Assembly (NCBI GenBank): GCA_016699935.1 | Contig: CP064992.1 | Span: 930,001 to 962,000, forward strand | DNA: 32,000 nucleotides | Origin: Candidatus Saccharimonadota bacterium | GTDB taxonomy: Bacteria; Patescibacteriota; Saccharimonadia; Saccharimonadales; UBA4665 | Reading direction: 5' to 3' | Notes under the pieces: generated by a model | Database searches by the model: none | Told to the model about the DNA's origin: nothing | The model's input: only the letters and a program-made list of their open reading frames with translations | Translations under genes and position numbers: made by a program | In this document: positions 1 to 32,000 of the stretch, piece by piece | How the letters are laid out: every line of letters begins with the position of its first letter | How positions within the stretch are numbered: the stretch's first letter is position 1

Positions 1-481
1 GGCTGGTGTGGTCGGTCGTGACCGGTATAACGCTAGTGGGGCAAATTACCAAAGGCGCTGGTGTAGGTGCCTTGCCGACGGCTGTGGCCGAATGTTTTAC
101 GGTGGCAGTTTTTATTTTTCGCTGCGCCACGGCTTTGCCAATATTGTTCGTAGCGACAACTACTATCTTGCGGCAGCCCTGCTCGGCCTCATACCGTGGG
201 CTATCACCCATGACCCGACATTTTCGGTAATTATCGCCGTTGCTATCGACCTGACGGCCTCGACCATGACCATCCGCAAAACCTGGCGCAAACCGGCTTC
301 GGAAACACCGGTGCTGTACGGCGCTAATGTGCTTCGCCACATTTTGACGCTGTTTTCGCTGCAATCTTACAATATCGCCACTACCCTGCACTCTATCGCC
401 ATGCTAGCCACAAACACCACCATGACCAGCATAATTGTCCTAAAGAAACCCCGCACCATAGCTGGGAAAAACAAGCCATGA
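1..481 (+). CDS. integral membrane protein, C-terminal part (5' end outside window; frame switch near T-runs at ~103-118)
   Basis: ORFs 6..230 and 8..481 both translate to hydrophobic TM-like segments (VVTGITLVGQI, LAAALLGLIPWAI, MLATNTTMTSIIVL) and can be joined by a 1-nt shift. Stop TGA at 479-481. Confidence 0.4.
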   Translation, partial: AGVVGRDRYNASGANYQRRWCRCLADGCGRMFYGGSFYFSLRHGFANIVRSDNYYLAAALLGLIPWAITHDPTFSVIIAVAIDLTASTMTIRKTWRKPASETPVLYGANVLRHILTLFSLQSYNIATTLHSIAMLATNTTMTSIIVLKKPRTIAGKNKP

Positions 482-496
482 AGGAGCTATGATTTT

Positions 497-560
497 GTGT
501 GGGATGGGGTGAAAAACAGGGGTGGGTTTAACCGCATTTGGTAAAAAGCTGCTGCTGGGG
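497..560 (+). repeat. G-run intergenic repeat, copy C1 (core + right arm, no left arm)
   Basis: Sequence GGGATGGGGTGAAAAACAGGGGTGGGTTTAACCGCATTTGG...GCTGCTGGGG. The same core occurs at 11551, 16012, 19499 and 21869, always in the same orientation. Confidence 0.85.
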
Positions 561-582
561 AGCGGGAAATGTGCCGATGTGT

Positions 583-965
583 CTACGCTTTATCTAAATA
601 ACCGCGATAACGTCTCGGGTCTTCGCGGTTTTTGTCGTTTTTGGCATAGAGCTCAACAAACAGTATTTCATTCTCGGTCTTGACTGCTATGAATATGATG
701 CGGACTTTATCACTACGACCGAGGGCGGCGACATCGAGGCGCATTTTGATAACCTCTACACGTACATCTGTATGTATGATTGCTGCTGTCTTTCGGGCGA
801 AAACTCACGGCGATACTCGGCAAGATCGACGTCATCCGACAGCTGTGCATAGAGCGGCAAAATGTACTGCTTTGCAGCTTGCACATCGCTAGGTATCGAT
901 CGCCATTTCTTGGCAAGTCGTTTTACATCTTTTGCAAACTCTGGCGATTCCTCAAAGTTCATCAC
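583..965 (-). pseudogene. RelE/ParE-superfamily-like toxin, split by one frameshift near 755
   Basis: N-terminal part is ORF 756..965 (MMNFEESPEFAKDVKRLAKKWRS...). The C-terminal part reads in another frame as DVRVEVIKMRLDVAALGRSDKVRIIFIAVKTENEILFVELYAKNDKNREDP...DKA, stop at 583-585. The start overlaps the stop of the upstream antitoxin-like gene. Confidence 0.5.
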
Positions 966-1731
966 TCGGTTCCGTCACGGCTGTTTTGCTCGTCCGATAG
1001 AATACTCCACGGTATGCGATAGGCTTACCATCTTTTGCTGCGAGCCACGGTGTATCAAAATGTGAAAGTTCCGATAGCTCACTAGCAGTTTTGTCGCTCA
1101 ATCTAGCTAACGTTTCGTCGATGTGTAGTAATTCGTTTGCACTTAGTTTACGTAGGTCGACACTTTTATGTGGCAAATACTTTTTTGGGTATTCTTGAAG
1201 TATTTTGTCTCGACTACTTCTAACTCGTCCTTTTGTTTCATAGCTTCGACAACGCTCACAAAATCGCGAGTTGGCGTTGGGCCGAAGTGGTTGCGGACAT
1301 AGGTAAGGCCGGTAATGGATTGGCCAGTTTTTCGTAATAATCGAAGTCGATGAAGTACAACAGTTTGTAGAGCACCGTCTCGCCGACATTTGGTTTGGCG
1401 CCGACTTTTCCTAGTACATACAGCAAAACCTCACGTAGCTTTTCGGGATTTGTCTGTGGGTCGATATCACGCGGAATGATTTCTTCAGTCGTTTCAGCGA
1501 AACTATACGGAGCTGCCGGTTCATTTGCCACACTAGCAGTGCCGTCTATAAGCTCGCTCGGCGCAATCTGATAGTACTCGGCTAGCGCCTGCATCTCATC
1601 GAGGTTAGGCGGTCGCCTGTCTGCCTCAAACTCGCGTAGGTGGCACGAGCAATGCCGATAGCATCGGCTATCGTCTGCTGGCTCGCTCCAGCATTCACTC
1701 GCAATCGCTTGATTGTAGTAGTAAAGCTCAT
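952..1731 (-). pseudogene. XRE-HTH + DUF4065 (Panacea/SocA-like) antitoxin, at least 3 frameshifts
   Basis: ATG at 1731 gives MSFTTTIKRLRVNAGASQQTIADAIGIARATYA (HTH). Remaining pieces lie in three frames: EFEADRRPPNLDEMQALAEYY; LLYVLGKVGAKPNVGETVLYKLLYFIDFDYYEKL; GQSITGLTYVRNHFGPTPTRDF; LSANELLHIDETLARLSDKTASELSELSHFDTPW. Same architecture as the intact gene 5671..6396. Confidence 0.6.
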
Positions 1732-2049
1732 AATCTTTCCCCGCCCGATCATGGTTTATATTACCATAATGTTACCACGTGCTACAAAACTAGTCAATAC
1801 TATTGCTACAGTTCTAGTCAGTCCTATAGAACACGGCTAAGAAGTCGTGACTGTACAAGGCGCTAAACTAACAGTTTCCATCATGGACGGCAAAGTCTAC
1901 CTGACCGACGCCAAGGGCGGCAAAGTTATGGTAGAAGCAGCCGATGTCAAAGCAGACAACGCACCCTCTAGGTTGAATAGCTTCGGCTCCTATGCTTCGG
2001 GACTCGCTTGTATGCTTGTTTAATATTGCATAAACACTTTTTCCCGATA

Positions 2050-2133
2050 TCATTTTTGCAGATATCGCATGTCCTCACTGACTTGTTTTTTGTTAGCATT
2101 TTTCTTTTTCACATATAGTTTTGATAGTTTCAT
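2050..2133 (-). CDS. possible 27-aa lysine-rich small ORF (MKLSKLYVKKKNANKKQVSEDMRYLQK)
   Basis: AGGAGG lies 5 nt upstream of ATG 2133. The ORF is divergent from the wHTH gene. There is no other support. Confidence 0.2.
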   Translation of the reverse strand: MKLSKLYVKKKNANKKQVSEDMRYLQK

Positions 2134-2218
2134 CGATACCTCCTTTGATTAGTATTTTCAAAACGAAACTTATTTGATATACTAGTAAATGTAGTTAACT
2201 AGTAAATAAAGTATACCA

Positions 2219-2524
2219 ATGCGTACAATATACAGTCAAGAACAAATTGTTAGAACCAAAAACATTGCCAAGATCATTGGAGACTCTAGCAATGTGCTCA
2301 TTCTCTACGAGCTAATAAACTTTGGCGAAAAATCGTTCAATGAGCTAAAACGGATGACAGACATAAATGCCGTAACCCTATCCAAGAAACTAACACTTCT
2401 TAAAATGGAGGGTTTAGTTGACTATCGCGAGTGTGGTATCGAAAATCGTTATTTTGTTACTAAAAAGTCAGAGGATTTTAGGCCACTCATTCGGGACATA
2501 GAGCGTTTAATAATTAATAAGTAA
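2219..2524 (+). CDS. winged-helix transcriptional regulator (HxlR/ArsR-like)
   Basis: 101-aa intact ORF. The segment FNELKRMTDINAVTLSKKLTLLKMEGLVDY is a typical wHTH recognition helix plus wing. It lies in an AT-rich segment. Confidence 0.6.
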   Translation: MRTIYSQEQIVRTKNIAKIIGDSSNVLILYELINFGEKSFNELKRMTDINAVTLSKKLTLLKMEGLVDYRECGIENRYFVTKKSEDFRPLIRDIERLIINK

Positions 2525-2533
2525 GGAGGACAT

Positions 2534-2742
2534 ATGGGATTACTCGATATAATAAAAATCTATTTGGCGGAGCTTCTGATTTAGCACAGGGGCCTATCCA
2601 GGACGCAATTGGTGGTTTAGGCGAAATTCCTGGAGTGCAAGAAATTCAAGATGCCGTAGGTGGTGCAACTGAAGCGGCAACTTCTGCAACCGAGAAGGGG
2701 CAGTCAGCAGTTGAGAATATCACCAACAAACTAGGTTTGTAA
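2534..2742 (+). CDS. small Gly/Ala-rich protein (~69 aa) interrupted at A5 run 2554-2558
   Basis: GGAGG RBS 2526-2530, ATG 2534. With one extra A it reads MGLLDIIKNLFGGASDLAQGPIQDAIGGLGEIPGVQEIQDAVGGATEAATSATEKGQSAVENITNKLGL, stop at 2740-2742. Confidence 0.4.
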
Positions 2743-2890
2743 GCCTAGGACAAATCAAGGGTAAAATATAGGTTTGGGTTTTAATCGGGGTATGTATACG
2801 ATGATAATTTCTTGCTCACGGAGATAGAGAACGATATACATATAGCCAAAACCGGATCATGCAGCTATATAAATTATAGAAAAGCTAAAA

Positions 2891-5271
2891 TCAAGCACCA
2901 ATTGCCATGTACAGCTCACGCTGCAGTTCCAGATAGTCGCTTACTATTTCGTCAGCCGAGCCAAGGACTGAGGTAGCGTCACGCATAGTTTTGTATCGTA
3001 AACTCACGAGACTCGTGAGGTTCTGCATACTTAGCTCATTTTCGCCCTGTTTTTCATAAGTATCGAGGACAAACTTCACAAACTCACGCTCATTGTTGTC
3101 GAGTTGCTCCAGGTAATATTCGCGCACAATTCCGGCACGCTCGACGCGTGTCATTGTATCTTTGGCATAGGCAATGTAGCGTAGTACATCGTATACATCA
3201 CTTTCTTCTGCATCACAAAGCTGCTTAAGTGCTTGCAGTTTCTCCTCTTCAAAACCGCGCTCCGCCAAACCTTGCAGCAAAATTTCACGCGTGCGTGGAT
3301 CACACCACTGTTTACGCAAATCATCTTCGTCCTTAAAGAGCTCTGGTATTTGCCCAAACAATTTCTCCAAGAATTCATGTGGGCTCACGGCTCTCCCGTC
3401 CATATAGAATTTTGTATCGACTGAATATTTAATCTCGCGCTCCTTGCCGTCTCCTAGTCGAACAACCGTTTTTTGCTTCGGCTCTATAGGCACGTCAACA
3501 GCAACATCGCTACCGTCATATGCTGGCTCAGGCTCATCGGTCTCTATTTCGTCATCTTCCGGGTTACCTTGTACGACATCATCAACCACAATAGTCGCTG
3601 GCTCAGGCTCGACCACATCAGTGGTCTCAACTTCTTGCGGCTCGCCATCCCATTCGGGGTCCTCAAATTTAGTGTCGTTGCCATAAAAGTCTACAATCGT
3701 GAAATAATCTTTATCATCATATATGCGAGTACCACGCCCGACGATCTGCTTGAACTCTACCATACTACCAACGCCACGCATCAACACCACAAAACGGACA
3801 TTGCGGGCGTCTACGCCAGTACTGAGTTTACGACTTGTCGTGACTATGGTTGGCACTTGCTTTTCGTTATCACGAAATTCTTCAAGGTAGCTATCGCCAA
3901 GGGCACCTTCTGTAGAAGTTATACGAACACAATAATTACGACCGTCGCCCAGCGTTCCGGCTGGTTTATGTTTATTGATCGCATCCCGCATCATCGCAGC
4001 GTGCTTTTCATCATTACAAAACACGATTGTTTTTGATTTGGATTGATTTGTTCCAGCAGTATCTCCGCCATGCGCTCTTCGCGCTCCGGCAGATAAATCG
4101 CCTTGTTAAAATCACTCAGCGTATATTCGCGCGCCTCGTCCACTTCGCCACTTTCCACAAAATCTTGCGGGTTAAACACGTAGCGGTCCATAGTGGTAGT
4201 GATGCGCTTGACCTTAAAAGGTGTCAAAAATCCGTCTTCAATGCCTTGTCTGAGTGAGTAGGTGTAAACAGGATTACCAAAGTATTTGTAGGTGTCGATG
4301 TTGTCATCACGTTTCGGAGTAGCGGTCAGCCCTAGGTGGGTTGCGCCGTTAAAATGGTCGAGCACTGCCCGCCAGTTTCCTTCATTGCTTGCGCCGCCAC
4401 GGTGACACTCGTCTATGATGATAAGGTCAAAGTAGTCACTTGGGTAATCTCTAAAATACGGATTATCGACGGACCCCCCAGTCATCGCCTGGTAGATACT
4501 AAAGAACATACTACCATTTGTCGGAATCTTGCCCTTCTTTCGCACAGCTTCACCATTTATCCGTACCGCCATGTCGCCAAATGGCTCAAAGTCGCCCATA
4601 GCTTGCTCGACGAGTATATTACGATCAGCCAAGAACAATATGCGTGGCCGGCGTTCATCACCGCGCTTATTCCAACGCGCCTGGTATAGTTTCCATGCTA
4701 TTTGAAATGCTATGGTCGTTTTGCCCGTACCAGTTGCCAGCGTCAAAAGTACTCTGTTTTCATTACCAGAAATCGCCTTTACGGCTGCGTTTATGGCGTT
4801 TTCTTGGTAGTAGCGTGGTCGGTGTTTGATGATCTCGTACGGCTCAGTCAACGCGCGGTACTGCGCGTCATTAACATCGCTATACGTCATTACAAATAGG
4901 TCATCTGGGCTATTATAGCCGCTCACTTCTTCGCCACGGCCAGTCTTCATATCAAAGCAATAGATTCCGTGACCATTCGTACTATACACATAGCGTATCC
5001 CAAGGGTCGCCGCGTAGTCTTTCACTTGTTCTAGCCCGTCAGTAATTTCTTTGTCTTCGGCCTTCGCTTCGACTATGGCAAGTTTCTGATTTTTATAAAC
5101 AAGTACATAGTCGGCTTTTTTAGTTTTTCCGCGTTGCCCACTGCCTATCAGCCGGCCATCGGTAAATACATACTCCGACAATACAAGAGAGCCAGTAGTG
5201 ACATTTTGCCCCCAACCGCACTGGGTCAATTTTGGGTCGATCAGCTCCCGCCGGGTAGTCGCTTCGTTCAT
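2891..5271 (-). CDS. hsdR: type I restriction enzyme R subunit (HsdR), split by 1-nt indel at T5 run 4030-4034
   Basis: ORFs 3991..5271 and 2891..4024. N-terminal nuclease region (LAIVEAKAEDK), helicase motif I (TLATGTGKT), motif II (IIDECHR), then TIVFCNDEKHA and TSRKLSTGVDARNV. Restoring A6 gives NPNQK-TIVFC in one frame. Confidence 0.9.
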
Positions 5272-5287
5272 TACTACTTATTTTACA
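5199..5287. repeat. 89-bp direct repeat, copy A (functional hsdR start + upstream 16 nt)
   Basis: Aligns base for base with 6961-7049. There are 5 mismatches in the first 25 nt and the last 64 nt are identical. Confidence 0.9.
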
Positions 5288-5290
5288 GCA

Positions 5291-5695
5291 TTACAGAGAA
5301 AAGATGACACCGAGATCAACGAACTGATCTTTGATAACTTTCTTCCACTTTGCAGTTATATTTGGCCTGTCTATGTGTTCGCCTTCGGTAAACACGAATA
5401 GAACTCTCACAAGGTGTAGGTTTTCGTTTATATGCAAGATACACCTATTGCCAGACTTAGACGGACCGACTTTTGTACCTTCCACCGCGAAATCCAATTT
5501 TACCAACTTGTGTTCACCTACGCTGTTGATTAAATCGGCCTTCTTGATCCGTAGTAGCGCGTCAATACGCTTGCACATATCGTCGATGTCATCGCGAGTT
5601 TTGTCCCAATTGGATTTGTGTTTCTTTGCGAACGCCTTGATATAGTAACGCTCTGAAAAAGAATCGAATTCTACAGCGTAGTTCGAGGCTTCCAT
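5291..5695 (-). CDS. putative toxin partner of the Panacea-type antitoxin (RelE/ParE-like fold suspected)
   Basis: Intact 134-aa ORF that overlaps the upstream antitoxin by 25 nt. The motif KVGPSKSGNRCILHINENLHLVRVLFVF resembles the beta-core of RelE/ParE-type toxins. Confidence 0.55.
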   Translation of the reverse strand: MEASNYAVEFDSFSERYYIKAFAKKHKSNWDKTRDDIDDMCKRIDALLRIKKADLINSVGEHKLVKLDFAVEGTKVGPSKSGNRCILHINENLHLVRVLFVFTEGEHIDRPNITAKWKKVIKDQFVDLGVIFSL

Positions 5696-6396
5696 ATATG
5701 GTCCGGTTCTTCCTGGGTAATAAGTCCGTAAGGGATTGCCTCACCATCCCTACAGATCTGCCACGGCAATTGGTTATGAGTAAAGTCTACGATTGCCTCT
5801 GTATTGTAGCCTTTCCATACTTTACCAATCTTATCGATCATCCGCTTTTCATCTTTAGTAAGCTCACTGGCAGGTACTTCGCCATTTTCTGCTAAAGAGA
5901 GAAGCATAGCCTTGCCTTTATACTCTGGTGGGTTGATTATACCTTCTTCTTCTAGCTCATCAAGTGCGCGAAAATACACGTCCGCCACGGGCCCACGCGG
6001 TAACTTACGATAGGTCATACCGGACATCGGTGCTAGGTGATCGTAGTACCAGGTAAAATCAGCTAGGTAGACGAGCTTTGCAAGTTTCGTCTTTGTTATC
6101 TTCCCATCAGCATCCGCGCCGGCTTTAAGAGCGTTGAGAATAATTTGCTTATATTTTTTGACTGCTTCAAGCGTATTTGACAAAGTCGAAATCCCATCCG
6201 GTGCCCCAATCAAATCGCCCAATTCAACGCGCAACATAGCTGCCATTTTTTCTGCTTGCGATACAGTGATTTCTTTTTTGCCAGCCTCAATAAGGGCATA
6301 AGTCTGACGACTCATACCTAGTACCTCGGCTACTTGCTCCATCGTTAGCCCACGCGCTAGACGAGCACTTTCGAGATTCTTACCCACATTACTCAT
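5671..6396 (-). CDS. XRE-HTH + DUF4065 (Panacea domain) antitoxin
   Basis: Intact 241-aa ORF. N-terminal HTH (LTMEQVAEVLGMSRQTYALIEAGKKEITVSQAEKMAAML). DUF4065-like core (TKLAKLVYLADFTWYYDHLAPMSGMTYRKLPRGPV ... FTHNQLPW). Confidence 0.8.
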   Translation of the reverse strand: MSNVGKNLESARLARGLTMEQVAEVLGMSRQTYALIEAGKKEITVSQAEKMAAMLRVELGDLIGAPDGISTLSNTLEAVKKYKQIILNALKAGADADGKITKTKLAKLVYLADFTWYYDHLAPMSGMTYRKLPRGPVADVYFRALDELEEEGIINPPEYKGKAMLLSLAENGEVPASELTKDEKRMIDKIGKVWKGYNTEAIVDFTHNQLPWQICRDGEAIPYGLITQEEPDHIWKPRTTL

Positions 6397-6426
6397 AGTG
6401 TTGTCCTTCGTTTGTTATTTGTTTTT

Positions 6427-6455
6427 AGTTTAGCGTACTTAACAGTATATGTCAA
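6427..6455 (-). promoter_or_regulatory. sigma70-like promoter for the TA operon
   Basis: On the minus strand: TTGACA (6455-6450), 17-nt spacer, TAAACT (6432-6427), about 30 nt upstream of ATG 6396. Confidence 0.45.
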
Positions 6456-6458
6456 GAA

Positions 6459-6480
6459 ATACAACATAGTCAACTTGTAT
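6459..6480. promoter_or_regulatory. inverted repeat ATACAA-N10-TTGTAT, candidate operator for the HTH antitoxin
   Basis: Perfect 6-bp arms immediately upstream of the -35 element. Confidence 0.3.
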
Positions 6481-6669
6481 TTTTAACATCCGTCTGTTAG
6501 GATAGAGGTAATTCGGAGAGGAATCCGGAGGGTAAAAATAGGAAAAGCGCCTATCCAGCGCTTCCTTATACAAGAATGTTCCTCAACAAATTGTATAGCT
6601 CCTATCTTACCACATATAGAATTAAGTGGTAATTCCGCCGCAAACCGAAAGAAAGGAGCTACAACAACT

Positions 6670-6900
6670 ATGGCAGGCAAACAAGTCCACACTACCTACA
6701 GCAAGCAAGCTGGCAACTGGCGCAATGTTTCCGCTGGCTCAAGCCGACCGGCAAAGGTGTACGACACCAAGGTGCAGGCACAAACCGCTGGCCGCCAACA
6801 GGCGATCAACAACAAAACCGAGCATGTCGTTCACAATCAGAACGGCCAGATTGCTTCACGCAACAGCTACGGTGGCGATCCGCACCCACCAAAGGGCTAG
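6670..6900 (+). CDS. DUF2188 domain protein
   Basis: Intact 76-aa ORF with AGGAG upstream. The C-terminus NGQIASRNSYGGDPHPPKG matches the family hallmark ...SYGnDPfPPKG. Confidence 0.7.
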   Translation: MAGKQVHTTYSKQAGNWRNVSAGSSRPAKVYDTKVQAQTAGRQQAINNKTEHVVHNQNGQIASRNSYGGDPHPPKG

Positions 6901-8212
6901 GTCACATCACCGCCAAAAGAGGCACTCTCTATGAGGCCTCTTTGGTTTGCTAACTCATCGTGACATTCTAGCCCCAACCGCATTCGGTCAATTTTGGGTC
7001 GATCAGCTCCCGCCGGGTAGTCGCTTCGTTCATTACTACTTATTTTACACTCACTTTGAGAAAACGCTTGCGTCAGCAAGGATTGCTTTAGTGTGCGAAG
7101 CATACTAACTTTTGACTGATATTTTGCAATCAACGAAGATAACTTCGCAGAAATATCATCAAGTTTCTTTATGATCTCATCTTGATCTGATATCGATGGT
7201 AGCGTAAATGCATACGCAAACAAGTGAGGCCTATTCACTTTCGGCATACCGGCTCTATCTGAACCAGAAATGGCATATTGAGTAAAGTCATTTGATAATA
7301 GTAGATAATATAAGTAGTCTCGCCTTACCTCATTGGTGGGAAGAAGCGGGTAAATATCCGCGCTACACAAACCAGAAAAATCTGGTCGGACAACCTTTTT
7401 GAGGTATGGACGTATTTTGCTATACAAGACCATTGTTCCATCAAAAGGAAACTTACTAGAAATTAGCTTCTCTTCTTTCGCCATTTTTAAGTTGATTAGC
7501 TGCCCTGTTTCAGGCTCAATGTTCGCACCACCAACATGCAGGCACTCGTTATATGGCTCATATCGAGGATCAATTAATTTTGAGTCTATGGTGCAAACAT
7601 CTCCTAGACATTGTTCTTCACCTATTACATTTCTGAGAATCTCAGTGTATAACCGATAGTACAGAGTCCGAGTATATTGAATATTCTTCTCCGTCAACTC
7701 AATAGCCCGATCAATCTTCTCAAAAGCTGCGTCCAGCCGCTCTACCACCCGCCGTTGCTCTTCGAGCGATGGGAGATATATATCAAGTGATTGTAGTTTT
7801 GTTATTGTTAATGTGTCTACGGTCGTTCCGTTACTCAAGCTGCTCGAAAAATGCTGCTGATTTAAACCATTGGTTTACGTAGCCACTCGGTCAACATCAC
7901 TAGTTTTTTTCAGCCAAAGGACACTCGCGTCTTTAAAATAAAACTTCTCATTTGCCTGTACGATATAGTATTACCTATTGTCCCTATAGCGGTGATCATG
8001 ATGTCGCCTTCTGTTGGGACCCCGTTCTTATGCGAAAGATCATTGTATAAATCTTCAGAAATGTATAGTTCATTGTTTGCATTACCCGTTTTTGATAGCC
8101 TCGTAATTTCACGCCCACGATAAAACGGTATGCCCGAGCTTTTCCACTGTGATTTCAACACTCTTCTGCTAGAGCTAATGGTAAATGTGTCGCCAAGCTT
8201 CACAGTTTTCAT
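6897..8212 (-). CDS. hsdS: type I R-M specificity subunit (HsdS), two TRDs, at least 2 frameshifts; the last ~50 codons read through the hsdR remnant and are probably not native
   Basis: ORFs 7910..8212 and 6897..7838. Conserved spacer helices LPSLEEQRRVVERLDAAFEKIDRAIEL and LPSISDQDEIIKKLDDISAKLSSLIAKYQSKVSMLRTLKQSLLTQAF. Stops in the other two frames cluster at 7040-7055, just before the hsdR-remnant ATG. Confidence 0.85.
6913..6945 (+). terminator. weak hairpin downstream of the DUF2188 gene
   Basis: CCAAAAGAGGC-12 nt-GCCTCTTTGG (one bulged A) followed by TTTGC. Confidence 0.3.
6961..7049. repeat. 89-bp direct repeat, copy B (hsdR 5' remnant next to hsdS)
   Basis: See copy A. The repeat period is 1762 bp. 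Confidence 0.9.
6968..7033 (-). pseudogene. 21-codon remnant of the hsdR 5' end
   Basis: ATG 7033 reads MNEATTRRELIDPKLTECGWG then TAG. The true HsdR N-terminus is MNEATTRRELIDPKLTQCGWGQ. Confidence 0.85.
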
Positions 8213-9271
8213 TCGGAGTAAACTCCCTTTAATATTTCAAGCCTCGCTAATAGCCCGTCATACGTCATAATAATGTTTTTTCATCGCCTTACGAAAAAAC
8301 GAGAATGAGCGTCTTTTTGTCTTCATCCATTGATGAAGTATTGCGATCGCCAATCAACAAGATGCCCATGGGATCAAGACGATTTAGGTCAGAAAAGTCC
8401 GCCCGAGCATTGTCTGAAAGTCGTTAACGGCAACACGTATTTGATTCTCCATCTGGACAAGACTTCCGGTTAGCTGAGCAGACATGGAATAGCAGATATT
8501 CTCTCTTCCTTCATCGTCTCCTCTATATTGTCCGCCAACAAGCGGTGTTGTAGGAGGCTTTATTTCAACAACAGCAAAACTACCATTCGCACCATTTAAG
8601 AACAGCTGGTCTGTCGCTACGCCACCTTGGCCGTTTCTCCCACGCGTGTTCTTGCCGCCTACATATGTCTCGCCTTGCATATAGTAGAGCGGGAAATGAA
8701 AGATCTGTTGGATAATCCAGGAATTATTATCAAAATAATCCTGCCAAAAGGATTCAACCCTGTTTCCGAGGTTTTCCCGTATGAAATCTATTGCTGTCTG
8801 AAGCTTTGCAGTTGCAACAGCATTTTCTATGGAACGAAAATTATTAGCCTCAAGCTCTCTTAGTTTTCCGATGATCAGATCACGATTTGCACCATCGCTA
8901 ATTTGCAGAAGTATTCCTTCAGCATTGTTATCTGCGAGAGAAAAAGTTGTATCACCATATCGGTGTCCCCACTGCTCTAGCAAGGCCTTGATTCTTTCGA
9001 GGTTAGAGAATAATGTCGCCATGTCTTCACCACTGAGATTCAGTTCGTATGCCTCATCTCGATGGAGGGTTGTAATTGACCTGCCCTCGAATTCTTCCCA
9101 TGTCTCATTTCTACCCTTTTTTTCAAAGCGAAAGCCCCCGCGTAAGTGATTATCGGACGCATCAACCCATATTGGATAAAAAAATAATCTGGTTGAGCCG
9201 GTTTCATGTAGGGGTATCGGGCTAACATCCATAGTCCCTGCTGAAGTCGAATGAGTATTTATCTCAGGCAT
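8209..9271 (-). CDS. DUF4263 / Shedu (SduA)-like PD-(D/E)xK nuclease with unassigned N-terminal domain; C-terminal 60 codons reached through three homopolymer frameshifts, two traced to T6 8276-8281 and A6 8294-8299
   Basis: ORF 8384..9271. Motifs SFWQDYFDNNSWIIQQIF ... GGVATDQLFLNGANGSFAVVEIKPP ... SAQLTGSLVQMENQ. The continuation reads DPMGILLIGDRNT...IIIMTYDGLLARLE. Stop TGA overlaps the hsdS ATG (ATGA at 8209-8212). Confidence 0.55.
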
Positions 9272-9285
9272 ACTGAACCTTTAGC

Positions 9286-9848
9286 CTATTCTTGCTCATT
9301 TTTTTCTGCTTTGATTGTATTTAACACTTGCGCAAGCTTGTATGCACTAATATTCAAGATATCCATAATCGCAGCATTAGTGTGACCTTCACTCTTAAGC
9401 TGTTTGACGAGGTCTTTCCTTTTTTCATGCAAATTATCCTGAAATTCATAAAATTTCTGAGCTTCATACCATCCCAGGCTTTCATTCCAAATATTTGGAA
9501 TGTAGAAAGTGATTGTACGCGTGTTTCCTGCCTCATAATGATAACCAAGCAAGATCGTGATAATATCCAACGCATTCACAAATAGCTTTCTGTAGTCATC
9601 CTCGCTCTTTGCGGCACCAAGTTCTTTCTCTATACGCTCAAGGTAGAGTCTACATGCGCTCTTGAAATGACTATCTGCAATCAAATCATCGATATCTTGC
9701 CTGAGTTTTTTGACCAAAGTCTTCACATCTTTTTGAAATATTTTGGATTTTGGTATGCAGAAGCAAACCCATAATACTTGTCCCCAAAAACGTTTCGCAT
9801 CAACATTTCGGTACGCATTCCGTCGCTATAGTATCTAGATTCAGTCAT
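9286..9848 (-). CDS. hypothetical ~187-aa protein with C-terminal HTH-like segment; frameshift at T5 run 9730-9734
   Basis: GGAG lies 8 nt upstream of ATG 9848 (MTESRYYSDGMRTEML...YFKK). That piece joins ORF 9286..9726 if the A5 run is read as A6. The C-terminus is GHTNAAIMDILNISAYKLAQVLN. I recognise no family. Confidence 0.4.
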
Positions 9849-9870
9849 TATCTATACGTCTCCGAGACGA

Positions 9871-11332
9871 TTATTGTTCATAGGCTAAGGTCCTCAGTAT
9901 TTCAGCAACTTCTTTATCGATTTGCTTGATATCCTCTAAAATATCCTCTGGTGTTTTTAGTTCTTCGGCTTCTGGCGCGAAGGGGTTTTTGACACCTAGG
10001 TCGAAGGTGGTTTGGTCGAGGTCTTCGGCTTTGACCGTCCATGAGTTTTCACTGGTTTCTCGGGTTTTGAACTTTACCAGGAAATCGTCGAAGTCGTGAA
10101 TGTTCAGCGGATTGGTTTTACCGAGGTTGCGACTAGGGTTGAGTTGGTAGTACCAAATATCCCGCGTTGGTTCGCCTTTGCGGAAAAACAGCACCACGGT
10201 TTTGACGCCGGTCGAGCCAGTCGCGCTAAACACACCGCCTGGCAGGTCAAGGATGGTATGTAGGTTAAAGCCTTGCAGCAGCTCTTTACGAATCTTGCCC
10301 GTCGCGCCATTTGGCTCATTGGTCAGGAATGTGTTTTTATAACTATCGCCGCTTCACCGCCAGTACGAAGATTCTTCATGAAGTGCTGTAGAAATAGGTT
10401 TGCAGTTTCACGAGTCGGGATTTTGAAGTTGCGCTGAACTTCAGGGCGCTCATTGCCACCGAATGGTGGATTTGCCAGTATATAATCAAACCGATCTTTT
10501 CCTGAATGTCGCGCGTGTCTTCATTGAGCGTGTTAGCATGCACCATGTTTGGCGATTCTATGCCGTGCAAAATCATATTCATCGTGCCCAGTAGGTATGG
10601 CTCTGGCTTTTTATTCTTGGCAAAGAACGTACGCTCTTTTAGAAAAGACAGTTCGTTCGCCATTTTCCTGGCTGCGTAGGTAGGCATAACTTTCGGTTAA
10701 AAACCCTGCCGATCCTGCTGCGCCGTCATAGATAGTTTTGCCCAGTTTTGGCTGCACCGCCTGAACCATAGCCTGTATAAGTGGTCGCGGCGTATAAAAC
10801 TCACCGCTGCGCCCTGCTCCACCCATAAGCTTCAAACGATCTTCATATAATGCAGATAACTGGTCAAGCTCATCCTGAGTCTGAAATTGAAGATTGTCGA
10901 TGATATCTATCACTTCCCGGAGGTTGCGCCCGCTCTGAATCTTATTTGTGATTTCACCAAATATTTCGCCGATTTTGTAGGTCAGCGTTTTGGGGTCATT
11001 TTCGGCATTTTTGAACGAGCGAAGGTATGGGAAAAGCTGGTGATTCACAAAGCCCGTCAGATCATCGCCTGTCATTTGCGCAGATATATCGGGTGAACCA
11101 TCTGCTTTCTTTGGTGCCGCCCATATGTCCCACTGGTGTTCGGTCTTAAACAACGGCTGGTACGCAATCTGGTGCAGTGTCGCTTCGTCCTTGCGCACCT
11201 CTTCAAGGTCGTCAAGATATTTCAAAAAAGAATCCATGACATCTGTGCCATGTAGTCATTCGCACCATTTGTCCCCGCATCCTCAAACAGGATATTGTCT
11301 ATGCGTTTAAATTCAGCTCTAATATCAGCCAA
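9871..11332 (-). CDS. hsdM: type I R-M DNA methyltransferase subunit (HsdM), at least 3 frameshifts
   Basis: Pieces 10611..11237, 10376..10687 and 9871..10233/10104..10319. The N-terminal HsdM domain (MSWILF|LKYLDD) is restored by adding one T at the run 11224-11229. SAM motif GEFYTPRPL...IYDGAAGSAGFL. Catalytic NPPFG is read as ANPPFGGNE in the shifted frame near 10450. Candidate TTG start at 11332 after AAGGGGG. Confidence 0.9.
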
Positions 11333-11507
11333 GAGGACCCCCTTCTCTGTTCTCAGTATACCCTCTCTGCCCCTGTTTTCTACGCTCTACTCGCTTGACT
11401 CCATTCTTTGGCGGCGTTCGCCCATGGTCTCGCCTTCGTATGACCAGTAGGCAGTACCAGAGACAACATTACTATAGCCGAGTACTTGTTGTGCAGCGGT
11501 GGAATGA

Positions 11508-11640
11508 GAGGACAGTCCTGTAACAGGTGAAGAAACTCATTATTTCGTTTGGGATGGGGTGAAAGATAGGGGTGGGTTTTACCGCGTTTGGTTTTGGTGG
11601 CTGGGACGCCCTGCTCCGTTGCTGCGACATACTATGTAGA
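11508..11640 (+). repeat. G-run repeat, copy C2 (left arm + core + right arm)
   Basis: GAGGACAGTCCTGTAACAGGTGAAGAAA...CGTTTGGGATGGGGTGAAAGATAGGGGTGGGTTTTACCGCGTTTGG...GGCTGGGACGCCCTGC. Confidence 0.85.
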
Positions 11641-11672
11641 TCCGAGTTCAAACAGACGAGGAGCATGAGGGG

Positions 11673-12191
11673 TTATTTGCCGAAGTTGGATTTGATGTAT
11701 ATTATGGCGAGGCCGATGCTGGCGGTTATGGTGGCGGTGATGAGTGAGCGTAGTTTTTGGTAGCCACTCAGCCTAGCTGCCCAGTAGCTAAAAACAAAGA
11801 GTACCGAAACGCAGTACAAAAAGGTGTAGTTAAAGGCCGTGGCAACAGAGTATAGGCTAGTTTCGCTCACAAGCAGGATGACTATAGGCACTAGGCAAAA
11901 CGTCGCAACCGCAACTGTATCGTCAAAGATTTCGCGGCGCTCTTGCTTGTTGAGGGCGCGTTTGTTTTTGATGGTAAAGCCTATCAGTTCGGCGTAGTCC
12001 TCGGCAACGATAATCGCCAGGACGGCGATAAATGCGTTTAAGGCTGCCCAATACCCGGTGCTAATGCCGCTGGCATCGAGCCCAACAAGTGTTACGAAAA
12101 GCAAAATCGTCCCATACAAAACCTTGGCAGCGTGTTGGTTGCCGTAGTGCTGGTTCATAAAAGTCATTACTCGAGATTTCATAAGATCCAA
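11673..12191 (-). CDS. integral membrane protein (4-5 TM), family not recognised
   Basis: Intact 172-aa ORF with alternating hydrophobic stretches. Confidence 0.55.
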   Translation of the reverse strand: MDLMKSRVMTFMNQHYGNQHAAKVLYGTILLFVTLVGLDASGISTGYWAALNAFIAVLAIIVAEDYAELIGFTIKNKRALNKQERREIFDDTVAVATFCLVPIVILLVSETSLYSVATAFNYTFLYCVSVLFVFSYWAARLSGYQKLRSLITATITASIGLAIIYIKSNFGK

Positions 12192-12284
12192 GAATCATTA
12201 TAGCTTAAAAACGGTGCTGTTCGTCGTGCATGGTAGGCTCTTTACGAACGGCGTATAATATAAGTGTAAGGAGAGGAGGAAGTT

Positions 12285-12782
12285 ATGAACTTACCAAATA
12301 CCTACACCGACAAAAACGAAACTGGTTGTTGCGGCGTACCAAACGTCGCCGACTGGGACGAAAAAGAGGTGACTTTTGAAAACAAACAGTTTATTCGCAT
12401 GCATACCAGGAGTTTCCTGTTTATGCCGATCAACATGTCAAAAGTAATGACCGCCATCCAAAAACAAGCCGACGAGGCTGGCGCCACCATGCCGCCTGAG
12501 CAAGCCATGATACTGACGCGCGACCTGTCGCCCTGGAAAGCCGAGCAGCTGTATGCTGTCAGTAAAACTGTGGAAGGCGCCGACAATGTCACCCTCAGTG
12601 GCAGTTACGTCACCAAAGTATTTGAGGGACCGTACAAAAACGCCAAGCAGTGGTACGACGCGCTGTTGGCCTACGCCAAAACCCGTGGCAAAACCGCCGA
12701 GAAAGTTTACTTTTTCTACACCACCTGCCCCAAATGCGCCAAGACCTACGGCAAAAACTACGTTATCGGCCTGGCTGGCTAA
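12285..12782 (+). CDS. conserved Cys-containing hypothetical protein (N-terminal CCG, C-terminal CPKC)
   Basis: Intact 165-aa ORF. GGAGAGGAGG RBS ends 6 nt before the ATG, and a TATAAT box lies at 12255-12260. Confidence 0.6.
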   Translation: MNLPNTYTDKNETGCCGVPNVADWDEKEVTFENKQFIRMHTRSFLFMPINMSKVMTAIQKQADEAGATMPPEQAMILTRDLSPWKAEQLYAVSKTVEGADNVTLSGSYVTKVFEGPYKNAKQWYDALLAYAKTRGKTAEKVYFFYTTCPKCAKTYGKNYVIGLAG

Positions 12783-12805
12783 ACTGTTGCTGTATAGTTA
12801 TAGAT

Positions 12806-13151
12806 ATGCAGCGTGTTTTCTCGCGTCGAAATTTGCTTGGAGCAGGCCTATTTCTCATAATGGTCGGCGAGCTGACGGTGGCGCTGTATTCGGGTTTACT
12901 GACACCGCCAGGGCTTATCGTGCTGGGTGTGCTGTATCTACTACTTTTTGCTCTACGAAGCACTGGCTGTGCGCTACAATCTGTCAAATGTAGGTATTGT
13001 ACTGCTCAATTTCAGTGTTTACTCTGTGCTCATCACCGGGCTACTGCATGGAGAGATCACCGACTACGTCAAACATCCCGAAAACAATCTCATCACAACA
13101 CTCATACGCATTCAGTGTAGCTTTTCCCGCTTTTTGCCTACTTGCTCATAA
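12806..13151 (+). CDS. small membrane protein, frame switch at T5 run 12945-12949
   Basis: MQRVFSRRNLLGAGLFLIMVGELTVALYSGLLTPPGLIVLGVLYLLL joins ...LYEALAVRYNLSNVGIVLLNFSVYSVLITGLL (ORF 12927..13151). Confidence 0.35.
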
Positions 13152-13221
13152 ACAAACTTGCCCCACGCAAGGTTGCTAACGTGCAAAACTCTCGTCTGTC
13201 ATCATTGCCTGGGTTGTATTT

Positions 13222-13533
13222 ATGGCCTTATTGTCACAGTCGCAAGACTTTGGCCTGGCAGTAGTTGCTAGAACCTTTCAACAGGCCCCAGCTATTGCAA
13301 CTGTATTTACTGTAGCAGCAATGCTGGCAGCCGTTCTTGCACTACGCAGTCACGCTACGTCTGACCAAAAGCCGCAAAGATGGTTGCTAGCTTCTAGCTG
13401 GCTCCTGTCCGCCATTTGCCTCGTCCCAACCCTGCCAGCATTTATGATTATGGTCATCGCCATGCCAGTGCTAGGAATCCTAGCACTTAAAAATAGCCGT
13501 TTTCGACATTCGAACATTGGTACATCGCTATAA
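13222..13533 (+). CDS. small membrane protein (3 TM)
   Basis: Intact 103-aa hydrophobic ORF. I saw no clear RBS. Confidence 0.35.
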   Translation: MALLSQSQDFGLAVVARTFQQAPAIATVFTVAAMLAAVLALRSHATSDQKPQRWLLASSWLLSAICLVPTLPAFMIMVIAMPVLGILALKNSRFRHSNIGTSL

Positions 13534-13588
13534 GAGCAACTCTAGGAGACAGATTACGCCACTATAGTCATGGATTACATGTTCTCCT

Positions 13589-13837
13589 TCAATCAGACTG
13601 GACTAAAACATCGAGATCAGTCGAAATATCTGCCAGTTTTGTTTCTATCAGTTTCCGGGCATCGGCCAGGGCGAGATTGTAAATGTCTGGACCATAGTTT
13701 TGTAGGACTATCGAGATGATATCTCCCGCGGCAATTATGCCAAACTCAGCCATTCCTTGCTCTTGCAAGCGCGTCAGTATTTCTTCGACACATTTTCGGT
13801 GCTGCTCTTCGCTGCCGACATCCCATTTTCTTTTCAT
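13589..13837 (-). CDS. DUF2164-like small protein
   Basis: The internal Met of ORF 13589..14053 gives 82 aa: MKRKWDVGSEEQHRKCVEEILTRLQEQGMAEFGIIAAGDIISIVLQNYGPDIYNLALADARKLIE. The upstream part of the ORF overlaps the next gene and looks non-coding. Confidence 0.55.
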   Translation of the reverse strand: MKRKWDVGSEEQHRKCVEEILTRLQEQGMAEFGIIAAGDIISIVLQNYGPDIYNLALADARKLIETKLADISTDLDVLVQSD

Positions 13838-13875
13838 AGGTTCATTGTACACCGTGAAATATGCTAGGGGTAGCT

Positions 13876-14139
13876 CTAGACTTTGCCGGTGCGTTTGCGG
13901 TGTGGGCAGCCCTGCCAGCAACAGGGGCGGCGCATACCGCTGGACATTTTGGAAAGACCGACTTCTATGCGGCGCTGGCGGGTTTCGGCTTTTTTGGCCT
14001 CCTCGACCCAGCAAATCCATTCGTTGCGAGCCAGTGGTGTTATAGCCTGCCACAGTAGCAGGACTTTTGGAGTCGAACTAATCGCCTCCCGAAAATCCGG
14101 GGGCAGTTTATGGACAGTACCTTCAGAGAGTTTTGACAT
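13876..14139 (-). CDS. YdeI/OmpD-associated (OmdA) family protein
   Basis: Intact 87-aa ORF. Motifs ITPLARNEWICWVEEAKKAETRQRRI and RRPCCWQGC. Paralogue at 15684..15960. Confidence 0.7.
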   Translation of the reverse strand: MSKLSEGTVHKLPPDFREAISSTPKVLLLWQAITPLARNEWICWVEEAKKAETRQRRIEVGLSKMSSGMRRPCCWQGCPHRKRTGKV

Positions 14140-14271
14140 TACTCCACCATTTTACCCCACTTTGCAGCAAAACAGTTTAGTTAAATGAACCTAACTCGTT
14201 TTGCTGTAAATATTTTTACAATACCTGGCTGTAGTGTTTGATAAACTTGTATTTGTAGATAAGGAGAAGGT

Positions 14272-14912
14272 ATGAAAACGAAACTTATATTAGCACTAGT
14301 TGGTCTTGCCGTCGTGGGCGGCGTATTCTTTTTTGTGACAAAGGATTCTGATGATAAAAATGCCCAACGTACATCAACTAGCACCACTACGACTGCCTCG
14401 ACTAAGCAACCAGCATCCGCTGATCTTCCTAAATTGACCGCTCAGACGGTTGGAAAAGATGCCGATTGTTCGACTTACAACTTCAGTGAGCTTACAAAGG
14501 TGTGGGGCGTGCCGTTTACTGACACCGATATCAACAAAGTTTCAGAACTTTCGACTAGTGGTGGAAAACTATACTCCTGTTCTTACAATGAGACAAATAC
14601 GGGTATGGGTGTAACCTTTAGCATAGAATACCGTGAGCACCCTAATGTTGAGTCTGCAAAACAAAGCATGAATGAAACACGGAGCACCGAAAATATGGTG
14701 ATACGCTGTATTACCTAAAAGAGGATAAGTCGGGTGTAGGTGATGAGGCGTTTTTGTGGGCACGGAATCGAACGGATGGTAGCAAAGAGTCAAATCAGCA
14801 ACTCTACGTACGCAAAGGCAGCGTCGTGTTCTTGCTTTCCGGTGTCAACCTCGCTGGTGTCGATGCTAGCTACAAAGACAAACTAGTCGCTAGCTTTAAA
14901 CTTCACTTTTAA
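14272..14912 (+). CDS. membrane-anchored/secreted protein (~213 aa), frameshift at A4 run near 14690
   Basis: GGAGAAGG RBS and an N-terminal signal/anchor MKTKLILALVGLAVVGGVFFFV. The continuation in another frame reads KYGDTLYYLKEDKSGVGDEAFLWARNRTDGSKESNQQLYVRKGSVVFLLSG...FKLHF. Confidence 0.5.
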
Positions 14913-14931
14913 ATACGAAGGGAAAGTCTAA

Positions 14932-15346
14932 ATGGTTGAACCGAAGACAAAACCAACCAGTGTCAGTGCGCTGGACTTTGTGTCTGCCACACCGAACCCA
15001 GTGCGCCGCGCTGATGGCATAAAACTACTTACGATTTTTCAGGAAGTAACCGGAGAAAAGCCCGTGATGTGGGGACCGAGCATGATTGGATTTGGCAGTT
15101 TTCATTACAAGAGCAAATCGTGCGAGGGTGACTCGCTGCGCGTTGGGTTTTCGCCCGTTCCACCGCTCTTGTACTTTACGGGCTGGTTTTCTACGAAGAA
15201 ACTGAACCGAACAATCAGCTACTGACCAAGCTCGGCAAGCACACTCGGGGCAAAGGCTGTGTCTACGTGAAAAACTAGCCGACATAGACGAGTCGGTGTT
15301 AAGAACCATGATTAAAAATGCTTATTTTAACGGTAAGAACGGATGA
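14932..15346 (+). CDS. DUF1801 (YdhG-like) protein, 2 frameshifts
   Basis: MWGPSMIGFGSFHYKSKSCEGD...GFSP, then shifted RSTALVLYG...LLTKLGKHTRGKGCVYVK, then KLADIDESVLRTMIKNAY. Stop overlaps the next ATG (ATGA at 15343-15346). Confidence 0.55.
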
Positions 15347-15675
15347 TTGTCGACGACTTCATAAGCCAGTTTGACGGCGACGTGAAGGCGTGACTAGTCC
15401 AGGTGCGAGCTACCGTAAAGGCACCGCTCCTGAAGCAGTGGAATCGATGGCTTACGGCATGCCTGCCTACAAACTGCATTGCAAACCACTGGTGTACTTT
15501 GGCGGCTAAGTTAGGCACATTGGTTTTTATGCGACGCCAAATGGTCATGAGCAATTCAAAAGAATTTGCATTGTATAAGCAAGGCAAAGGCTCGGTACAA
15601 TTCCCACATGATAAACCCCTGCCTGTGTCGCTAATTCAAAAGGTTGTCGGATTTCGTGTAATAAATATGCAATAA
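15343..15675 (+). CDS. second DUF1801 (YdhG-like) protein, several frameshifts
   Basis: Pieces MIVDDFISQFDGDVKA, EAVESMAYGMPAYKLHCKPLVYFGG and YKQGKGSVQFPHDKPLPVSLIQKVVGFRV (ORF 15403..15675). Confidence 0.5.
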
Positions 15676-15683
15676 TAGTCAGT

Positions 15684-15960
15684 ATGTCTTCTGCTAAAAT
15701 TGAAAGCGGAACAGTACACCCCTATGCCAGCAGACCTAAAAGGCATGCTTCAAGCAGACAAGAAAGTTTTGATGGCTTGGAATGACATAACACCGCTAGC
15801 ACGCAACGAATTTATCTGCTGGGTCATAGATGCCAAAAAACCAGAGACACGGGCAAAACGCATACTGGTCGCAAGAGACAAACTAACCCGCGGCGAACGT
15901 CGCCCCTGCTGCTGGATCGGCTGCATACACCGCCCAGCAAACCTCCCAGCCCGTCCATAA
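15684..15960 (+). CDS. YdeI/OmpD-associated (OmdA) family protein, paralogue of 13876..14139; frameshift at C4 run ~15717-15720
   Basis: ATG 15684 gives MSSAKIESGTVH, which parallels MSKLSEGTVH of the paralogue. ORF 15700..15960 then has ITPLARNEFICWVIDAKKPETRAKRI and RRPCCWIGC. Confidence 0.65.
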
Positions 15961-16010
15961 AGGGCATCCTAGAAAAACGCAACTTACGCTAATTATAGCT
16001 AATTTTCACC

Positions 16011-16050
16011 TGGGATGGGTGAAAATACTGGGGTGGCTTCACTTGGGACG
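16011..16050 (+). repeat. G-run repeat, copy C3 (short, degenerate)
   Basis: TGGGATGGGTGAAAATACTGGGGTGGCTTCACTTGGGACGC. It keeps the core and the TGGGACGC right-arm motif. Confidence 0.6.
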
Positions 16051-16230
16051 CATATTGGGGATTTGGCGAGTAGGTTTAGAGGCCGAGAACTTGTTTGAAC
16101 TTTGCTTGATCGAAGCCCAAAATCTTTGTTTCATGGCGCTGTCATCTTTCAGAACCGTAAATGGTACACCAAAATTACCATCATTGACACTCATAAACTC
16201 TGCCATTGCATGCTCGTCTTCGTCTGCCAT
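16039..16230 (-). CDS. doubtful small ORF (63 aa from internal Met)
   Basis: Part of ORF 16039..16260. Its 3' end runs into repeat C3, and I see no RBS or family signal. Confidence 0.2.
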   Translation of the reverse strand: MADEDEHAMAEFMSVNDGNFGVPFTVLKDDSAMKQRFWASIKQSSNKFSASKPTRQIPNMRPK

Positions 16231-16338
16231 TTTTCGTGTAGGGTATATTTTCCTTATCAAGCCAGGCAGTTAGTAGGTGGCAAAAGGCGCAGGTTGTGGT
16301 TGAGTAAATAGTTATTTGCATAAAGCCTCCGATGTATC

Positions 16339-18055
16339 TTAGCTCCCAAAGGTAAACGCATTTATGGTGACGCCCGCTGGGAAAGTTAGTTGTAATGTTT
16401 TGTTGGTCATGAAATTATCTGCTTTGACAATCTTGTATAGACGAGCCTGGTCGATCTTGACTTGGCCACTAGTATTTACATCGGCTCCGCCAGGGGCGCT
16501 TAGCTCGTCAACCGAGACGCCAACTAGTGCCCCCGGAGGCCCGCTCATAACTAGGTAAACTTCTTTCGCCGAAAAGTTTATATTTAACTTCGTGTTTTGC
16601 GCCAGGCTTTGGCTGGATTCGCCGTCCATCTGCCACTTGCCACCGAGCGACCATTCGTGCTCTTTTTGAACCACTCACCAAGGTGTAATCGACTGGCTGA
16701 TTTGCTACAAATTGATCGGCGTTAGCAAAGCGTTCGGCGCGCTTAAATCGAGGTATGTCTCTGGTGTTTGGCCACGCACGGCTGAGCTCGCGCTACGCTC
16801 TATTTCTAGCTTTGCAGTCACCGTTTTGCCAGACTCTTTGAGAAGTGCTTGGATGGTCTGTTCTGTTTCGGCATAGTCTCCCTCGCCAAAATGGGTGTAG
16901 CGCACCTGACCGTCTTTGTCTATCAAGTATTTGGCTGGCCAATATTGGTTTTTCGTATGCCCGCCACGTTGAAAAGTCATTATCGAGAGCCACCGGGTAC
17001 TTTATGCTCGCGTCTTTGGTAGCATTCTCAACATTTGAGGTAACTTTCTCAAATGCAAACTCGGCGCATGGACGCCGAGTATCACCAGCCCGTCGTTTCG
17101 GTACTTGTCATACCAAGCGTTTAGGTACGGCTGAGTCCGCTGACAATTTATGCACGAATAGGTCCAGAAGTCTACCAGTACAACTTTTGCCCTTTAGCCC
17201 TGATATCGTCTGTGGGCTGCTATTTACCCACGCTGCAATATTCTTAATTTCCGGTGCATTGTAGGGGTCAACATTATATTTTGTTTTGCTTGTTGGGCCA
17301 GTGCTGCTTATCCTTGCCGAGCTTGTGCTTTTGGAACAAGTTTTTCTTCTACTAGTTTGATATTCAGAAAATCTTTTCCACCAAATAGGTTTGCACTTTT
17401 TATCCCACCCTGTAACTACAAAGACCCCGACTAGGATGAATAGCACAGCGATACCTCGCTGAAACCATCCCTTGGGATCACTCGCCCATTTTATTCGCAC
17501 TAACAGTTTGCGCCCTAAAAGGGCGATAGCTAAGAGTGATGTCGCTACGCCCAAACAATAGATAGCCAGGTAGAAAACGCCTAGTAGAGTGCTGCTTGGC
17601 AGGACTGATGCAATAACCCAGGCATAGGTGGGGCTACAGCTGCTAAAAATTGGGCCAAGCGCGGCACCGATCAAAATTGCCGAAAGCGTTGCGTTTTTTT
17701 GTTTGTAGGCTTTGCCGAGCAAGCCTTGGGACCTATGCTCTATTCCCAACCTGCCAATTATTTGCACCCACGCATTTGGAAATAACATGAAGAAACCTAG
17801 AATAATCACCAATACTCCTGAGCCGATAGACCAAACCTTAGGGTCAATACCGATAAAGACAGTCGACGCTTTCAAAAGGATTGTAAACAACACTAGCGAC
17901 ACAACTAGACTGGCGGTGATTATATACGGCCGCCATTTGTCCTTTTTCTCTCCGGCCAAGCTGCCGCCGAGGATTACTGGCAGTAGTGGTAGCACGCATG
18001 GGGCTAAGGCAGTCAGAAGCCCCGCGACATATGAAAGAAGTGCTGTTACTAGCAT
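16339..18055 (-). CDS. DipZ-like thiol:disulfide interchange protein (CcdA/DsbD membrane domain + TlpA-like thioredoxin domain + C-terminal beta domain), at least 3 frameshifts
   Basis: ORF 17108..18055 carries CcdA motifs (LTALAPCVLPLLPVILG, GPIFSSCSPTYA). A shifted frame gives VVLVDFWTYSCINCQRTQPYLNAWYDKY. ORFs 16705..16980 (QYWPAKYLIDKDGQVRYTHFGEGDY) and 16339..16674 continue it. Confidence 0.8.
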
Positions 18056-18069
18056 ATCGGTCTAACCCT

Positions 18070-18618
18070 TTAGGACTTTATGCCTGCTAGGACATCGGTT
18101 AGTGAAGTTGCTGACCACTGGGCTGTCTCGTTGCCAGTGTTGTCGGCCTGTACAAATGTGTACTGAACGGTGACACCAAATTTCTTGCGTAGGTCAGTCG
18201 AGCTATCAAAGTCTGTTTTGATCAGCGTTACTCCCGCAGGAATCTTTGACATGTCGGCCTTGATTTCTTTGTCTATGCCTTGGCAGATTGAGCACCAGCT
18301 GGCGTGAAAAAAGTAGACTTTTTTGGTGTCTGCGTACTTGCTGGGGTCTTTGTCGTAATCCGCTAATGTGACATACGAACCTTGTTTGGCCATAGTTTCA
18401 TCTTTGGCCATGCTATCGCCTTCCTGCGCCACTGTGTCTTTGGCCATAGCAGAATCTTGTGCTTTCTTTACCATGGCTTCGTCATCAGCCTTTTTTTGCA
18501 TAGCCATTTTTTGTTGTTCTTCTTTGGTATTTTGATCATTTGTATATGCTACTACGCCGCCACCAACTAATAGCAGCCCGACAACGATGCTTATGGTTAT
18601 CAATGCTTTTTTATTCAT
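18070..18618 (-). CDS. membrane-anchored thioredoxin-fold protein (WCxxC)
   Basis: Intact 182-aa ORF with an N-terminal TM segment, a low-complexity AMAKD linker, and VYFFHASWCSICQ. Confidence 0.75.
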   Translation of the reverse strand: MNKKALITISIVVGLLLVGGGVVAYTNDQNTKEEQQKMAMQKKADDEAMVKKAQDSAMAKDTVAQEGDSMAKDETMAKQGSYVTLADYDKDPSKYADTKKVYFFHASWCSICQGIDKEIKADMSKIPAGVTLIKTDFDSSTDLRKKFGVTVQYTFVQADNTGNETAQWSATSLTDVLAGIKS

Positions 18619-18698
18619 GGTTACCCTCGCTTACGTTTTACTGTATCTTGCAAGTATACTGAGTACATGCCTGCAATGTCAAGTTGACTTTACGCATT

Positions 18699-19064
18699 CT
18701 ATTCACCGTCTTTGGCGCGTTGGACAATAATCTTAGTCGCAATCATCGCCATTAAGGCTATAGGGATGGCTGAGTCTAGCTGGTGTCTAAGGCTTTGAAT
18801 GATTAAGGCAGTTATAAGTACAAGCGCACCGACAAAATAGGCTGAACGACTAGCAAGTGCTTGGTTTTGCATTTCGCGCTCGTCTTCGGGTTGTTCGCGC
18901 CACAGTAGTACCAAAAATGTAGCAATCAGCCCCAGCACGACTGCCAGTATCAGCATTTGCAAGCTCGAAGGCATGACAAAGGTTTTTGGAGCGATGGCTA
19001 GTAGCGTGATGACGGCTAGGCCGAGTAGCAGCACGACGTCGAGTAATTGTTTATATTTTTTCAT
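18699..19064 (-). CDS. small membrane protein (4 TM) co-transcribed with the XRE regulator
   Basis: Intact 121-aa ORF whose start overlaps the 3' end of 19051..19275. Confidence 0.5.
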   Translation of the reverse strand: MKKYKQLLDVVLLLGLAVITLLAIAPKTFVMPSSLQMLILAVVLGLIATFLVLLWREQPEDEREMQNQALASRSAYFVGALVLITALIIQSLRHQLDSAIPIALMAMIATKIIVQRAKDGE

Positions 19065-19275
19065 AACGAAATATCTCCTCCACCTTACGCCCTAGTATAG
19101 CGGCAATTCGCAGTGCAAGCAGCACACTTGGCACGTAATTGCCTTTTTCTATGGCGATAATAGTTTGACGCGTCGCTTGGACCTTTTCGGCCAGGTCATC
19201 TTGGGTAATCTTAAGAGCGATCCGTGTCTCACGTACCTTATTCACCACTGTATGTTCTTTGTCTCGTATAAACAT
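19051..19275 (-). CDS. XRE/Cro-type HTH transcriptional regulator
   Basis: Intact 74-aa ORF: LKITQDDLAEKVQATRQTIIAIEKGNYVPSVLLALRIAAIL. Confidence 0.8.
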   Translation of the reverse strand: MFIRDKEHTVVNKVRETRIALKITQDDLAEKVQATRQTIIAIEKGNYVPSVLLALRIAAILGRKVEEIFRYEKI

Positions 19276-19367
19276 AATGTAAGCTCAACCGTACATATTG
19301 TAACACAATCAAGATTAAAGTGGAATAAAATGAAACCTGATTCTCAAAACTGTTTCTCATGTACTTT

Positions 19368-19432
19368 TGTCATTCCCGCGAAGGCGGGAATCCATTCCAT
19401 TTATCTGGATCCCAGCCTTCGCTGGGATGACA
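19368..19432. repeat. 65-bp palindromic mini-element with TGTCAT...ATGACA termini
   Basis: TGTCATTCCCGCGAAGGCGGGAATCC...GGATCCCAGCCTTCGCTGGGATGACA. It holds two perfect hairpins (ATTCCCGC/GCGGGAAT and TCCCAGC/GCTGGGA). A related element lies at 31764-31862. Confidence 0.7.
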
Positions 19433-19444
19433 TCGTGGGGTTTT

Positions 19445-19613
19445 GAGGCTCAGGTAATGACAGTCCTCTTACAGATGATTAAACTCAAGAATACGTTTGG
19501 GATGGGGTAAAAGATAGGGGTGGGTTTAACCGCATTTTTCTAATATTGTCTGCTGGGTCGGCTGCGCCTCTTTCATAAAACCATGCTCGTAGTAAGCTCC
19601 TGCTCGTGGTTTT
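19445..19613 (+). repeat. G-run repeat, copy C4 (left arm + core + long right arm)
   Basis: ...ATGACAGTCCTCTTACAGATGATTAAACTCAAGAATACGTTTGGGATGGGGTAAAAGATAGGGGTGGGTTTAACCGCATTT...CTGCTGGGTCGGCTGCGCCTCTT...CATGCTCG. Confidence 0.85.
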
Positions 19614-19677
19614 ATTTCAGTTGCACCAGAATACCTGTGACATCTGGCTCTAGAACCCAACAGCCAAAACCAAACAA

Positions 19678-19702
19678 AAAACCCCTCCTATACGAGGGTT
19701 TT
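19678..19702 (-). terminator. rho-independent terminator downstream of the DUF2075 gene
   Basis: On the minus strand: AAAACCCTC-GTATAG-GAGGGGTTTT followed by TTGTTTGGTTTTGG. Confidence 0.65.
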
Positions 19703-19789
19703 GTATTTAGCTCAGCTTGTTGGTCGCGGATGATTAACAGGTCAAAATCCTACGAACGGTACTGAAAGTTATTTTGTCCAATACTCGTA

Positions 19790-21749
19790 TCAATAACCAG
19801 TGTCTCTTGATTGTCCAACTAGCTCTTCTATTCCAATAGATTTGAAGTAATTAAATGTAGAGTCATAAAACTCTTGTTTCCTCGTTGCATCAGGGGATAA
19901 TTACCGTTCGGCAAGAAAATAATCATACCTTGTCTAGCCCTTGTTAAGAGCACGATAAGCATTTTTGCTTCTTGTTGATTTGATATGTTATTTTGCCATA
20001 TTATGCCTTTGAGCTGGTACTTTTTGAATTAAAATATTGCCAATCAGCTACATTAAAACGCATGTCAGCGTCCCAGCAAACTAGTGAATAATCAAGCTCT
20101 AACCCTGGCATACAAACTCCGAGGCTGCATCCTCTAAGAAATATGAGCTTTTGTTGTTTTCTTTTTCGCCTAAGAAATAGTGGACTTCGTTAATACCCTT
20201 ATTGCTATCTATGGCAAATGGTATCAGTCTTTGCGCTCTACTGGTGGCTAGCATTCCTGGACGCTCTGTACCTTTTTGTTTGTTTTCTTATCCAATCTTT
20301 AGCAATTTTTAGATCGCGAGTTATTTTTATTGGATATGCGTCTTCTAGCTCTTATAGATATTAGCCGCAGAGGCGTCGATATCTAGCAGCGCTTTTACAA
20401 AAATTAGACAATTTTCAGCTCTAAATGAACGCATGGAAGTCGCTAGATGGAGTTCGTGATATTTTTGTGCATTATTTGGCACATTCGAAACATTATATTC
20501 AGAATCGACTAAGTTCGGCGATATTGCAATTTGCCAGTCCGCCGGGACAGCATCAACCCATGCACTAATGCCAGCTTCGCCTTTTTTTTGAGCTCTTGTC
20601 CACCGCCAACAAGGCAGACTATACACGCCCAATCTTTGTGTCTATCCAGGGTATGAATTAAAAACCAGATTCAGATTCGCCATGAACCCACTGCCTTTTC
20701 TTTCTATTCATCCAATTTGTGATAGTATTACCATCCCAGGCTCTCTGAGCTTCATCAAAGATTGCCACATGTTCGCTGGGTGGATTTTCGTCATTAATGT
20801 ACTCATCGCGATAGTGGTGAACTATTTGTATAAACGATTTAACTTTATTTCTGGCATAACCTATCCGAATACCATTTTTGTCCTTCTCGTCTCTCGCCAG
20901 CGCTTCAGTCAGTACGTTTACAAGTGGCCCGTTGCCAGACAATAGTACGGCATGATCTTCTGAATTTGAGTCTCTTTTTGGGTTGCTATATTTAATCCAA
21001 CAAGAGTTTTCCGGCTCCAGGAACGCCTGTAACAAAAATAATTGTCTTTTTGTTGTTTTGCATTTGCAGTCATCAATTATTTCATTTATTTTCTTGCACG
21101 TTGTAGTTATGTTGTCACCTGCCTCGCTTCGAGTGATGTCTTCAACGCTGTGGCCTGAATACAATTCTCTTGCTGCTTCGATTATTGTCGGAGTCGGTTT
21201 GTACGGTGACTCTTCCCATCCTTCAGCTCCGTTACCGGTCAAATATTCAATAGATCCCACATAATCTTTTAAATGAATACTGCCCAAACAGTCAGCGCCT
21301 TCAATATTTCGTGGCTCACCCCTATATTCTGATACTACTAATGCCGGGAATATATCGGCTTTATGTGAACCTAAATGAAAATTTTTTAGCTCAAGCATAT
21401 AGTCAATTACTTGGTCTATGTCTTTAGCTATAAATTTATTTTGTCCAATTTTAAATTCTAATAAAACAATGTGCGGACTATCAGAATGTATTAACAAAAT
21501 TACGTCTATTCTCCTCCCCATACGAGGAATAACAAATTCTAAAAAAATAGTGGCATTATCAATATCGCATAGTTGGTCTTTTAGGATTTCAATTTCGGAA
21601 CGCCACGTTTCAAATTGTGGTTGCTCGACATTAAATCCATCGCGAATACTGCCCTGTGATAATTGGCCAATAATAGAATCATTGTTTTGTTGAAGAAAAT
21701 CAGCTACTGATGATTTGTACCAACTTGCATTTAAGAGCCTTGTGGCCAC
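19790..21749 (-). CDS. DUF2075-type protein (N-terminal PD-ExK-like nuclease module + P-loop ATPase/helicase-like domain), many frameshifts in the C-terminal two thirds
   Basis: ORF 20658..21749 has [25 protein letters not shown] and [16 protein letters not shown] 20345..20632 and shifted fragments down to 19790 continue it ([52 protein letters not shown]). The true start may be ATG 21761 (MSKK) if the A5 run is A6. Confidence 0.65.
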
Positions 21750-21826
21750 TTTTTACTCATAAACACATTCTACTATAGATCGTTTAATATTTGGTAAATC
21801 AGGTCATGGAGCTCTGCTGGGGCTAT

Positions 21827-21965
21827 GAGGACAGTTCTCTAACACATTAAGAAAATGTGAATACGTTTGGGATGGGGAGAAAGACAGGGGTGGGTTTAAC
21901 CGCATTTGGCAAGTTTCGGCTGCTGGGACGGCTACGCCTCTTCCGCTGCGGCATGCTCGTTAACC
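21827..21965 (+). repeat. G-run repeat, copy C5 (left arm + core + right arm)
   Basis: GAGGACAGTTCTCTAACACATTAAGAAAATGTGAATACGTTTGGGATGGGGAGAAAGACAGGGGTGGGTTTAACCGCATTTGG...GCTGCTGGGACGGCTACGCCTCTT...CATGCTCG. Confidence 0.85.
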
Positions 21966-22086
21966 TTTGGCTACCTGCGCGTGCCCACGCTACACCGCAG
22001 CACTTTCGCTCCGCAAAAGAACTAGTTCTCTCGCCATGCAGGCGAAAACAAATAGAGGAAGTTATAACTAAAAAAAGAAGACCTAG

Positions 22087-22557
22087 TTATAAATTAATAT
22101 CTCTCTTATGTGTCAATTCTACTAGCCTGTCTATATAAACTCGTTTCCAATACCACATTGAAACCCAGCCAAATAGAGGTTTAGCAATAACACGAAGCAT
22201 GATGTTTGATTTCGAGAGATCATATTCATAAGAATATGTGATCTTTGTACCTTCTTTCGCATCTTTCATTAAAAATTCTTCATGTCCAGTCGCGTTGAAT
22301 GTATGATTTGTGTTTTCTGAAATATAGCCTTTTCCAGGAACAAGAGTTGTCTGCATAGTTACTGGTATCGGAGGAATCCCAAGGGATTTAGCTTCTGCAT
22401 GGATTAATAGGTTGTTACCCTCTCTTTTAACAATCTTTACTGAATGAGCTACTTTTGGGAAATTTTTAGGCATATTTTCAAAATCAGTAGTAATCTTATA
22501 CAGAGATTCCCTCGGGGCATTAACTATCCATGAGGCTTTGAGGTGTATTTTATTCAT
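22087..22557 (-). CDS. SRPBCC (START/polyketide-cyclase-like) family protein
   Basis: Intact 156-aa ORF: ASWIVNAPRESLYKITTDFENMPKNFPKV... The alternating beta pattern is typical of the family. The gene is AT-rich. Confidence 0.6.
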   Translation of the reverse strand: MNKIHLKASWIVNAPRESLYKITTDFENMPKNFPKVAHSVKIVKREGNNLLIHAEAKSLGIPPIPVTMQTTLVPGKGYISENTNHTFNATGHEEFLMKDAKEGTKITYSYEYDLSKSNIMLRVIAKPLFGWVSMWYWKRVYIDRLVELTHKRDINL

Positions 22558-22650
22558 ATATCTCTTCGATTATCTCACAGAATATATGAATAATCCTTAG
22601 CAAATTCGGCGACTGGCATTATCGGTTTCAATTCCACTCTGGGTATACAA

Positions 22651-22682
22651 AAAGTCAGAACCATTTTCACAGTTCTGACTTT
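22651..22682 (-). terminator. bidirectional hairpin terminator (inside ~90-bp repeat 22615-22703)
   Basis: AAAGTCAGAAC-10 nt-GTTCTGACTTT with T-runs on both strands. The same hairpin and flanks recur at 24010-24099. Confidence 0.65.
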
Positions 22683-22782
22683 GTCTTTTACGGCTTGGCT
22701 CACAACGATAAAGGCAGTTATAGGCATGATTAAGCAAGACATTGCTTATGAAATGTAGGAATTATAGTAATTATCCTAATTT

Positions 22783-23967
22783 TCAAATTCTTATAAATTC
22801 TAAACCAGCTGCCTCTAATATTGGTAATGTCGAGAGTGGGTTAGTACGAAATTCTGCATGTATATCAGCCAGTCTATCGATAAGATCTTGCCTTCGAGCT
22901 GTTTTCATGACTGTAATCCATGCCGCCATGAAGTTTGCTCTATCCTTTGGAATAATCCCATGTTCAACAGCATTATCTATCGGTTCCCACAACATTCCTT
23001 CTAAAACTAATTGTGCAGAGTATTTAGCAACTTTTTCATCGGTAATACCAAACGGATGCGAAGAGAAAAACTGATCAAGAACAGTGCCAGAGTAAGATAA
23101 GTGCCCCAGCACATCTGCTTTACCTGCGAAAACTCTAAGTGCTTCAATCCCTAGGTTTCTGTAAATATGAACCATTGTATGATGTCCAGTACCGTAAACA
23201 ATATTTACTGGTAAGCGTCCGTCATCAGTATTAATTCTTGCTCGTTGAGCTAGGGCACGTACTTTATCGGAGTTTTCTGTTCCAAAACTTGAAGATCCTT
23301 CCTCGACTGCATCTATTTGTTCAAGCGTTTCCAGAACCTGTTTAGTACTTGTAAGCTCTCTGACGGCGTTAGAGTACATTACGAGACGGCCTTTTTGACC
23401 TTGTTCTTCTAACAATTGACCTAGTTCTTTTTGGCGTAATTCTCGTCCAGGAATTGACCTATTCAAGAATTGCTGATCGTAATCGTTACCCATAAGTGCA
23501 TCTAATAACCTACGAGAGTAGTGTCTAATATCAACAGGAGCAATTAGACTGCTTCTCGCCAACAAGCCTCGATCACGCCAATACCCGAAATCCTCTCTGG
23601 GTTGTGGTGGTAGATAAAATGGCATTCTTGGTGGTTGTACATTGAACTGCATATCAAATGCATTGCCTACCGAGTATCCGAACAATTTACTGTCTGCAAT
23701 CTCAGCATCACCTGCATTTTCAACAAAGGAAATGAATGGAGAGCCGCCAGCTTCAATTGATTGAGCTGCGTTTATTGAATTGCCGTGTGCATTAAAAACA
23801 AACAATAAATGATAGCGTGCGTTAATTGTAATAACACGTTCAGGACTAGCTAGAACGGTTACTTGATCATGAAGCTGTTCGGCAGCTGATTGAAACGCGT
23901 TGACACGATCTTCAGGATTTAGATCCTCTCGAAATAAACGAAGAATATCTTTAGGGGTATTTGACAT
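22783..23967 (-). CDS. hypothetical 394-aa protein, family not recognised
   Basis: Intact ORF 22783..24048. I prefer Met 23967 (MSNTPKDILRLF) because the upstream 27 codons lie inside the terminator repeat. Weak reminders of Tiki/TraB-type motifs (FVFNAHGNS, IVYGTGHHTMVH), speculative only. Confidence 0.5.
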   Translation of the reverse strand: MSNTPKDILRLFREDLNPEDRVNAFQSAAEQLHDQVTVLASPERVITINARYHLLFVFNAHGNSINAAQSIEAGGSPFISFVENAGDAEIADSKLFGYSVGNAFDMQFNVQPPRMPFYLPPQPREDFGYWRDRGLLARSSLIAPVDIRHYSRRLLDALMGNDYDQQFLNRSIPGRELRQKELGQLLEEQGQKGRLVMYSNAVRELTSTKQVLETLEQIDAVEEGSSSFGTENSDKVRALAQRARINTDDGRLPVNIVYGTGHHTMVHIYRNLGIEALRVFAGKADVLGHLSYSGTVLDQFFSSHPFGITDEKVAKYSAQLVLEGMLWEPIDNAVEHGIIPKDRANFMAAWITVMKTARRQDLIDRLADIHAEFRTNPLSTLPILEAAGLEFIRI

Positions 23968-24047
23968 TCTTATAAAATAACTCAATTTATTTGTAGATAG
24001 CAAGCATATGCATAATCGTTCGGTTTCAATTCTATCTTTGTTATACA

Positions 24048-24078
24048 AAAGTCAGAACCAAAATTCAGTTCTGACTTT
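24048..24078 (-). terminator. hairpin terminator, second copy of the 22651-22682 element
   Basis: AAAGTCAGAAC-9 nt-GTTCTGACTTT. The flanks GCATAATCG..GGTTTCAATTC and GCTTGGCTC are shared with the first copy. Confidence 0.6.
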
Positions 24079-24178
24079 ATCTGCTCCAGCTTGGCTCCCC
24101 TAGTAGACGCATTGCGAACTAAGCACTACTCACCCATCATCAAAATGGCTAATGAATTTAAGCTTTGTTTCGACTCTC

Positions 24179-24547
24179 TCACACCTGATTCTGTCTAAGG
24201 GCTGCGTCCATGAGAGCCTGCATGAATAAAGATTCTCTGATAGCACCTGCTGTCTCTTCGGTTGCATCCGGACGGATATCAGTCTGCAGATGCGCGCCAC
24301 CGTATTCAGGAAAAACTGTAGATAAGTGAAAGTTACCACGCGTATCTCTTGCTAGAGTTTGATAGGCTAGACGATCTTTAATCAATCCGTGTACTAATAG
24401 CTTTTGAGTAGTATTTGGGTCTCCTGTTGCTAAGCCGACCCCGCTGTAGCACCGCTCCTCCTCAGTTAAGGCTGGATTATCTCCTAAAAAGGCACCGTGT
24501 AAGTGCTCTGTCAATCGGTAGATAGGTGAAACCGTGTACATAAACAT
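24179..24547 (-). CDS. hypothetical 122-aa protein
   Basis: Intact ORF with no recognised motif. It starts directly against the tRNA-derived repeat unit a. Confidence 0.4.
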   Translation of the reverse strand: MFMYTVSPIYRLTEHLHGAFLGDNPALTEEERCYSGVGLATGDPNTTQKLLVHGLIKDRLAYQTLARDTRGNFHLSTVFPEYGGAHLQTDIRPDATEETAGAIRESLFMQALMDAALRQNQV

Positions 24548-24581
24548 TAAGAAACCATACTATATGGAATTTGTAAATACG

Positions 24582-24674
24582 TGGCTCCGGGGACTGGATA
24601 GCGCTTCGCTATACCGTCGCTCCAGTGCTCGAAGCAAGCTTCTGTGCTATTCACTCCTTACGAACCAGCATCCT
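24582..24674 (-). repeat. tRNA-Asn-derived pseudo-unit a
   Basis: TGGCTCCGGGGACTGG (24582-24597) equals tRNA 24937-24952. CGAACCAGCATCCT (24661-24674) matches tRNA 24956-24969 at 12/14. The two blocks are separated by 63 nt instead of the 3 nt that separate 24952 and 24956 in the tRNA. Confidence 0.8.
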
Positions 24675-24764
24675 ACGCACGACTATGTCGTGCTGGTCAC
24701 TGGTCCAAAGCCAGTCTCAGGGTAAATAAAAATGACCAGACATGAATGCCTGATCATATTTATT

Positions 24765-24853
24765 TGGCTCCGGGGACTGGGTGACATCGTTTTCGGTCAC
24801 TGTGCTCGGAACAAGCCCCTGTGCGCAGTTCCTGCCAACCGAACCGGCGACCT
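24765..24853 (-). repeat. tRNA-Asn-derived pseudo-unit b
   Basis: TGGCTCCGGGGACTGGG (24765-24781) equals tRNA 24937-24953. CGAACCGGCGACCT (24840-24853) matches at 13/14. The blocks are separated by 58 nt, and that insert is ~70% similar to the unit a insert. Confidence 0.8.
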
Positions 24854-24909
24854 CGCTCATTACATTCGCTGATCTCTAGTTCAAACTCAATCTCGATAGC
24901 CAAATTAAA

Positions 24910-24929
24910 ACCGCCTCTTTTGAGACGGT
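24910..24929 (-). terminator. hairpin + T-run just 3' of tRNA-Asn
   Basis: On the minus strand: ACCGTCTC-AAAA-GAGGCGGT (7 of 8 pairs) followed by TTTAATTT. Confidence 0.5.
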
Positions 24930-24936
24930 CATAATT

Positions 24937-25011
24937 TGGCTCCGGGGACTGGGCTCGAACCAGCGACCTAGTCGTTAACAGCGACCCGCTCTACCACTGA
25001 GCTACCCCGGA
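24937..25011 (-). tRNA. tRNA-Asn (anticodon GTT), CCA encoded
   Basis: Reverse complement: TCCGGGG TA GCTC AGTGGTA GAGC G GGTCG CTGTTAA CGACT AGGTC GCTGG TTCGAGC CCAGT CCCCGGA G CCA. This folds as a 75-nt cloverleaf by hand, with two G-U pairs. Confidence 0.9.
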
Positions 25012-25176
25012 ATATGTTGTTTATGAACGTTCGCCCATTGCCACTCTTCAGCTGTTTTTTTTTGCTTGAGAGCTACAGGGCGTGCAGTAACTGATTTGGC
25101 ATATCATTTTCAGTCACCTTCGAGCATTTGCCGTTAACCTCATCTATTGTACATAAACTCCCATATAAAACAAAGT

Positions 25177-25234
25177 GCTCCGATACCCTTCCGCCGGTGC
25201 TTGAAGCACCATAACCAGGGAACAATATCGGAGC
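25177..25234. other. three-tier extended hairpin of unknown function
   Basis: GCTCCGATA/TATCGGAGC (9 bp), CCCT/AGGG (4 bp), GGTGC/GCACC (5 bp, loop TTGAA). It lies between the surface-protein stop and the tRNA-Asn promoter region. Confidence 0.4.
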
Positions 25235-25360
25235 GATGTAGATATAAGGTACTTACTCCTTTGCAGGAGATACAAGTAGTATCATACCGGGTTCACGGAC
25301 GCGTGTAAAGCCCAAAACTGATAGTTTATCCACAATGCAGCGATAAATATCACAAACTTA

Positions 25361-27814
25361 TTATTTTTGGCGGTGAATGAATGCGAAAGCACGGCGTCGA
25401 ACAGCGAATGTCGTGGCTGCAAGAGTGATGATGCCCAGGCTTAGTGCTGTCAAGAGTCCTGCGGGCGAGCCAGTGCTGGCGAGCGTCGTAGTGGCGGTAG
25501 TGGCGTTTGCTGCTGTTGTCACGACAGTGAGTGTTACTTCACCAGACGCGAAGTAGTTTATGCGGTAGTTGACGCCATTGACTGCAAACACAGCACCATT
25601 CGCAAGACCAGCAAATGTGCCAGTTAGCGACGTACCGTCGATGATGGTAAAGACAAGGTTTTGTGCTGGATTAAAACCAGCCAGTTGGCTGACCTGAAGG
25701 GTTGCCCCGCCAAGGTTGACTGCACCACTTACCGTAGCTTTGTCGTACTGTGAGCAGGCGGTCGAGCCAGTGATTTCCTGTTGCCAGGTAGAGCCAGCGT
25801 TCAGTAGGAGCGAGCCAAAGGTCATACATCCGGGGCTGTTACCGATAGCCACCGTGCCACCACTATCCACATCGACATCCCCAACTGTGCCTGTGCCCTT
25901 AAGTGTTGCGCCACTCAGGACGATGGTGCCGGCTTCGGTGAAGTTGCCGTTCAGGAGGAGTGAGCCTTCTTGGGCGCCAAAAACGGGCGCTTCCCCTCCC
26001 ACGTAGCTCGTATCGACACCGCCAGTAAATGTTGCTGTGCCGGAGCCTTTTTTGACAACATACGAGTCGCCAGCCGGGAAATTGGAGAATTTCGAGACGT
26101 TACCCGCAAAGGTATAGCTGGTATTGCTAGAAAGCACGACTGCAGCACCATTTGCACCGACGGAAAGCTCTCCGTCACCAGTGACGTAGCCGATTGTCTC
26201 AAGCGCTCCCGTACCTATGTACAAAGAGGCATCATTGCTGCCACTTTTCATCAGATGTACGTGGCTTGTGTTAGCGATAGATTCGTCGAAGGAAGTTTCG
26301 ACGGTCGATGGTTTAGTGGCTGTAGCGAGCACATCCATATCGCCTGTCACTGCAGTGACTGTATCTGCTTTCGAAGGGTAAAACCTGACTCCTTGGACGG
26401 TCAATTTTCCGGTGTAGGTATTAGCGGAAGCACCCGTAAACTGGATGGAGCTGTTAGCGAACACCGTCGACGGGCTGGTAGTGACGGTTACATTACCCGT
26501 TCCAGAGATGACGCCAGAGAGGGTGAAGGCAGAAAAAGCAGCCCCTGTATCGACGCCAAAGGTAGTATCTCCCGAAAGAACGATATTGCCTGATAAGGTG
26601 GTAGATTCGCCAGCTTGGACGACTGCTCCAGTGCTTGAGACGCCTGAACCTATAACATCAAGTGGCTCGCTAACTGTTTGCGCGCTTGCAAAATCAAATT
26701 CGAGCGAGTCGCCATCGCCTAAACTAGTCCCTGCTGCATTTGAACCGAGTCCTGTTGGATGTGTTACGGTGATAGTAGCCGCACCAGAAGTAGCATATGT
26801 CATACCGCTATACGTGTTTGCTCCGCTCAGTGTCAAATGTGACACGTAGGCGAACACCCCCTGAGTGCCGCTGATGTCACCATTGATAACGATATTTGCC
26901 AAGCGGCTAGCGCCGCTAATCTGCAGGGCTTCCGACACGAGGGACACATTGCCGTTGACAGTGAGGGTATTACCATTGACGCCTTGGCCAAAGAATAAGC
27001 TGTCATTGACTGTCGCAGCCCCGTCAAGGGTGACATTTGCATACGCCCAGATAGCTGAAGTGTTGGGGTTCACGCTTGAGGTGACTATATCATTTGCATA
27101 CGATCCAGCTGTGTAGATATCGATTACTCCACCGCCGCTGTACATGTCATTTGCCACATTACCAAAACATGTCAGTGAGCGACAGGTGAAACGAGCGTTA
27201 CTTTCGGCACCAACAGTGCATGCGGTGTAGGTATTGGCGGCGCCTCGTACTACGGCAGTTGCGCCACTGACTGCAACAAACTGTGTGGCTGCGCTACCAG
27301 TAATGTTTCCATAAAATTCGACCGTTCCGTCACGGCCTGAGCCGCCGATGTTGACTTCACCGCCAGCGCTCGAAAAGTTAGTTGTACCATTGATGGTTAT
27401 AACCGTTCCAGAGTCTGGAGTGATAGAGATGTTAAAGCCGGTGTAAGTAATGTTTGTATTGATCGTGACTGATGCAGTGGCGTCGAGTGCGTTGACGGTA
27501 GTGATAGTAAGTGCGTTACCACTCACCGTATAGCCGGTGCCGCTAAAACTAAGGCCAGTGACACTTAGTCCAGCGATATCGTTACTCATAGACTTGTTGG
27601 TTGCAACTTCAGGAAACGCGAGGGCGTCGCCGTTTTCTGGCACGCCGCCATTATCGCAGCCCGTCCAGTTGCCGCCGTTACTCCAGTTTGCATTAGCCGC
27701 CCCTGTCCAGCTACAGGTGTCCGTTGCTGCCCAGACTGAAGCAGGTACCACACTCAGCACACTGAGCATGAGCACAACGGCAAATGTAAGATTAGTAAGT
27801 CTTTGTTTCCACAT
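25361..27814 (-). CDS. large cell-surface beta-helix protein with autotransporter-associated-type repeats and C-terminal LPxTG-like (LASTG) sortase signal
   Basis: Intact ORF 25361..27829. GAGGGG lies 7 nt before the second ATG (27814). Signal peptide ends ...VPASVWAATD. Repeated G/T/S/N-rich beta-strand units (TLSGANTYSG, TLSGVISGTGNVTV). The tail is LASTGSPAGLLTALSLGIITLAATTFAVRRR. Confidence 0.8.
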   Translation of the reverse strand: MWKQRLTNLTFAVVLMLSVLSVVPASVWAATDTCSWTGAANANWSNGGNWTGCDNGGVPENGDALAFPEVATNKSMSNDIAGLSVTGLSFSGTGYTVSGNALTITTVNALDATASVTINTNITYTGFNISITPDSGTVITINGTTNFSSAGGEVNIGGSGRDGTVEFYGNITGSAATQFVAVSGATAVVRGAANTYTACTVGAESNARFTCRSLTCFGNVANDMYSGGGVIDIYTAGSYANDIVTSSVNPNTSAIWAYANVTLDGAATVNDSLFFGQGVNGNTLTVNGNVSLVSEALQISGASRLANIVINGDISGTQGVFAYVSHLTLSGANTYSGMTYATSGAATITVTHPTGLGSNAAGTSLGDGDSLEFDFASAQTVSEPLDVIGSGVSSTGAVVQAGESTTLSGNIVLSGDTTFGVDTGAAFSAFTLSGVISGTGNVTVTTSPSTVFANSSIQFTGASANTYTGKLTVQGVRFYPSKADTVTAVTGDMDVLATATKPSTVETSFDESIANTSHVHLMKSGSNDASLYIGTGALETIGYVTGDGELSVGANGAAVVLSSNTSYTFAGNVSKFSNFPAGDSYVVKKGSGTATFTGGVDTSYVGGEAPVFGAQEGSLLLNGNFTEAGTIVLSGATLKGTGTVGDVDVDSGGTVAIGNSPGCMTFGSLLLNAGSTWQQEITGSTACSQYDKATVSGAVNLGGATLQVSQLAGFNPAQNLVFTIIDGTSLTGTFAGLANGAVFAVNGVNYRINYFASGEVTLTVVTTAANATTATTTLASTGSPAGLLTALSLGIITLAATTFAVRRRAFAFIHRQK

Positions 27815-27916
27815 AAGATAACCCCTCATTTACATAGTCTTCTATACCAGTATCTCAGAAAAGTAAAAATTATCTAGTAAGAAATCTCACAGTTAGTGGT
27901 TGCGCTTAGATCACTG

Positions 27917-28402
27917 CTAGAGGTTTTTTATAGCGCGCTGCGCAGTGCGGTCGTCATCGCGTTTTCGCAGGGTCTGGCGCTTGTCCCAAGTTTTCTTGCC
28001 TTTGCCGATGGCGATACGGAGCTTTATGAAACGTCCTCCAGTGAGGATTTCTAGTGGCACAATGGTGCGACCCTGCGTCTTGGCCTCAATAAGGGCGTTT
28101 ATTTCCCGGCGCTTGGCCAGGAGCTTTCGGGTACGGGTTTGGCTACTTTCGTCTATTGGTACGCTGCTGGTACCGTTTATGGTGCCATTTAGCAAATACA
28201 GTTCGTCGTTTTTGACGGTTACATAGGCACCGCGCAGCTGTCCATGCCCCATCCGTAGGCTTTTAACCTCGCCACCGGTTAGTTCCAAGCCTACCACCAT
28301 AGAATCATCCAGTTCGTAGTCGTGTCTTGCCCGTCGATTCTGGATCGACTTTACCTGGTTGACTACGTGCTTATGCCCGCGCCGAGTAGCTTTCTTTGCC
28401 AT
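27917..28402 (-). CDS. smpB: SsrA-binding protein SmpB
   Basis: Intact 161-aa ORF: NRRARHDYELDDSMVVGLELTGGEVKSLR ... RTRKLLAKRREI ... GKGKKTWDKRQTLKRD. Confidence 0.9.
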   Translation of the reverse strand: MAKKATRRGHKHVVNQVKSIQNRRARHDYELDDSMVVGLELTGGEVKSLRMGHGQLRGAYVTVKNDELYLLNGTINGTSSVPIDESSQTRTRKLLAKRREINALIEAKTQGRTIVPLEILTGGRFIKLRIAIGKGKKTWDKRQTLRKRDDDRTAQRAIKNL

Positions 28403-28429
28403 CCCCTATTGTACAACAGAGATAAAGCA

Positions 28430-28458
28430 TTGACAAACTATGTAAAAAGTGCTAAGAT
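28430..28458 (+). promoter_or_regulatory. sigma70-type promoter for the GT2 gene
   Basis: TTGACA (28430-28435), 17-nt spacer, TAAGAT (28453-28458), 43 nt before ATG 28502. Confidence 0.5.
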
Positions 28459-28501
28459 ATGAATCAATATTTAACTATAAGAATAATTTTTATATAACGA
28501 T

Positions 28502-29377
28502 ATGGTCGAAAATAGTATTAGGTTGTTGCATCCCGAAGCTCACGATTCTACATGGGGTGTTAGGCATCATATTGCTGATACGCTTTTTACTCGTGTGAAA
28601 GAAGTCAGAGAAGCAACAGATATTCAACCAGATCCAAATGTGACCGTTTTAATACGTACTCGCAATCATGAGAGAACGATTGGAAGTTTGATCGACGATG
28701 TTTTGGTTCAGCAATTCGGTGGTGAAAAACAACTAGTCGTTGTTGATACTGAATCTAATGATCGAACAAAAGAAATTGCTAAAAGATACGGGGCTGTAAT
28801 AGTGCCACTTCGGCAATCCACATTCAACTATGCTGACTCATTGAATAGAGGCTTTGAAGCAGCCGACCACCCGTTTGTAGTCGAACTTGTTGGACATAGT
28901 AATCTTAGTTCAACTTGTGCTTTACGAACTCTAACACGTTGGGCTGGAAAACCAAATTTCGCTGCAGTGTATGGCGCAGCTTTACCAAACACAAACGCCA
29001 CACGAGGTGACATCTTGATTTCCGCACTTACAAGAGCCCACAGAAGGCTTGGTCCAGCAGAGCGAATAGAAAGATGGGAACCCGGAGCTCTAGTTGCGCA
29101 TCGTACTATTCTTTCAAAGGCTGTCTGGAAAGAACTTGGTGGTTATGACACAGCATATGGTGATGGTGGTGAAGATACTGCTTTTGCAAGAAAAATGCTA
29201 AATGAACGTCCTGAATTATTTGTGGTTCGAGATCCGGGAATGAGTGTTTTGCACTCTTATGGACTTGACCCGCTAGCTACAGTAAGACAAATTTCAACTC
29301 TTGCGCGAAAACGATATCAGGGTAAGGGTAGATCTTTTACGGAAATGAAATATCGCACTGATCTAGAAAGGGTATAG
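28502..29377 (+). CDS. family 2 glycosyltransferase
   Basis: Intact 291-aa ORF: VTVLIRTRNHERTIGSLIDDVL...VVVDTESNDRTKEIA...GGEDTAFARKM. Confidence 0.7.
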   Translation: MVENSIRLLHPEAHDSTWGVRHHIADTLFTRVKEVREATDIQPDPNVTVLIRTRNHERTIGSLIDDVLVQQFGGEKQLVVVDTESNDRTKEIAKRYGAVIVPLRQSTFNYADSLNRGFEAADHPFVVELVGHSNLSSTCALRTLTRWAGKPNFAAVYGAALPNTNATRGDILISALTRAHRRLGPAERIERWEPGALVAHRTILSKAVWKELGGYDTAYGDGGEDTAFARKMLNERPELFVVRDPGMSVLHSYGLDPLATVRQISTLARKRYQGKGRSFTEMKYRTDLERV

Positions 29378-29691
29378 CTCAAGCTTAATTAGCGTATTGA
29401 TGAACGGATTTTTGTTGGTAAAGAATTGTAATAGTTAAACCAACATATACTTAATAATCTGGCTTGTGTACCAACATGCGTGATATTTGTCATAGCGGTT
29501 CGATGATTGATTTGCTATAGTTTTAGTTACTAAGAAAAACCAAAAAACATGAAAACCCGCTTCCCTCCCTGGGCTGTTCGATCTATTCGTTTGTGCCAAA
29601 CACCCAAAATAATCTGCCACAAACACCTCTCCCGCCTCGCCTCTTGGGTACTGGTTCACTAAATTAATTGATGTAGTTTTCTTATTTCAGT

Positions 29692-30474
29692 TTATCGACG
29701 CAAAAGTAAGGAAAATGATTCGCGTATCTTATCTAAGTCTAATTGTTGAGGGGCGGTTTGTACTACGGCTGGCATGCTCGGTTCAAACCAGATTTCTCTT
29801 TCAGCTTGAAGGGCTGCCTGTCCAAACGTCTGGGCCGCATGAGCGATTATGTGTGGATCGAACGGTGTCCGTCGGAGCGTTTCCAGTGTGATGGCGAAGT
29901 TCGCATCAGCGACCCATCCGACTATCTGTGGGGTTGCGAGGCCGTCGTGTGGCCATCCTCTCAGTAATCTGCGTCCAAAACGACCATGCCGTGCACCCGC
30001 TAGGAGCTGGAGGCCTCCGGTGGCTACAGAGCGTGGCGAGAGTAGCGGACCGTAGGTCCAGGGCATTGGTACTAAAGTGTCTTCTTTGCCAAGCTGATAT
30101 ACAGGCCCACCTATACAAAATGCGTCGGGGTGTTGCTCGAAGGAGTGAGCAACCTGAGTCGCGCCAGATATTCCTGCTGTACTTTCATCTGGGTTGACTA
30201 GTTTTACGTCGGCATCGAGAAAATGCAACAGGGTCGAAGGATTTTCGCCCGCAAGATGGTCGAGTATGCGGTTACGATTTAATGAAGGGCCGTTATGTCT
30301 ACCATGAATAACGGTTACTCCTTCTATGTGCAATCCTGCTGACCCGTCGGAAGATCCATCATCAAGATAAACCACTTCCTTATACTCATTAATGGCTAAG
30401 ACTGGGAGTAAAGTCTTAAGATTGGGAAGCCGGTTTCTTCCCGAAACAACGGCAACTATTGCTGGTGAAGCCAT
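29692..30474 (-). CDS. family 2-like glycosyltransferase
   Basis: Intact 260-aa ORF: IVAVVSGRNRLPNLKTLLPVL...VVYLDDGSSDGS...FLDADV. Confidence 0.6.
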   Translation of the reverse strand: MASPAIVAVVSGRNRLPNLKTLLPVLAINEYKEVVYLDDGSSDGSAGLHIEGVTVIHGRHNGPSLNRNRILDHLAGENPSTLLHFLDADVKLVNPDESTAGISGATQVAHSFEQHPDAFCIGGPVYQLGKEDTLVPMPWTYGPLLSPRSVATGGLQLLAGARHGRFGRRLLRGWPHDGLATPQIVGWVADANFAITLETLRRTPFDPHIIAHAAQTFGQAALQAEREIWFEPSMPAVVQTAPQQLDLDKIRESFSLLLRR

Positions 30475-30523
30475 ATGTATACAATATCACGGTATTGCAT
30501 ATGTGTAAAAATATCGTAATAAA

Positions 30524-31430
30524 CTAATCTTCTAGGGCGGCTTTGACTGTTTGCCAGATGGTTTTGTCGCCGTTTTTGTAGCGCCAGTACCACCATTCGG
30601 CGCCCCAGAGGTCTATGGGGTAGGCGCCGACACGCTGGGCAAAGTCTATGTTGAACCGAATGCGTGCTGGACTCATGGACAATGCCTGTTCTTCCGCTGA
30701 CATCTCCCAGATAGCGCGGTGACCCCACGGTTCGAGTTGCAACTCATGAATAAATACGGGTTTACGAATGATTTTTCGATGATAAAGCGGCGAACTCTAT
30801 GGAGCCACGGCTTCTGGATGGTGTGTCGGTAGGCGCCCTTGTTGAACATCATAGTGTATATGCTGAAACCGACGCCACCTCGTGGGTGCGGACGCCGGAG
30901 GGGATGCCCCAGCCGTTACTGGTACTCATGTAGATGGGGTTTTTCGGTGAGGTCGGCGACGAGTTGGTATTCTTTGCGTAACCGGCGGAGATTGATATCT
31001 ATACCCTCACCAAAGCCTCGTAAGACCGCTTCATTTTCAAGCTGGTAGCCGTCTATAAGCTCTGCCTCGTCGTACCACGCCACGGTCGCCCTTACATAGT
31101 CCAAAAGCGCTTGGGTCTTCTCTGGATCTGGTAAGGTGATCGCCCATGTGGGCCAATGGTATTCTGGCCAACGTGGTTGTTTGACACCAAGACACAATGT
31201 CACGATACCGCCAGCGTTTTCGATAAGTTTCATCTGACGGTCGAGTTCTTTGAAATCATACATGCCCTGCTCTTTTCGCATTCGTCCCAGTAGCTCATGA
31301 GCCGAAAGCGTCGCCAGCCCATCTTGAGCAACCACTTCAATGTCTCTTCAGGGTCAATACCAAAGCTCCTACACTGCTTGATGCTGAAACTTATGCCGTA
31401 TTGCCTAGGATCAAATGTGTGCATAACCAT
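30524..31430 (-). CDS. clan GH-A (TIM-barrel) glycoside hydrolase, at least 3 frameshifts
   Basis: Pieces 31230..31430 (GISFSIKQCRSFGIDPEETLKWLLKMGWRRFRLMSYWDECE), 30916..31335 (QPRWPEYHWP...DGYQLENEAVL) and 30524..30742 (IDLWGAEWWYWRYKNGD). Confidence 0.5.
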
Positions 31431-31479
31431 TGCGTAAAATATAACAGATTTCGCTTATTCGTGGTGCTATACTGGACTC

Positions 31480-31735
31480 ATGACCAACGAAGAGGTGCTT
31501 GAAGACCTTAAGTCATATATGACAGTGACCGTTCGGACAGAGGTCAATGCTGCGCTCGATGCCAAGCTCGAAGAAAAGCTCGAAGAAAAGCTAGCGCCTA
31601 TTCATCAGAAAATCGACGAGCTGACTGTCTTTGTCCAAGAAATGACCACTAAGAACCTAGCCAAAATCTCTCACTACCAAGCAAATCGATGATCACGAGC
31701 GTCGTATCACAAAACTAGAACACACTACGGCGTAA
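31480..31735 (+). CDS. small coiled-coil protein (~85 aa), frame switch at A4 run 31663-31666
   Basis: ORF 31480..31692 (LDAKLEEKLEEKLAPIHQKIDEL) continues in another frame as SLTTKQIDDHERRITKLEHTTA. Confidence 0.3.
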
Positions 31736-31763
31736 ATCTGACCCACACTCACTATTTTCACAT

Positions 31764-31862
31764 TGTCATCCCGACCCCCGCATCAAGTGTGGGGCAGGCT
31801 TCGTGGAGTGATCTCTTCGGTTTCAATAGCATGGAGATCTTTCGACTTCGCCCAAGATGACA
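31764..31862. repeat. 99-bp palindromic mini-element with TGTCAT...ATGACA termini
   Basis: TGTCATCCCGACCCCCGCATCAAGTGTGGGGCAGGC...CCCAAGATGACA. Same terminal motif as 19368-19432. Confidence 0.55.
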
Positions 31863-31882
31863 GTCCAAAAAGTGAGCGTGGG

Positions 31883-32000
31883 TTAGGGTGTAAATACTGC
31901 TCGGGCTTCCTTCCAGACAGATTCATCACCTAGAACTTTCCAGCGGTAGTACCAATATTCGGCGCCCCAGAGGTCTATGTGGCGGATGCCGGTTTGTTTG
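31883..32000 (-). CDS. 3' end of a second GH-A glycoside hydrolase paralogue (5' part outside window)
   Basis: Reads ...IRHIDLWGAEYWYYRWKVLGDESVWKEARAVFTP, stop at 31883-31885. This parallels IDLWGAEWWYWRYKNGDKTIWQTVKAAL of 30524..30742. Confidence 0.45.
   Translation of the reverse strand, partial: KQTGIRHIDLWGAEYWYYRWKVLGDESVWKEARAVFTP

Follow-up and report, generated by a model that had tools for sequence, protein, structure and literature searches.

Dispersed repeats of the REP/BIME, ERIC, Correia and MITE types carry palindromic or terminal inverted repeats and occur in both orientations. The attC sites share the core-site consensus GTTRRRY, consist of imperfect inverted repeats that form a hairpin on one strand, and belong to cassettes of a single ORF. 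At the pilE locus of Neisseria, a promoter lies beside a G-quadruplex (G4) sequence, and the transcript that starts in the G4 motif lets the G-rich strand fold (PMC3547852). Here we compare these systems with a G-rich intergenic repeat found in a 32-kb stretch of DNA (hereafter the window). The host genome is a metagenome-assembled genome of an uncultured Candidatus Saccharibacteria.

A five-copy intergenic repeat family

The guanine-rich repeat was confirmed as a real non-coding family that had not been described before. It comprises four full copies of about 150 nt each (C1, C2, C4 and C5) and one degenerate, core-only copy (C3). All five point the same way and are intergenic, as the preliminary description had reported; they lie on the + strand, in spacers of an accessory/defence island. 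A pattern search for GGGATGGGG-N9-GGGGTGGGTTTAACCGCATTTGG gave matches at 501, 11551, 19499 and 21869, on the + strand only and with 0–2 mismatches; 0 matches were expected by chance (100 shuffles). The same four copies were recovered by a separate direct-repeat search, and an nhmmer profile built from the copies placed them at 472–615, 11506–11658, 19454–19606 and 21825–21973 (E about 1e-36 to 1e-46). The profile gave no further match above noise in the window, and both the tRNA region and the core region at 25–32 kb were empty.

The core of C1 (472–575; E 9e-36) is located at 497–541, that of C2 (11506–11658; E 9e-42) at 11547–11591 and that of C4 (19454–19606; E 5e-42) at 19495–19539, the latter two with 2 mismatches each, and the core of C5 (21825–21973; E 2.5e-46), at 21865–21909, is an exact pattern match. 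C3 (16009–16047; E 0.0055) consists of a core only, TGGGATGGGTGAAAATACTGGGGTGGCTT-CACTTGG, with a 6-nt deletion and a fourth G-tract shortened to GG. Its local alignment scores of 28–34.5 lie above the null maximum of 24 (about 2,900 windows), and it is a genuine, decayed copy. The left arm is common to C2, C4 and C5; in C1 it is unique in part and runs over the stop codon of gene 8..481 on the + strand. Just about 25 nt of the C1 right arm are homologous to the remaining copies, and the right arms of C5 and C4 are 76% identical. The motif GCTGGG(A/T)CG, said to follow the core in every copy, is exact in C2, C4 and C5 but altered in C1 (GCTGGGGAG) and C3 (CTTGGGACG).

We found no Rfam family matching the repeat, and no hairpin, terminal or conserved inverted repeat, or attC-like structure within it; it belongs to no described REP, MITE, attC or riboswitch family, and the preliminary description had not recognised it as one. 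When both strands were folded, as RNA or DNA, they were equal to or worse than shuffled sequences (z mostly +0.1 to +1.5). Counterparts were absent from genome, metagenome, viral, phage and plasmid collections, and related Saccharibacteria loci lack the repeat.

Core conservation, the G4 motif and flanking signals

The preserved part of the repeat is a 45-nt G-rich core, GTTTGGGATGGGG-N9-GGGGTGGGTTTAACCGCATTTGG. Core identity is 87–93% in all six pairs of full copies, and flank identity is 28–76%; this contrast is a new result beyond the preliminary description. Among C2, C4 and C5, invariant columns number 38 of 45 in the core and 42 of 84 in the flanks (Fisher p = 1e-4). Within the 29-nt G block, all four variable columns fall inside the 9-nt central loop, and the G-tracts and short loops do not vary (p = 0.005).

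The four G-tracts of the core are invariant, with loops of 2, 9 and 1 nt between them, and the core therefore has the sequence requirements for an intramolecular G4 on the + strand. When both strands of the window were searched for four tracts of at least three G with loops of up to 12 nt, only the five copies were found, all on the + strand; Markov simulations gave a mean of 0.47 such motifs and a maximum of 3. The five copies are also the top five G4Hunter windows (scores 1.5–1.96). C1, C2, C3 and C5 are among the 78-nt windows with the largest + strand excess of G over C, and the + strand windows over the copies (38–42% G, 9–12% C) are among the most skewed of the whole stretch. G4 folding of the core is a prediction from sequence only. 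Conservation reaches past the G-tracts (TTTAACCGCATTTGG), a part that a G4 alone does not explain, and a bipartite protein-binding site would be compatible with the same pattern. Because the full copies number four and come from one genome, the argument for selection rests on few independent sequences, and the signal could also arise from gene conversion confined to the core. With its lost G-tract, C3 shows that not every copy is being maintained, and G-run lengths are somewhat uncertain because the assembly has many frameshifts.

Upstream of the core, C2, C4 and C5 share a homologous −35/−10-like pair with 17-nt spacing on the + strand: AGGACA-17-GAAACT in C2 (11509–11537, 7/12 matches), ATGACA-17 nt-TAAACT in the left arm of C4 (19457–19485, 9/12) and AGGACA-17-GAAAAT in C5 (21828–21856, 8/12). 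The −35-like hexamer overlaps the imperfect palindrome AGGACnGTCCT, and the −10-like hexamer ends 12–13 nt before the first core G. In C1, TATGAT lies 7 nt upstream of the core. Matches of 7–9/12 are at background level in the window (22 found versus 16.6 expected at ≥9/12), and these pairs are weak candidate promoters, individually not above chance. About 80 nt 3' of the C4 core, the hairpin ATAAAACCA...TGGTTTTAT with a T run behind it (19575–19622, + strand) resembles a terminator. It includes the block CATGCTCG, which is conserved between C4 and C5, and its CATG/CGTG pairing contains a G.U pair on the + strand that becomes a C.A mismatch on the − strand. Between C4 and C5 the hairpin is conserved with two compensatory differences (ACCATG/CGTGGT versus GGCATGC/GCGTGCC). 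C1 has a comparable hairpin and T run at 597–645.

Gene neighbourhood and candidate explanations

Two of the copies lie between convergent gene ends, C1 between the + strand gene 8..481 and a − strand toxin ORF (stop at 583), and C3 between an OmdA-like gene (+ strand, end at 15960) and a − strand glutaredoxin gene. C2 is located between the start of hsdM (11237, − strand) and the stop of a gene for a 172-aa membrane protein (11673, − strand), C4 between the start of an HTH gene (19275, − strand) and the end of the DUF2075 gene with its terminator (19683–19698), and C5 between the start of the DUF2075 gene (21749, − strand) and the stop of an SRPBCC gene (22087, − strand). The spacer of every copy is 3' of a − strand gene end (5/5); a copy is missing from many other gene ends of the island. 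The copies had been described as sitting exactly at functional boundaries. They do lie between gene blocks, but ‘exactly’ is too strong because at least four independent systems share the single block at 616–11505: two Panacea toxin–antitoxin (TA) pairs, a type I restriction–modification (R-M) system, Shedu and an HxlR regulator. In addition, any intergenic site is a gene boundary by definition.

At the right border of the island, outside the repeat family, are a tRNA-Asn gene (24937–25011, − strand) and two 16-nt repeats of its 3' end (24582–24597 and 24766–24781, − strand). These tRNA-derived repeats, reported earlier, are real, and the repeat family does not resemble the tRNA. This accessory island ends at a tRNA-Asn integration hotspot; in a relative, a gene for a large serine recombinase stands right after the same tRNA-Asn. 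Other direct repeats in the island surround single modules, D2 a TA pair and D5/D6 a 421-aa gene. Taken as a whole, the preliminary interpretation is partly supported, and parts of the layout argue against serial accretion of modules.

Our best reading, which we put forward tentatively, is that this non-coding, lineage-restricted repeat is a cis element, G4-prone and strand-specific, located at the boundaries of transcription units, and that its copies double as recombination joints. The mostly − strand genes of the island have the + strand as their template; for the weak outward promoter-like site in the left arm, the + strand is the non-template strand. The duplex would be opened when transcription continues past the upstream − strand gene or starts at the repeat's own putative promoter; the G-rich strand would fold, and the C-rich strand would stay unstructured or enter an RNA–DNA hybrid. 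The result would be a polar, strand-specific barrier or mark where a transcription unit ends. As direct repeats, the copies are obvious substrates for homologous recombination, which could duplicate, delete or swap the intervening blocks and would explain the module-like layout. Neisseria pilE offers a known precedent for the promoter-plus-G4 arrangement.

Several other explanations bear on the same observations. If each module had carried an attP-like site with the 45-nt core, the copies would be junction scars of serial site-specific integration; the core would have been kept since all elements had to match one target, and the arms would come from different related elements. Direct repeats of one orientation at the joints of accessory blocks beside a tRNA-Asn hotspot fit this idea, as do the relative's recombinase, the D2 and D5/D6 repeats around single modules, and the largely unique left arm of C1 beside its flanking gene, with a common left arm in C2, C4 and C5. 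We nevertheless consider it unlikely: the window ORFs that were scanned include no recombinase or transposase, as also noted before; the core lacks dyad symmetry and varies most at its centre; the rightmost copy, C5, has the C4-like right arm and not a unique chromosomal arm; no site matching the core was found in IMG/VR, phage or plasmid collections; the nearest DUF2075 homologues in other Saccharibacteria (66–73% identity) lack the element; and the largest ‘module’ itself combines several systems. A dispersed repeat without function, or a selfish one, left by a non-autonomous element or a segmental duplication, would owe its core similarity to gene conversion or low mutability and not to selection, and its boundary positions to the fact that only sites between genes tolerate insertions. 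That the family is confined to this genome as far as public collections show, that C3 is clearly decaying, that tolerated repeats are intergenic by default and that unrelated direct repeats occur in the island are all consistent with this origin. It is doubtful given the lack of the terminal inverted repeats, target-site duplications and hairpins seen in MITEs and REPs, and given the single orientation of five copies, which freely oriented copies would show with a probability of 1 in 16; plain neutrality would not predict so sharp a drop in conservation from core to flanks, or variation confined to the loop.

Transcription of the repeat itself was also weighed. Sibling sRNA genes on the + strand, each with a weak sigma-70-type promoter in its left arm, a G-rich unstructured 5' region acting as a seed or RNA G4, and a variable body closed off by a hairpin or terminator, would account for the promoter-like elements before the C1, C2, C4 and C5 cores, the hairpins and T runs 80–100 nt 3' of the C1 and C4 cores, the strand-specific G.U pair and compensatory differences, and a conservation peak at the 5' end, as is typical for seed regions. 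This is quite improbable, since Rfam has no match, the promoter scores are at background, C2 and C5 have no convincing terminator, and the terminator of C1 is needed anyway by the upstream + strand gene; variation only in the centre is not expected of a base-pairing seed. Folding of the aligned copies, a check proposed in the preliminary description, yielded a weak consensus (−11.75 kcal/mol, 2 covarying pairs, 4 sequences). On the − strand, C-rich RNA could load Rho and insulate transcription units. The base composition, reversed in − strand RNA, a − strand RNA less structured than shuffled sequences, and the position of all copies 3' of − strand gene ends agree with a Rho entry site, but a rut site needs composition and not ~90% identity over 45 nt, and C4 already comes after two intrinsic terminators; we regard this role as very unlikely. 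A small − strand gene or gene fragment (..PNAVKPTP(I/V)F(H/Y/L)PIPN..; ORF 11472..11666 intact), or a relic of an hsdR-like 5' end, is effectively refuted. The frame is open across the core in 4/4 full copies, C2 and C5 have an ATG start and are separated by an in-frame 6-nt indel, and another frame loosely resembles the HsdR N-terminus. However, the ORFs overlapping the repeat, previously called spurious, had no homologue among 5.8 billion clustered proteins and no Pfam match, and their only matches among 1.84 billion representatives came from unrelated repetitive DNA read as protein. Substitutions are not periodic over three bases (26/25/21 by codon position), C4 has in-frame stops, and the similarity scores to the hsdR 5' end (16–23) are at background (null mean 16.7, 99th percentile 26).

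Comparison with known systems

Like REP/BIME, ERIC, Correia and MITE-type repeats, the present family is short, non-coding, genome-specific, multi-copy and intergenic, often near gene 3' ends; unlike them, it is G-rich and strand-asymmetric, has no hairpin and keeps one orientation. It shares with attC sites and integrase-less attC clusters (CALINs) the placement of same-orientation repeats at the 3' end of gene blocks that are themselves co-oriented, and the lack of a nearby recombinase; GTTAAAC on its − strand fits the attC core-site consensus. In contrast to attC, it has no inverted repeats and folds worse than shuffled sequences, and the blocks between copies span 2–11 kb and contain several genes. 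The att-site repeats of tandem tRNA-linked islands are likewise direct repeats separating accessory blocks beside a tRNA gene, and the same window holds genuine tRNA-Asn 3'-end repeats; the family described here differs in lacking tRNA similarity, an associated integrase and dyad symmetry.

At pilE of Neisseria gonorrhoeae, where the G4 is associated with the promoter of a cis-acting sRNA, there is one compact motif of 16 nt whose loops are short, whereas the repeat has five copies and a 9-nt central loop within a 150-nt unit. Gene conversion between homologous pilin copies has been demonstrated experimentally for the pilE G4, whereas unrelated genes lie between the copies of the repeat, whose roles we infer. 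In both cases, an intergenic G4-capable motif is immediately preceded by a promoter-like element on the G-rich, non-template strand, points away from the neighbouring gene and lies in a locus shaped by recombination (PMC3547852).

The accessory island left of tRNA-Asn

About 24 kb of accessory DNA, with genes mostly on the - strand, lies to the left of the tRNA-Asn gene (24937-25011, - strand). It contains two Panacea/SocA-type toxin-antitoxin pairs, an HxlR-type regulator, a type I R-M operon with a Shedu gene inside, a small-gene block, an HTH-membrane protein-thioredoxin-DipZ-glutaredoxin operon, a DUF2075/PDC-S41 gene and three AT-rich orphan genes. The right-hand 7 kb carries genes for a surface protein, SmpB (smpB), glycosyltransferases and glycosyl-hydrolase-like proteins, and is syntenic with loci of related Saccharibacteria; tRNA-Asn also follows smpB in three syntenic relatives. 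The SmpB of the window was 100% identical to QQS18201.1, as was the DUF2075 fragment to QQS18196.1, and the closest SmpB relatives among 5.8 billion clustered proteins were just 82% identical. The Shedu (SduA) defence gene (8384-9726) is embedded in the R-M operon (6897-11237), between hsdS and hsdM, and the DUF2075 gene corresponds to PDC-S41, a candidate system of PADLOC; these two observations indicate that this part of the 1.2-Mb epibiont genome is a compact defence island. The small-gene block holds two OmdA/YdeI-like paralogues in opposite orientation (13879-14151, - strand; 15700-15960, + strand), both matching one and the same gene in a relative (locus L018).

The preliminary description had noted the lack of an integrase or transposase, and we indeed found no integrase, transposase or recombinase domain among the window ORFs scanned. 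In another relative, whose SmpB is 82% identical, a large serine recombinase gene that is uncalled in the contig record (locus L021, 5886-7540) lies directly after tRNA-Asn, indicating that tRNA-Asn is an integration hotspot in this lineage.

Frameshift-split genes are pervasive in the window, the conserved syntenic region included. Examples are hsdR (2891-5271), hsdM (9871-11237, in three pieces), DipZ (16039-18055), the DUF2075 gene (19828-21749) and a syntenic core gene (30459-31454). The fragments were deposited as separate entries, QQS18196.1 being a 363-aa DUF2075 piece. Since the frameshifts hit syntenic core genes too, the assembly is probably indel-prone (long-read), rather than the split genes being true pseudogenes, and homopolymer lengths, including those of G runs, are therefore uncertain.

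The island holds several other direct repeats. A 90-nt repeat of the hsdR start, comprising 16 nt of upstream sequence and the first ~24 codons (MNEATTRRELIDPKLT(Q/E)CGWG), was found at 5198-5287 and 6960-7049 (94% identical). Its copies flank a module of an HTH-Panacea (SocA-like) antitoxin and a putative toxin (5291-6396), located between hsdS and hsdR. Of the two, the upstream one is only a pseudo-start, truncated and closed by a stop codon, and the duplication resembles the trace of a module insertion in which the 5' end of hsdR was regenerated. A second single gene bracketed by direct repeats encodes a 421-aa orphan protein; the flanking ~85-nt repeats (22622-22701 and 24020-24097, ~80% identical) hold a hairpin, GTCAGAAC...GTTCTGAC, that resembles a bidirectional terminator and is bordered on both sides by A and T runs. 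Finally, ~170-nt units (24582-24936) that are more than random filler separate the repeated 3' ends of tRNA-Asn; they had no Rfam match. The unit at 24766-24936 was ~80% identical to the sequence after tRNA-Asn in the relative represented by L018 (10690-10900; SmpB 79% identical), the likeness covering a diverged T-arm copy and the same 16-nt 3' end. This unit would be either a small tRNA-like RNA or the conserved att-arm of a family of elements that target tRNA-Asn.

Repeat copies and their conserved core

The core pattern of the preliminary description was recovered four times, always on the + strand and with 0-2 mismatches, with none expected by chance. Repeat detection in the window returned the same four copies, namely C1 (472-575), C2 (11506-11658), C4 (19454-19606) and C5 (21825-21973). 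A profile built from them gave E values of 1e-36 to 1e-46 over ~145-150 nt each, and a search of the window with this profile yielded no other convincing match beyond the four full copies. The short copy C3 (16009-16047) is genuine but decayed: it consists of the core only, with a 6-nt deletion, and its alignment scores were 28-34.5 versus a null maximum of 24. Similarity fades gradually at both ends of the repeat, and sharp termini are absent.

All five copies are intergenic and share the + orientation, as first described. C1 and C3 are flanked by convergent gene ends; C2, C4 and C5 sit between co-oriented - strand genes. The spacings between successive copies are 11050, ~4460, ~3490 and 2370 nt, and the intervening blocks (2-11 kb, multi-gene) encode unrelated proteins. 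The copies had also been placed exactly at functional boundaries. 'Exactly' was an overstatement, the first block holding at least four independent systems; because any intergenic site separates genes, the boundary claim is weaker than it was worded.

We compared the 45-nt core with the left and right arms that flank it. The core was 87-93% identical in every pair of full copies, versus 44-71% for the left arm and 28-76% for the right arm, and invariant columns in C2, C4 and C5 numbered 38/45 in the core versus 42/84 in the flanks (p = 1e-4). This contrast indicates that the core has been preserved, whether at this site or already in the elements that brought the copies in. In the 29-nt G block of the core, all four variable columns fell in the 9-nt central segment (p = 0.005), and the G-tracts and the 2-nt and 1-nt loops had none. 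This restriction to the central loop suggests that the constrained feature is the G-tracts or a pair of G-rich half-sites.

In four copies the G block has the sequence GGG-AT-GGGG-N9-GGGG-T-GGG, a G-quadruplex (G4) motif whose central loop is long, and a weaker form of it is retained in C3. Outside the five copies neither strand of the window has a motif of this kind (chance expectation 0.47), and with G4Hunter scores of 1.88-1.96 for the four copies and 1.52 for C3 the copies provide its five top-scoring windows. Judged by sequence, for which such elements call for four runs of at least three G, short loops and a high G4Hunter score, the repeat is a putative G-quadruplex-forming element. All five motifs are on the + strand, which is the template strand for the island's - strand genes, and this orientation opposes the local GC skew. 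A start-Gly-stop mini-ORF was also seen in the first G block: ATG GGG TGA in C1 (504-512) and C2 (11554-11562), and ATG GGG TAA in C4 (19502-19510), where the substitution retains the stop codon; C5 reads AGA instead. This mini-ORF is probably a coincidence.

Comparison with known classes and with other genomes

The family had not been recognised as any described REP, MITE, attC or riboswitch class, and our membership tests and Rfam scans agreed. attC sites carry imperfect inverted repeats (R''-L'' ... L'-R') through which one strand folds into a stable hairpin, and an integron array has an adjacent integrase with attI, or short single-ORF cassettes. No conserved inverted repeats of the attC type were found in or around the copies, and single-strand DNA folds of both strands gave z values of +0.1 to +1.5 relative to shuffles, with no stable hairpin. 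An integron attC/CALIN origin was rejected on the missing hairpin, the lack of a recombinase domain in the scanned ORFs and the multi-gene blocks of 2-11 kb. The palindromic unit of REP/BIME elements (a 20-40 nt stem-loop, often in inverted pairs) was not found. A MITE would carry terminal inverted repeats and target-site duplications, but the copies had neither such inverted repeats nor sharp ends. The attC, REP/BIME and MITE architectures were thus excluded, because neither a conserved inverted repeat nor a stable fold was found. The spacing of 2370-11050 nt does not suit a CRISPR array (28-37 nt repeats at regular intervals of ~60-75 nt). An att repeat of tRNA origin would be identical to the 3' part of the neighbouring tRNA gene; the repeat profile had no match at 24.5-25.1 kb, so the family does not stem from the tRNA, and the tRNA-Asn 3'-end repeats are a set separate from the C1-C5 family.

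Only tRNA-Asn reached the Rfam gathering threshold in the window, and relaxed scans (E up to 10) of the C2 and C5 regions gave nothing relevant. On both strands, the repeat units folded at best as well as shuffled controls, or less well. The consensus fold was weak: RNAalifold, on only four sequences, gave -11.75 kcal/mol for the + strand and -1.95 kcal/mol for the - strand, with two covarying pairs each. Pairing of the C-rich strand with downstream 5' UTRs (anti-Shine-Dalgarno or leader) was also rejected, - strand leader folds showing no consistent partner.

ORFs over the repeat had been dismissed as spurious, and the protein searches bear this out. A - strand frame, ..PNAVKPTP(I/V)F(H/Y/L)PIPN.., is readable in all four full copies. 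It had no homologue among 5.8 billion clustered proteins, HMMER against 1.84 billion representatives matched nothing but translated repetitive DNA that is unrelated, and substitutions in the repeat showed no codon-position periodicity. The small ORF in this frame (the NAVKPTPIFHPIPN frame) also had no Pfam match and is interrupted by in-frame stop codons in C4, and a small protein-coding gene was rejected on these results. A relic of the hsdR 5' coding end was considered because the repeat profile weakly matched the duplicated hsdR start in nhmmer (E 0.07 and 0.68) and one translation resembled the HsdR N-terminus; Smith-Waterman scores were within background, and the candidate was rejected.

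The comparison with related genomes that had been proposed yielded no copies in thirteen Saccharibacteria loci, nine around smpB/tRNA-Asn (78-82% SmpB identity) and four around the closest DUF2075 homologues (66-73%); L027 and L028 were covered by an nhmmer run over all loci. Exact scans with 20 specified bases of the G block, covering 185,579 GTDB species representatives, 241 million JGI metagenome records and IMG/VR, found no relatives, only chance G-rich matches without the AACCGCATTTGG tail, and BLAST against phage and plasmid collections gave no match. A 17-mer of the core, GGGGTGGGTTTAACCGC, is present in the unrelated viral contigs L029, L031, L032, L034 and L035 from IMG/VR. There it forms the 5' half and loop of ordinary terminator hairpins (GGGGTGGG-TTTAACCG-C(C/T)(C/T)ACCCC followed by T runs), and was rejected as a homologue; the same 8-nt loop occurs in at least four different sequence contexts of IMG/VR contigs. 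The repeat family is real and apparently orphan, and its conserved core is unusual in being non-palindromic and G4-capable; its function we only infer.

Possible roles and known analogues

The left arms of C2, C4 and C5 contain an imperfect palindrome, AGGACnGTCCT, that overlaps a homologous -35/-10-like pair with 17-nt spacing. These pairs score 7-9/12, not above background, and the -10-like hexamer ends 12-13 nt ahead of the first G of the core. In C1 and C4, the + strand carries hairpins with a trailing T run some 80-100 nt past the core, and a hairpin block common to C4 and C5 contains G.U pairs when read on the + strand, with C.A mismatches in their place on the - strand; no convincing terminator was found in C2 or C5. 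The promoter-like pair and the hairpins possibly outline a + strand unit of 120-150 nt; that the copies form a family of sibling sRNAs is rather doubtful in our assessment. Two neighbouring GC-rich hairpins, inverted relative to each other, were observed in the stretch from C4 to the HTH gene (19362-19440; TTCCCGC-GAAG-GCGGGAA and ATCCCAGC-CTTC-GCTGGGAT), the pattern having a single exact match in the window. The - strand leader at 19260-19575 folds far better than shuffles (z = -4.1), and the hairpins may represent either a regulatory leader or a pair of the REP type.

On the - strand, C1, C2, C3 and C5 are unstructured, with 38-42% C and 9-12% G over 78 nt. This matches a Rho rut site (C-rich, G-poor, unstructured, at least 70 nt of transcript past a stop codon) in composition, which does not extend to termination, and we regard a Rho entry site as improbable. 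Scars left by site-specific integration, as in the serial accretion of modules suggested by the preliminary description, would suit the uniform orientation, the location in an island and C1's unique left arm. However, the core is asymmetric and variable at its centre, the right arm of C5 is shared, and neither a recombinase among the scanned ORFs nor an external partner site was found; we regard this origin as unlikely. Were it correct, it would imply an unknown integrative Saccharibacteria element whose site is unusual in being asymmetric. A dispersed repeat that has no function and is kept uniform by gene conversion appears unlikely to the same degree.

We tentatively prefer, as one possible explanation, that the repeat is a G4-prone cis element, strand-specific and located where transcription units meet, whose copies, being direct repeats, would also offer a natural substrate for recombination shaping the block layout. 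Island-organising repeats are usually ascribed to recombinases (att, attC) or to palindromic mobile elements. This repeat has neither, and the part preserved is a strand-asymmetric, G4-capable core. Saccharibacteria have very small genomes and few regulators, and a core acting as a structure-forming boundary or recombination signal would let them arrange and reshuffle their defence modules simply and independently of proteins.

It is more speculative, and very unlikely in our estimate, that the copies are transcription-activated G-quadruplex/R-loop sites acting as programmed recombination hotspots without a dedicated recombinase, by which a reduced-genome epibiont would duplicate, delete or exchange whole defence or accessory modules. 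Initiation would then be pilE-like, applied to island architecture instead of antigenic variation. Among experimentally defined systems, the nearest analogue is the G4 at pilE of Neisseria gonorrhoeae, which has an sRNA promoter next to it (PMC3547852). The pilE system exchanges homologous donor and recipient cassettes by gene conversion, whereas the blocks between the copies here encode unrelated proteins. A pilE-type arrangement has a promoter next to the G4 with the G-rich strand as non-template; the homologous -35/-10-like pairs ahead of the core of the repeat score 7-9/12, which is at background level. If the core does work as a boundary or recombination signal, it would be a second bacterial example of transcription-induced G4 function, following the pilE paradigm.

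Follow-up and report, generated by a model that had tools for sequence, protein, structure and literature searches.

Copies of the hsdR start border a toxin-antitoxin module in a Saccharibacteria type I restriction locus: a possible recombination scar with counterparts in other phyla

Results and Discussion

Two copies of the hsdR start flank the insert

In the type I, EcoAI-family restriction-modification (R-M) locus of a Saccharibacteria (TM7) genome, a toxin-antitoxin (TA) module lies between hsdS and hsdR, bordered on each side by a copy of the hsdR start. We give about even chances to this 90-nt repeat being a recombination scar: the module and an hsdR start would have entered together by recombination at the conserved 5' end of hsdR, with later homogenisation of the proximal 65 nt. 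All coordinates are positions in a window of 32,000 nt (CP064992.1, 930,001-962,000, GCA_016699935.1; Table 1). The source assembly is a single 1.23-Mb contig from an uncultured organism, with many 1-nt deletions in A/T homopolymers.

Table 1 Features of the R-M locus and its insert, in window coordinates
Feature	Position	Strand	Description
hsdR	2891..5271	-	EcoAI/FtnUII family (HSDR_N, ResIII, Helicase_C, EcoEI_R_C)
Repeat copy A	5198..5287	-	16 nt upstream (-10-like TAAAAT), ATG 5271 and first 24 hsdR codons
Toxin	5291..5695	-	134 aa, predicted RelE/HigB/ParE-superfamily fold
Antitoxin	5671..6396	-	241 aa, Xre-type HTH and Panacea (DUF4065/SocA) domain
TA operon promoter-like sites	6427..6473	-	TTGACA-17-TAAACT and TTGACT-18-TATACT, conserved divergent intergenic region
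Module intergenic core	6477..6639		About 92% conserved with L081 and L162
DUF2188 gene	6670..6900	+	76 aa, full-length match to PADLOC candidate PDC-S16; divergent from TA operon
hsdS	6897..8212	-	Methylase_S; several frame changes at 7830-7960
Hairpin	6916..6943		AAAGAGGC...GCCTCTTT, 3' of DUF2188
Repeat copy B	6957..7049	-	Dead hsdR-start stub adjoining hsdS; ATG 7033, TAG after codon 21
Shedu SduA	8384-9271	-	Shorter than profile
146-aa ORF	9286-9726	-	Between hsdM and hsdS
hsdM	9871..11347	-	N6_Mtase, HsdM_N; reading frame broken by 1-nt deletions in A/T homopolymers (near 11228, 10500 and 10338)

A repeat search of the window returned a single family, the direct repeat 5198-5287 and 6960-7049, with 94% identity over 90 nt and a start-to-start spacing of 1762. 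Self-BLAST of the window gave it an E value of 6.6e-34, and its Smith-Waterman score stood at z = 47 against 60 shuffles. The repeat given in the preliminary description (89 bp, 5199-5287/6961-7049) is real, though one base short. Read on the minus strand, each copy consists of 16 nt upstream (TGTAAAATAAGTAGTA), the ATG and 74 nt of coding sequence. The ATG of copy A is the start of hsdR. Copy B reads MNEATTRRELIDPKLTECGWG and then TAG, and the minus-strand reading bears out its earlier interpretation as a dead stub; compared with the alleles of relatives, its homology extends by another 3 nt (to 6957/6958), giving 93 nt. The upstream motif of copy A is conserved before hsdR in L003, L162 and L165, and is TATAAT in L004-L010.

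All five mismatches between the copies fall in the ATG-distal 25 nt, and the remaining 65 nt are identical, the layout that had been noted before except that the identical part had been counted as 64 nt. By hand calculation, such clustering at either end has P about 0.003 ((25/90)^5 x 2). Orthologous alleles show 5-10 differences in the first 49 hsdR coding nucleotides, so a 65-nt identical tract needs homogenisation. The distal part of copy B resembles a normal orthologous allele, with for instance 25/29 matches to L002.

The homopolymer deletions, together with the population heterogeneity possible in a single contig of an uncultured organism, could point to an assembly artefact, either a chimeric consensus built from an empty and a module-bearing strain or a mis-join of error-prone long reads. 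We regard this as very improbable. The mismatches are substitutions and not the indels typical of this assembly, the stub-to-module junction (GTCACGAT/GAGTTAGC) has no sequence overlap able to cause a mis-join, and a 90-nt repeat 1.7 kb apart is spannable by single long reads. In addition, two short-read assemblies made independently (L020, L022) and one finished plasmid (L174), all described below, display the same architecture.

The insert is a conserved three-gene module

Between the copies lie 1672 nt (5288-6959; previously given as 1673), forming a conserved module of a DUF2188 gene and, divergent from it, genes for an HTH-Panacea antitoxin and a 134-aa toxin that overlap by 25 nt. The toxin has no Pfam family match. 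Its AF2 model has a pLDDT of 92.5, and RelE/HigB/YoeB/ParE-superfamily toxins make up nearly all of the top ~40 Foldseek matches in the PDB (1wmi_A: E = 4.6e-4, probability 1.00). From this predicted structure we are confident of a RelE/HigB fold; the protein would probably be an mRNA endonuclease, with the Panacea antitoxin keeping it in check.

Of the two promoter-like sites, TTGACA-17-TAAACT spans 6455-6427 (minus strand). The intergenic core contains a terminator-like hairpin (6543-6565, minus strand) and a further hairpin that pairs the DUF2188 ribosome-binding site; the Xre HTH would autoregulate the divergent promoters. The hairpin 3' of DUF2188 is the left module edge, as set by homology to L081 and L162. 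The intact HTH-DUF4065/toxin pair with its promoter-like site and the opposite DUF2188 gene were thus described correctly at the outset, but DUF2188 is not a separate passenger. It is divergent from the TA pair at 14 loci (including L081) as well as in L161-L164, and judged from this arrangement it belongs to the module.

Direct repeats around an insert could also be a target-site duplication, that is, the footprint of a transposon or insertion sequence. Transposon target duplications are usually 2-14 bp, far less than 90 nt, and the two copies here differ at five clustered positions. The insert contains no transposase, recombinase or inverted repeats, and no mobility genes were found among 10 larger ORFs tested elsewhere in the window. 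We therefore reject a transposon origin, to which we attach next to no probability, as the preliminary description had already done for a transposase target-site duplication.

The link between module and hsdR is older than the stub

In the closest hsdS/hsdR relatives (L001, L002, L171/172), hsdS leads directly into hsdR, its stop lying 4 nt before the hsdR ATG. The site occupied in the window is empty in these relatives, as an insertion between the two genes had implied. Other relatives carry the module at hsdR. L161-164 contain a DUF2188-TA-hsdR block colinear with window positions 6899-2909 along 4 kb (73-75% nucleotide identity) and have no stub, and L165, L003 and L017 have homologous TA pairs directly upstream of hsdR; no clear stub was found in any of these candidate-phyla-radiation (CPR) loci (L161-165, L003, L017). 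The junction toxin-stop (TAA)/TG[CT]/TGTA[AT]AATAAGTA/ATG is common to the window and L165, and the TGTAAAATAA core before the ATG is common to L003 and L162. Hence, the linkage of module and hsdR, carried by all these loci with a common junction, predates the stub event. Since the block exists and spreads without a stub (L161-165), the stub is not required. The earlier view that a free cassette was spliced de novo between S and R in this genome is probably incorrect, given the colinear stubless block of L161-164 and the older junction.

A one-step duplicative insertion in this lineage would require a template switch during replication or repair (microhomology-mediated, MMBIR-like) or another illegitimate event that copied the module from a different place into the hsdR start. 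If synthesis rejoined the original template some 90-110 nt upstream of where it had left, the duplication would arise directly, and the distal mismatches would stem from error-prone synthesis or later decay. Identity of the proximal 65 nt, including the 16 non-coding nucleotides, is what one template would give, and the absence of recombinase and transposase is compatible with such an event. Moreover, the module does move between contexts: its closest TA relatives (L081, L166-170) are in non-hsd contexts, and L081 (antitoxin 93%, toxin 84%, DUF2188 65%) is bounded by the DUF2188 terminator and the toxin stop. However, a freshly inserted free module would not recreate the toxin-stop-to-hsdR junction found in L165, L003 and L162. 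The confinement of mismatches to one end and the allele-like distal part of copy B also argue against it, as do the stubs of L020 and L022, which start at the ATG, where allele similarity begins. Taken together, we consider a one-step insertion rather unlikely.

Relative searches found no near-isogenic genome of the window's species. The best hsdR relative has 93% amino acid and 79% nucleotide identity, and the order of events is therefore not directly observed.

Stubs of the hsdR start recur beside unrelated cassettes

Short hsdR-start stubs (62-93 nt) adjoining small TA/Abi-type cassettes are also present in a Methylophilaceae MAG, a Chitinophagales MAG and a Pseudomonas savastanoi plasmid. 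When 85 related loci with an hsdR start were screened along with the window, the outliers were the window (z = 47), L020 (z = 36) and L022 (z = 27), and all others scored below 5. Clear stubs are rare, with 3/86 chromosomal loci and 1/23 plasmid records. L020 has the order hsdS, Fic, stub (ATG to +62, 61/62 identical), a 204-aa ORF with an AbiEii-like gene, and hsdR. In L022, the stub (ATG to +65) is followed by a 131-aa ORF and then hsdR, and the mismatches are again clustered distally. On the P. savastanoi plasmid (L174), XRE and DUF4411 genes precede a stub of 31 codons and a TAG, followed by a stability determinant and a RelE/ParE toxin; hsdR is absent from this record.

L016, in which Fic directly precedes hsdR, is identical to L020 at 99/100 positions upstream of the ATG and at 89% over the next 1.49 kb. 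This drop would mark a breakpoint at the hsdR start, with replacement in either direction between L016 and L020. All stubs begin at or just 5' of the ATG and end soon after conserved G-W-G codons. TA genes inside type I loci were already known, and the recurrent stub signature is new. It suggests, on comparative grounds, that the conserved hsdR start guides recombination events through which restriction loci acquire small defence cassettes. The homology-guided event, or cassette with an hsdR-5' arm, proposed earlier gains support from L020, L022 and L174; the common extent of the stubs could instead indicate a specific mechanism.

As another alternative, a circular cassette of 1762 bp, comprising the module and one repeat copy, could have inserted at the hsdR start, by Campbell-type integration through one RecA crossover or with a recombinase supplied in trans. 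In that case the two repeats would correspond to attL/attR-like sites, and the unit could excise and integrate again. Target direct repeats around an insert with a restored gene start are the classic product of this route, and the plasmid stub with a TA pair but no hsdR looks as if the arm travels with the cassette. A precedent exists in the pneumococcal tvr type I locus, where repeat-guided circles carry a TA pair (PMC6265443). On the other hand, no recombinase gene was found in the insert or among the larger ORFs of the window, and a single crossover between arms that had diverged should place mismatches to either side of the exchange point instead of giving a 65-nt identical tract. The same block is present in L161-165 with no repeats, and a single dedicated recombinase is unlikely to account for four cases that lie in four phyla and whose cargoes are unrelated. 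Overall, we think a circular cassette quite improbable.

A proposed route to the scar

We favour an origin in the habitual CPR linkage, in which DUF2188 and the divergent Xre-HTH/Panacea antitoxin and RelE-fold toxin stand directly before an EcoAI-family hsdR. A segment with the module and the hsdR promoter and start would have entered an empty-type locus (hsdS followed by hsdR), in this lineage or in that of the donor, by recombination with the strongly conserved 5' sequence of hsdR as its anchor. The hsdR start already present there (-10 box, ATG and about 25-31 codons) would have been left beside hsdS as a dead stub, and the incoming copy would now head hsdR. Homogenisation would then have affected the first 65 nt of the copies; the simplest route would be gene conversion with copy A as donor and copy B as recipient, which would also have brought in the extra T responsible for the missing hsdS stop. 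In the last 25-28 nt, the divergence of the two alleles would persist, plus decay (TAG). Gene conversion would be an extra second step and would have to end exactly at the edge of homology. Once formed, a unit of stub, cassette and hsdR start would flank its cassette on either side with sequence homologous to any related hsdR and could therefore be transmitted by ordinary homologous recombination, e.g. after natural transformation.

Comparison with known systems

Cargo within type I loci is exemplified by PrrC in the EcoprrI locus, an anticodon nuclease kept in check by the R-M enzyme, and by the rlo ("restriction-linked ORFs") genes of Campylobacter. As in these loci, a toxic or abortive-infection gene is located between hsdS and hsdR, with a role presumed to be coupled to restriction. 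By analogy with PrrC, the module may serve as an addiction and/or abortive-infection back-up that is coupled to restriction. Unlike PrrC, the toxin of the window has its own Panacea antitoxin and promoter, and we know of no duplicated hsdR start described for EcoprrI or rlo loci. In Neisseria, minimal mobile elements (MMEs) are cassettes exchanged by homologous recombination in conserved flanking genes, with TA and R-M genes as typical cargo. They resemble our case as recombinase-free cassettes at a fixed site between conserved genes, the cargo varying or the site being empty according to strain, but they are not known to duplicate a flanking gene, whereas here part of one flank is duplicated.

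The tvr (SpnIV) locus carries tvrAT (phd-doc) and undergoes direct-repeat excision and reintegration with the tyrosine recombinase TvrR, shuffling hsdS halves (PMC6265443). It too places a TA pair in a type I locus (between hsdM and hsdR) and is reshaped by direct repeats and circular intermediates. In contrast, no recombinase was found here, the repeats consist of duplicated hsdR start sequence, and hsdS is unshuffled. T6SS effector-immunity modules and Rhs/CDI "orphan" arrays arise by sequential displacement, with recombination anchored in a conserved gene part and an illegitimate far end (PMC5361080). The likeness lies in a conserved anchor, a new adjoining cassette, an orphan fragment left behind and natural transformation as the presumed route. 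Their anchor, however, is the 5' body of the effector gene and their orphans pile up downstream, whereas in the present cases recombination would be anchored at the 5' end of hsdR, and the orphan is a 5' stub of 62-93 nt lying upstream.

In PanAT systems, Panacea-domain (DUF4065) antitoxins pair with many toxin families (PMC8832971). The module shares with them the combination of a Panacea antitoxin gene, in this case with an Xre HTH attached, and a small toxin gene that overlaps its 3' end, a pairing conserved across many genomes; it differs in that its putative toxin lacks a Pfam model and owes its RelE-like assignment to a predicted structure. DUF2188 (PADLOC PDC-S16) is a HicB-like small protein tied to defence loci and divergent HTH regulators (bioRxiv 10.1101/2022.04.27.489752; PMC13621843). 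Here too, a small gene is divergent from an HTH gene in a defence context, but the HTH partner is a Panacea antitoxin and not a CapH/CapP pair.

The surrounding R-M genes

In the assembly, hsdR reads as two ORFs (3991-5271 and 2891-4024) owing to a 1-nt deletion in an A-run near 4034; copy A would head a full-length hsdR, as first described, only if this homopolymer frameshift is a sequencing error. The hsdS frame indeed continues to 6897 through the stub (ORF 6897-7838), and the public annotation of the source genome has the same 313-aa ORF (P0210), which is present in that genome only. The read-through noted earlier depends on one extra T at 7049, by which the hsdS stop is lost, and because of the assembly's indel problem this loss is not certain biology. 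The several frameshifts of the R-M genes are in part typical of long-read errors, and the genes may be pseudogenes. Separately, the hsdM-hsdS interval (8384..9726, minus strand) carries cargo of its own, a Shedu SduA gene and an unknown 146-aa ORF.

A toxin-antitoxin module within a type I restriction-modification operon

The two hsdR ORFs of the window together carry an HSDR_N nuclease, a ResIII/DEAD motor, a Helicase_C domain and an EcoEI_R_C tail (Pfam, PADLOC), and their homologues bear the name EcoAI/FtnUII family. Upstream of hsdR lie genes for HsdM (N6_Mtase) and for HsdS with two Methylase_S target-recognition domains. By this domain content, the locus is predicted to be a type I restriction-modification (R-M) system of the EcoAI/FtnUII (type IB-like) family, with R-M genes split by frameshifts. 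A module consisting of a DUF2188 gene and a divergent toxin-antitoxin (TA) pair is set between hsdS and hsdR.

Features of the operon in the window and of the corresponding sites in comparison loci
Feature	Locus	Coordinates	Strand	Basis, sequence or content
hsdM	window	9871-11347	minus	Pfam, PADLOC
146-aa protein, unknown	window	9286-9726	minus	between hsdM and Shedu SduA
Shedu SduA	window	8384-9271	minus	Pfam/PADLOC; shorter than profile
hsdS	window	6897-8212	minus	Pfam, PADLOC; upstream of stub (copy B)
hsdS-to-stub junction	window			CAAAGTGAGTGTAAAATAAGTAGTAATG
Repeat, layout of each copy	window		minus	TGTAAAATAAGTAGTA, then ATG, then 74 nt of hsdR coding sequence
Copy B (stub), ATG	window	7033	minus	MNEATTRRELIDPKLTECGWG, then TAG
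Stub-to-module junction	window			GGGGCTAGAATGTCACGATGAGTTAGCAAACC
DUF2188	window	6670-6900	opposite to the rest	full-length PADLOC PDC-S16 candidate match
Terminator-like hairpin	window	6543-6565	minus	within DUF2188/TA intergenic core
Promoter-like TTGACA-17-TAAACT	window			before antitoxin gene
Xre-HTH/Panacea antitoxin	window	5671-6396	minus	Pfam
134-aa protein	window	5291-5695	minus	no family
Copy A, ATG	window	5271	minus	runs on as hsdR
hsdR, EcoAI/FtnUII family	window	2891-5271	minus	Pfam, PADLOC
Empty hsdS-hsdR site	L001, L002, L171/172 (closest relatives)			hsdS stop 4 nt before hsdR ATG
Occupied site	L003			different TA pair, homologous at 40% and 31% aa; hsdR 91%
Occupied site	L161-164			hsdS-DUF2188-antitoxin-toxin-hsdR; colinear with window 6899-2909, 73-75% nt
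Occupied site	L165			TA pair without DUF2188
Occupied site	L017 (Campbellbacteria)			TA pair and small Cys-rich ORF in DUF2188 position
Stub and hsdR start	L020 (Methylophilaceae MAG)	6403-6464, 8001-8062		62-nt stub, ATG to +62, 61/62 identical
Stub and hsdR start	L022 (Chitinophagales MAG)	2978-3042, 3487-3551		65-nt stub, ATG to +65
Stub	L174 (P. savastanoi plasmid)	7001-7093		93 nt, unannotated 31-codon stub ending in TAG

Relative to L002, the frameshifts in hsdM (near 11228, 10500 and 10338) and in hsdR (near 4034) are 1-nt deletions in A/T runs, and such deletions in A/T homopolymers are typical long-read errors. The hsdR frame is broken once, at an A-run. hsdS shows three frame changes within 150 nt (7830-7960), none at long runs, and a second HTH-Panacea gene (952-1786), located downstream of hsdR and syntenic with L002, is broken by two frameshifts. 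Overall, some frameshifts of the window are probably assembly errors, and others may reflect real decay.

The hsdM-hsdS gap is a second variable slot of the operon. It holds Shedu SduA and the 146-aa unknown in the window (8384-9726), two ORFs of 370 and 446 aa in L002, a 663-aa HATPase protein and a 326-aa ORF in L161, and Fic in L171.

The start of hsdR is duplicated on both sides of the module

A repeat search returned one family, made of positions 5198-5287 (copy A, heading hsdR) and 6960-7049 (copy B, the stub beside hsdS), with a length of 90 nt, 94% identity and a start-to-start spacing of 1762 nt. BLAST of the window against itself recovered the same 90-nt repeat at E = 6.6e-34, and its Smith-Waterman score compared with shuffled queries gave z = 47. 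These searches confirm the direct repeat of the hsdR start reported in the preliminary description, at 90 nt as against 89. Its reading of copy B as dead, because of the TAG, and of copy A as the head of hsdR also stands on the minus strand. The copies have no mismatch in their first 65 nt, and all five mismatches fall in the last 25 nt; by our own arithmetic, P ~ 0.003 for five random differences all lying in the terminal 25 of 90 positions. Homology of the stub to the hsdR alleles of relatives reaches 3 nt beyond the repeat, to 6957/6958, which brings it to 93 nt.

An extra T at 7049 shifts hsdS past its stop. This T also occurs in copy A and upstream of hsdR in L003, L162 and L165, and is absent from the hsdS ends of relatives. 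The claim that hsdS finds no stop before 6897 and reads through the stub holds for the frame as assembled, but hinges on A4 versus A5 in TGTAAAATAAG: were the A4 run A5, hsdS would end at a TAG 2 nt before the stub ATG. Read-through into the stub is probable, since the same motif has A4 in the short-read contigs L003 and L162.

The hsdS-hsdR site is variable among relatives

Among relatives, the hsdS-hsdR site is empty, filled with other cargo or filled with the same module, while its flanks are conserved, as in cassette exchange. The empty site that the preliminary description proposed to look for was found in L001, L002 and L171/172, with hsdR at 92-93% aa (L001/L002) and hsdS at 76-77% aa (L001, L171/172). 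In L161-164, where the same module is present, the DUF2188 terminator lies within 45 nt of the hsdS stop; with a span of <=45 nt between the two, these loci carry no stub. Exact-protein look-ups of the antitoxin, DUF2188 and hsdS ORFs of the window returned no other contig. Searches with the window hsdR returned nothing closer than 85-93% aa and no same-species before/after pair.

The junction between the toxin stop and hsdR reads CTG TAA TGC TGTAAAATAAGTAGTA ATG in the window and CTG TAA TGT TGTATAATAAGTACAA ATG in L165, and is similar in L003 and L162. Because this junction is conserved in the four loci, the module and the hsdR start would already have been neighbours before the window stub arose, and this speaks against a free cassette having been newly inserted. 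The idea that the module arrived alone at the S-R junction is hence not retained.

A -10-like box (TATAAT, TAAAAT or TAGAAT) is positioned 8-14 nt before the hsdR ATG in L001-L010, L162, L165 and the window (5272-5287), with the TATAAT form in L004-L010 and L165. The 16 nt before the ATG look like a predicted hsdR -10 box, and its conserved position implies that the hsdR leader would be very short or absent. At empty sites, the element overlaps the last hsdS codons and stop (GTA GAA TAG). An insertion must duplicate it, since it overlaps the end of hsdS and both genes must keep working.

Truncated hsdR starts flank unrelated cargo in other phyla

The first 120 nt of hsdR were sought upstream of the gene in 85 related loci with an hsdR start and in the window. 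Three outliers emerged, namely the window (z = 47), L020 (z = 36) and L022 (z = 27), and all others were below 5. A fourth stub, on plasmid L174, came from a tblastn search of the hsdR N-terminus against plasmids.

L020 has the gene order hsdS-Fic-stub-204-aa gene and AbiEii-like gene-hsdR, and in L016, Fic directly precedes hsdR. The two loci are identical at 99/100 positions upstream of the ATG and 89% identical over the next 1.49 kb. For this near-isogenic pair, the fall in identity at the ATG places a putative recombination breakpoint at the start of hsdR. In L020, the sequence past +62 of the stub gave no signal of likeness to the resident (L016) allele. L022 has a stub, a 131-aa unknown ORF and hsdR, in this order, and its stub shows 1 mismatch in the first 46 nt and 6 in the next 12. 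In L174, the stub has an XRE/DUF4411 pair on one side and a 'stability determinant' with a RelE/ParE toxin on the other, and the plasmid record contains no hsdR. The four cases (n=4) are spread over four phyla, being from Saccharibacteria (the organism of the window), Betaproteobacteria, Bacteroidota and a Pseudomonas plasmid, and their cargo is unrelated. Each of the four stubs measures 62-93 nt, begins at the ATG or slightly before it and stops a little past the conserved G-W-G codons. The preliminary description had asked for other loci where this TA module is flanked by hsdR 5' fragments: L020, L022 and L174 have such fragments, with cargo other than the window's module.

Repeat searches found no stub in L003, L013, L017, L019, L084, L085, L117, L128, L129 or L131, and sensitive alignment with shuffles gave nothing significant in L003, L162 and L165. 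A 31-aa hsdR N-terminal query against plasmids returned no orphan stub besides that of P. savastanoi. Marginal matches in L036 and L044 were attributed to chance, one of them being inside hsdS coding sequence. L017 has a possible decayed stub (6419-6510, beside its Cys-rich ORF; 0/500 in a 200-nt search space, z = 2.6 in 3 kb).

A possible route by recombination in hsdR

A transposon or IS insertion was rejected: inverted repeats were lacking in 4000-8500, neither the insert nor the larger ORFs of the window that were tested held a transposase, and the repeat is as long as 90 nt. No tyrosine or serine recombinase was found in the insert or among the larger ORFs of the window either; one encoded outside the window might act in trans. 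A diversity-generating retroelement was set aside on account of mismatches that are not adenine-specific and of the lack of a reverse transcriptase, and an hsdS shufflon in view of direct repeats that lie in hsdR. A homology-guided event in place of transposition, as initially put forward, was right in kind.

We propose, as the simplest account, that a stretch of DNA with the module, the hsdR promoter and the hsdR start was taken into an empty-type locus through recombination anchored in conserved hsdR 5' sequence, so that the earlier hsdR start would have been left beside hsdS as the stub. The first 65 nt, with their non-coding part, would have been homogenised, most simply by gene conversion from copy A to copy B, since orthologous alleles show 5-10 differences over the first 49 coding nt. 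The same conversion would have brought in the extra T at 7049, pushing hsdS past its stop. Once formed, a unit of stub, cassette and hsdR start could spread by ordinary homologous recombination because sequence homologous to hsdR borders its cargo at either end. The stub and TA pair of L174, without hsdR, fit an arm that travels with its cassette. The window repeat itself may derive from transfer of a formed unit, from a one-off illegitimate event or from a circular intermediate.

These observations suggest a landing-pad role for the conserved 5' end of hsdR. We also put forward, tentatively and as a rather unlikely generalisation, that hsdR 5' stubs are portable homology arms, which would allow recombinase-free knock-in of TA or abortive-infection cassettes before related hsdR genes across phyla, with hsdS and hsdR kept intact; the end of the stub after G-W-G would then mark the edge of homology or a recombination hotspot.

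The module combines DUF2188, a Panacea antitoxin and a putative RelE-fold toxin

In Pfam, the antitoxin matches Panacea/DUF4065 (SocA_Panacea, PF13274, E = 3.5e-14) and HTH_3 (E = 1.1e-13). Its gene overlaps that of the toxin by 25 nt. The same pair is found in most of 80 metagenome loci, those without a toxin match usually being contigs that stop there, and is also kept in L161-170. From domain and bicistronic pairing, we assign the two genes to the Panacea (PanA) type II TA pairs, as a prediction.

The 134-aa toxin has 89 homologues, of which the named ones are from CPR (candidate phyla radiation) bacteria. Neither the window toxin nor 19 relatives had a Pfam match at E up to 1, and the best match of a toxin profile to PDB sequences, HigB-2 at E = 0.34, is no more than suggestive. 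The fold was taken from structure prediction and Foldseek. The AlphaFold (AF2) model, built from 35 homologues, has a pLDDT of 92.5 and a pTM of 0.86, and its top Foldseek matches in the PDB are almost all RelE, HigB (HigB2), YoeB and ParE toxins (best 1wmi_A, E = 4.6e-4, probability 1.00, TM on target 0.66). We therefore call the protein a putative toxin of RelE/ParE-superfamily fold, in an undescribed sequence family. The Xre HTH probably autoregulates the divergent promoters, and the Panacea domain may hold the RelE-fold toxin. That the module sits directly in front of hsdR in several CPR lineages points to one of three things: co-transcription with hsdR, addiction to the locus, or a back-up of the PrrC kind once restriction is blocked.

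DUF2188 matches PF09954 (E = 1.1e-14) and PDC-S16 (E = 2e-23 over residues 1-76). The preliminary description listed it beside the TA pair, as an oppositely oriented gene; its place divergently upstream of a homologous antitoxin-toxin pair in 14 metagenome loci and its presence in L161-164 make it part of the module. The closest copy of the module is in one of these 14 loci, L081 (antitoxin 93%, toxin 84%), where it is set between unrelated genes. The stretch homologous to L081 begins at the hairpin that follows DUF2188 and ends at the stop codon of the toxin gene, which sets the edges of the module. In viral contigs, the module gave one weak match only and is not phage-borne. DUF2188 has been tied to defence loci and divergent HTH regulators, and a HicB-like fold has been suggested (10.1101/2022.04.27.489752, PMC13621843).

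In the divergent intergenic region, the central 160 nt (6477-6639) are ~92% conserved between the window, L081 and L162, above the coding parts, and three distinct sequences of this core exist; the intergenic regions of more distant modules are unrelated to it. Its folding is moderately better than that of shuffles, at z = -2.5 and -2.9 on the two strands. This core may act as a regulatory leader or give rise to a small RNA. On its plus strand, a helix pairs the DUF2188 ribosome-binding site.

In L017, a 67-aa Cys-rich ORF without family (6536-6739) occupies the DUF2188 position upstream of the TA pair, on the opposite strand. Three homologous TA modules outside hsd loci are likewise bordered by direct repeats. 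L102 (331-393 and 2544-2606) has a 63-nt copy of the 3' end of a neighbouring gene; L087 has three hairpin-like elements of ~100 nt (47-147, 2474-2571, 3647-3747); L094 has perfect 44-nt repeats (5694-5737 and 6842-6885) and a truncated toxin.

Relation to known systems

Genes inside type I R-M operons have long been known, among them PrrC, the rlo genes, tvrAT, and PIN and Fic proteins; to our knowledge, there is little explanation of how they enter in the absence of mobility genes. The presence of TA genes in type I loci is already known, and so is the TA class. In the literature searched, no account was found of recurrent hsdR-start stubs marking where a cassette came in. The recurrent scar, a dead 62-93-nt copy of the hsdR start beside a small cassette, offers a searchable signature of an insertion route. 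In Saccharibacteria, classical mobile elements are few and natural transformation is presumed. If true, the proposed route would account for the growth of defence islands around restriction genes in organisms such as these, and would provide a simple design for targeted insertion in Saccharibacteria-like organisms. A conserved CPR module of three genes, with DUF2188, a Panacea antitoxin and a putative new RelE-fold toxin family, would also be defined. The proposed route has known parallels in the way T6SS effector-immunity modules and Rhs orphans are displaced (PMC5361080), in the tvr locus of pneumococcus (PMC6265443) and in the minimal mobile elements of Neisseria.

Other elements of the window

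A Schlafen/DUF2075-like helicase ORF (20658-21749), with a partial profile match, may be another truncated defence-type gene. An intergenic element of ~80-114 nt with the core ACGTTTGGGATGGGGTGAAAGATAGGGGTGGGTTTAACCGCATTT is present in three copies (11511-11589, 19459-19572 and 21830-21942), one of them directly upstream of hsdM, and has no match in Rfam. Finally, a terminator hairpin, GTCAGAAC...GTTCTGAC then TTTTTG, is repeated at 22622-22701 and 24020-24097, in the two intergenic regions flanking a 421-aa ORF, with the common downstream motif GAATTGAAACCGA.

Follow-up and report, generated by a model that had tools for sequence, protein, structure and literature searches.

A type I restriction-modification operon in a Saccharimonadota genome with a predicted Type 1A Shedu gene and an undescribed helix-turn-helix family as probable separate passengers

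Introduction

Defense genes embedded in type I restriction-modification (R-M) operons are an established theme that has already been published. In the prr locus (PrrC/EcoprrI), as well as with DarTG2, TgvAB, and the PDCs of Payne et al., a defense effector is nested among the hsd genes and is probably cotranscribed with them. PrrC itself, an ABC-ATPase anticodon nuclease, is kept physically masked by EcoprrI. Shedu nucleases occur in a similar setting: Gu et al. placed 602 of 5,499 Shedu genes (∼11%) inside R-M systems, type I included, an arrangement that suggests complementary defense (PMC10441436). Shedu itself has been described as a single-gene system (PMC10441436; 10.1101/2023.08.10.552762). 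The B. cereus protein defines the class named Type 1A, for whose N-terminal domains single-stranded nucleic acid is the proposed cue (Gu et al., PMC10441436), and E. coli SduA responds to free DNA ends (Loeff et al., 10.1101/2023.08.10.552762).

Two further systems involve a small, putatively DNA-binding protein. In KELShedu (KELA plus KELB), a 110-aa WYL-like (Sm/SH3) beta-barrel protein, KELA, is encoded immediately 5′ of the DUF4263 nuclease gene and is essential for KELB (PMC12577705). RptR (RMS-proximal transcriptional regulator) is a 79-aa dimeric protein encoded at the head of gammaproteobacterial islands in which type I R-M genes are accompanied by embedded defense genes (PMC12255303).

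Here we examine a type I R-M operon within a 32,000-nt stretch of a Candidatus Saccharimonadota genome (the window). A sequence-only reading had proposed that a gene of 187 codons, orf187, and a Shedu-like nuclease gene form a two-gene cassette between hsdM and hsdS and that no such pairing had been described. For Shedu together with R-M the latter claim is wrong, given the 602 published cases (PMC10441436). The arrangement is of an already known kind, namely passengers in a type I R-M operon, and is not a new two-gene system. The main value of the analysis is corrective: the Shedu appears to be an ordinary one, the pairing is no system, and frameshifts in the assembly have left split, truncated proteins in the public annotation.

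Results and Discussion

HsdM, HsdS, and HsdR are encoded in one minus-strand operon, in the order hsdM, orf187, sduA, hsdS, and then hsdR (Table 1). Pfam identified all three hsd genes, each of which carries frameshifts in this assembly, and so confirmed that the two inner genes sit, as proposed, within a type I R-M operon. The hsdM product matches the HsdM of L007, a closely related locus, with 60–77% identity across frames (tblastn, E 9e-171), and three-frame translation showed the HsdM motifs to be intact across the frame switches. HSDR_N, ResIII, and SWI2_SNF2 fall on one hsdR fragment and Helicase_C and EcoEI_R_C on the other.

Table 1. Features of the R-M operon and its passengers (window coordinates)
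Feature	Coordinates	Strand	Evidence or remark
hsdM, type I methylase	9871..11332	-	N6_Mtase (Pfam) on three fragments
hsdM-orf187 spacer	9849..9870	-	22 nt; contains 13-nt palindrome CGTCTCGGAGACG at 9857-9869
orf187, 187-aa predicted all-helical protein with sigma-70-region-4/LuxR-like C-terminal HTH	9286..9848	-	AF2 model; weak HTH matches
sduA, predicted Type 1A Shedu nuclease	8209..9271	-	354 aa after three frame corrections; Pfam, PADLOC, PDB 8TI8
hsdS, specificity subunit	6897..8212	-	two ORFs; Methylase_S (Pfam) on both fragments
90-nt direct repeat D1, copy 2	6960..7049		duplicates hsdR 5′ end
DUF2188 gene in inserted segment	6670..6900	+	Pfam DUF2188, 54.7 bits vs. cut-off 22
HTH_3 + SocA/Panacea antitoxin-like gene	5671..6396	-	SocA_Panacea 54.1 bits, HTH_3 51.4 bits (Pfam)
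orf134, candidate toxin partner, overlaps Panacea gene	5291..5695	-	ORF list
90-nt direct repeat D1, copy 1	5198..5287		covers real hsdR start at 5271
hsdR, EcoEI/type IB-like	2891..5271	-	two ORFs; Pfam

Reading the junctions from the sequence bore out every coordinate that had been proposed for hsdM, orf187, the nuclease gene, and hsdS. The TAA of hsdM ends at 9871 and is separated by the 22-nt spacer from the ATG of orf187 at 9848. The TAG of orf187 ends at 9286, and 14 nt further on, sduA begins with an ATG at 9271; its TGA (8211-8209) overlaps the ATG of hsdS (8212-8210) in the form ATGA. Because the spacers are short or negative, orf187 and sduA are most likely cotranscribed with hsdM and hsdS, and the spacing is compatible with the cotranscription that had been suggested.

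Although the positions of the two genes are exact, neither span is one open frame. In the orf187 span (563 nt), the frame switches at an A5 run (9730-9734), and the longest actual ORF encodes 146 aa (9286-9726). The sduA span (1063 nt) remains open for 295 aa, ending at 8384, and requires three corrections, at a G-run (~8399-8404), an A5 run (8314-8318), and an A6 run (8276-8281); the deposited sduA is not an intact Shedu ORF. The public NCBI annotation carries the shortened products of 146 and 295 aa. The breaks run through the whole operon, with at least five frame switches or segments in hsdM and a split reading frame in both hsdS and hsdR.

In total, the deposited assembly has at least 11 frame disruptions over hsdM, orf187, sduA, hsdS, and hsdR, which, together with the truncated proteins in the public annotation, could mean that the locus is a decayed, nonfunctional R-M and defense island whose frameshifts are real and arose, for example, by homopolymer slippage in a reduced genome. 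We judge this to be quite unlikely. The indels are concentrated at homopolymers: three of the four break sites in orf187 and sduA lie in runs of at least five identical bases, and such runs make up 4.3% of the region. Moreover, no in-frame stops occur when hsdM, orf187, and sduA are read along their corrected frames, and all of their catalytic or motif residues are kept, whereas real decay would be expected to bring substitutions and nonsense codons after the first frameshift. Corrected orf187 matches an intact 187-aa homologue end to end (78% identity), and the corrected sduA product does the same with homologues of 350–354 aa (61–80% identity). The source MAG is a single 1.23-Mb contig, which we take to be typical of long-read assemblies and count as a further point against decay. 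Errors at homopolymers in a long-read assembly, rather than gene decay, are the most likely source of the frameshifts.

By its sequence, the 354-aa product of the corrected gene can be classed as a canonical Type 1A Shedu. The larger gene had been assigned to DUF4263 from its D...VVEIK motif; the motif is present, and profile searches agree with the assignment (SduA_C, PF14082, 66.5 bits vs. a cut-off of 27; PADLOC SduA model PDLC00399, 4.6e-61). The N-terminal domain, in contrast to its earlier description as matching nothing known, is a known one, because it matches Pfam SduA_N (PF21407, 36.9 bits vs. a cut-off of 27) and because the protein aligns over its full length with B. cereus SduA (PDB 8TI8). 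Residues 3-346 align with residues 6-374 of 8TI8 (phmmer, E 2e-35), and the 8TI8 N-terminal domain aligns to the window protein at 2.5e-11. In an 18-sequence alignment, E173 (motif I), D221 (motif II), K238 (ExK, motif III), and Q273 (motif IV) are invariant and E236 is nearly so, and the catalytic residues align with the B. cereus motifs.

The window protein and the SduA of B. cereus B4264 (8TI8) therefore share a collinear arrangement of N-terminal domain, linker, and DUF4263 PD-(D/E)xK core with the E, D, ExK, and Q residues kept, although the alignment between them is at the level of remote homologues only. Unlike the B. cereus gene, sduA of the window lies in a type I R-M operon, is translationally coupled to hsdS, and belongs to a CPR host. 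Elsewhere, a Priestia plasmid carries a distant, full-length Type 1A Shedu gene that stands alone. By homology, the window SduA most likely works as its characterized relatives do. Presumably a homotetrameric PD-(D/E)xK nuclease, it would be kept inactive through its own N-terminal sPC4/Whirly-type domain; an infection-associated nucleic acid would activate it to cleave DNA, and this cleavage would form an extra, sequence-independent layer against phages that evade restriction.

The smaller gene, orf187, had been read as an HTH-tailed protein of no known family, a description that our searches support. The family found no match in Pfam, PADLOC, or PHROG and none in PADLOC-DB at E ≤ 0.05 (PDC and HEC candidates included). 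Homologues show 47–83% identity, and the wider family comprises ~167 clusters. An AF2 model built from 57 sequences contains helices only (pLDDT 91), and the C-terminal HTH is supported by weak matches to HTH_23, Sigma70_r4, and sigma70-ECF models in 7–14 of 57 family members (at subthreshold level, Sigma70_r4 in 7, Sigma70_r4_2 in 5, and TIGR02937 in 14, the best at 7.3e-5). When the family profile was aligned with region 4 of E. coli RpoE (an approximate sequence) using hhalign, 21 columns aligned with a probability of 6.9%. Resemblance to an ECF/sigma-70 factor beyond the HTH was rejected: region 2 was not found, and no profile alignment extends outside the HTH. In Foldseek searches, the model matched sigma factors with E ≥ 0.06 and TM ~0.2 at best. 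The top PDB sequence matches of the profile are designed helical repeat proteins, which we treated as spurious because only the HTH-like segment of orf187 aligned; the PDB chains that match the profile are otherwise generic HTHs, with no RptR chain among them.

The orf187 family is thus previously undescribed and predicted to be all-helical. So far it is confined to metagenomes: tblastn with the family against plasmid and phage collections gave no match, nor did a scan of viral contigs with one distant subfamily. The window DNA itself has no match to E. coli genomes in a search for near similarity or to plasmids in one for distant similarity. Members of the close orf187 clade lie between hsdM and hsdS throughout, with one contig-end copy (L010) lacking hsdM upstream; L010 came from a scan of genome contigs with the close-clade alignment, and L016 was added by a metagenome scan. 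The distant members L011-L013 do not adjoin hsdM, so the linkage to R-M holds for the close clade only.

Its HTH and its position make a role as DNA-binding regulator or accessory protein of the operon the most likely one for orf187. However, the HTH resemblance is weak, and no operator motif was found: upstream of hsdM, no k-mer of at least 8 nt is common to at least three of the five orf187-bearing loci compared. In L007, the 13-nt palindrome found between hsdM and orf187 is not preserved. With RptR, orf187 has in common that it is a small putative transcription factor tied to a type I R-M system with embedded defense genes. Unlike RptR, it has 187 aa, is internal to the operon between hsdM and hsdS, and is found on CPR-type metagenomic contigs; we rejected an identification with RptR on size and position, and no RptR chain appeared in the PDB profile search.

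The order of the two genes recalls KELShedu, in which a small putative DNA-binding gene likewise lies immediately 5′ of a DUF4263 nuclease gene. By this precedent, orf187 and SduA could make up a Shedu system of two components, the nuclease being tuned by its small DNA-binding partner, and both the HTH of orf187 and the adjacency of the genes in the window and in L007 (spacers of 14 and 26 nt) would fit. Their distribution and folds make such a system highly improbable, and we disfavor it. The two genes occur together in the window and in L007 only, the latter being one close relative. SduA is absent from five of the seven orf187 loci (L001, L004, L005, L009, and L016), where the orf187 homologue is followed by an unrelated gene or directly by hsdS. 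Conversely, when the four further loci that carry close SduA homologues (L017, L018, L020, and L021; 61–76% identity) were searched with the family profile (hmmsearch), no orf187-family gene was found at any of them. The KELA fold, a WYL-like beta-barrel, differs from the predicted helices-only fold of orf187 (AF2, pLDDT 91), and we rejected orf187 as a KELA analogue on this ground; the 187-aa protein also shows no covariation with SduA. KELB carries a short beta-sheet N-terminal domain, which is bound by KELA, where the window SduA has the Type 1A domain. The synteny survey thus recovered the orf187-sduA order in L007 and nowhere else among the loci examined, and the notion of a dedicated two-gene cassette falls. 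On this comparison of loci, orf187 does not appear to be a Shedu partner, and the two genes look like separate passengers.

A third module lies between hsdS and hsdR. It holds the Panacea antitoxin-like gene and orf134, for which no family match was found in Pfam or PADLOC. The two copies of repeat D1 are 94% identical and spaced 1762 nt apart, and since this 90-nt duplication of the hsdR start flanks the module, the module was probably inserted by recombination at gene ends. The 3′ end of hsdS continues into the duplicated copy of the hsdR start.

We then compared passengers with their backbones. Homologues of orf187 are 83% identical where the neighboring HsdMs are 29.5% identical, and SduA homologues are 61–66% identical where the HsdMs are 24–30% identical. 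Because the passengers are far more alike than the adjoining HsdMs, they appear to be mobile relative to the R-M backbone. In keeping with a passenger reading, the GC content of orf187, sduA, and hsdS (0.38–0.44) is below that of hsdM and hsdR (0.47–0.48). Other passengers in these operons are DUF3800, RhuM, DUF4145, and GmrSD, and the shared use of the operons by unrelated passengers suggests a recombination hotspot. We consider it fairly probable that the window holds a type I R-M operon with three independent passengers, orf187, the Type 1A Shedu, and the Panacea module, in its intergenic slots. The first slot, just after hsdM, would be taken by the orf187-family gene, the second, immediately 5′ of hsdS, by the presumed canonical Type 1A Shedu gene with its stop over the hsdS start, and the third, between hsdS and hsdR, by the module of Panacea-antitoxin type. 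Few loci could be compared, and all of them come from metagenomes.

One regularity hints at something beyond hitchhiking, namely the strict hsdS-adjacent slot of the SduA clade. In all five loci with visible context (the window, L017, L018, L020, and L021), sduA is an effector gene nested in a type I R-M operon, situated between hsdM and hsdS as the last gene before hsdS, with stop and start overlapping, and these loci span two unrelated HsdM families (24–30% identical). Like the R-M-encoded Shedu of Gu et al. (PMC10441436), it is a Shedu gene in a type I R-M operon; compared with that set, the window clade (61–80% identity) occupies one fixed slot 5′ of hsdS in two HsdM families. We found no description of such a clade-level slot for SduA in the literature.

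The SduA clade might accordingly depend on type I R-M for its function in the manner of PrrC, being kept latent by Hsd until a phage inhibits restriction or processing the DNA ends that HsdR cleavage makes. Circumstantially, this coupling fits the slot seen in five of five loci against a background of 602 in 5,499 for Shedu in any R-M, the 61–66% identity of SduA across HsdM families that are only 24–30% identical, and the sensing of free DNA ends by E. coli SduA. It is nevertheless unlikely in our view: the two-domain architecture is that of B. cereus SduA, with no extra domain for docking to Hsd; published accounts treat Shedu as a single-gene system; the DUF3800, RhuM, DUF4145, and GmrSD genes of the same operons suggest a hotspot; and the sample consists of five related metagenomic loci. 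The window gene shares with PrrC, DarTG2, TgvAB, and the PDCs its place among the hsd genes and probable cotranscription. A PrrC-type architecture of ABC-ATPase and anticodon nuclease was rejected for sduA, in which only SduA_N and SduA_C were found; unlike PrrC, the effector here is a predicted DNA nuclease that carries a sensor domain of its own.

A joint reading of both genes, which we think rather improbable, would make the Type 1A Shedu clade of CPR bacteria (Saccharibacteria and relatives) an obligate, translationally coupled passenger that cooperates with type I R-M, and the orf187 family a regulator of the composite operon. By analogy with PrrC, SduA would be kept latent by the Hsd complex, or it would degrade from HsdR-made DNA ends; orf187 would stand for a novel class of sigma-4-type HTH proteins sharing the hsdM-hsdS slot.

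With the passengers taken as independent, type I R-M operons of tiny CPR genomes appear to be scaffolds that collect and exchange defense passengers, here from a pool of Shedu, DUF3800, GmrSD, RhuM, Panacea modules, and orf187. Two regularities stand out, the SduA clade directly 5′ of hsdS and the close orf187 clade between hsdM and hsdS, each seen across R-M families of only ~25–30% identity. If either reflects function and not a hotspot, the PrrC paradigm of R-M-coupled second-line defense would be extended to DNA nucleases, and a new type of regulator would be added to type I systems, for which little is known of transcriptional control.

Operon Layout and Reading Frames

The junctions described in the sequence-only reading were all borne out on the minus strand, and the sduA stop codon shares bases with the hsdS start codon (ATGA). 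The flanking genes are, by sequence, type I R-M components: three hsdM fragments match Pfam N6_Mtase, two hsdS fragments match Methylase_S, and two hsdR fragments match HSDR_N, ResIII, and EcoEI_R_C. We infer that orf187 and sduA are cotranscribed with hsdM and hsdS. The hsdM–orf187 spacer holds a perfect 13-nt palindrome, CGTCTCGGAGACG. Because no T-tract lies 3′ of it, the palindrome does not resemble a terminator on the coding strand, and it is not kept in L007, the closest related locus.

Positions of features in the window
Feature	Position	Strand	Source or remark
hsdM stop codon	ends 9871	-	ORF list, raw sequence
hsdM–orf187 spacer	22 nt	-	raw sequence
Palindrome CGTCTCGGAGACG	9857-9869		within hsdM–orf187 spacer
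orf187	ATG 9848, TAG ends 9286	-	ORF list, raw sequence
orf187–sduA spacer	14 nt	-	raw sequence; AAAGG Shine-Dalgarno-like element
sduA	ATG 9271, TGA 8211-8209	-	ORF list, raw sequence
Direct repeat, 90 nt	5198-5287 and 6960-7049		94% identity, spacing 1762 nt
SocA/Panacea-like ORF	952-1389	-	21.8 bits (cut-off 25.7)
Small ORF	1256-1594	-	past hsdR
OmdA/YdeI-type gene	13876-14139	-	Pfam PF13376
OmdA/YdeI-type gene	15700-15960	+	Pfam PF13376
Low-GC stretch	19000-24000		GC 0.36-0.42 (window 0.46)
Helicase-domain fragment	20658-21749		Schlafen-group-3/DUF2075-type
tRNA-Asn gene	24937-25011		adjoins low-GC stretch

All genes of the R-M operon (2891-11332) are broken, with at least five frame switches in hsdM and at least one each in hsdS and hsdR. 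The 563-nt span of orf187 switches frame at an A5 run (9730-9734), leaving a longest real ORF of 146 aa. The frame of sduA (1063 nt) stays open for 295 aa, up to 8384, and has to be corrected at three sites: ∼8399-8404 (G-run), 8314-8318 (A5), and 8276-8281 (A6). Of the four break sites in these two genes, three fall in homopolymers of at least 5 nt, which make up 4.3% of the region. The corrected paths of hsdM, orf187, and sduA were checked and contain no in-frame stops, and conserved motifs are intact along them. Corrected orf187 aligns end to end with an intact 187-aa homologue (78% identity), as does corrected SduA with intact homologues of 350-354 aa (61-80%). The uncorrected 146-aa and 295-aa fragments correspond, at 99 and 100% identity, to NCBI “Candidatus Saccharibacteria bacterium” MAG proteins from a 1.23-Mb contig; the public annotation carries these truncated proteins because the operon genes are frame-disrupted. 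Homopolymer sites, stop-free corrected paths, end-to-end homologues, and the MAG matches thus point to long-read homopolymer errors as the probable cause of the frameshifts.

SduA Is an Ordinary Type 1A Shedu Nuclease by Sequence

Profile searches upheld the assignment of the larger protein to DUF4263: the corrected 354-aa product matches Pfam SduA_C (66.5 bits, cut-off 27) and the PADLOC SduA model (4.6e-61). Its N-terminal domain, at first taken as unknown, is instead the standard Type 1A domain, matching Pfam SduA_N (36.9 bits, cut-off 27) and the N-terminal domain of Bacillus cereus SduA (PDB ID code 8TI8) alone at 2.5e-11; the full 8TI8 alignment covers residues 3-346. E173, D221, K238, and motif IV Q273 are invariant in an 18-sequence alignment, and E236 is nearly so. 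On the basis of these domain matches, the 8TI8 alignment, and the kept catalytic residues, SduA is assigned to Type 1A Shedu, whose N-terminal domain is of the sPC4/Whirly type (Gu et al., PMC10441436), and is predicted to be catalytically competent.

The feature is real and correctly located, but the supposition that no such pairing had been described fails for Shedu and R-M, since 602 of 5,499 Shedu genes lie inside R-M systems, type I included (Gu et al., PMC10441436). “Guilt by embedding” has been formalised for type I R-M, BREX, DISARM, and Hma (Payne et al.), and the characterised systems DarTG2 and TgvAB are both nested in type I R-M. The nuclease is, therefore, an ordinary Shedu, and the kind of setting that it occupies has been documented before.

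orf187 and SduA Travel Separately

The proposal that the two genes form one cassette was rejected, as they occur together only in the window and L007. Close SduA homologues (61-76% identity) were compared in four other contig loci, and hmmsearch with the orf187-family profile found no family member near SduA in any of them.

Gene orders at the compared contig loci
Locus	Gene order	Context
L007	hsdM-orf187-SduA	sole other co-occurrence
L001/L002	hsdM-DUF3800-orf61-orf183-orf208-orf284(TM)-hsdS-GmrSD-hsdR	orf187 homologue
L004	hsdM-orf179-orf154-hsdS	orf187 homologue
L005	hsdM-orf169-hsdS	orf187 homologue
L009	hsdM-orf167-orf151	orf187 homologue
L016	hsdM-orf278-orf204-hsdS	orf187 homologue; 423-kb groundwater contig
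L017, L018	hsdM-SduA-hsdS-hsdR	SduA homologue
L020	hsdM-DUF3800-180-182-241-SduA-hsdS-hsdR	SduA homologue
L021	hsdM-RhuM-153-94-DUF4145-SduA-hsdS-hsdR	SduA homologue

Close orf187 homologues with visible context all lie between hsdM and hsdS; distant family members (L010-L013) do not adjoin hsdM. Between L001 and L007, the orf187 proteins are 83% identical, whereas the adjoining HsdMs share 29.5%. SduA of the window’s clade, where context is visible, always directly precedes hsdS, its stop codon overlapping the hsdS start codon, and this slot is constant across HsdM families 24-30% identical while the SduA proteins are 61-66% identical. High passenger identity against low HsdM identity indicates that both genes moved between unrelated type I systems with their slots kept; judged by these gene orders, each did so independently. 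For the nuclease, what is new is that a whole Shedu clade keeps one position in type I operons of CPR bacteria. A Priestia plasmid carries a distant Type 1A Shedu that stands alone. In L018, genes of the Replic_Relax, TraG-D_C, and DUF87 types surround the SduA-bearing operon (646-1431, 9587-12004), so a conjugative or mobilisable element is the probable carrier of this copy.

The fixed position next to hsdS gives some weight to coupling of SduA to the R-M complex in the manner of PrrC, the anticodon nuclease kept latent by the E. coli prr type I system; we consider such coupling unlikely. By analogy with characterised relatives, SduA would instead be a tetrameric nuclease that inhibits itself until infection-associated nucleic acid triggers it, and would in this way complement restriction.

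orf187 Represents an Undescribed Family

That orf187 matches nothing known held up: no family in Pfam, PADLOC, PHROG, or NCBIfam covers it, and a PADLOC search did not place it among the candidates of Payne et al. Among 5.8 billion proteins, a word-indexed search returned six relatives; 1.84 billion cluster representatives, searched exhaustively with a profile, yielded 167 clusters, mostly of 165-250 aa and matched across nearly the whole profile. The AlphaFold model (57-sequence alignment) is all-helical and confident (pLDDT 91). Foldseek against PDB and BFVD gave nothing significant (best E 0.06-0.1). Sub-threshold HTH_23, Sigma70_r4, and sigma70-ECF matches occur in 7-14 of the 57 members. 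From the model and this weak HTH resemblance, orf187 appears to join a new helical domain to a putative sigma-4/LuxR-like C-terminal HTH, and it may bind DNA and act as a regulator or an accessory protein.

A sigma factor was ruled out: sigma factors rank highest in Foldseek at a TM of only ∼0.2, and hhalign against E. coli RpoE aligns only 21 columns, in the region 4 HTH. RptR (79 aa) is a regulator tied to type I R-M (PMC12255303), but its size, position, and sequence show no relation to those of orf187. KELShedu is a genuine Shedu system of two genes, in which the partner protein, KELA, is a WYL-like beta-barrel (PMC12577705), whereas orf187 is predicted to be helical. In L005 (∼5383-5430) and L009 (∼517-567), the orf187 homologues are called from starts too far downstream, and the conserved N terminus HYSDGMSTEMLMRNV is encoded upstream, beginning a few bases past the hsdM stop.

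Cargo Exchange and the Rest of the Window

GC is 0.38-0.44 in orf187, sduA, and hsdS vs. 0.47-0.48 in hsdM and hsdR. DUF3800 follows hsdM directly in both L001 (4222-4869) and L020 (2289-2924), and small N-terminal-TM proteins of similar sequence, with a weak PADLOC AbiN match (6.5e-4), occur in L009 (1068-1523) and L020 (3605-4153); finding such passengers in more than one type I operon suggests a common pool of cargo. In the window, a third module (orf134, an HTH_3-SocA/Panacea antitoxin-like gene, and a DUF2188 gene) is bracketed by the 90-nt repeat, which duplicates the hsdR 5′ end, and has the look of a cassette that recombination at gene ends placed between hsdS and hsdR. The GC contrast, the recurring unrelated cargo, and this duplication are consistent with a common pool of cargo that is exchanged at gene junctions prone to recombination.

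Two small minus-strand ORFs lie past hsdR, the first of them, ∼1.5 kb beyond its stop, being a sub-threshold SocA/Panacea-like ORF. The low-GC stretch contains the helicase-domain fragment and large ORFs that match no Pfam family, and it may represent another defence or mobile island. The two OmdA/YdeI-type genes are small paralogues ∼1.6 kb apart, each scoring 62-64 bits.

Follow-up and report, generated by a model that had tools for sequence, protein, structure and literature searches.

What is the meaning of two additional copies of the 3' end of a tRNA gene that lie directly behind the gene and are both interrupted at the same site? The question is raised by a stretch of 32,000 nt from a Candidatus Saccharimonadota bacterium (contig CP064992.1, positions 930,001 to 962,000; here termed the window, with all coordinates counted from its first nucleotide). 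It contains a tRNA-Asn (GTT) gene with an encoded CCA on the minus strand (24937..25011), which was called by ARAGORN and matched by the Rfam tRNA model with 66.8 bits. The final 18 nt of this gene, a tail of the ATCCAGTCCCCGGAGCCA type, are the segment that is repeated by two downstream units, a and b: each of them ends in the same 16–18 nt as the tRNA, and about 60 nt sit in the T-loop. Exact copies of TGGCTCCGGGGACTGG start at three positions in the window (24582, 24765, and 24937; 0 expected in 100 shuffles), and the second tRNA block, CGAACC(A/G)GC(G/A)(A/T)CCT, is present at 24661 and 24840 as well as in the tRNA itself (24956). The cores of the two inserts (24625-24647 and 24802-24824) are homologous, with 83% identity. 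The break follows the TTCG of the T-loop, and the tail restarts at AT or AC plus CCAGT, so that a single A of the T-loop (position 58) is replaced by 59–61 nt. Hairpins with a T-run are located after unit b (24757..24732) and after the tRNA (24930..24909). Apart from this latter hairpin, a first-pass annotation made from the sequence had described the same layout, that is, the three tandem 3'-end blocks, the second block in both extra copies, the homologous inserts, the break just after TTCG, and the hairpin behind unit b, and its remark that a 180-bp spacing with a conserved insert is atypical of simple attL/attR pairs also proved correct. The homology between units a and b extends beyond the tRNA blocks and spans about 140 nt.

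The order on the minus strand, which carries all features described below, is tRNA-Asn, unit b, unit a, island 1, island 2, and native flank. Between the CCA of the tRNA and unit b, inspection of the sequence revealed a palindromic, terminator-like hairpin with a T-run (T1, 24903..24936). Unit b (24765..24902) consists of a 5' arm (24902..24871), a tip region (24870..24854), the segment A1, which comprises the variable region, the T-stem 5' strand and TTCG (24853..24840), an insert domain (24839..24781), and the tail CCAGTCCCCGGAGCCA (24780..24765). A second hairpin with a T-run (T2, 24724..24764; stem 24757..24732, inverted repeat I2) separates it from unit a (24582..24723), with a 5' arm (24723..24694), the tip hairpin GCACGAC-ATA-GTCGTGC (24693..24677), A1 (24674..24661), an insert domain (24660..24600), and the tail ATCCAGTCCCCGGAGCCA (24599..24582). 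In both units, the 3' half of the tRNA recurs in the 5' arm as an imperfect reverse complement. The earlier remark that a 5' acceptor strand is missing holds in the literal sense, but it overlooked this antisense partner for the whole tRNA 3' half. The D-arm and the anticodon arm are missing. ARAGORN called only the tRNA at 25011..24937, with neither a tRNA nor a pseudogene at the units, which speaks against their being tRNA pseudogenes, and the Rfam tRNA model matched only the true gene even at E values of up to 10.

A search of metagenomes with a pattern derived from the insert only, with the tRNA sequence excluded, yielded 103 loci. In 72 of the 103, a tRNA gene was present at most 280 nt upstream, and these tRNAs cover 13 amino-acid identities. 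Among these 72 tRNA-linked loci, 47 have a tail in which 11 nt or more from the end of the upstream tRNA are repeated, and 33 of the 61 distinct tRNA-linked units have an exact tail of 15–16 nt. Tails were cut back or diverged in about 13 of the 61 units, with the remainder not found downstream within the same locus; thus, tail identity is not always maintained. The units always share the orientation of the tRNA. Asn-type units were found in at least 14 Saccharibacteria/Patescibacteria genomes, and a strict pattern detected one copy on each of two contigs (0.82 and 0.94 Mb). A covariance model built from the metagenome copies (R1, alignment A4) recovered unit a (24668..24588, 36.6 bits, E = 1.3e-6) and unit b (24847..24771, 33.2 bits, E = 9e-6), plus two further units in the window. 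Unit c (21914..22050; R1 match 22003..21914, 39.1 bits, E = 3e-7) is a diverged copy with no adjoining tRNA and a tail that starts with CCCAGCAGCC, and unit d (19547..19703; R1 match 19629..19547, 33.2 bits, E = 8.9e-6) comprises a palindromic hairpin, a 5' arm and an insert domain, with a tail that starts with CCCAGCAGAC. All four match the R1 insert domain, in which the helices H3, H4, and H5 are flanked by TTCG on one side and by the AT-plus-T-stem 3' strand on the other, at 33–39 bits, compared with a best score of 21 bits in 650 kb of control DNA. Matches of the genome scan in Ruegeria, Eisenbacteria, and Microbacterium were unrelated sequences or high-GC chance matches, and R1 finds none there. 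These loci establish the existence of the family and its match to the neighboring tRNA. Units a and b are members of a conserved, apparently undescribed family of elements behind many tRNA genes in Saccharibacteria-like bacteria; a search of the literature retrieved no description of the element.

The helices of the insert covary. In the 4-bp helix that the search pattern had left free, all four positions were paired in 85 of the 88 distinct units, with at least 10 distinct Watson-Crick stems, and across the insert helices 87% of the cells were paired, compared with 73% in shuffles (0 of 500 reached the observed value) and 31–38% with the partners slid. These values come from an anchored analysis, which was used in place of RNAalifold on a plain MAFFT alignment; the latter gave a poor consensus because the arms differ among the units. 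Conservation in all tRNA contexts also extends to purine-rich stretches that are unpaired (GGAGCGAGG, CRCAG/CGAGCA, and AGCGGARAAGG) and that look like parts of a functional RNA or protein-binding domain. The first-pass annotation had spoken of "decayed" halves, and ordinary 3'-half duplicates of tRNA-Asn that were left by island insertion, or tandem tRNA genes that decayed in situ, could in principle share a fortuitous insert via one local duplication. Direct repeats of a tRNA 3' end at an island-carrying locus would fit this reading, as would the tails elsewhere that are cut back or mutated. However, the insert is conserved with compensatory changes at no fewer than 100 loci and behind 13 types of tRNA, the ARAGORN and Rfam searches single out the true gene, and the R1 scores of the window units are well above those of the control DNA. 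Furthermore, units a and b, which are 64% identical, are not mutual closest relatives: each is slightly nearer to a unit from another genome, unit b to the one in locus L014 (70% identity) and unit a to those in L010 and L013 (68%). Related genomes do not show ordinary tandem tRNA genes that decayed in situ. We therefore consider decay a very improbable origin of the units.

The segments around the insert vary with the tRNA. When the 5' arm is aligned with the reverse-complemented 3' half of the tRNA, the aligned stretch has a median length of 28 nt and 70% identity (median alignment score 27.5, compared with 17 in shuffled controls). The arm can also pair with A1 and with the tail, with a median of 11 pairs in each case; an ungapped search for this outer helix was too noisy for use. 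At positions where A1 and the tRNA differ, the 5' arm sides with the tRNA in 18 cases and with A1 in 8, a small test that did not reach significance (p = 0.08) and that is the unbiased version of an initial compensation test biased by the choice of the partner window. The 5' arm was at first suspected to vary almost exclusively by transitions, but 200 transitions and 221 transversions were counted family-wide. A palindrome of about 34 nt (A-run, GC stem, loop, GC stem, T-run; designated T) separates the tRNA from the unit in 58 of 58 tRNA-linked units elsewhere; it is always a full palindrome and runs into CCA/TGG. Tandem units of differing subtypes are present in the window and in six further loci (L192, L123, L133, L114, L158, and L023). 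In most loci, the arrangement is tRNA, T, and a single unit, followed by unrelated genes.

In the main rival to the reading favored below, which is quite possible, the units are structured small RNAs, encoded as separate genes or as co-transcribed 3' extensions, in which the outer helix would mimic the acceptor/T-arm "top half" of the neighboring tRNA and would end in NCCA. The insert would then enlarge the T-loop between positions 57 and 58, and the RNA would be made by terminator read-through and trimmed by tRNA end-processing enzymes, to act as a tRNA-specific partner, decoy or sensor; the opposite strand could equally be the source of the transcript. The strong covariation and the conserved unpaired purine-rich loops argue for an RNA, as do the constant orientation of the units, their ends in the tRNA's own processing signals, and their retention in very small genomes of many lineages. 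Whole-unit folding is slightly better for the tRNA-sense strand (-55.2 versus -53.3 kcal/mol; better in 50 of 77 units, p = 0.005). However, within the insert helices, 142 A.C oppositions, which are G.U pairs on the opposite strand, were counted versus 32 sense-strand G.U pairs, a ratio that would favor an antisense transcript; one of these positions alternates with four Watson-Crick pair types. The signals of strand asymmetry are thus weak or contradictory, and this conflict weakens the case for a transcript. Moreover, there is no promoter-like site on either strand between the tRNA and the units, nor is there room for one between T and the 5' arm, and bidirectional terminator-like palindromes bracket the units. 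The loops include G(CUUG)C and GAAA, which would suit an RNA, but C(GAA)G or C(GNA)G triloops, the classic hyperstable mini-hairpins of DNA, predominate. The outer helix is only about 70% complementary, although the tail is often exact, and the 5' arm does not compensate changes in A1 in the small test described above. The presence or absence of units and the heterogeneous tandem arrays resemble insertion events, and the single strict-pattern copies on the two contigs, with different tRNAs at different loci, are unlike a housekeeping RNA locus.

We favor, at somewhat less than an even chance, the view that each unit is a small module for recombination that has been inserted at the 3' end of a tRNA and has a conserved fold as a single strand. 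The T-loop is a known crossover sublocation of tRNA-targeting integrases. The module comprises about 175 bp: the palindromic hairpin T, the antisense arm, the tip hairpin, a tRNA-derived segment (variable region and T-stem 5' strand with TTCG), the conserved three-helix insert, and an 18-nt tRNA tail. Units a and b are two different members of this family. Each module would be a discrete insertion right after the CCA of the tRNA gene and the integrated form of a small recombination element. One strand would fold into a long imperfect hairpin in which the part of the tRNA gene that extends from the variable region to CCA is reproduced as a duplex, and the conserved insert would bulge out of this duplex at the T-loop site. 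In this purely topological model, a single strand exchange between the folded circle and the tRNA gene, at the boundary of T-loop and T-stem 3' strand, would yield the order intact tRNA, T, antisense arm, tip, A1, insert, duplicated 18-nt tail, and native flank, as is observed. The recombinase would be encoded by the host or by an island. Pointers to the DNA level are the lack of a promoter-like site, the full palindrome of T, the triloops, and the 5' arm that sides with the tRNA over A1. Conversely, a selfish element of 175 bp would need three arm segments to be re-matched for each new tRNA, and the CUUG and GAAA loops also suit RNA.

For the recombination module, it is relevant that the tRNA-Asn locus is a genuine integration hot spot. 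Comparison of sequences revealed an island-end att remnant, a degenerate copy of the T-loop-to-CCA segment (GCTTAGTTCGCAATGCGTCTACTAGGGGAGCCA, 24092..24124), which closes an insert of about 0.5 kb (ORF 24547..24179) that starts at the CCA of unit a. The native downstream flank of tRNA-Asn with its terminator, reaching from AGCTGGAGCAGATAAAGTCAGAAC to GTTCTGACTTTTG, comes next (copy 1, 24046..24091; inverted repeat I14). A second island-end remnant, found in the same way (22696..22712, ending with TTTATCGTTGTGAGCCA), closes an insert with the ORF 24048..22783 and has a near-identical counterpart, TATTGTTGTGAGCCA, in L123. It is followed by copy 2 of the native flank and terminator (22640..22695), which continues into sequence in common with L009 (..TTTTTGTATACCCAGAGTGGAA). 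Both degenerate copies end in (G)GAGCCA, and ends of the form AGTTC..N~20..GGAGCCA like that of the first remnant were also found in L009, L019, L020, L099, and L192. A homologous flank directly follows tRNA-Asn in L001, which has no R1 match, and comes after a unit in L009, as in the window. At tRNA-Asn, the module is thus present in some genomes and absent in others. In L186, compared with L165, a 2.9-kb island lies exactly between CCA and T. Islands use the tail of a unit as they use the end of a tRNA. According to the module hypothesis, the tail would become a second attB, where islands accumulate, and this would explain the order of features in the window. The first-pass annotation had likened the repeats to the footprint of integrase-mediated island insertion; the hot spot and its att remnants support this in part, but the units are not scars of one island event, and no Phage_integrase or recombinase domain was detected in the window ORFs scanned.

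The islands also invite the reading that the locus is an integron-like, tRNA-anchored cassette array, with the units as recombination sites. Each cassette, an ORF or a unit, would be a circle with a hairpin and a tRNA-tail-like site, inserted at the ..GAGCCA of the tRNA or of the preceding cassette, and the insert would be the recognition structure of the recombinase. In the window, L123, L099, and L192, successive co-oriented segments indeed begin with a hairpin and end in (G)GAGCCA. Units c and d, which have about 70 nt of downstream sequence in common, bracket a 2.3-kb segment as direct repeats, and the genes downstream of units encode small, varied enzymes typical of cassettes (GNAT, APH, HIT, NUDIX, and methyltransferases). 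However, the ORF segments end in short degenerate tRNA tails and not in units, the prevailing arrangement of one unit followed by unrelated genes is not that of an array, and neither an IntI-like nor another integrase is present near the units examined. The attC core sites RYYYAAC/GTTRRRY were not seen by eye in the units, the arms end in TGG.. and ..CCA, and the internal GAAC/GTTC does not fit the consensus. Altogether, a cassette array appears improbable.

Throughout the loci examined, the family has no linked recombinase gene. There was no integrase in 10 ORFs that flank lone units. For 138 ORFs located downstream of units, the 25 families listed as most frequent included no integrase, transposase or reverse transcriptase. 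Clustering of the neighboring ORFs revealed no conserved partner protein; the largest cluster was artefactual and arose from spurious ORFs that run through the conserved unit. Viral contigs, phage genomes, and plasmids contained no matches to the units, and the insert-core and unit patterns both gave 0 matches in the viral contigs; this lack of a vehicle speaks against the recombination module. The 63 viral matches of a looser pattern were chance matches within coding DNA.

Among known elements, the attL/attR sites of tyrosine-integrase islands (P4/HPI-type) share with the units the direct tRNA 3' repeats at an island-rich locus, tails as island junctions, and the break in the T-loop. The units differ in that only 156–167 bp lie between their tail repeats, a conserved, non-coding sequence that includes a covarying domain of 60 nt and the tRNA half in antisense orientation, in the lack of a linked integrase, and in having the same core behind 13 types of tRNA. 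The sites attP(+) of CTXphi and attC of integrons recombine in the form of single strands that have folded, and IMEX elements carry no recombinase of their own. Like attP(+)/XerCD (IMEX) and attC, the units have an imperfect hairpin (130–150 nt) in which the chromosomal target is reproduced as a duplex around a central bulge without complementarity, and the integrated product has an inverted copy, a spacer, and a target copy beside the intact target, with a structure conserved by compensatory changes. As in IMEX elements, two inverted target-like sites fold into a forked hairpin, here with an insert that interrupts the T-loop. The units differ in their proposed target, which would be the tRNA T-arm-to-CCA segment and not dif or attI, in the three-helix bulge, and in the lack of dif-like or R/L-box motifs.

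Various tRNA-like domains (the TLD of tmRNA, bacterial YrlA/Y RNA, mascRNA, and viral TLS) resemble the units in the acceptor/T-arm-like helix, the T-loop TTCG..A, and the 3' NCCA, whereas the mimic in the units tracks the adjacent tRNA and not a fixed identity, and its 5' partner is a continuous antisense strand. Neither ARAGORN nor Rfam found a tmRNA, YrlA, or TLS. No tmRNA was called in the window or in 18 loci, and the units carry the acceptor strand of their adjacent tRNA (CCCCGGA-G-CCA). With Rfam 15 (4227 models, including ribozymes, riboswitches, YrlA, SRP, and 6S), only the tRNA reached the gathering score in the window, and below the threshold, neither the window nor nine metagenome loci gave a credible match that overlaps the units. 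T-box leaders and the IS110 bridge RNA likewise combine a conserved core with flanking segments that change to match the tRNA or target; in the units, however, there is no T-box sequence, no pattern of regulated downstream genes, and no DEDD/IS110 recombinase in the loci, and the arms of about 30 nt pair mutually. One- or two-piece tmRNA, SRP RNA, T-box, retron, K-turn, known self-cleaving ribozymes, and IS110 bridge RNA were all rejected because no model matched, defining features were missing, or a partner gene was lacking.

Genes for tRNAs are classic landing sites of genomic islands, and the sites themselves are regarded as passive. Here, a conserved folded module matched to its tRNA sits exactly at the island junction, in episymbiotic bacteria with very small genomes. 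A more far-reaching, and on balance rather unlikely, proposal is that a hitherto unrecognized class of tiny gene-less elements in Patescibacteria consist of a conserved core and arms in which the 3' half of a chosen tRNA gene is reproduced in both orientations, fold as ssDNA or RNA into a mimic of the tRNA or its gene, and direct recombination at tRNA 3' ends, creating and marking landing pads for defence and accessory islands; a target-matched site or guide would thus be mounted on one scaffold. A recombination module would represent a new way to target tRNA genes without a linked integrase and could explain the organization of islands in these genomes, whereas RNAs of this kind would form a new family of mimics that are specific to a tRNA and have an enlarged T-loop. 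With either reading, R1 and alignment A4 provide a defined sequence model for the annotation of these genomes, and the units are a directly testable system in the few cultured Saccharibacteria. With regard to the protein-coding genes of the window, exact-protein look-ups of a 122-aa ORF and of SmpB matched no record. The smpB gene is located nearby both in the window and in L012.

The only tRNA gene of the window (GC content 45.6%) encodes tRNA-Asn(GTT) (25011..24937, minus strand), and the 16-mer TGGCTCCGGGGACTGG of its tail occurs in exactly three copies in the window, at 24582, 24765, and 24937, versus none in 100 shuffles. The positions that the first-pass annotation gave for the second tRNA block and for the homologous insert cores hold as well, and its observation is confirmed. 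Read in the tRNA sense, the tRNA gene comes first and is followed on the minus strand by a hairpin with a T-run (24936..24903), the tRNA-matched module unit b (24902..24765), a second hairpin with a T-run (24764..24724), and unit a (24723..24582), with the start of a 122-aa ORF 35 nt past unit a. In both units, the tRNA sequence is continuous from the variable region via the T-stem 5' strand to TTCG, is interrupted right after TTCG by 59–61 nt, and restarts with a T-loop dinucleotide, AT in unit a and AC in unit b, from which it proceeds through the T-stem 3' strand and the acceptor 3' strand to GCCA. The homology between the units spans their full length. Because the arm upstream of the tRNA-like part is in each case an imperfect reverse complement of the tRNA 3' half (perfect complement, TGGCTCCGGGGACTGGATTCGAACCAGCGACC; arm of unit b, TGGCTATCGAGATTGAGTTTGAACTAGAGATC), a unit is an extended imperfect hairpin, from whose 3' arm the insert branches at the T-loop.

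A scan of one genome per species for GGTTCG, followed after 40–70 nt by the Asn tail, yielded 26 loci, at least 14 of them in MAGs of Candidatus Saccharibacteria, Saccharimonadia, or Patescibacteria, which makes this group the probable source of the window too. In loci L004, L012, L013, L014, and L023, tRNA-Asn is followed by one unit 163–185 nt further on. The same arrangement, with the unit at 185 nt, is present in L007, where ARAGORN missed tRNA-Asn because a group I intron (Rfam Intron_gpI) splits its anticodon loop (L007:1281-1574, plus strand, 91.7 bits), as is also the case upstream of the unit in L154 (L154:3987-4236, minus strand, 84.1 bits). Units without a tRNA within the fetched locus (8 kb; 5.1 kb for L026) were found in L009, L018, L020, L021, and L026, and in L001 a terminator-bearing flank directly follows tRNA-Asn, with no unit. 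Nine matches to the Asn-tail pattern in a Ruegeria MAG (L002, L003, L006, L008, L011, L015, L017, L022, L025) have an identical 67-nt span each, which indicates another dispersed repeat containing the same 16-mer by chance; R1, a covariance model built from metagenome inserts, did not match this repeat.

Metagenome contigs were scanned with a pattern taken from the insert alone, without any tRNA sequence (CRCAG-N4-TT-N4-CGAG-N8-AGCGGARAAGG). Only three of the 103 resulting loci contain the Asn tail of the window, and 72 have a same-strand tRNA within 280 nt upstream, namely Met (13), Ser (13), Asn (10), Asp (8), Gln (5), Leu (4), Glu (4), Lys, Arg, Pro, and Phe (3 each), Trp and Ala (1 each), and one without an assigned identity. 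The unit tail equals at least 11 nt of the adjacent tRNA's own 3' end in 47 of these 72 loci and is exact over 15–16 nt in 33 of the 61 distinct tRNA-linked units, the remaining tails mostly having few changes and about 13 being truncated or diverged. The 5' arm also varies with the tRNA: against the reverse-complemented 3' half of the local tRNA, its alignment has a median length of 28 nt at 70% identity (median alignment score 27.5, versus 17 in shuffled controls). A palindrome of about 34 nt (T; A-run, GC stem, loop, GC stem, T-run, extending into CCA/TGG) separates the CCA of the tRNA from the 5' arm in all 58 units examined. In L141, L146, L165, and L186 (e.g., L186:291-345), and similarly in L188, the tail is broken after ATCCGGCCTC by a hairpin-forming insert, about 45 nt long in the first four (TCTTCGAGTCTGAGCCTGAGGGCTCATCCCTCAGAGTCGAATGA), and then resumes with CCGGAGCCA.

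Of 88 distinct units, 85 have complete pairing between the two 4-nt stretches that flank TT and are free in the search pattern (343 Watson-Crick, 6 G·U, and 2 A·C pairs), with at least 10 different Watson-Crick stems. For the five-helix structure named on A4, an alignment of 80 distinct inserts, 87.3% of the cells are paired, versus 73.0% in column shuffles (none of 500 reached the observed value), and pairing drops to 31–38% when the partners are slid by 1–3 columns; the covariation score is 0.413 versus 0.162. Strongly conserved unpaired stretches are GGAGCGAGG, CRCA/GAGCA around the central hairpin, and AGC-GGARAA-GG, and the insert replaces one T-loop A, position 57/58 (TTCG-A-AT or TTC-A-AGT). 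Such covariation requires a single-stranded fold, of either RNA or DNA. Simple decay or scarring, which we regard as highly improbable, is contradicted. The interpretation of the first-pass annotation is partly supported: the locus is an integration hot spot of unusual architecture, but its supposed decayed copies are conserved modules that look functional.

When run on the window, R1 gave four matches, all on the minus strand: unit a (24668..24588; 36.6 bits, E = 1.3e-6), unit b (24847..24771; 33.2 bits, E = 9e-6), unit c (22003..21914; 39.1 bits, E = 3e-7), and unit d (19629..19547; 33.2 bits, E = 8.9e-6). The top score in 650 kb of control DNA was 21 bits. Units c (21914-22050) and d (19547-19703) are diverged copies of the module that lack an adjoining tRNA and have tails starting with CCCAGCAG; they have about 70 nt of downstream sequence in common (AAATGCGGTTAAACCCACCCCT.TCTTT..CCCCATCCCAAACGTATTC), and a Schlafen-like helicase fragment (ORF 21749..20658) lies on the 2.3-kb segment between them. 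The nearest relatives of unit a are the units of L010 and L013 (68% identity) and that of unit b is the L014 unit (70%), against 64% between a and b, which therefore represent two neighbouring subtypes and not a fresh duplication. Tandem unit pairs are also present in L023, L114, L123, L133, L158, and L192. In L192 (minus strand, ~7140-7700 in reverse-complement coordinates), one tRNA-Asn is followed by two units with nearly identical T, 5' arm, tip, and A1 (~70 nt) but different insert subtypes (short vs. long), which suggests exchange at the insert boundaries.

A genuine island signal is present, but downstream of unit a, not at units a and b themselves. Two segments there each close with a degenerate T-loop-to-CCA copy (24124..24092, GCTTAGTTCGCAATGCGTCTACTAGGGGAGCCA; and a second ending at 22696, ..TATCGTTGTGAGCCA), after each of which comes a flank copy, AGC..AAGTCAGAAC-loop-GTTCTGACTTTTTG. 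The homologous flank directly follows tRNA-Asn in L001 and the unit in L009, similar island ends precede T and the unit in L009, L019, L020, L099, L123, L165, and L192, and comparison of L186 with L165 reveals a 2.9-kb island exactly between CCA and T. Therefore, the order in the window is tRNA-Asn, T, unit b, T, unit a, island 1, island 2, and native flank, and the islands enter at the CCA of the tRNA or of a unit. The 122-aa (24179-24547) and 421-aa (22783-24048) ORFs on the minus strand are cargo of these small islands; neither matched Pfam, and the assembly collection has no record of the exact 122-aa product.

The evidence on RNA versus DNA and on sense versus antisense conflicts. Whole units are predicted to fold slightly better in the tRNA sense than on the opposite strand (−55.2 vs. 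−53.3 kcal/mol; better in 50 of 77 units, p = 0.005), which, together with the loops G(CUUG)C, GAAA, and GAA, would count for the tRNA-sense strand. The insert helices contain 142 A·C oppositions versus 32 sense-strand G·U pairs, an excess that counts for the opposite strand, where these oppositions would be G·U; they cluster at two positions, and at one of the two they alternate with four Watson-Crick pair types. The main rival explanation, possible though somewhat doubtful, is a structured small RNA, sense or antisense, that would mimic the top half of the adjacent tRNA with its outer helix. Counting for DNA over RNA are the failure to find a promoter-like site between the tRNA and the units, the full palindromes that bracket the units, the dominance of C(GAA)G or C(GNA)G triloops, which are archetypal stable DNA mini-hairpins and unusual in RNA, and the tendency of the 5' arm, where A1 drifted from the tRNA, to follow the tRNA over compensating (18 vs. 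8, not significant).

Tentatively, we favour recombination between a folded circle and the tRNA gene as the origin of the units. A single strand exchange between the gene and a small circle ordered tail, T, antisense arm, tip, A1, and insert would yield exactly the observed order of parts. The arms of the circle would fold into a duplex copy of the T-arm-to-CCA segment of the gene, while the insert would bulge out at the crossover region; the exchange point would be where the T-loop meets the T-stem 3' strand. The logic is the same as in CTXphi attP(+) with XerCD and in integron attC. Such an exchange would account for the intact tRNA and the 18-nt duplicated tail, for empty and filled sites and heterogeneous tandem arrays, for the absence of both a promoter and a linked recombinase, and for islands later using the tails as attB. 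It leaves unexplained the re-matching of arms to new tRNAs, and neither a circle nor an enzyme for the exchange was seen. An integron-like array of cassettes anchored on the tRNA, which would be a version of the recombination reading, seems unlikely.

We could find no described counterpart of the family. Rfam 15 matched tRNAs and two group I introns only, blastn against phage and plasmid collections gave no match, pattern scans of viral contigs gave no real matches, and the literature search retrieved no description of the element. No protein family is common to the unit neighbourhoods; for the 138 ORFs located up to 2.5 kb downstream of units, the families listed are assorted small enzymes and include no integrase, transposase, or reverse transcriptase, and the scanned ORFs of the window include no integrase. 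R1 and A4 provide the means to annotate the family, and the finding merits experimental follow-up.

A search of the window and 18 loci for tmRNA found none, including the smpB-bearing stretches of the window (smpB at 27917-28402, minus strand, 2.9 kb upstream of tRNA-Asn) and of L012 (779-1240, directly upstream of tRNA-Asn and the unit). Downstream of the tRNA-Asn hot spot, the window contains a defence-type gene cluster (2891-11237) with an HsdS-like ORF, an N6-methylase fragment, a Shedu SduA-like ORF, an HTH-SocA/Panacea antitoxin-like ORF, and a type I restriction R subunit split over ORFs 5271..3991 and 4024..2891, possibly a frameshifted pseudogene.
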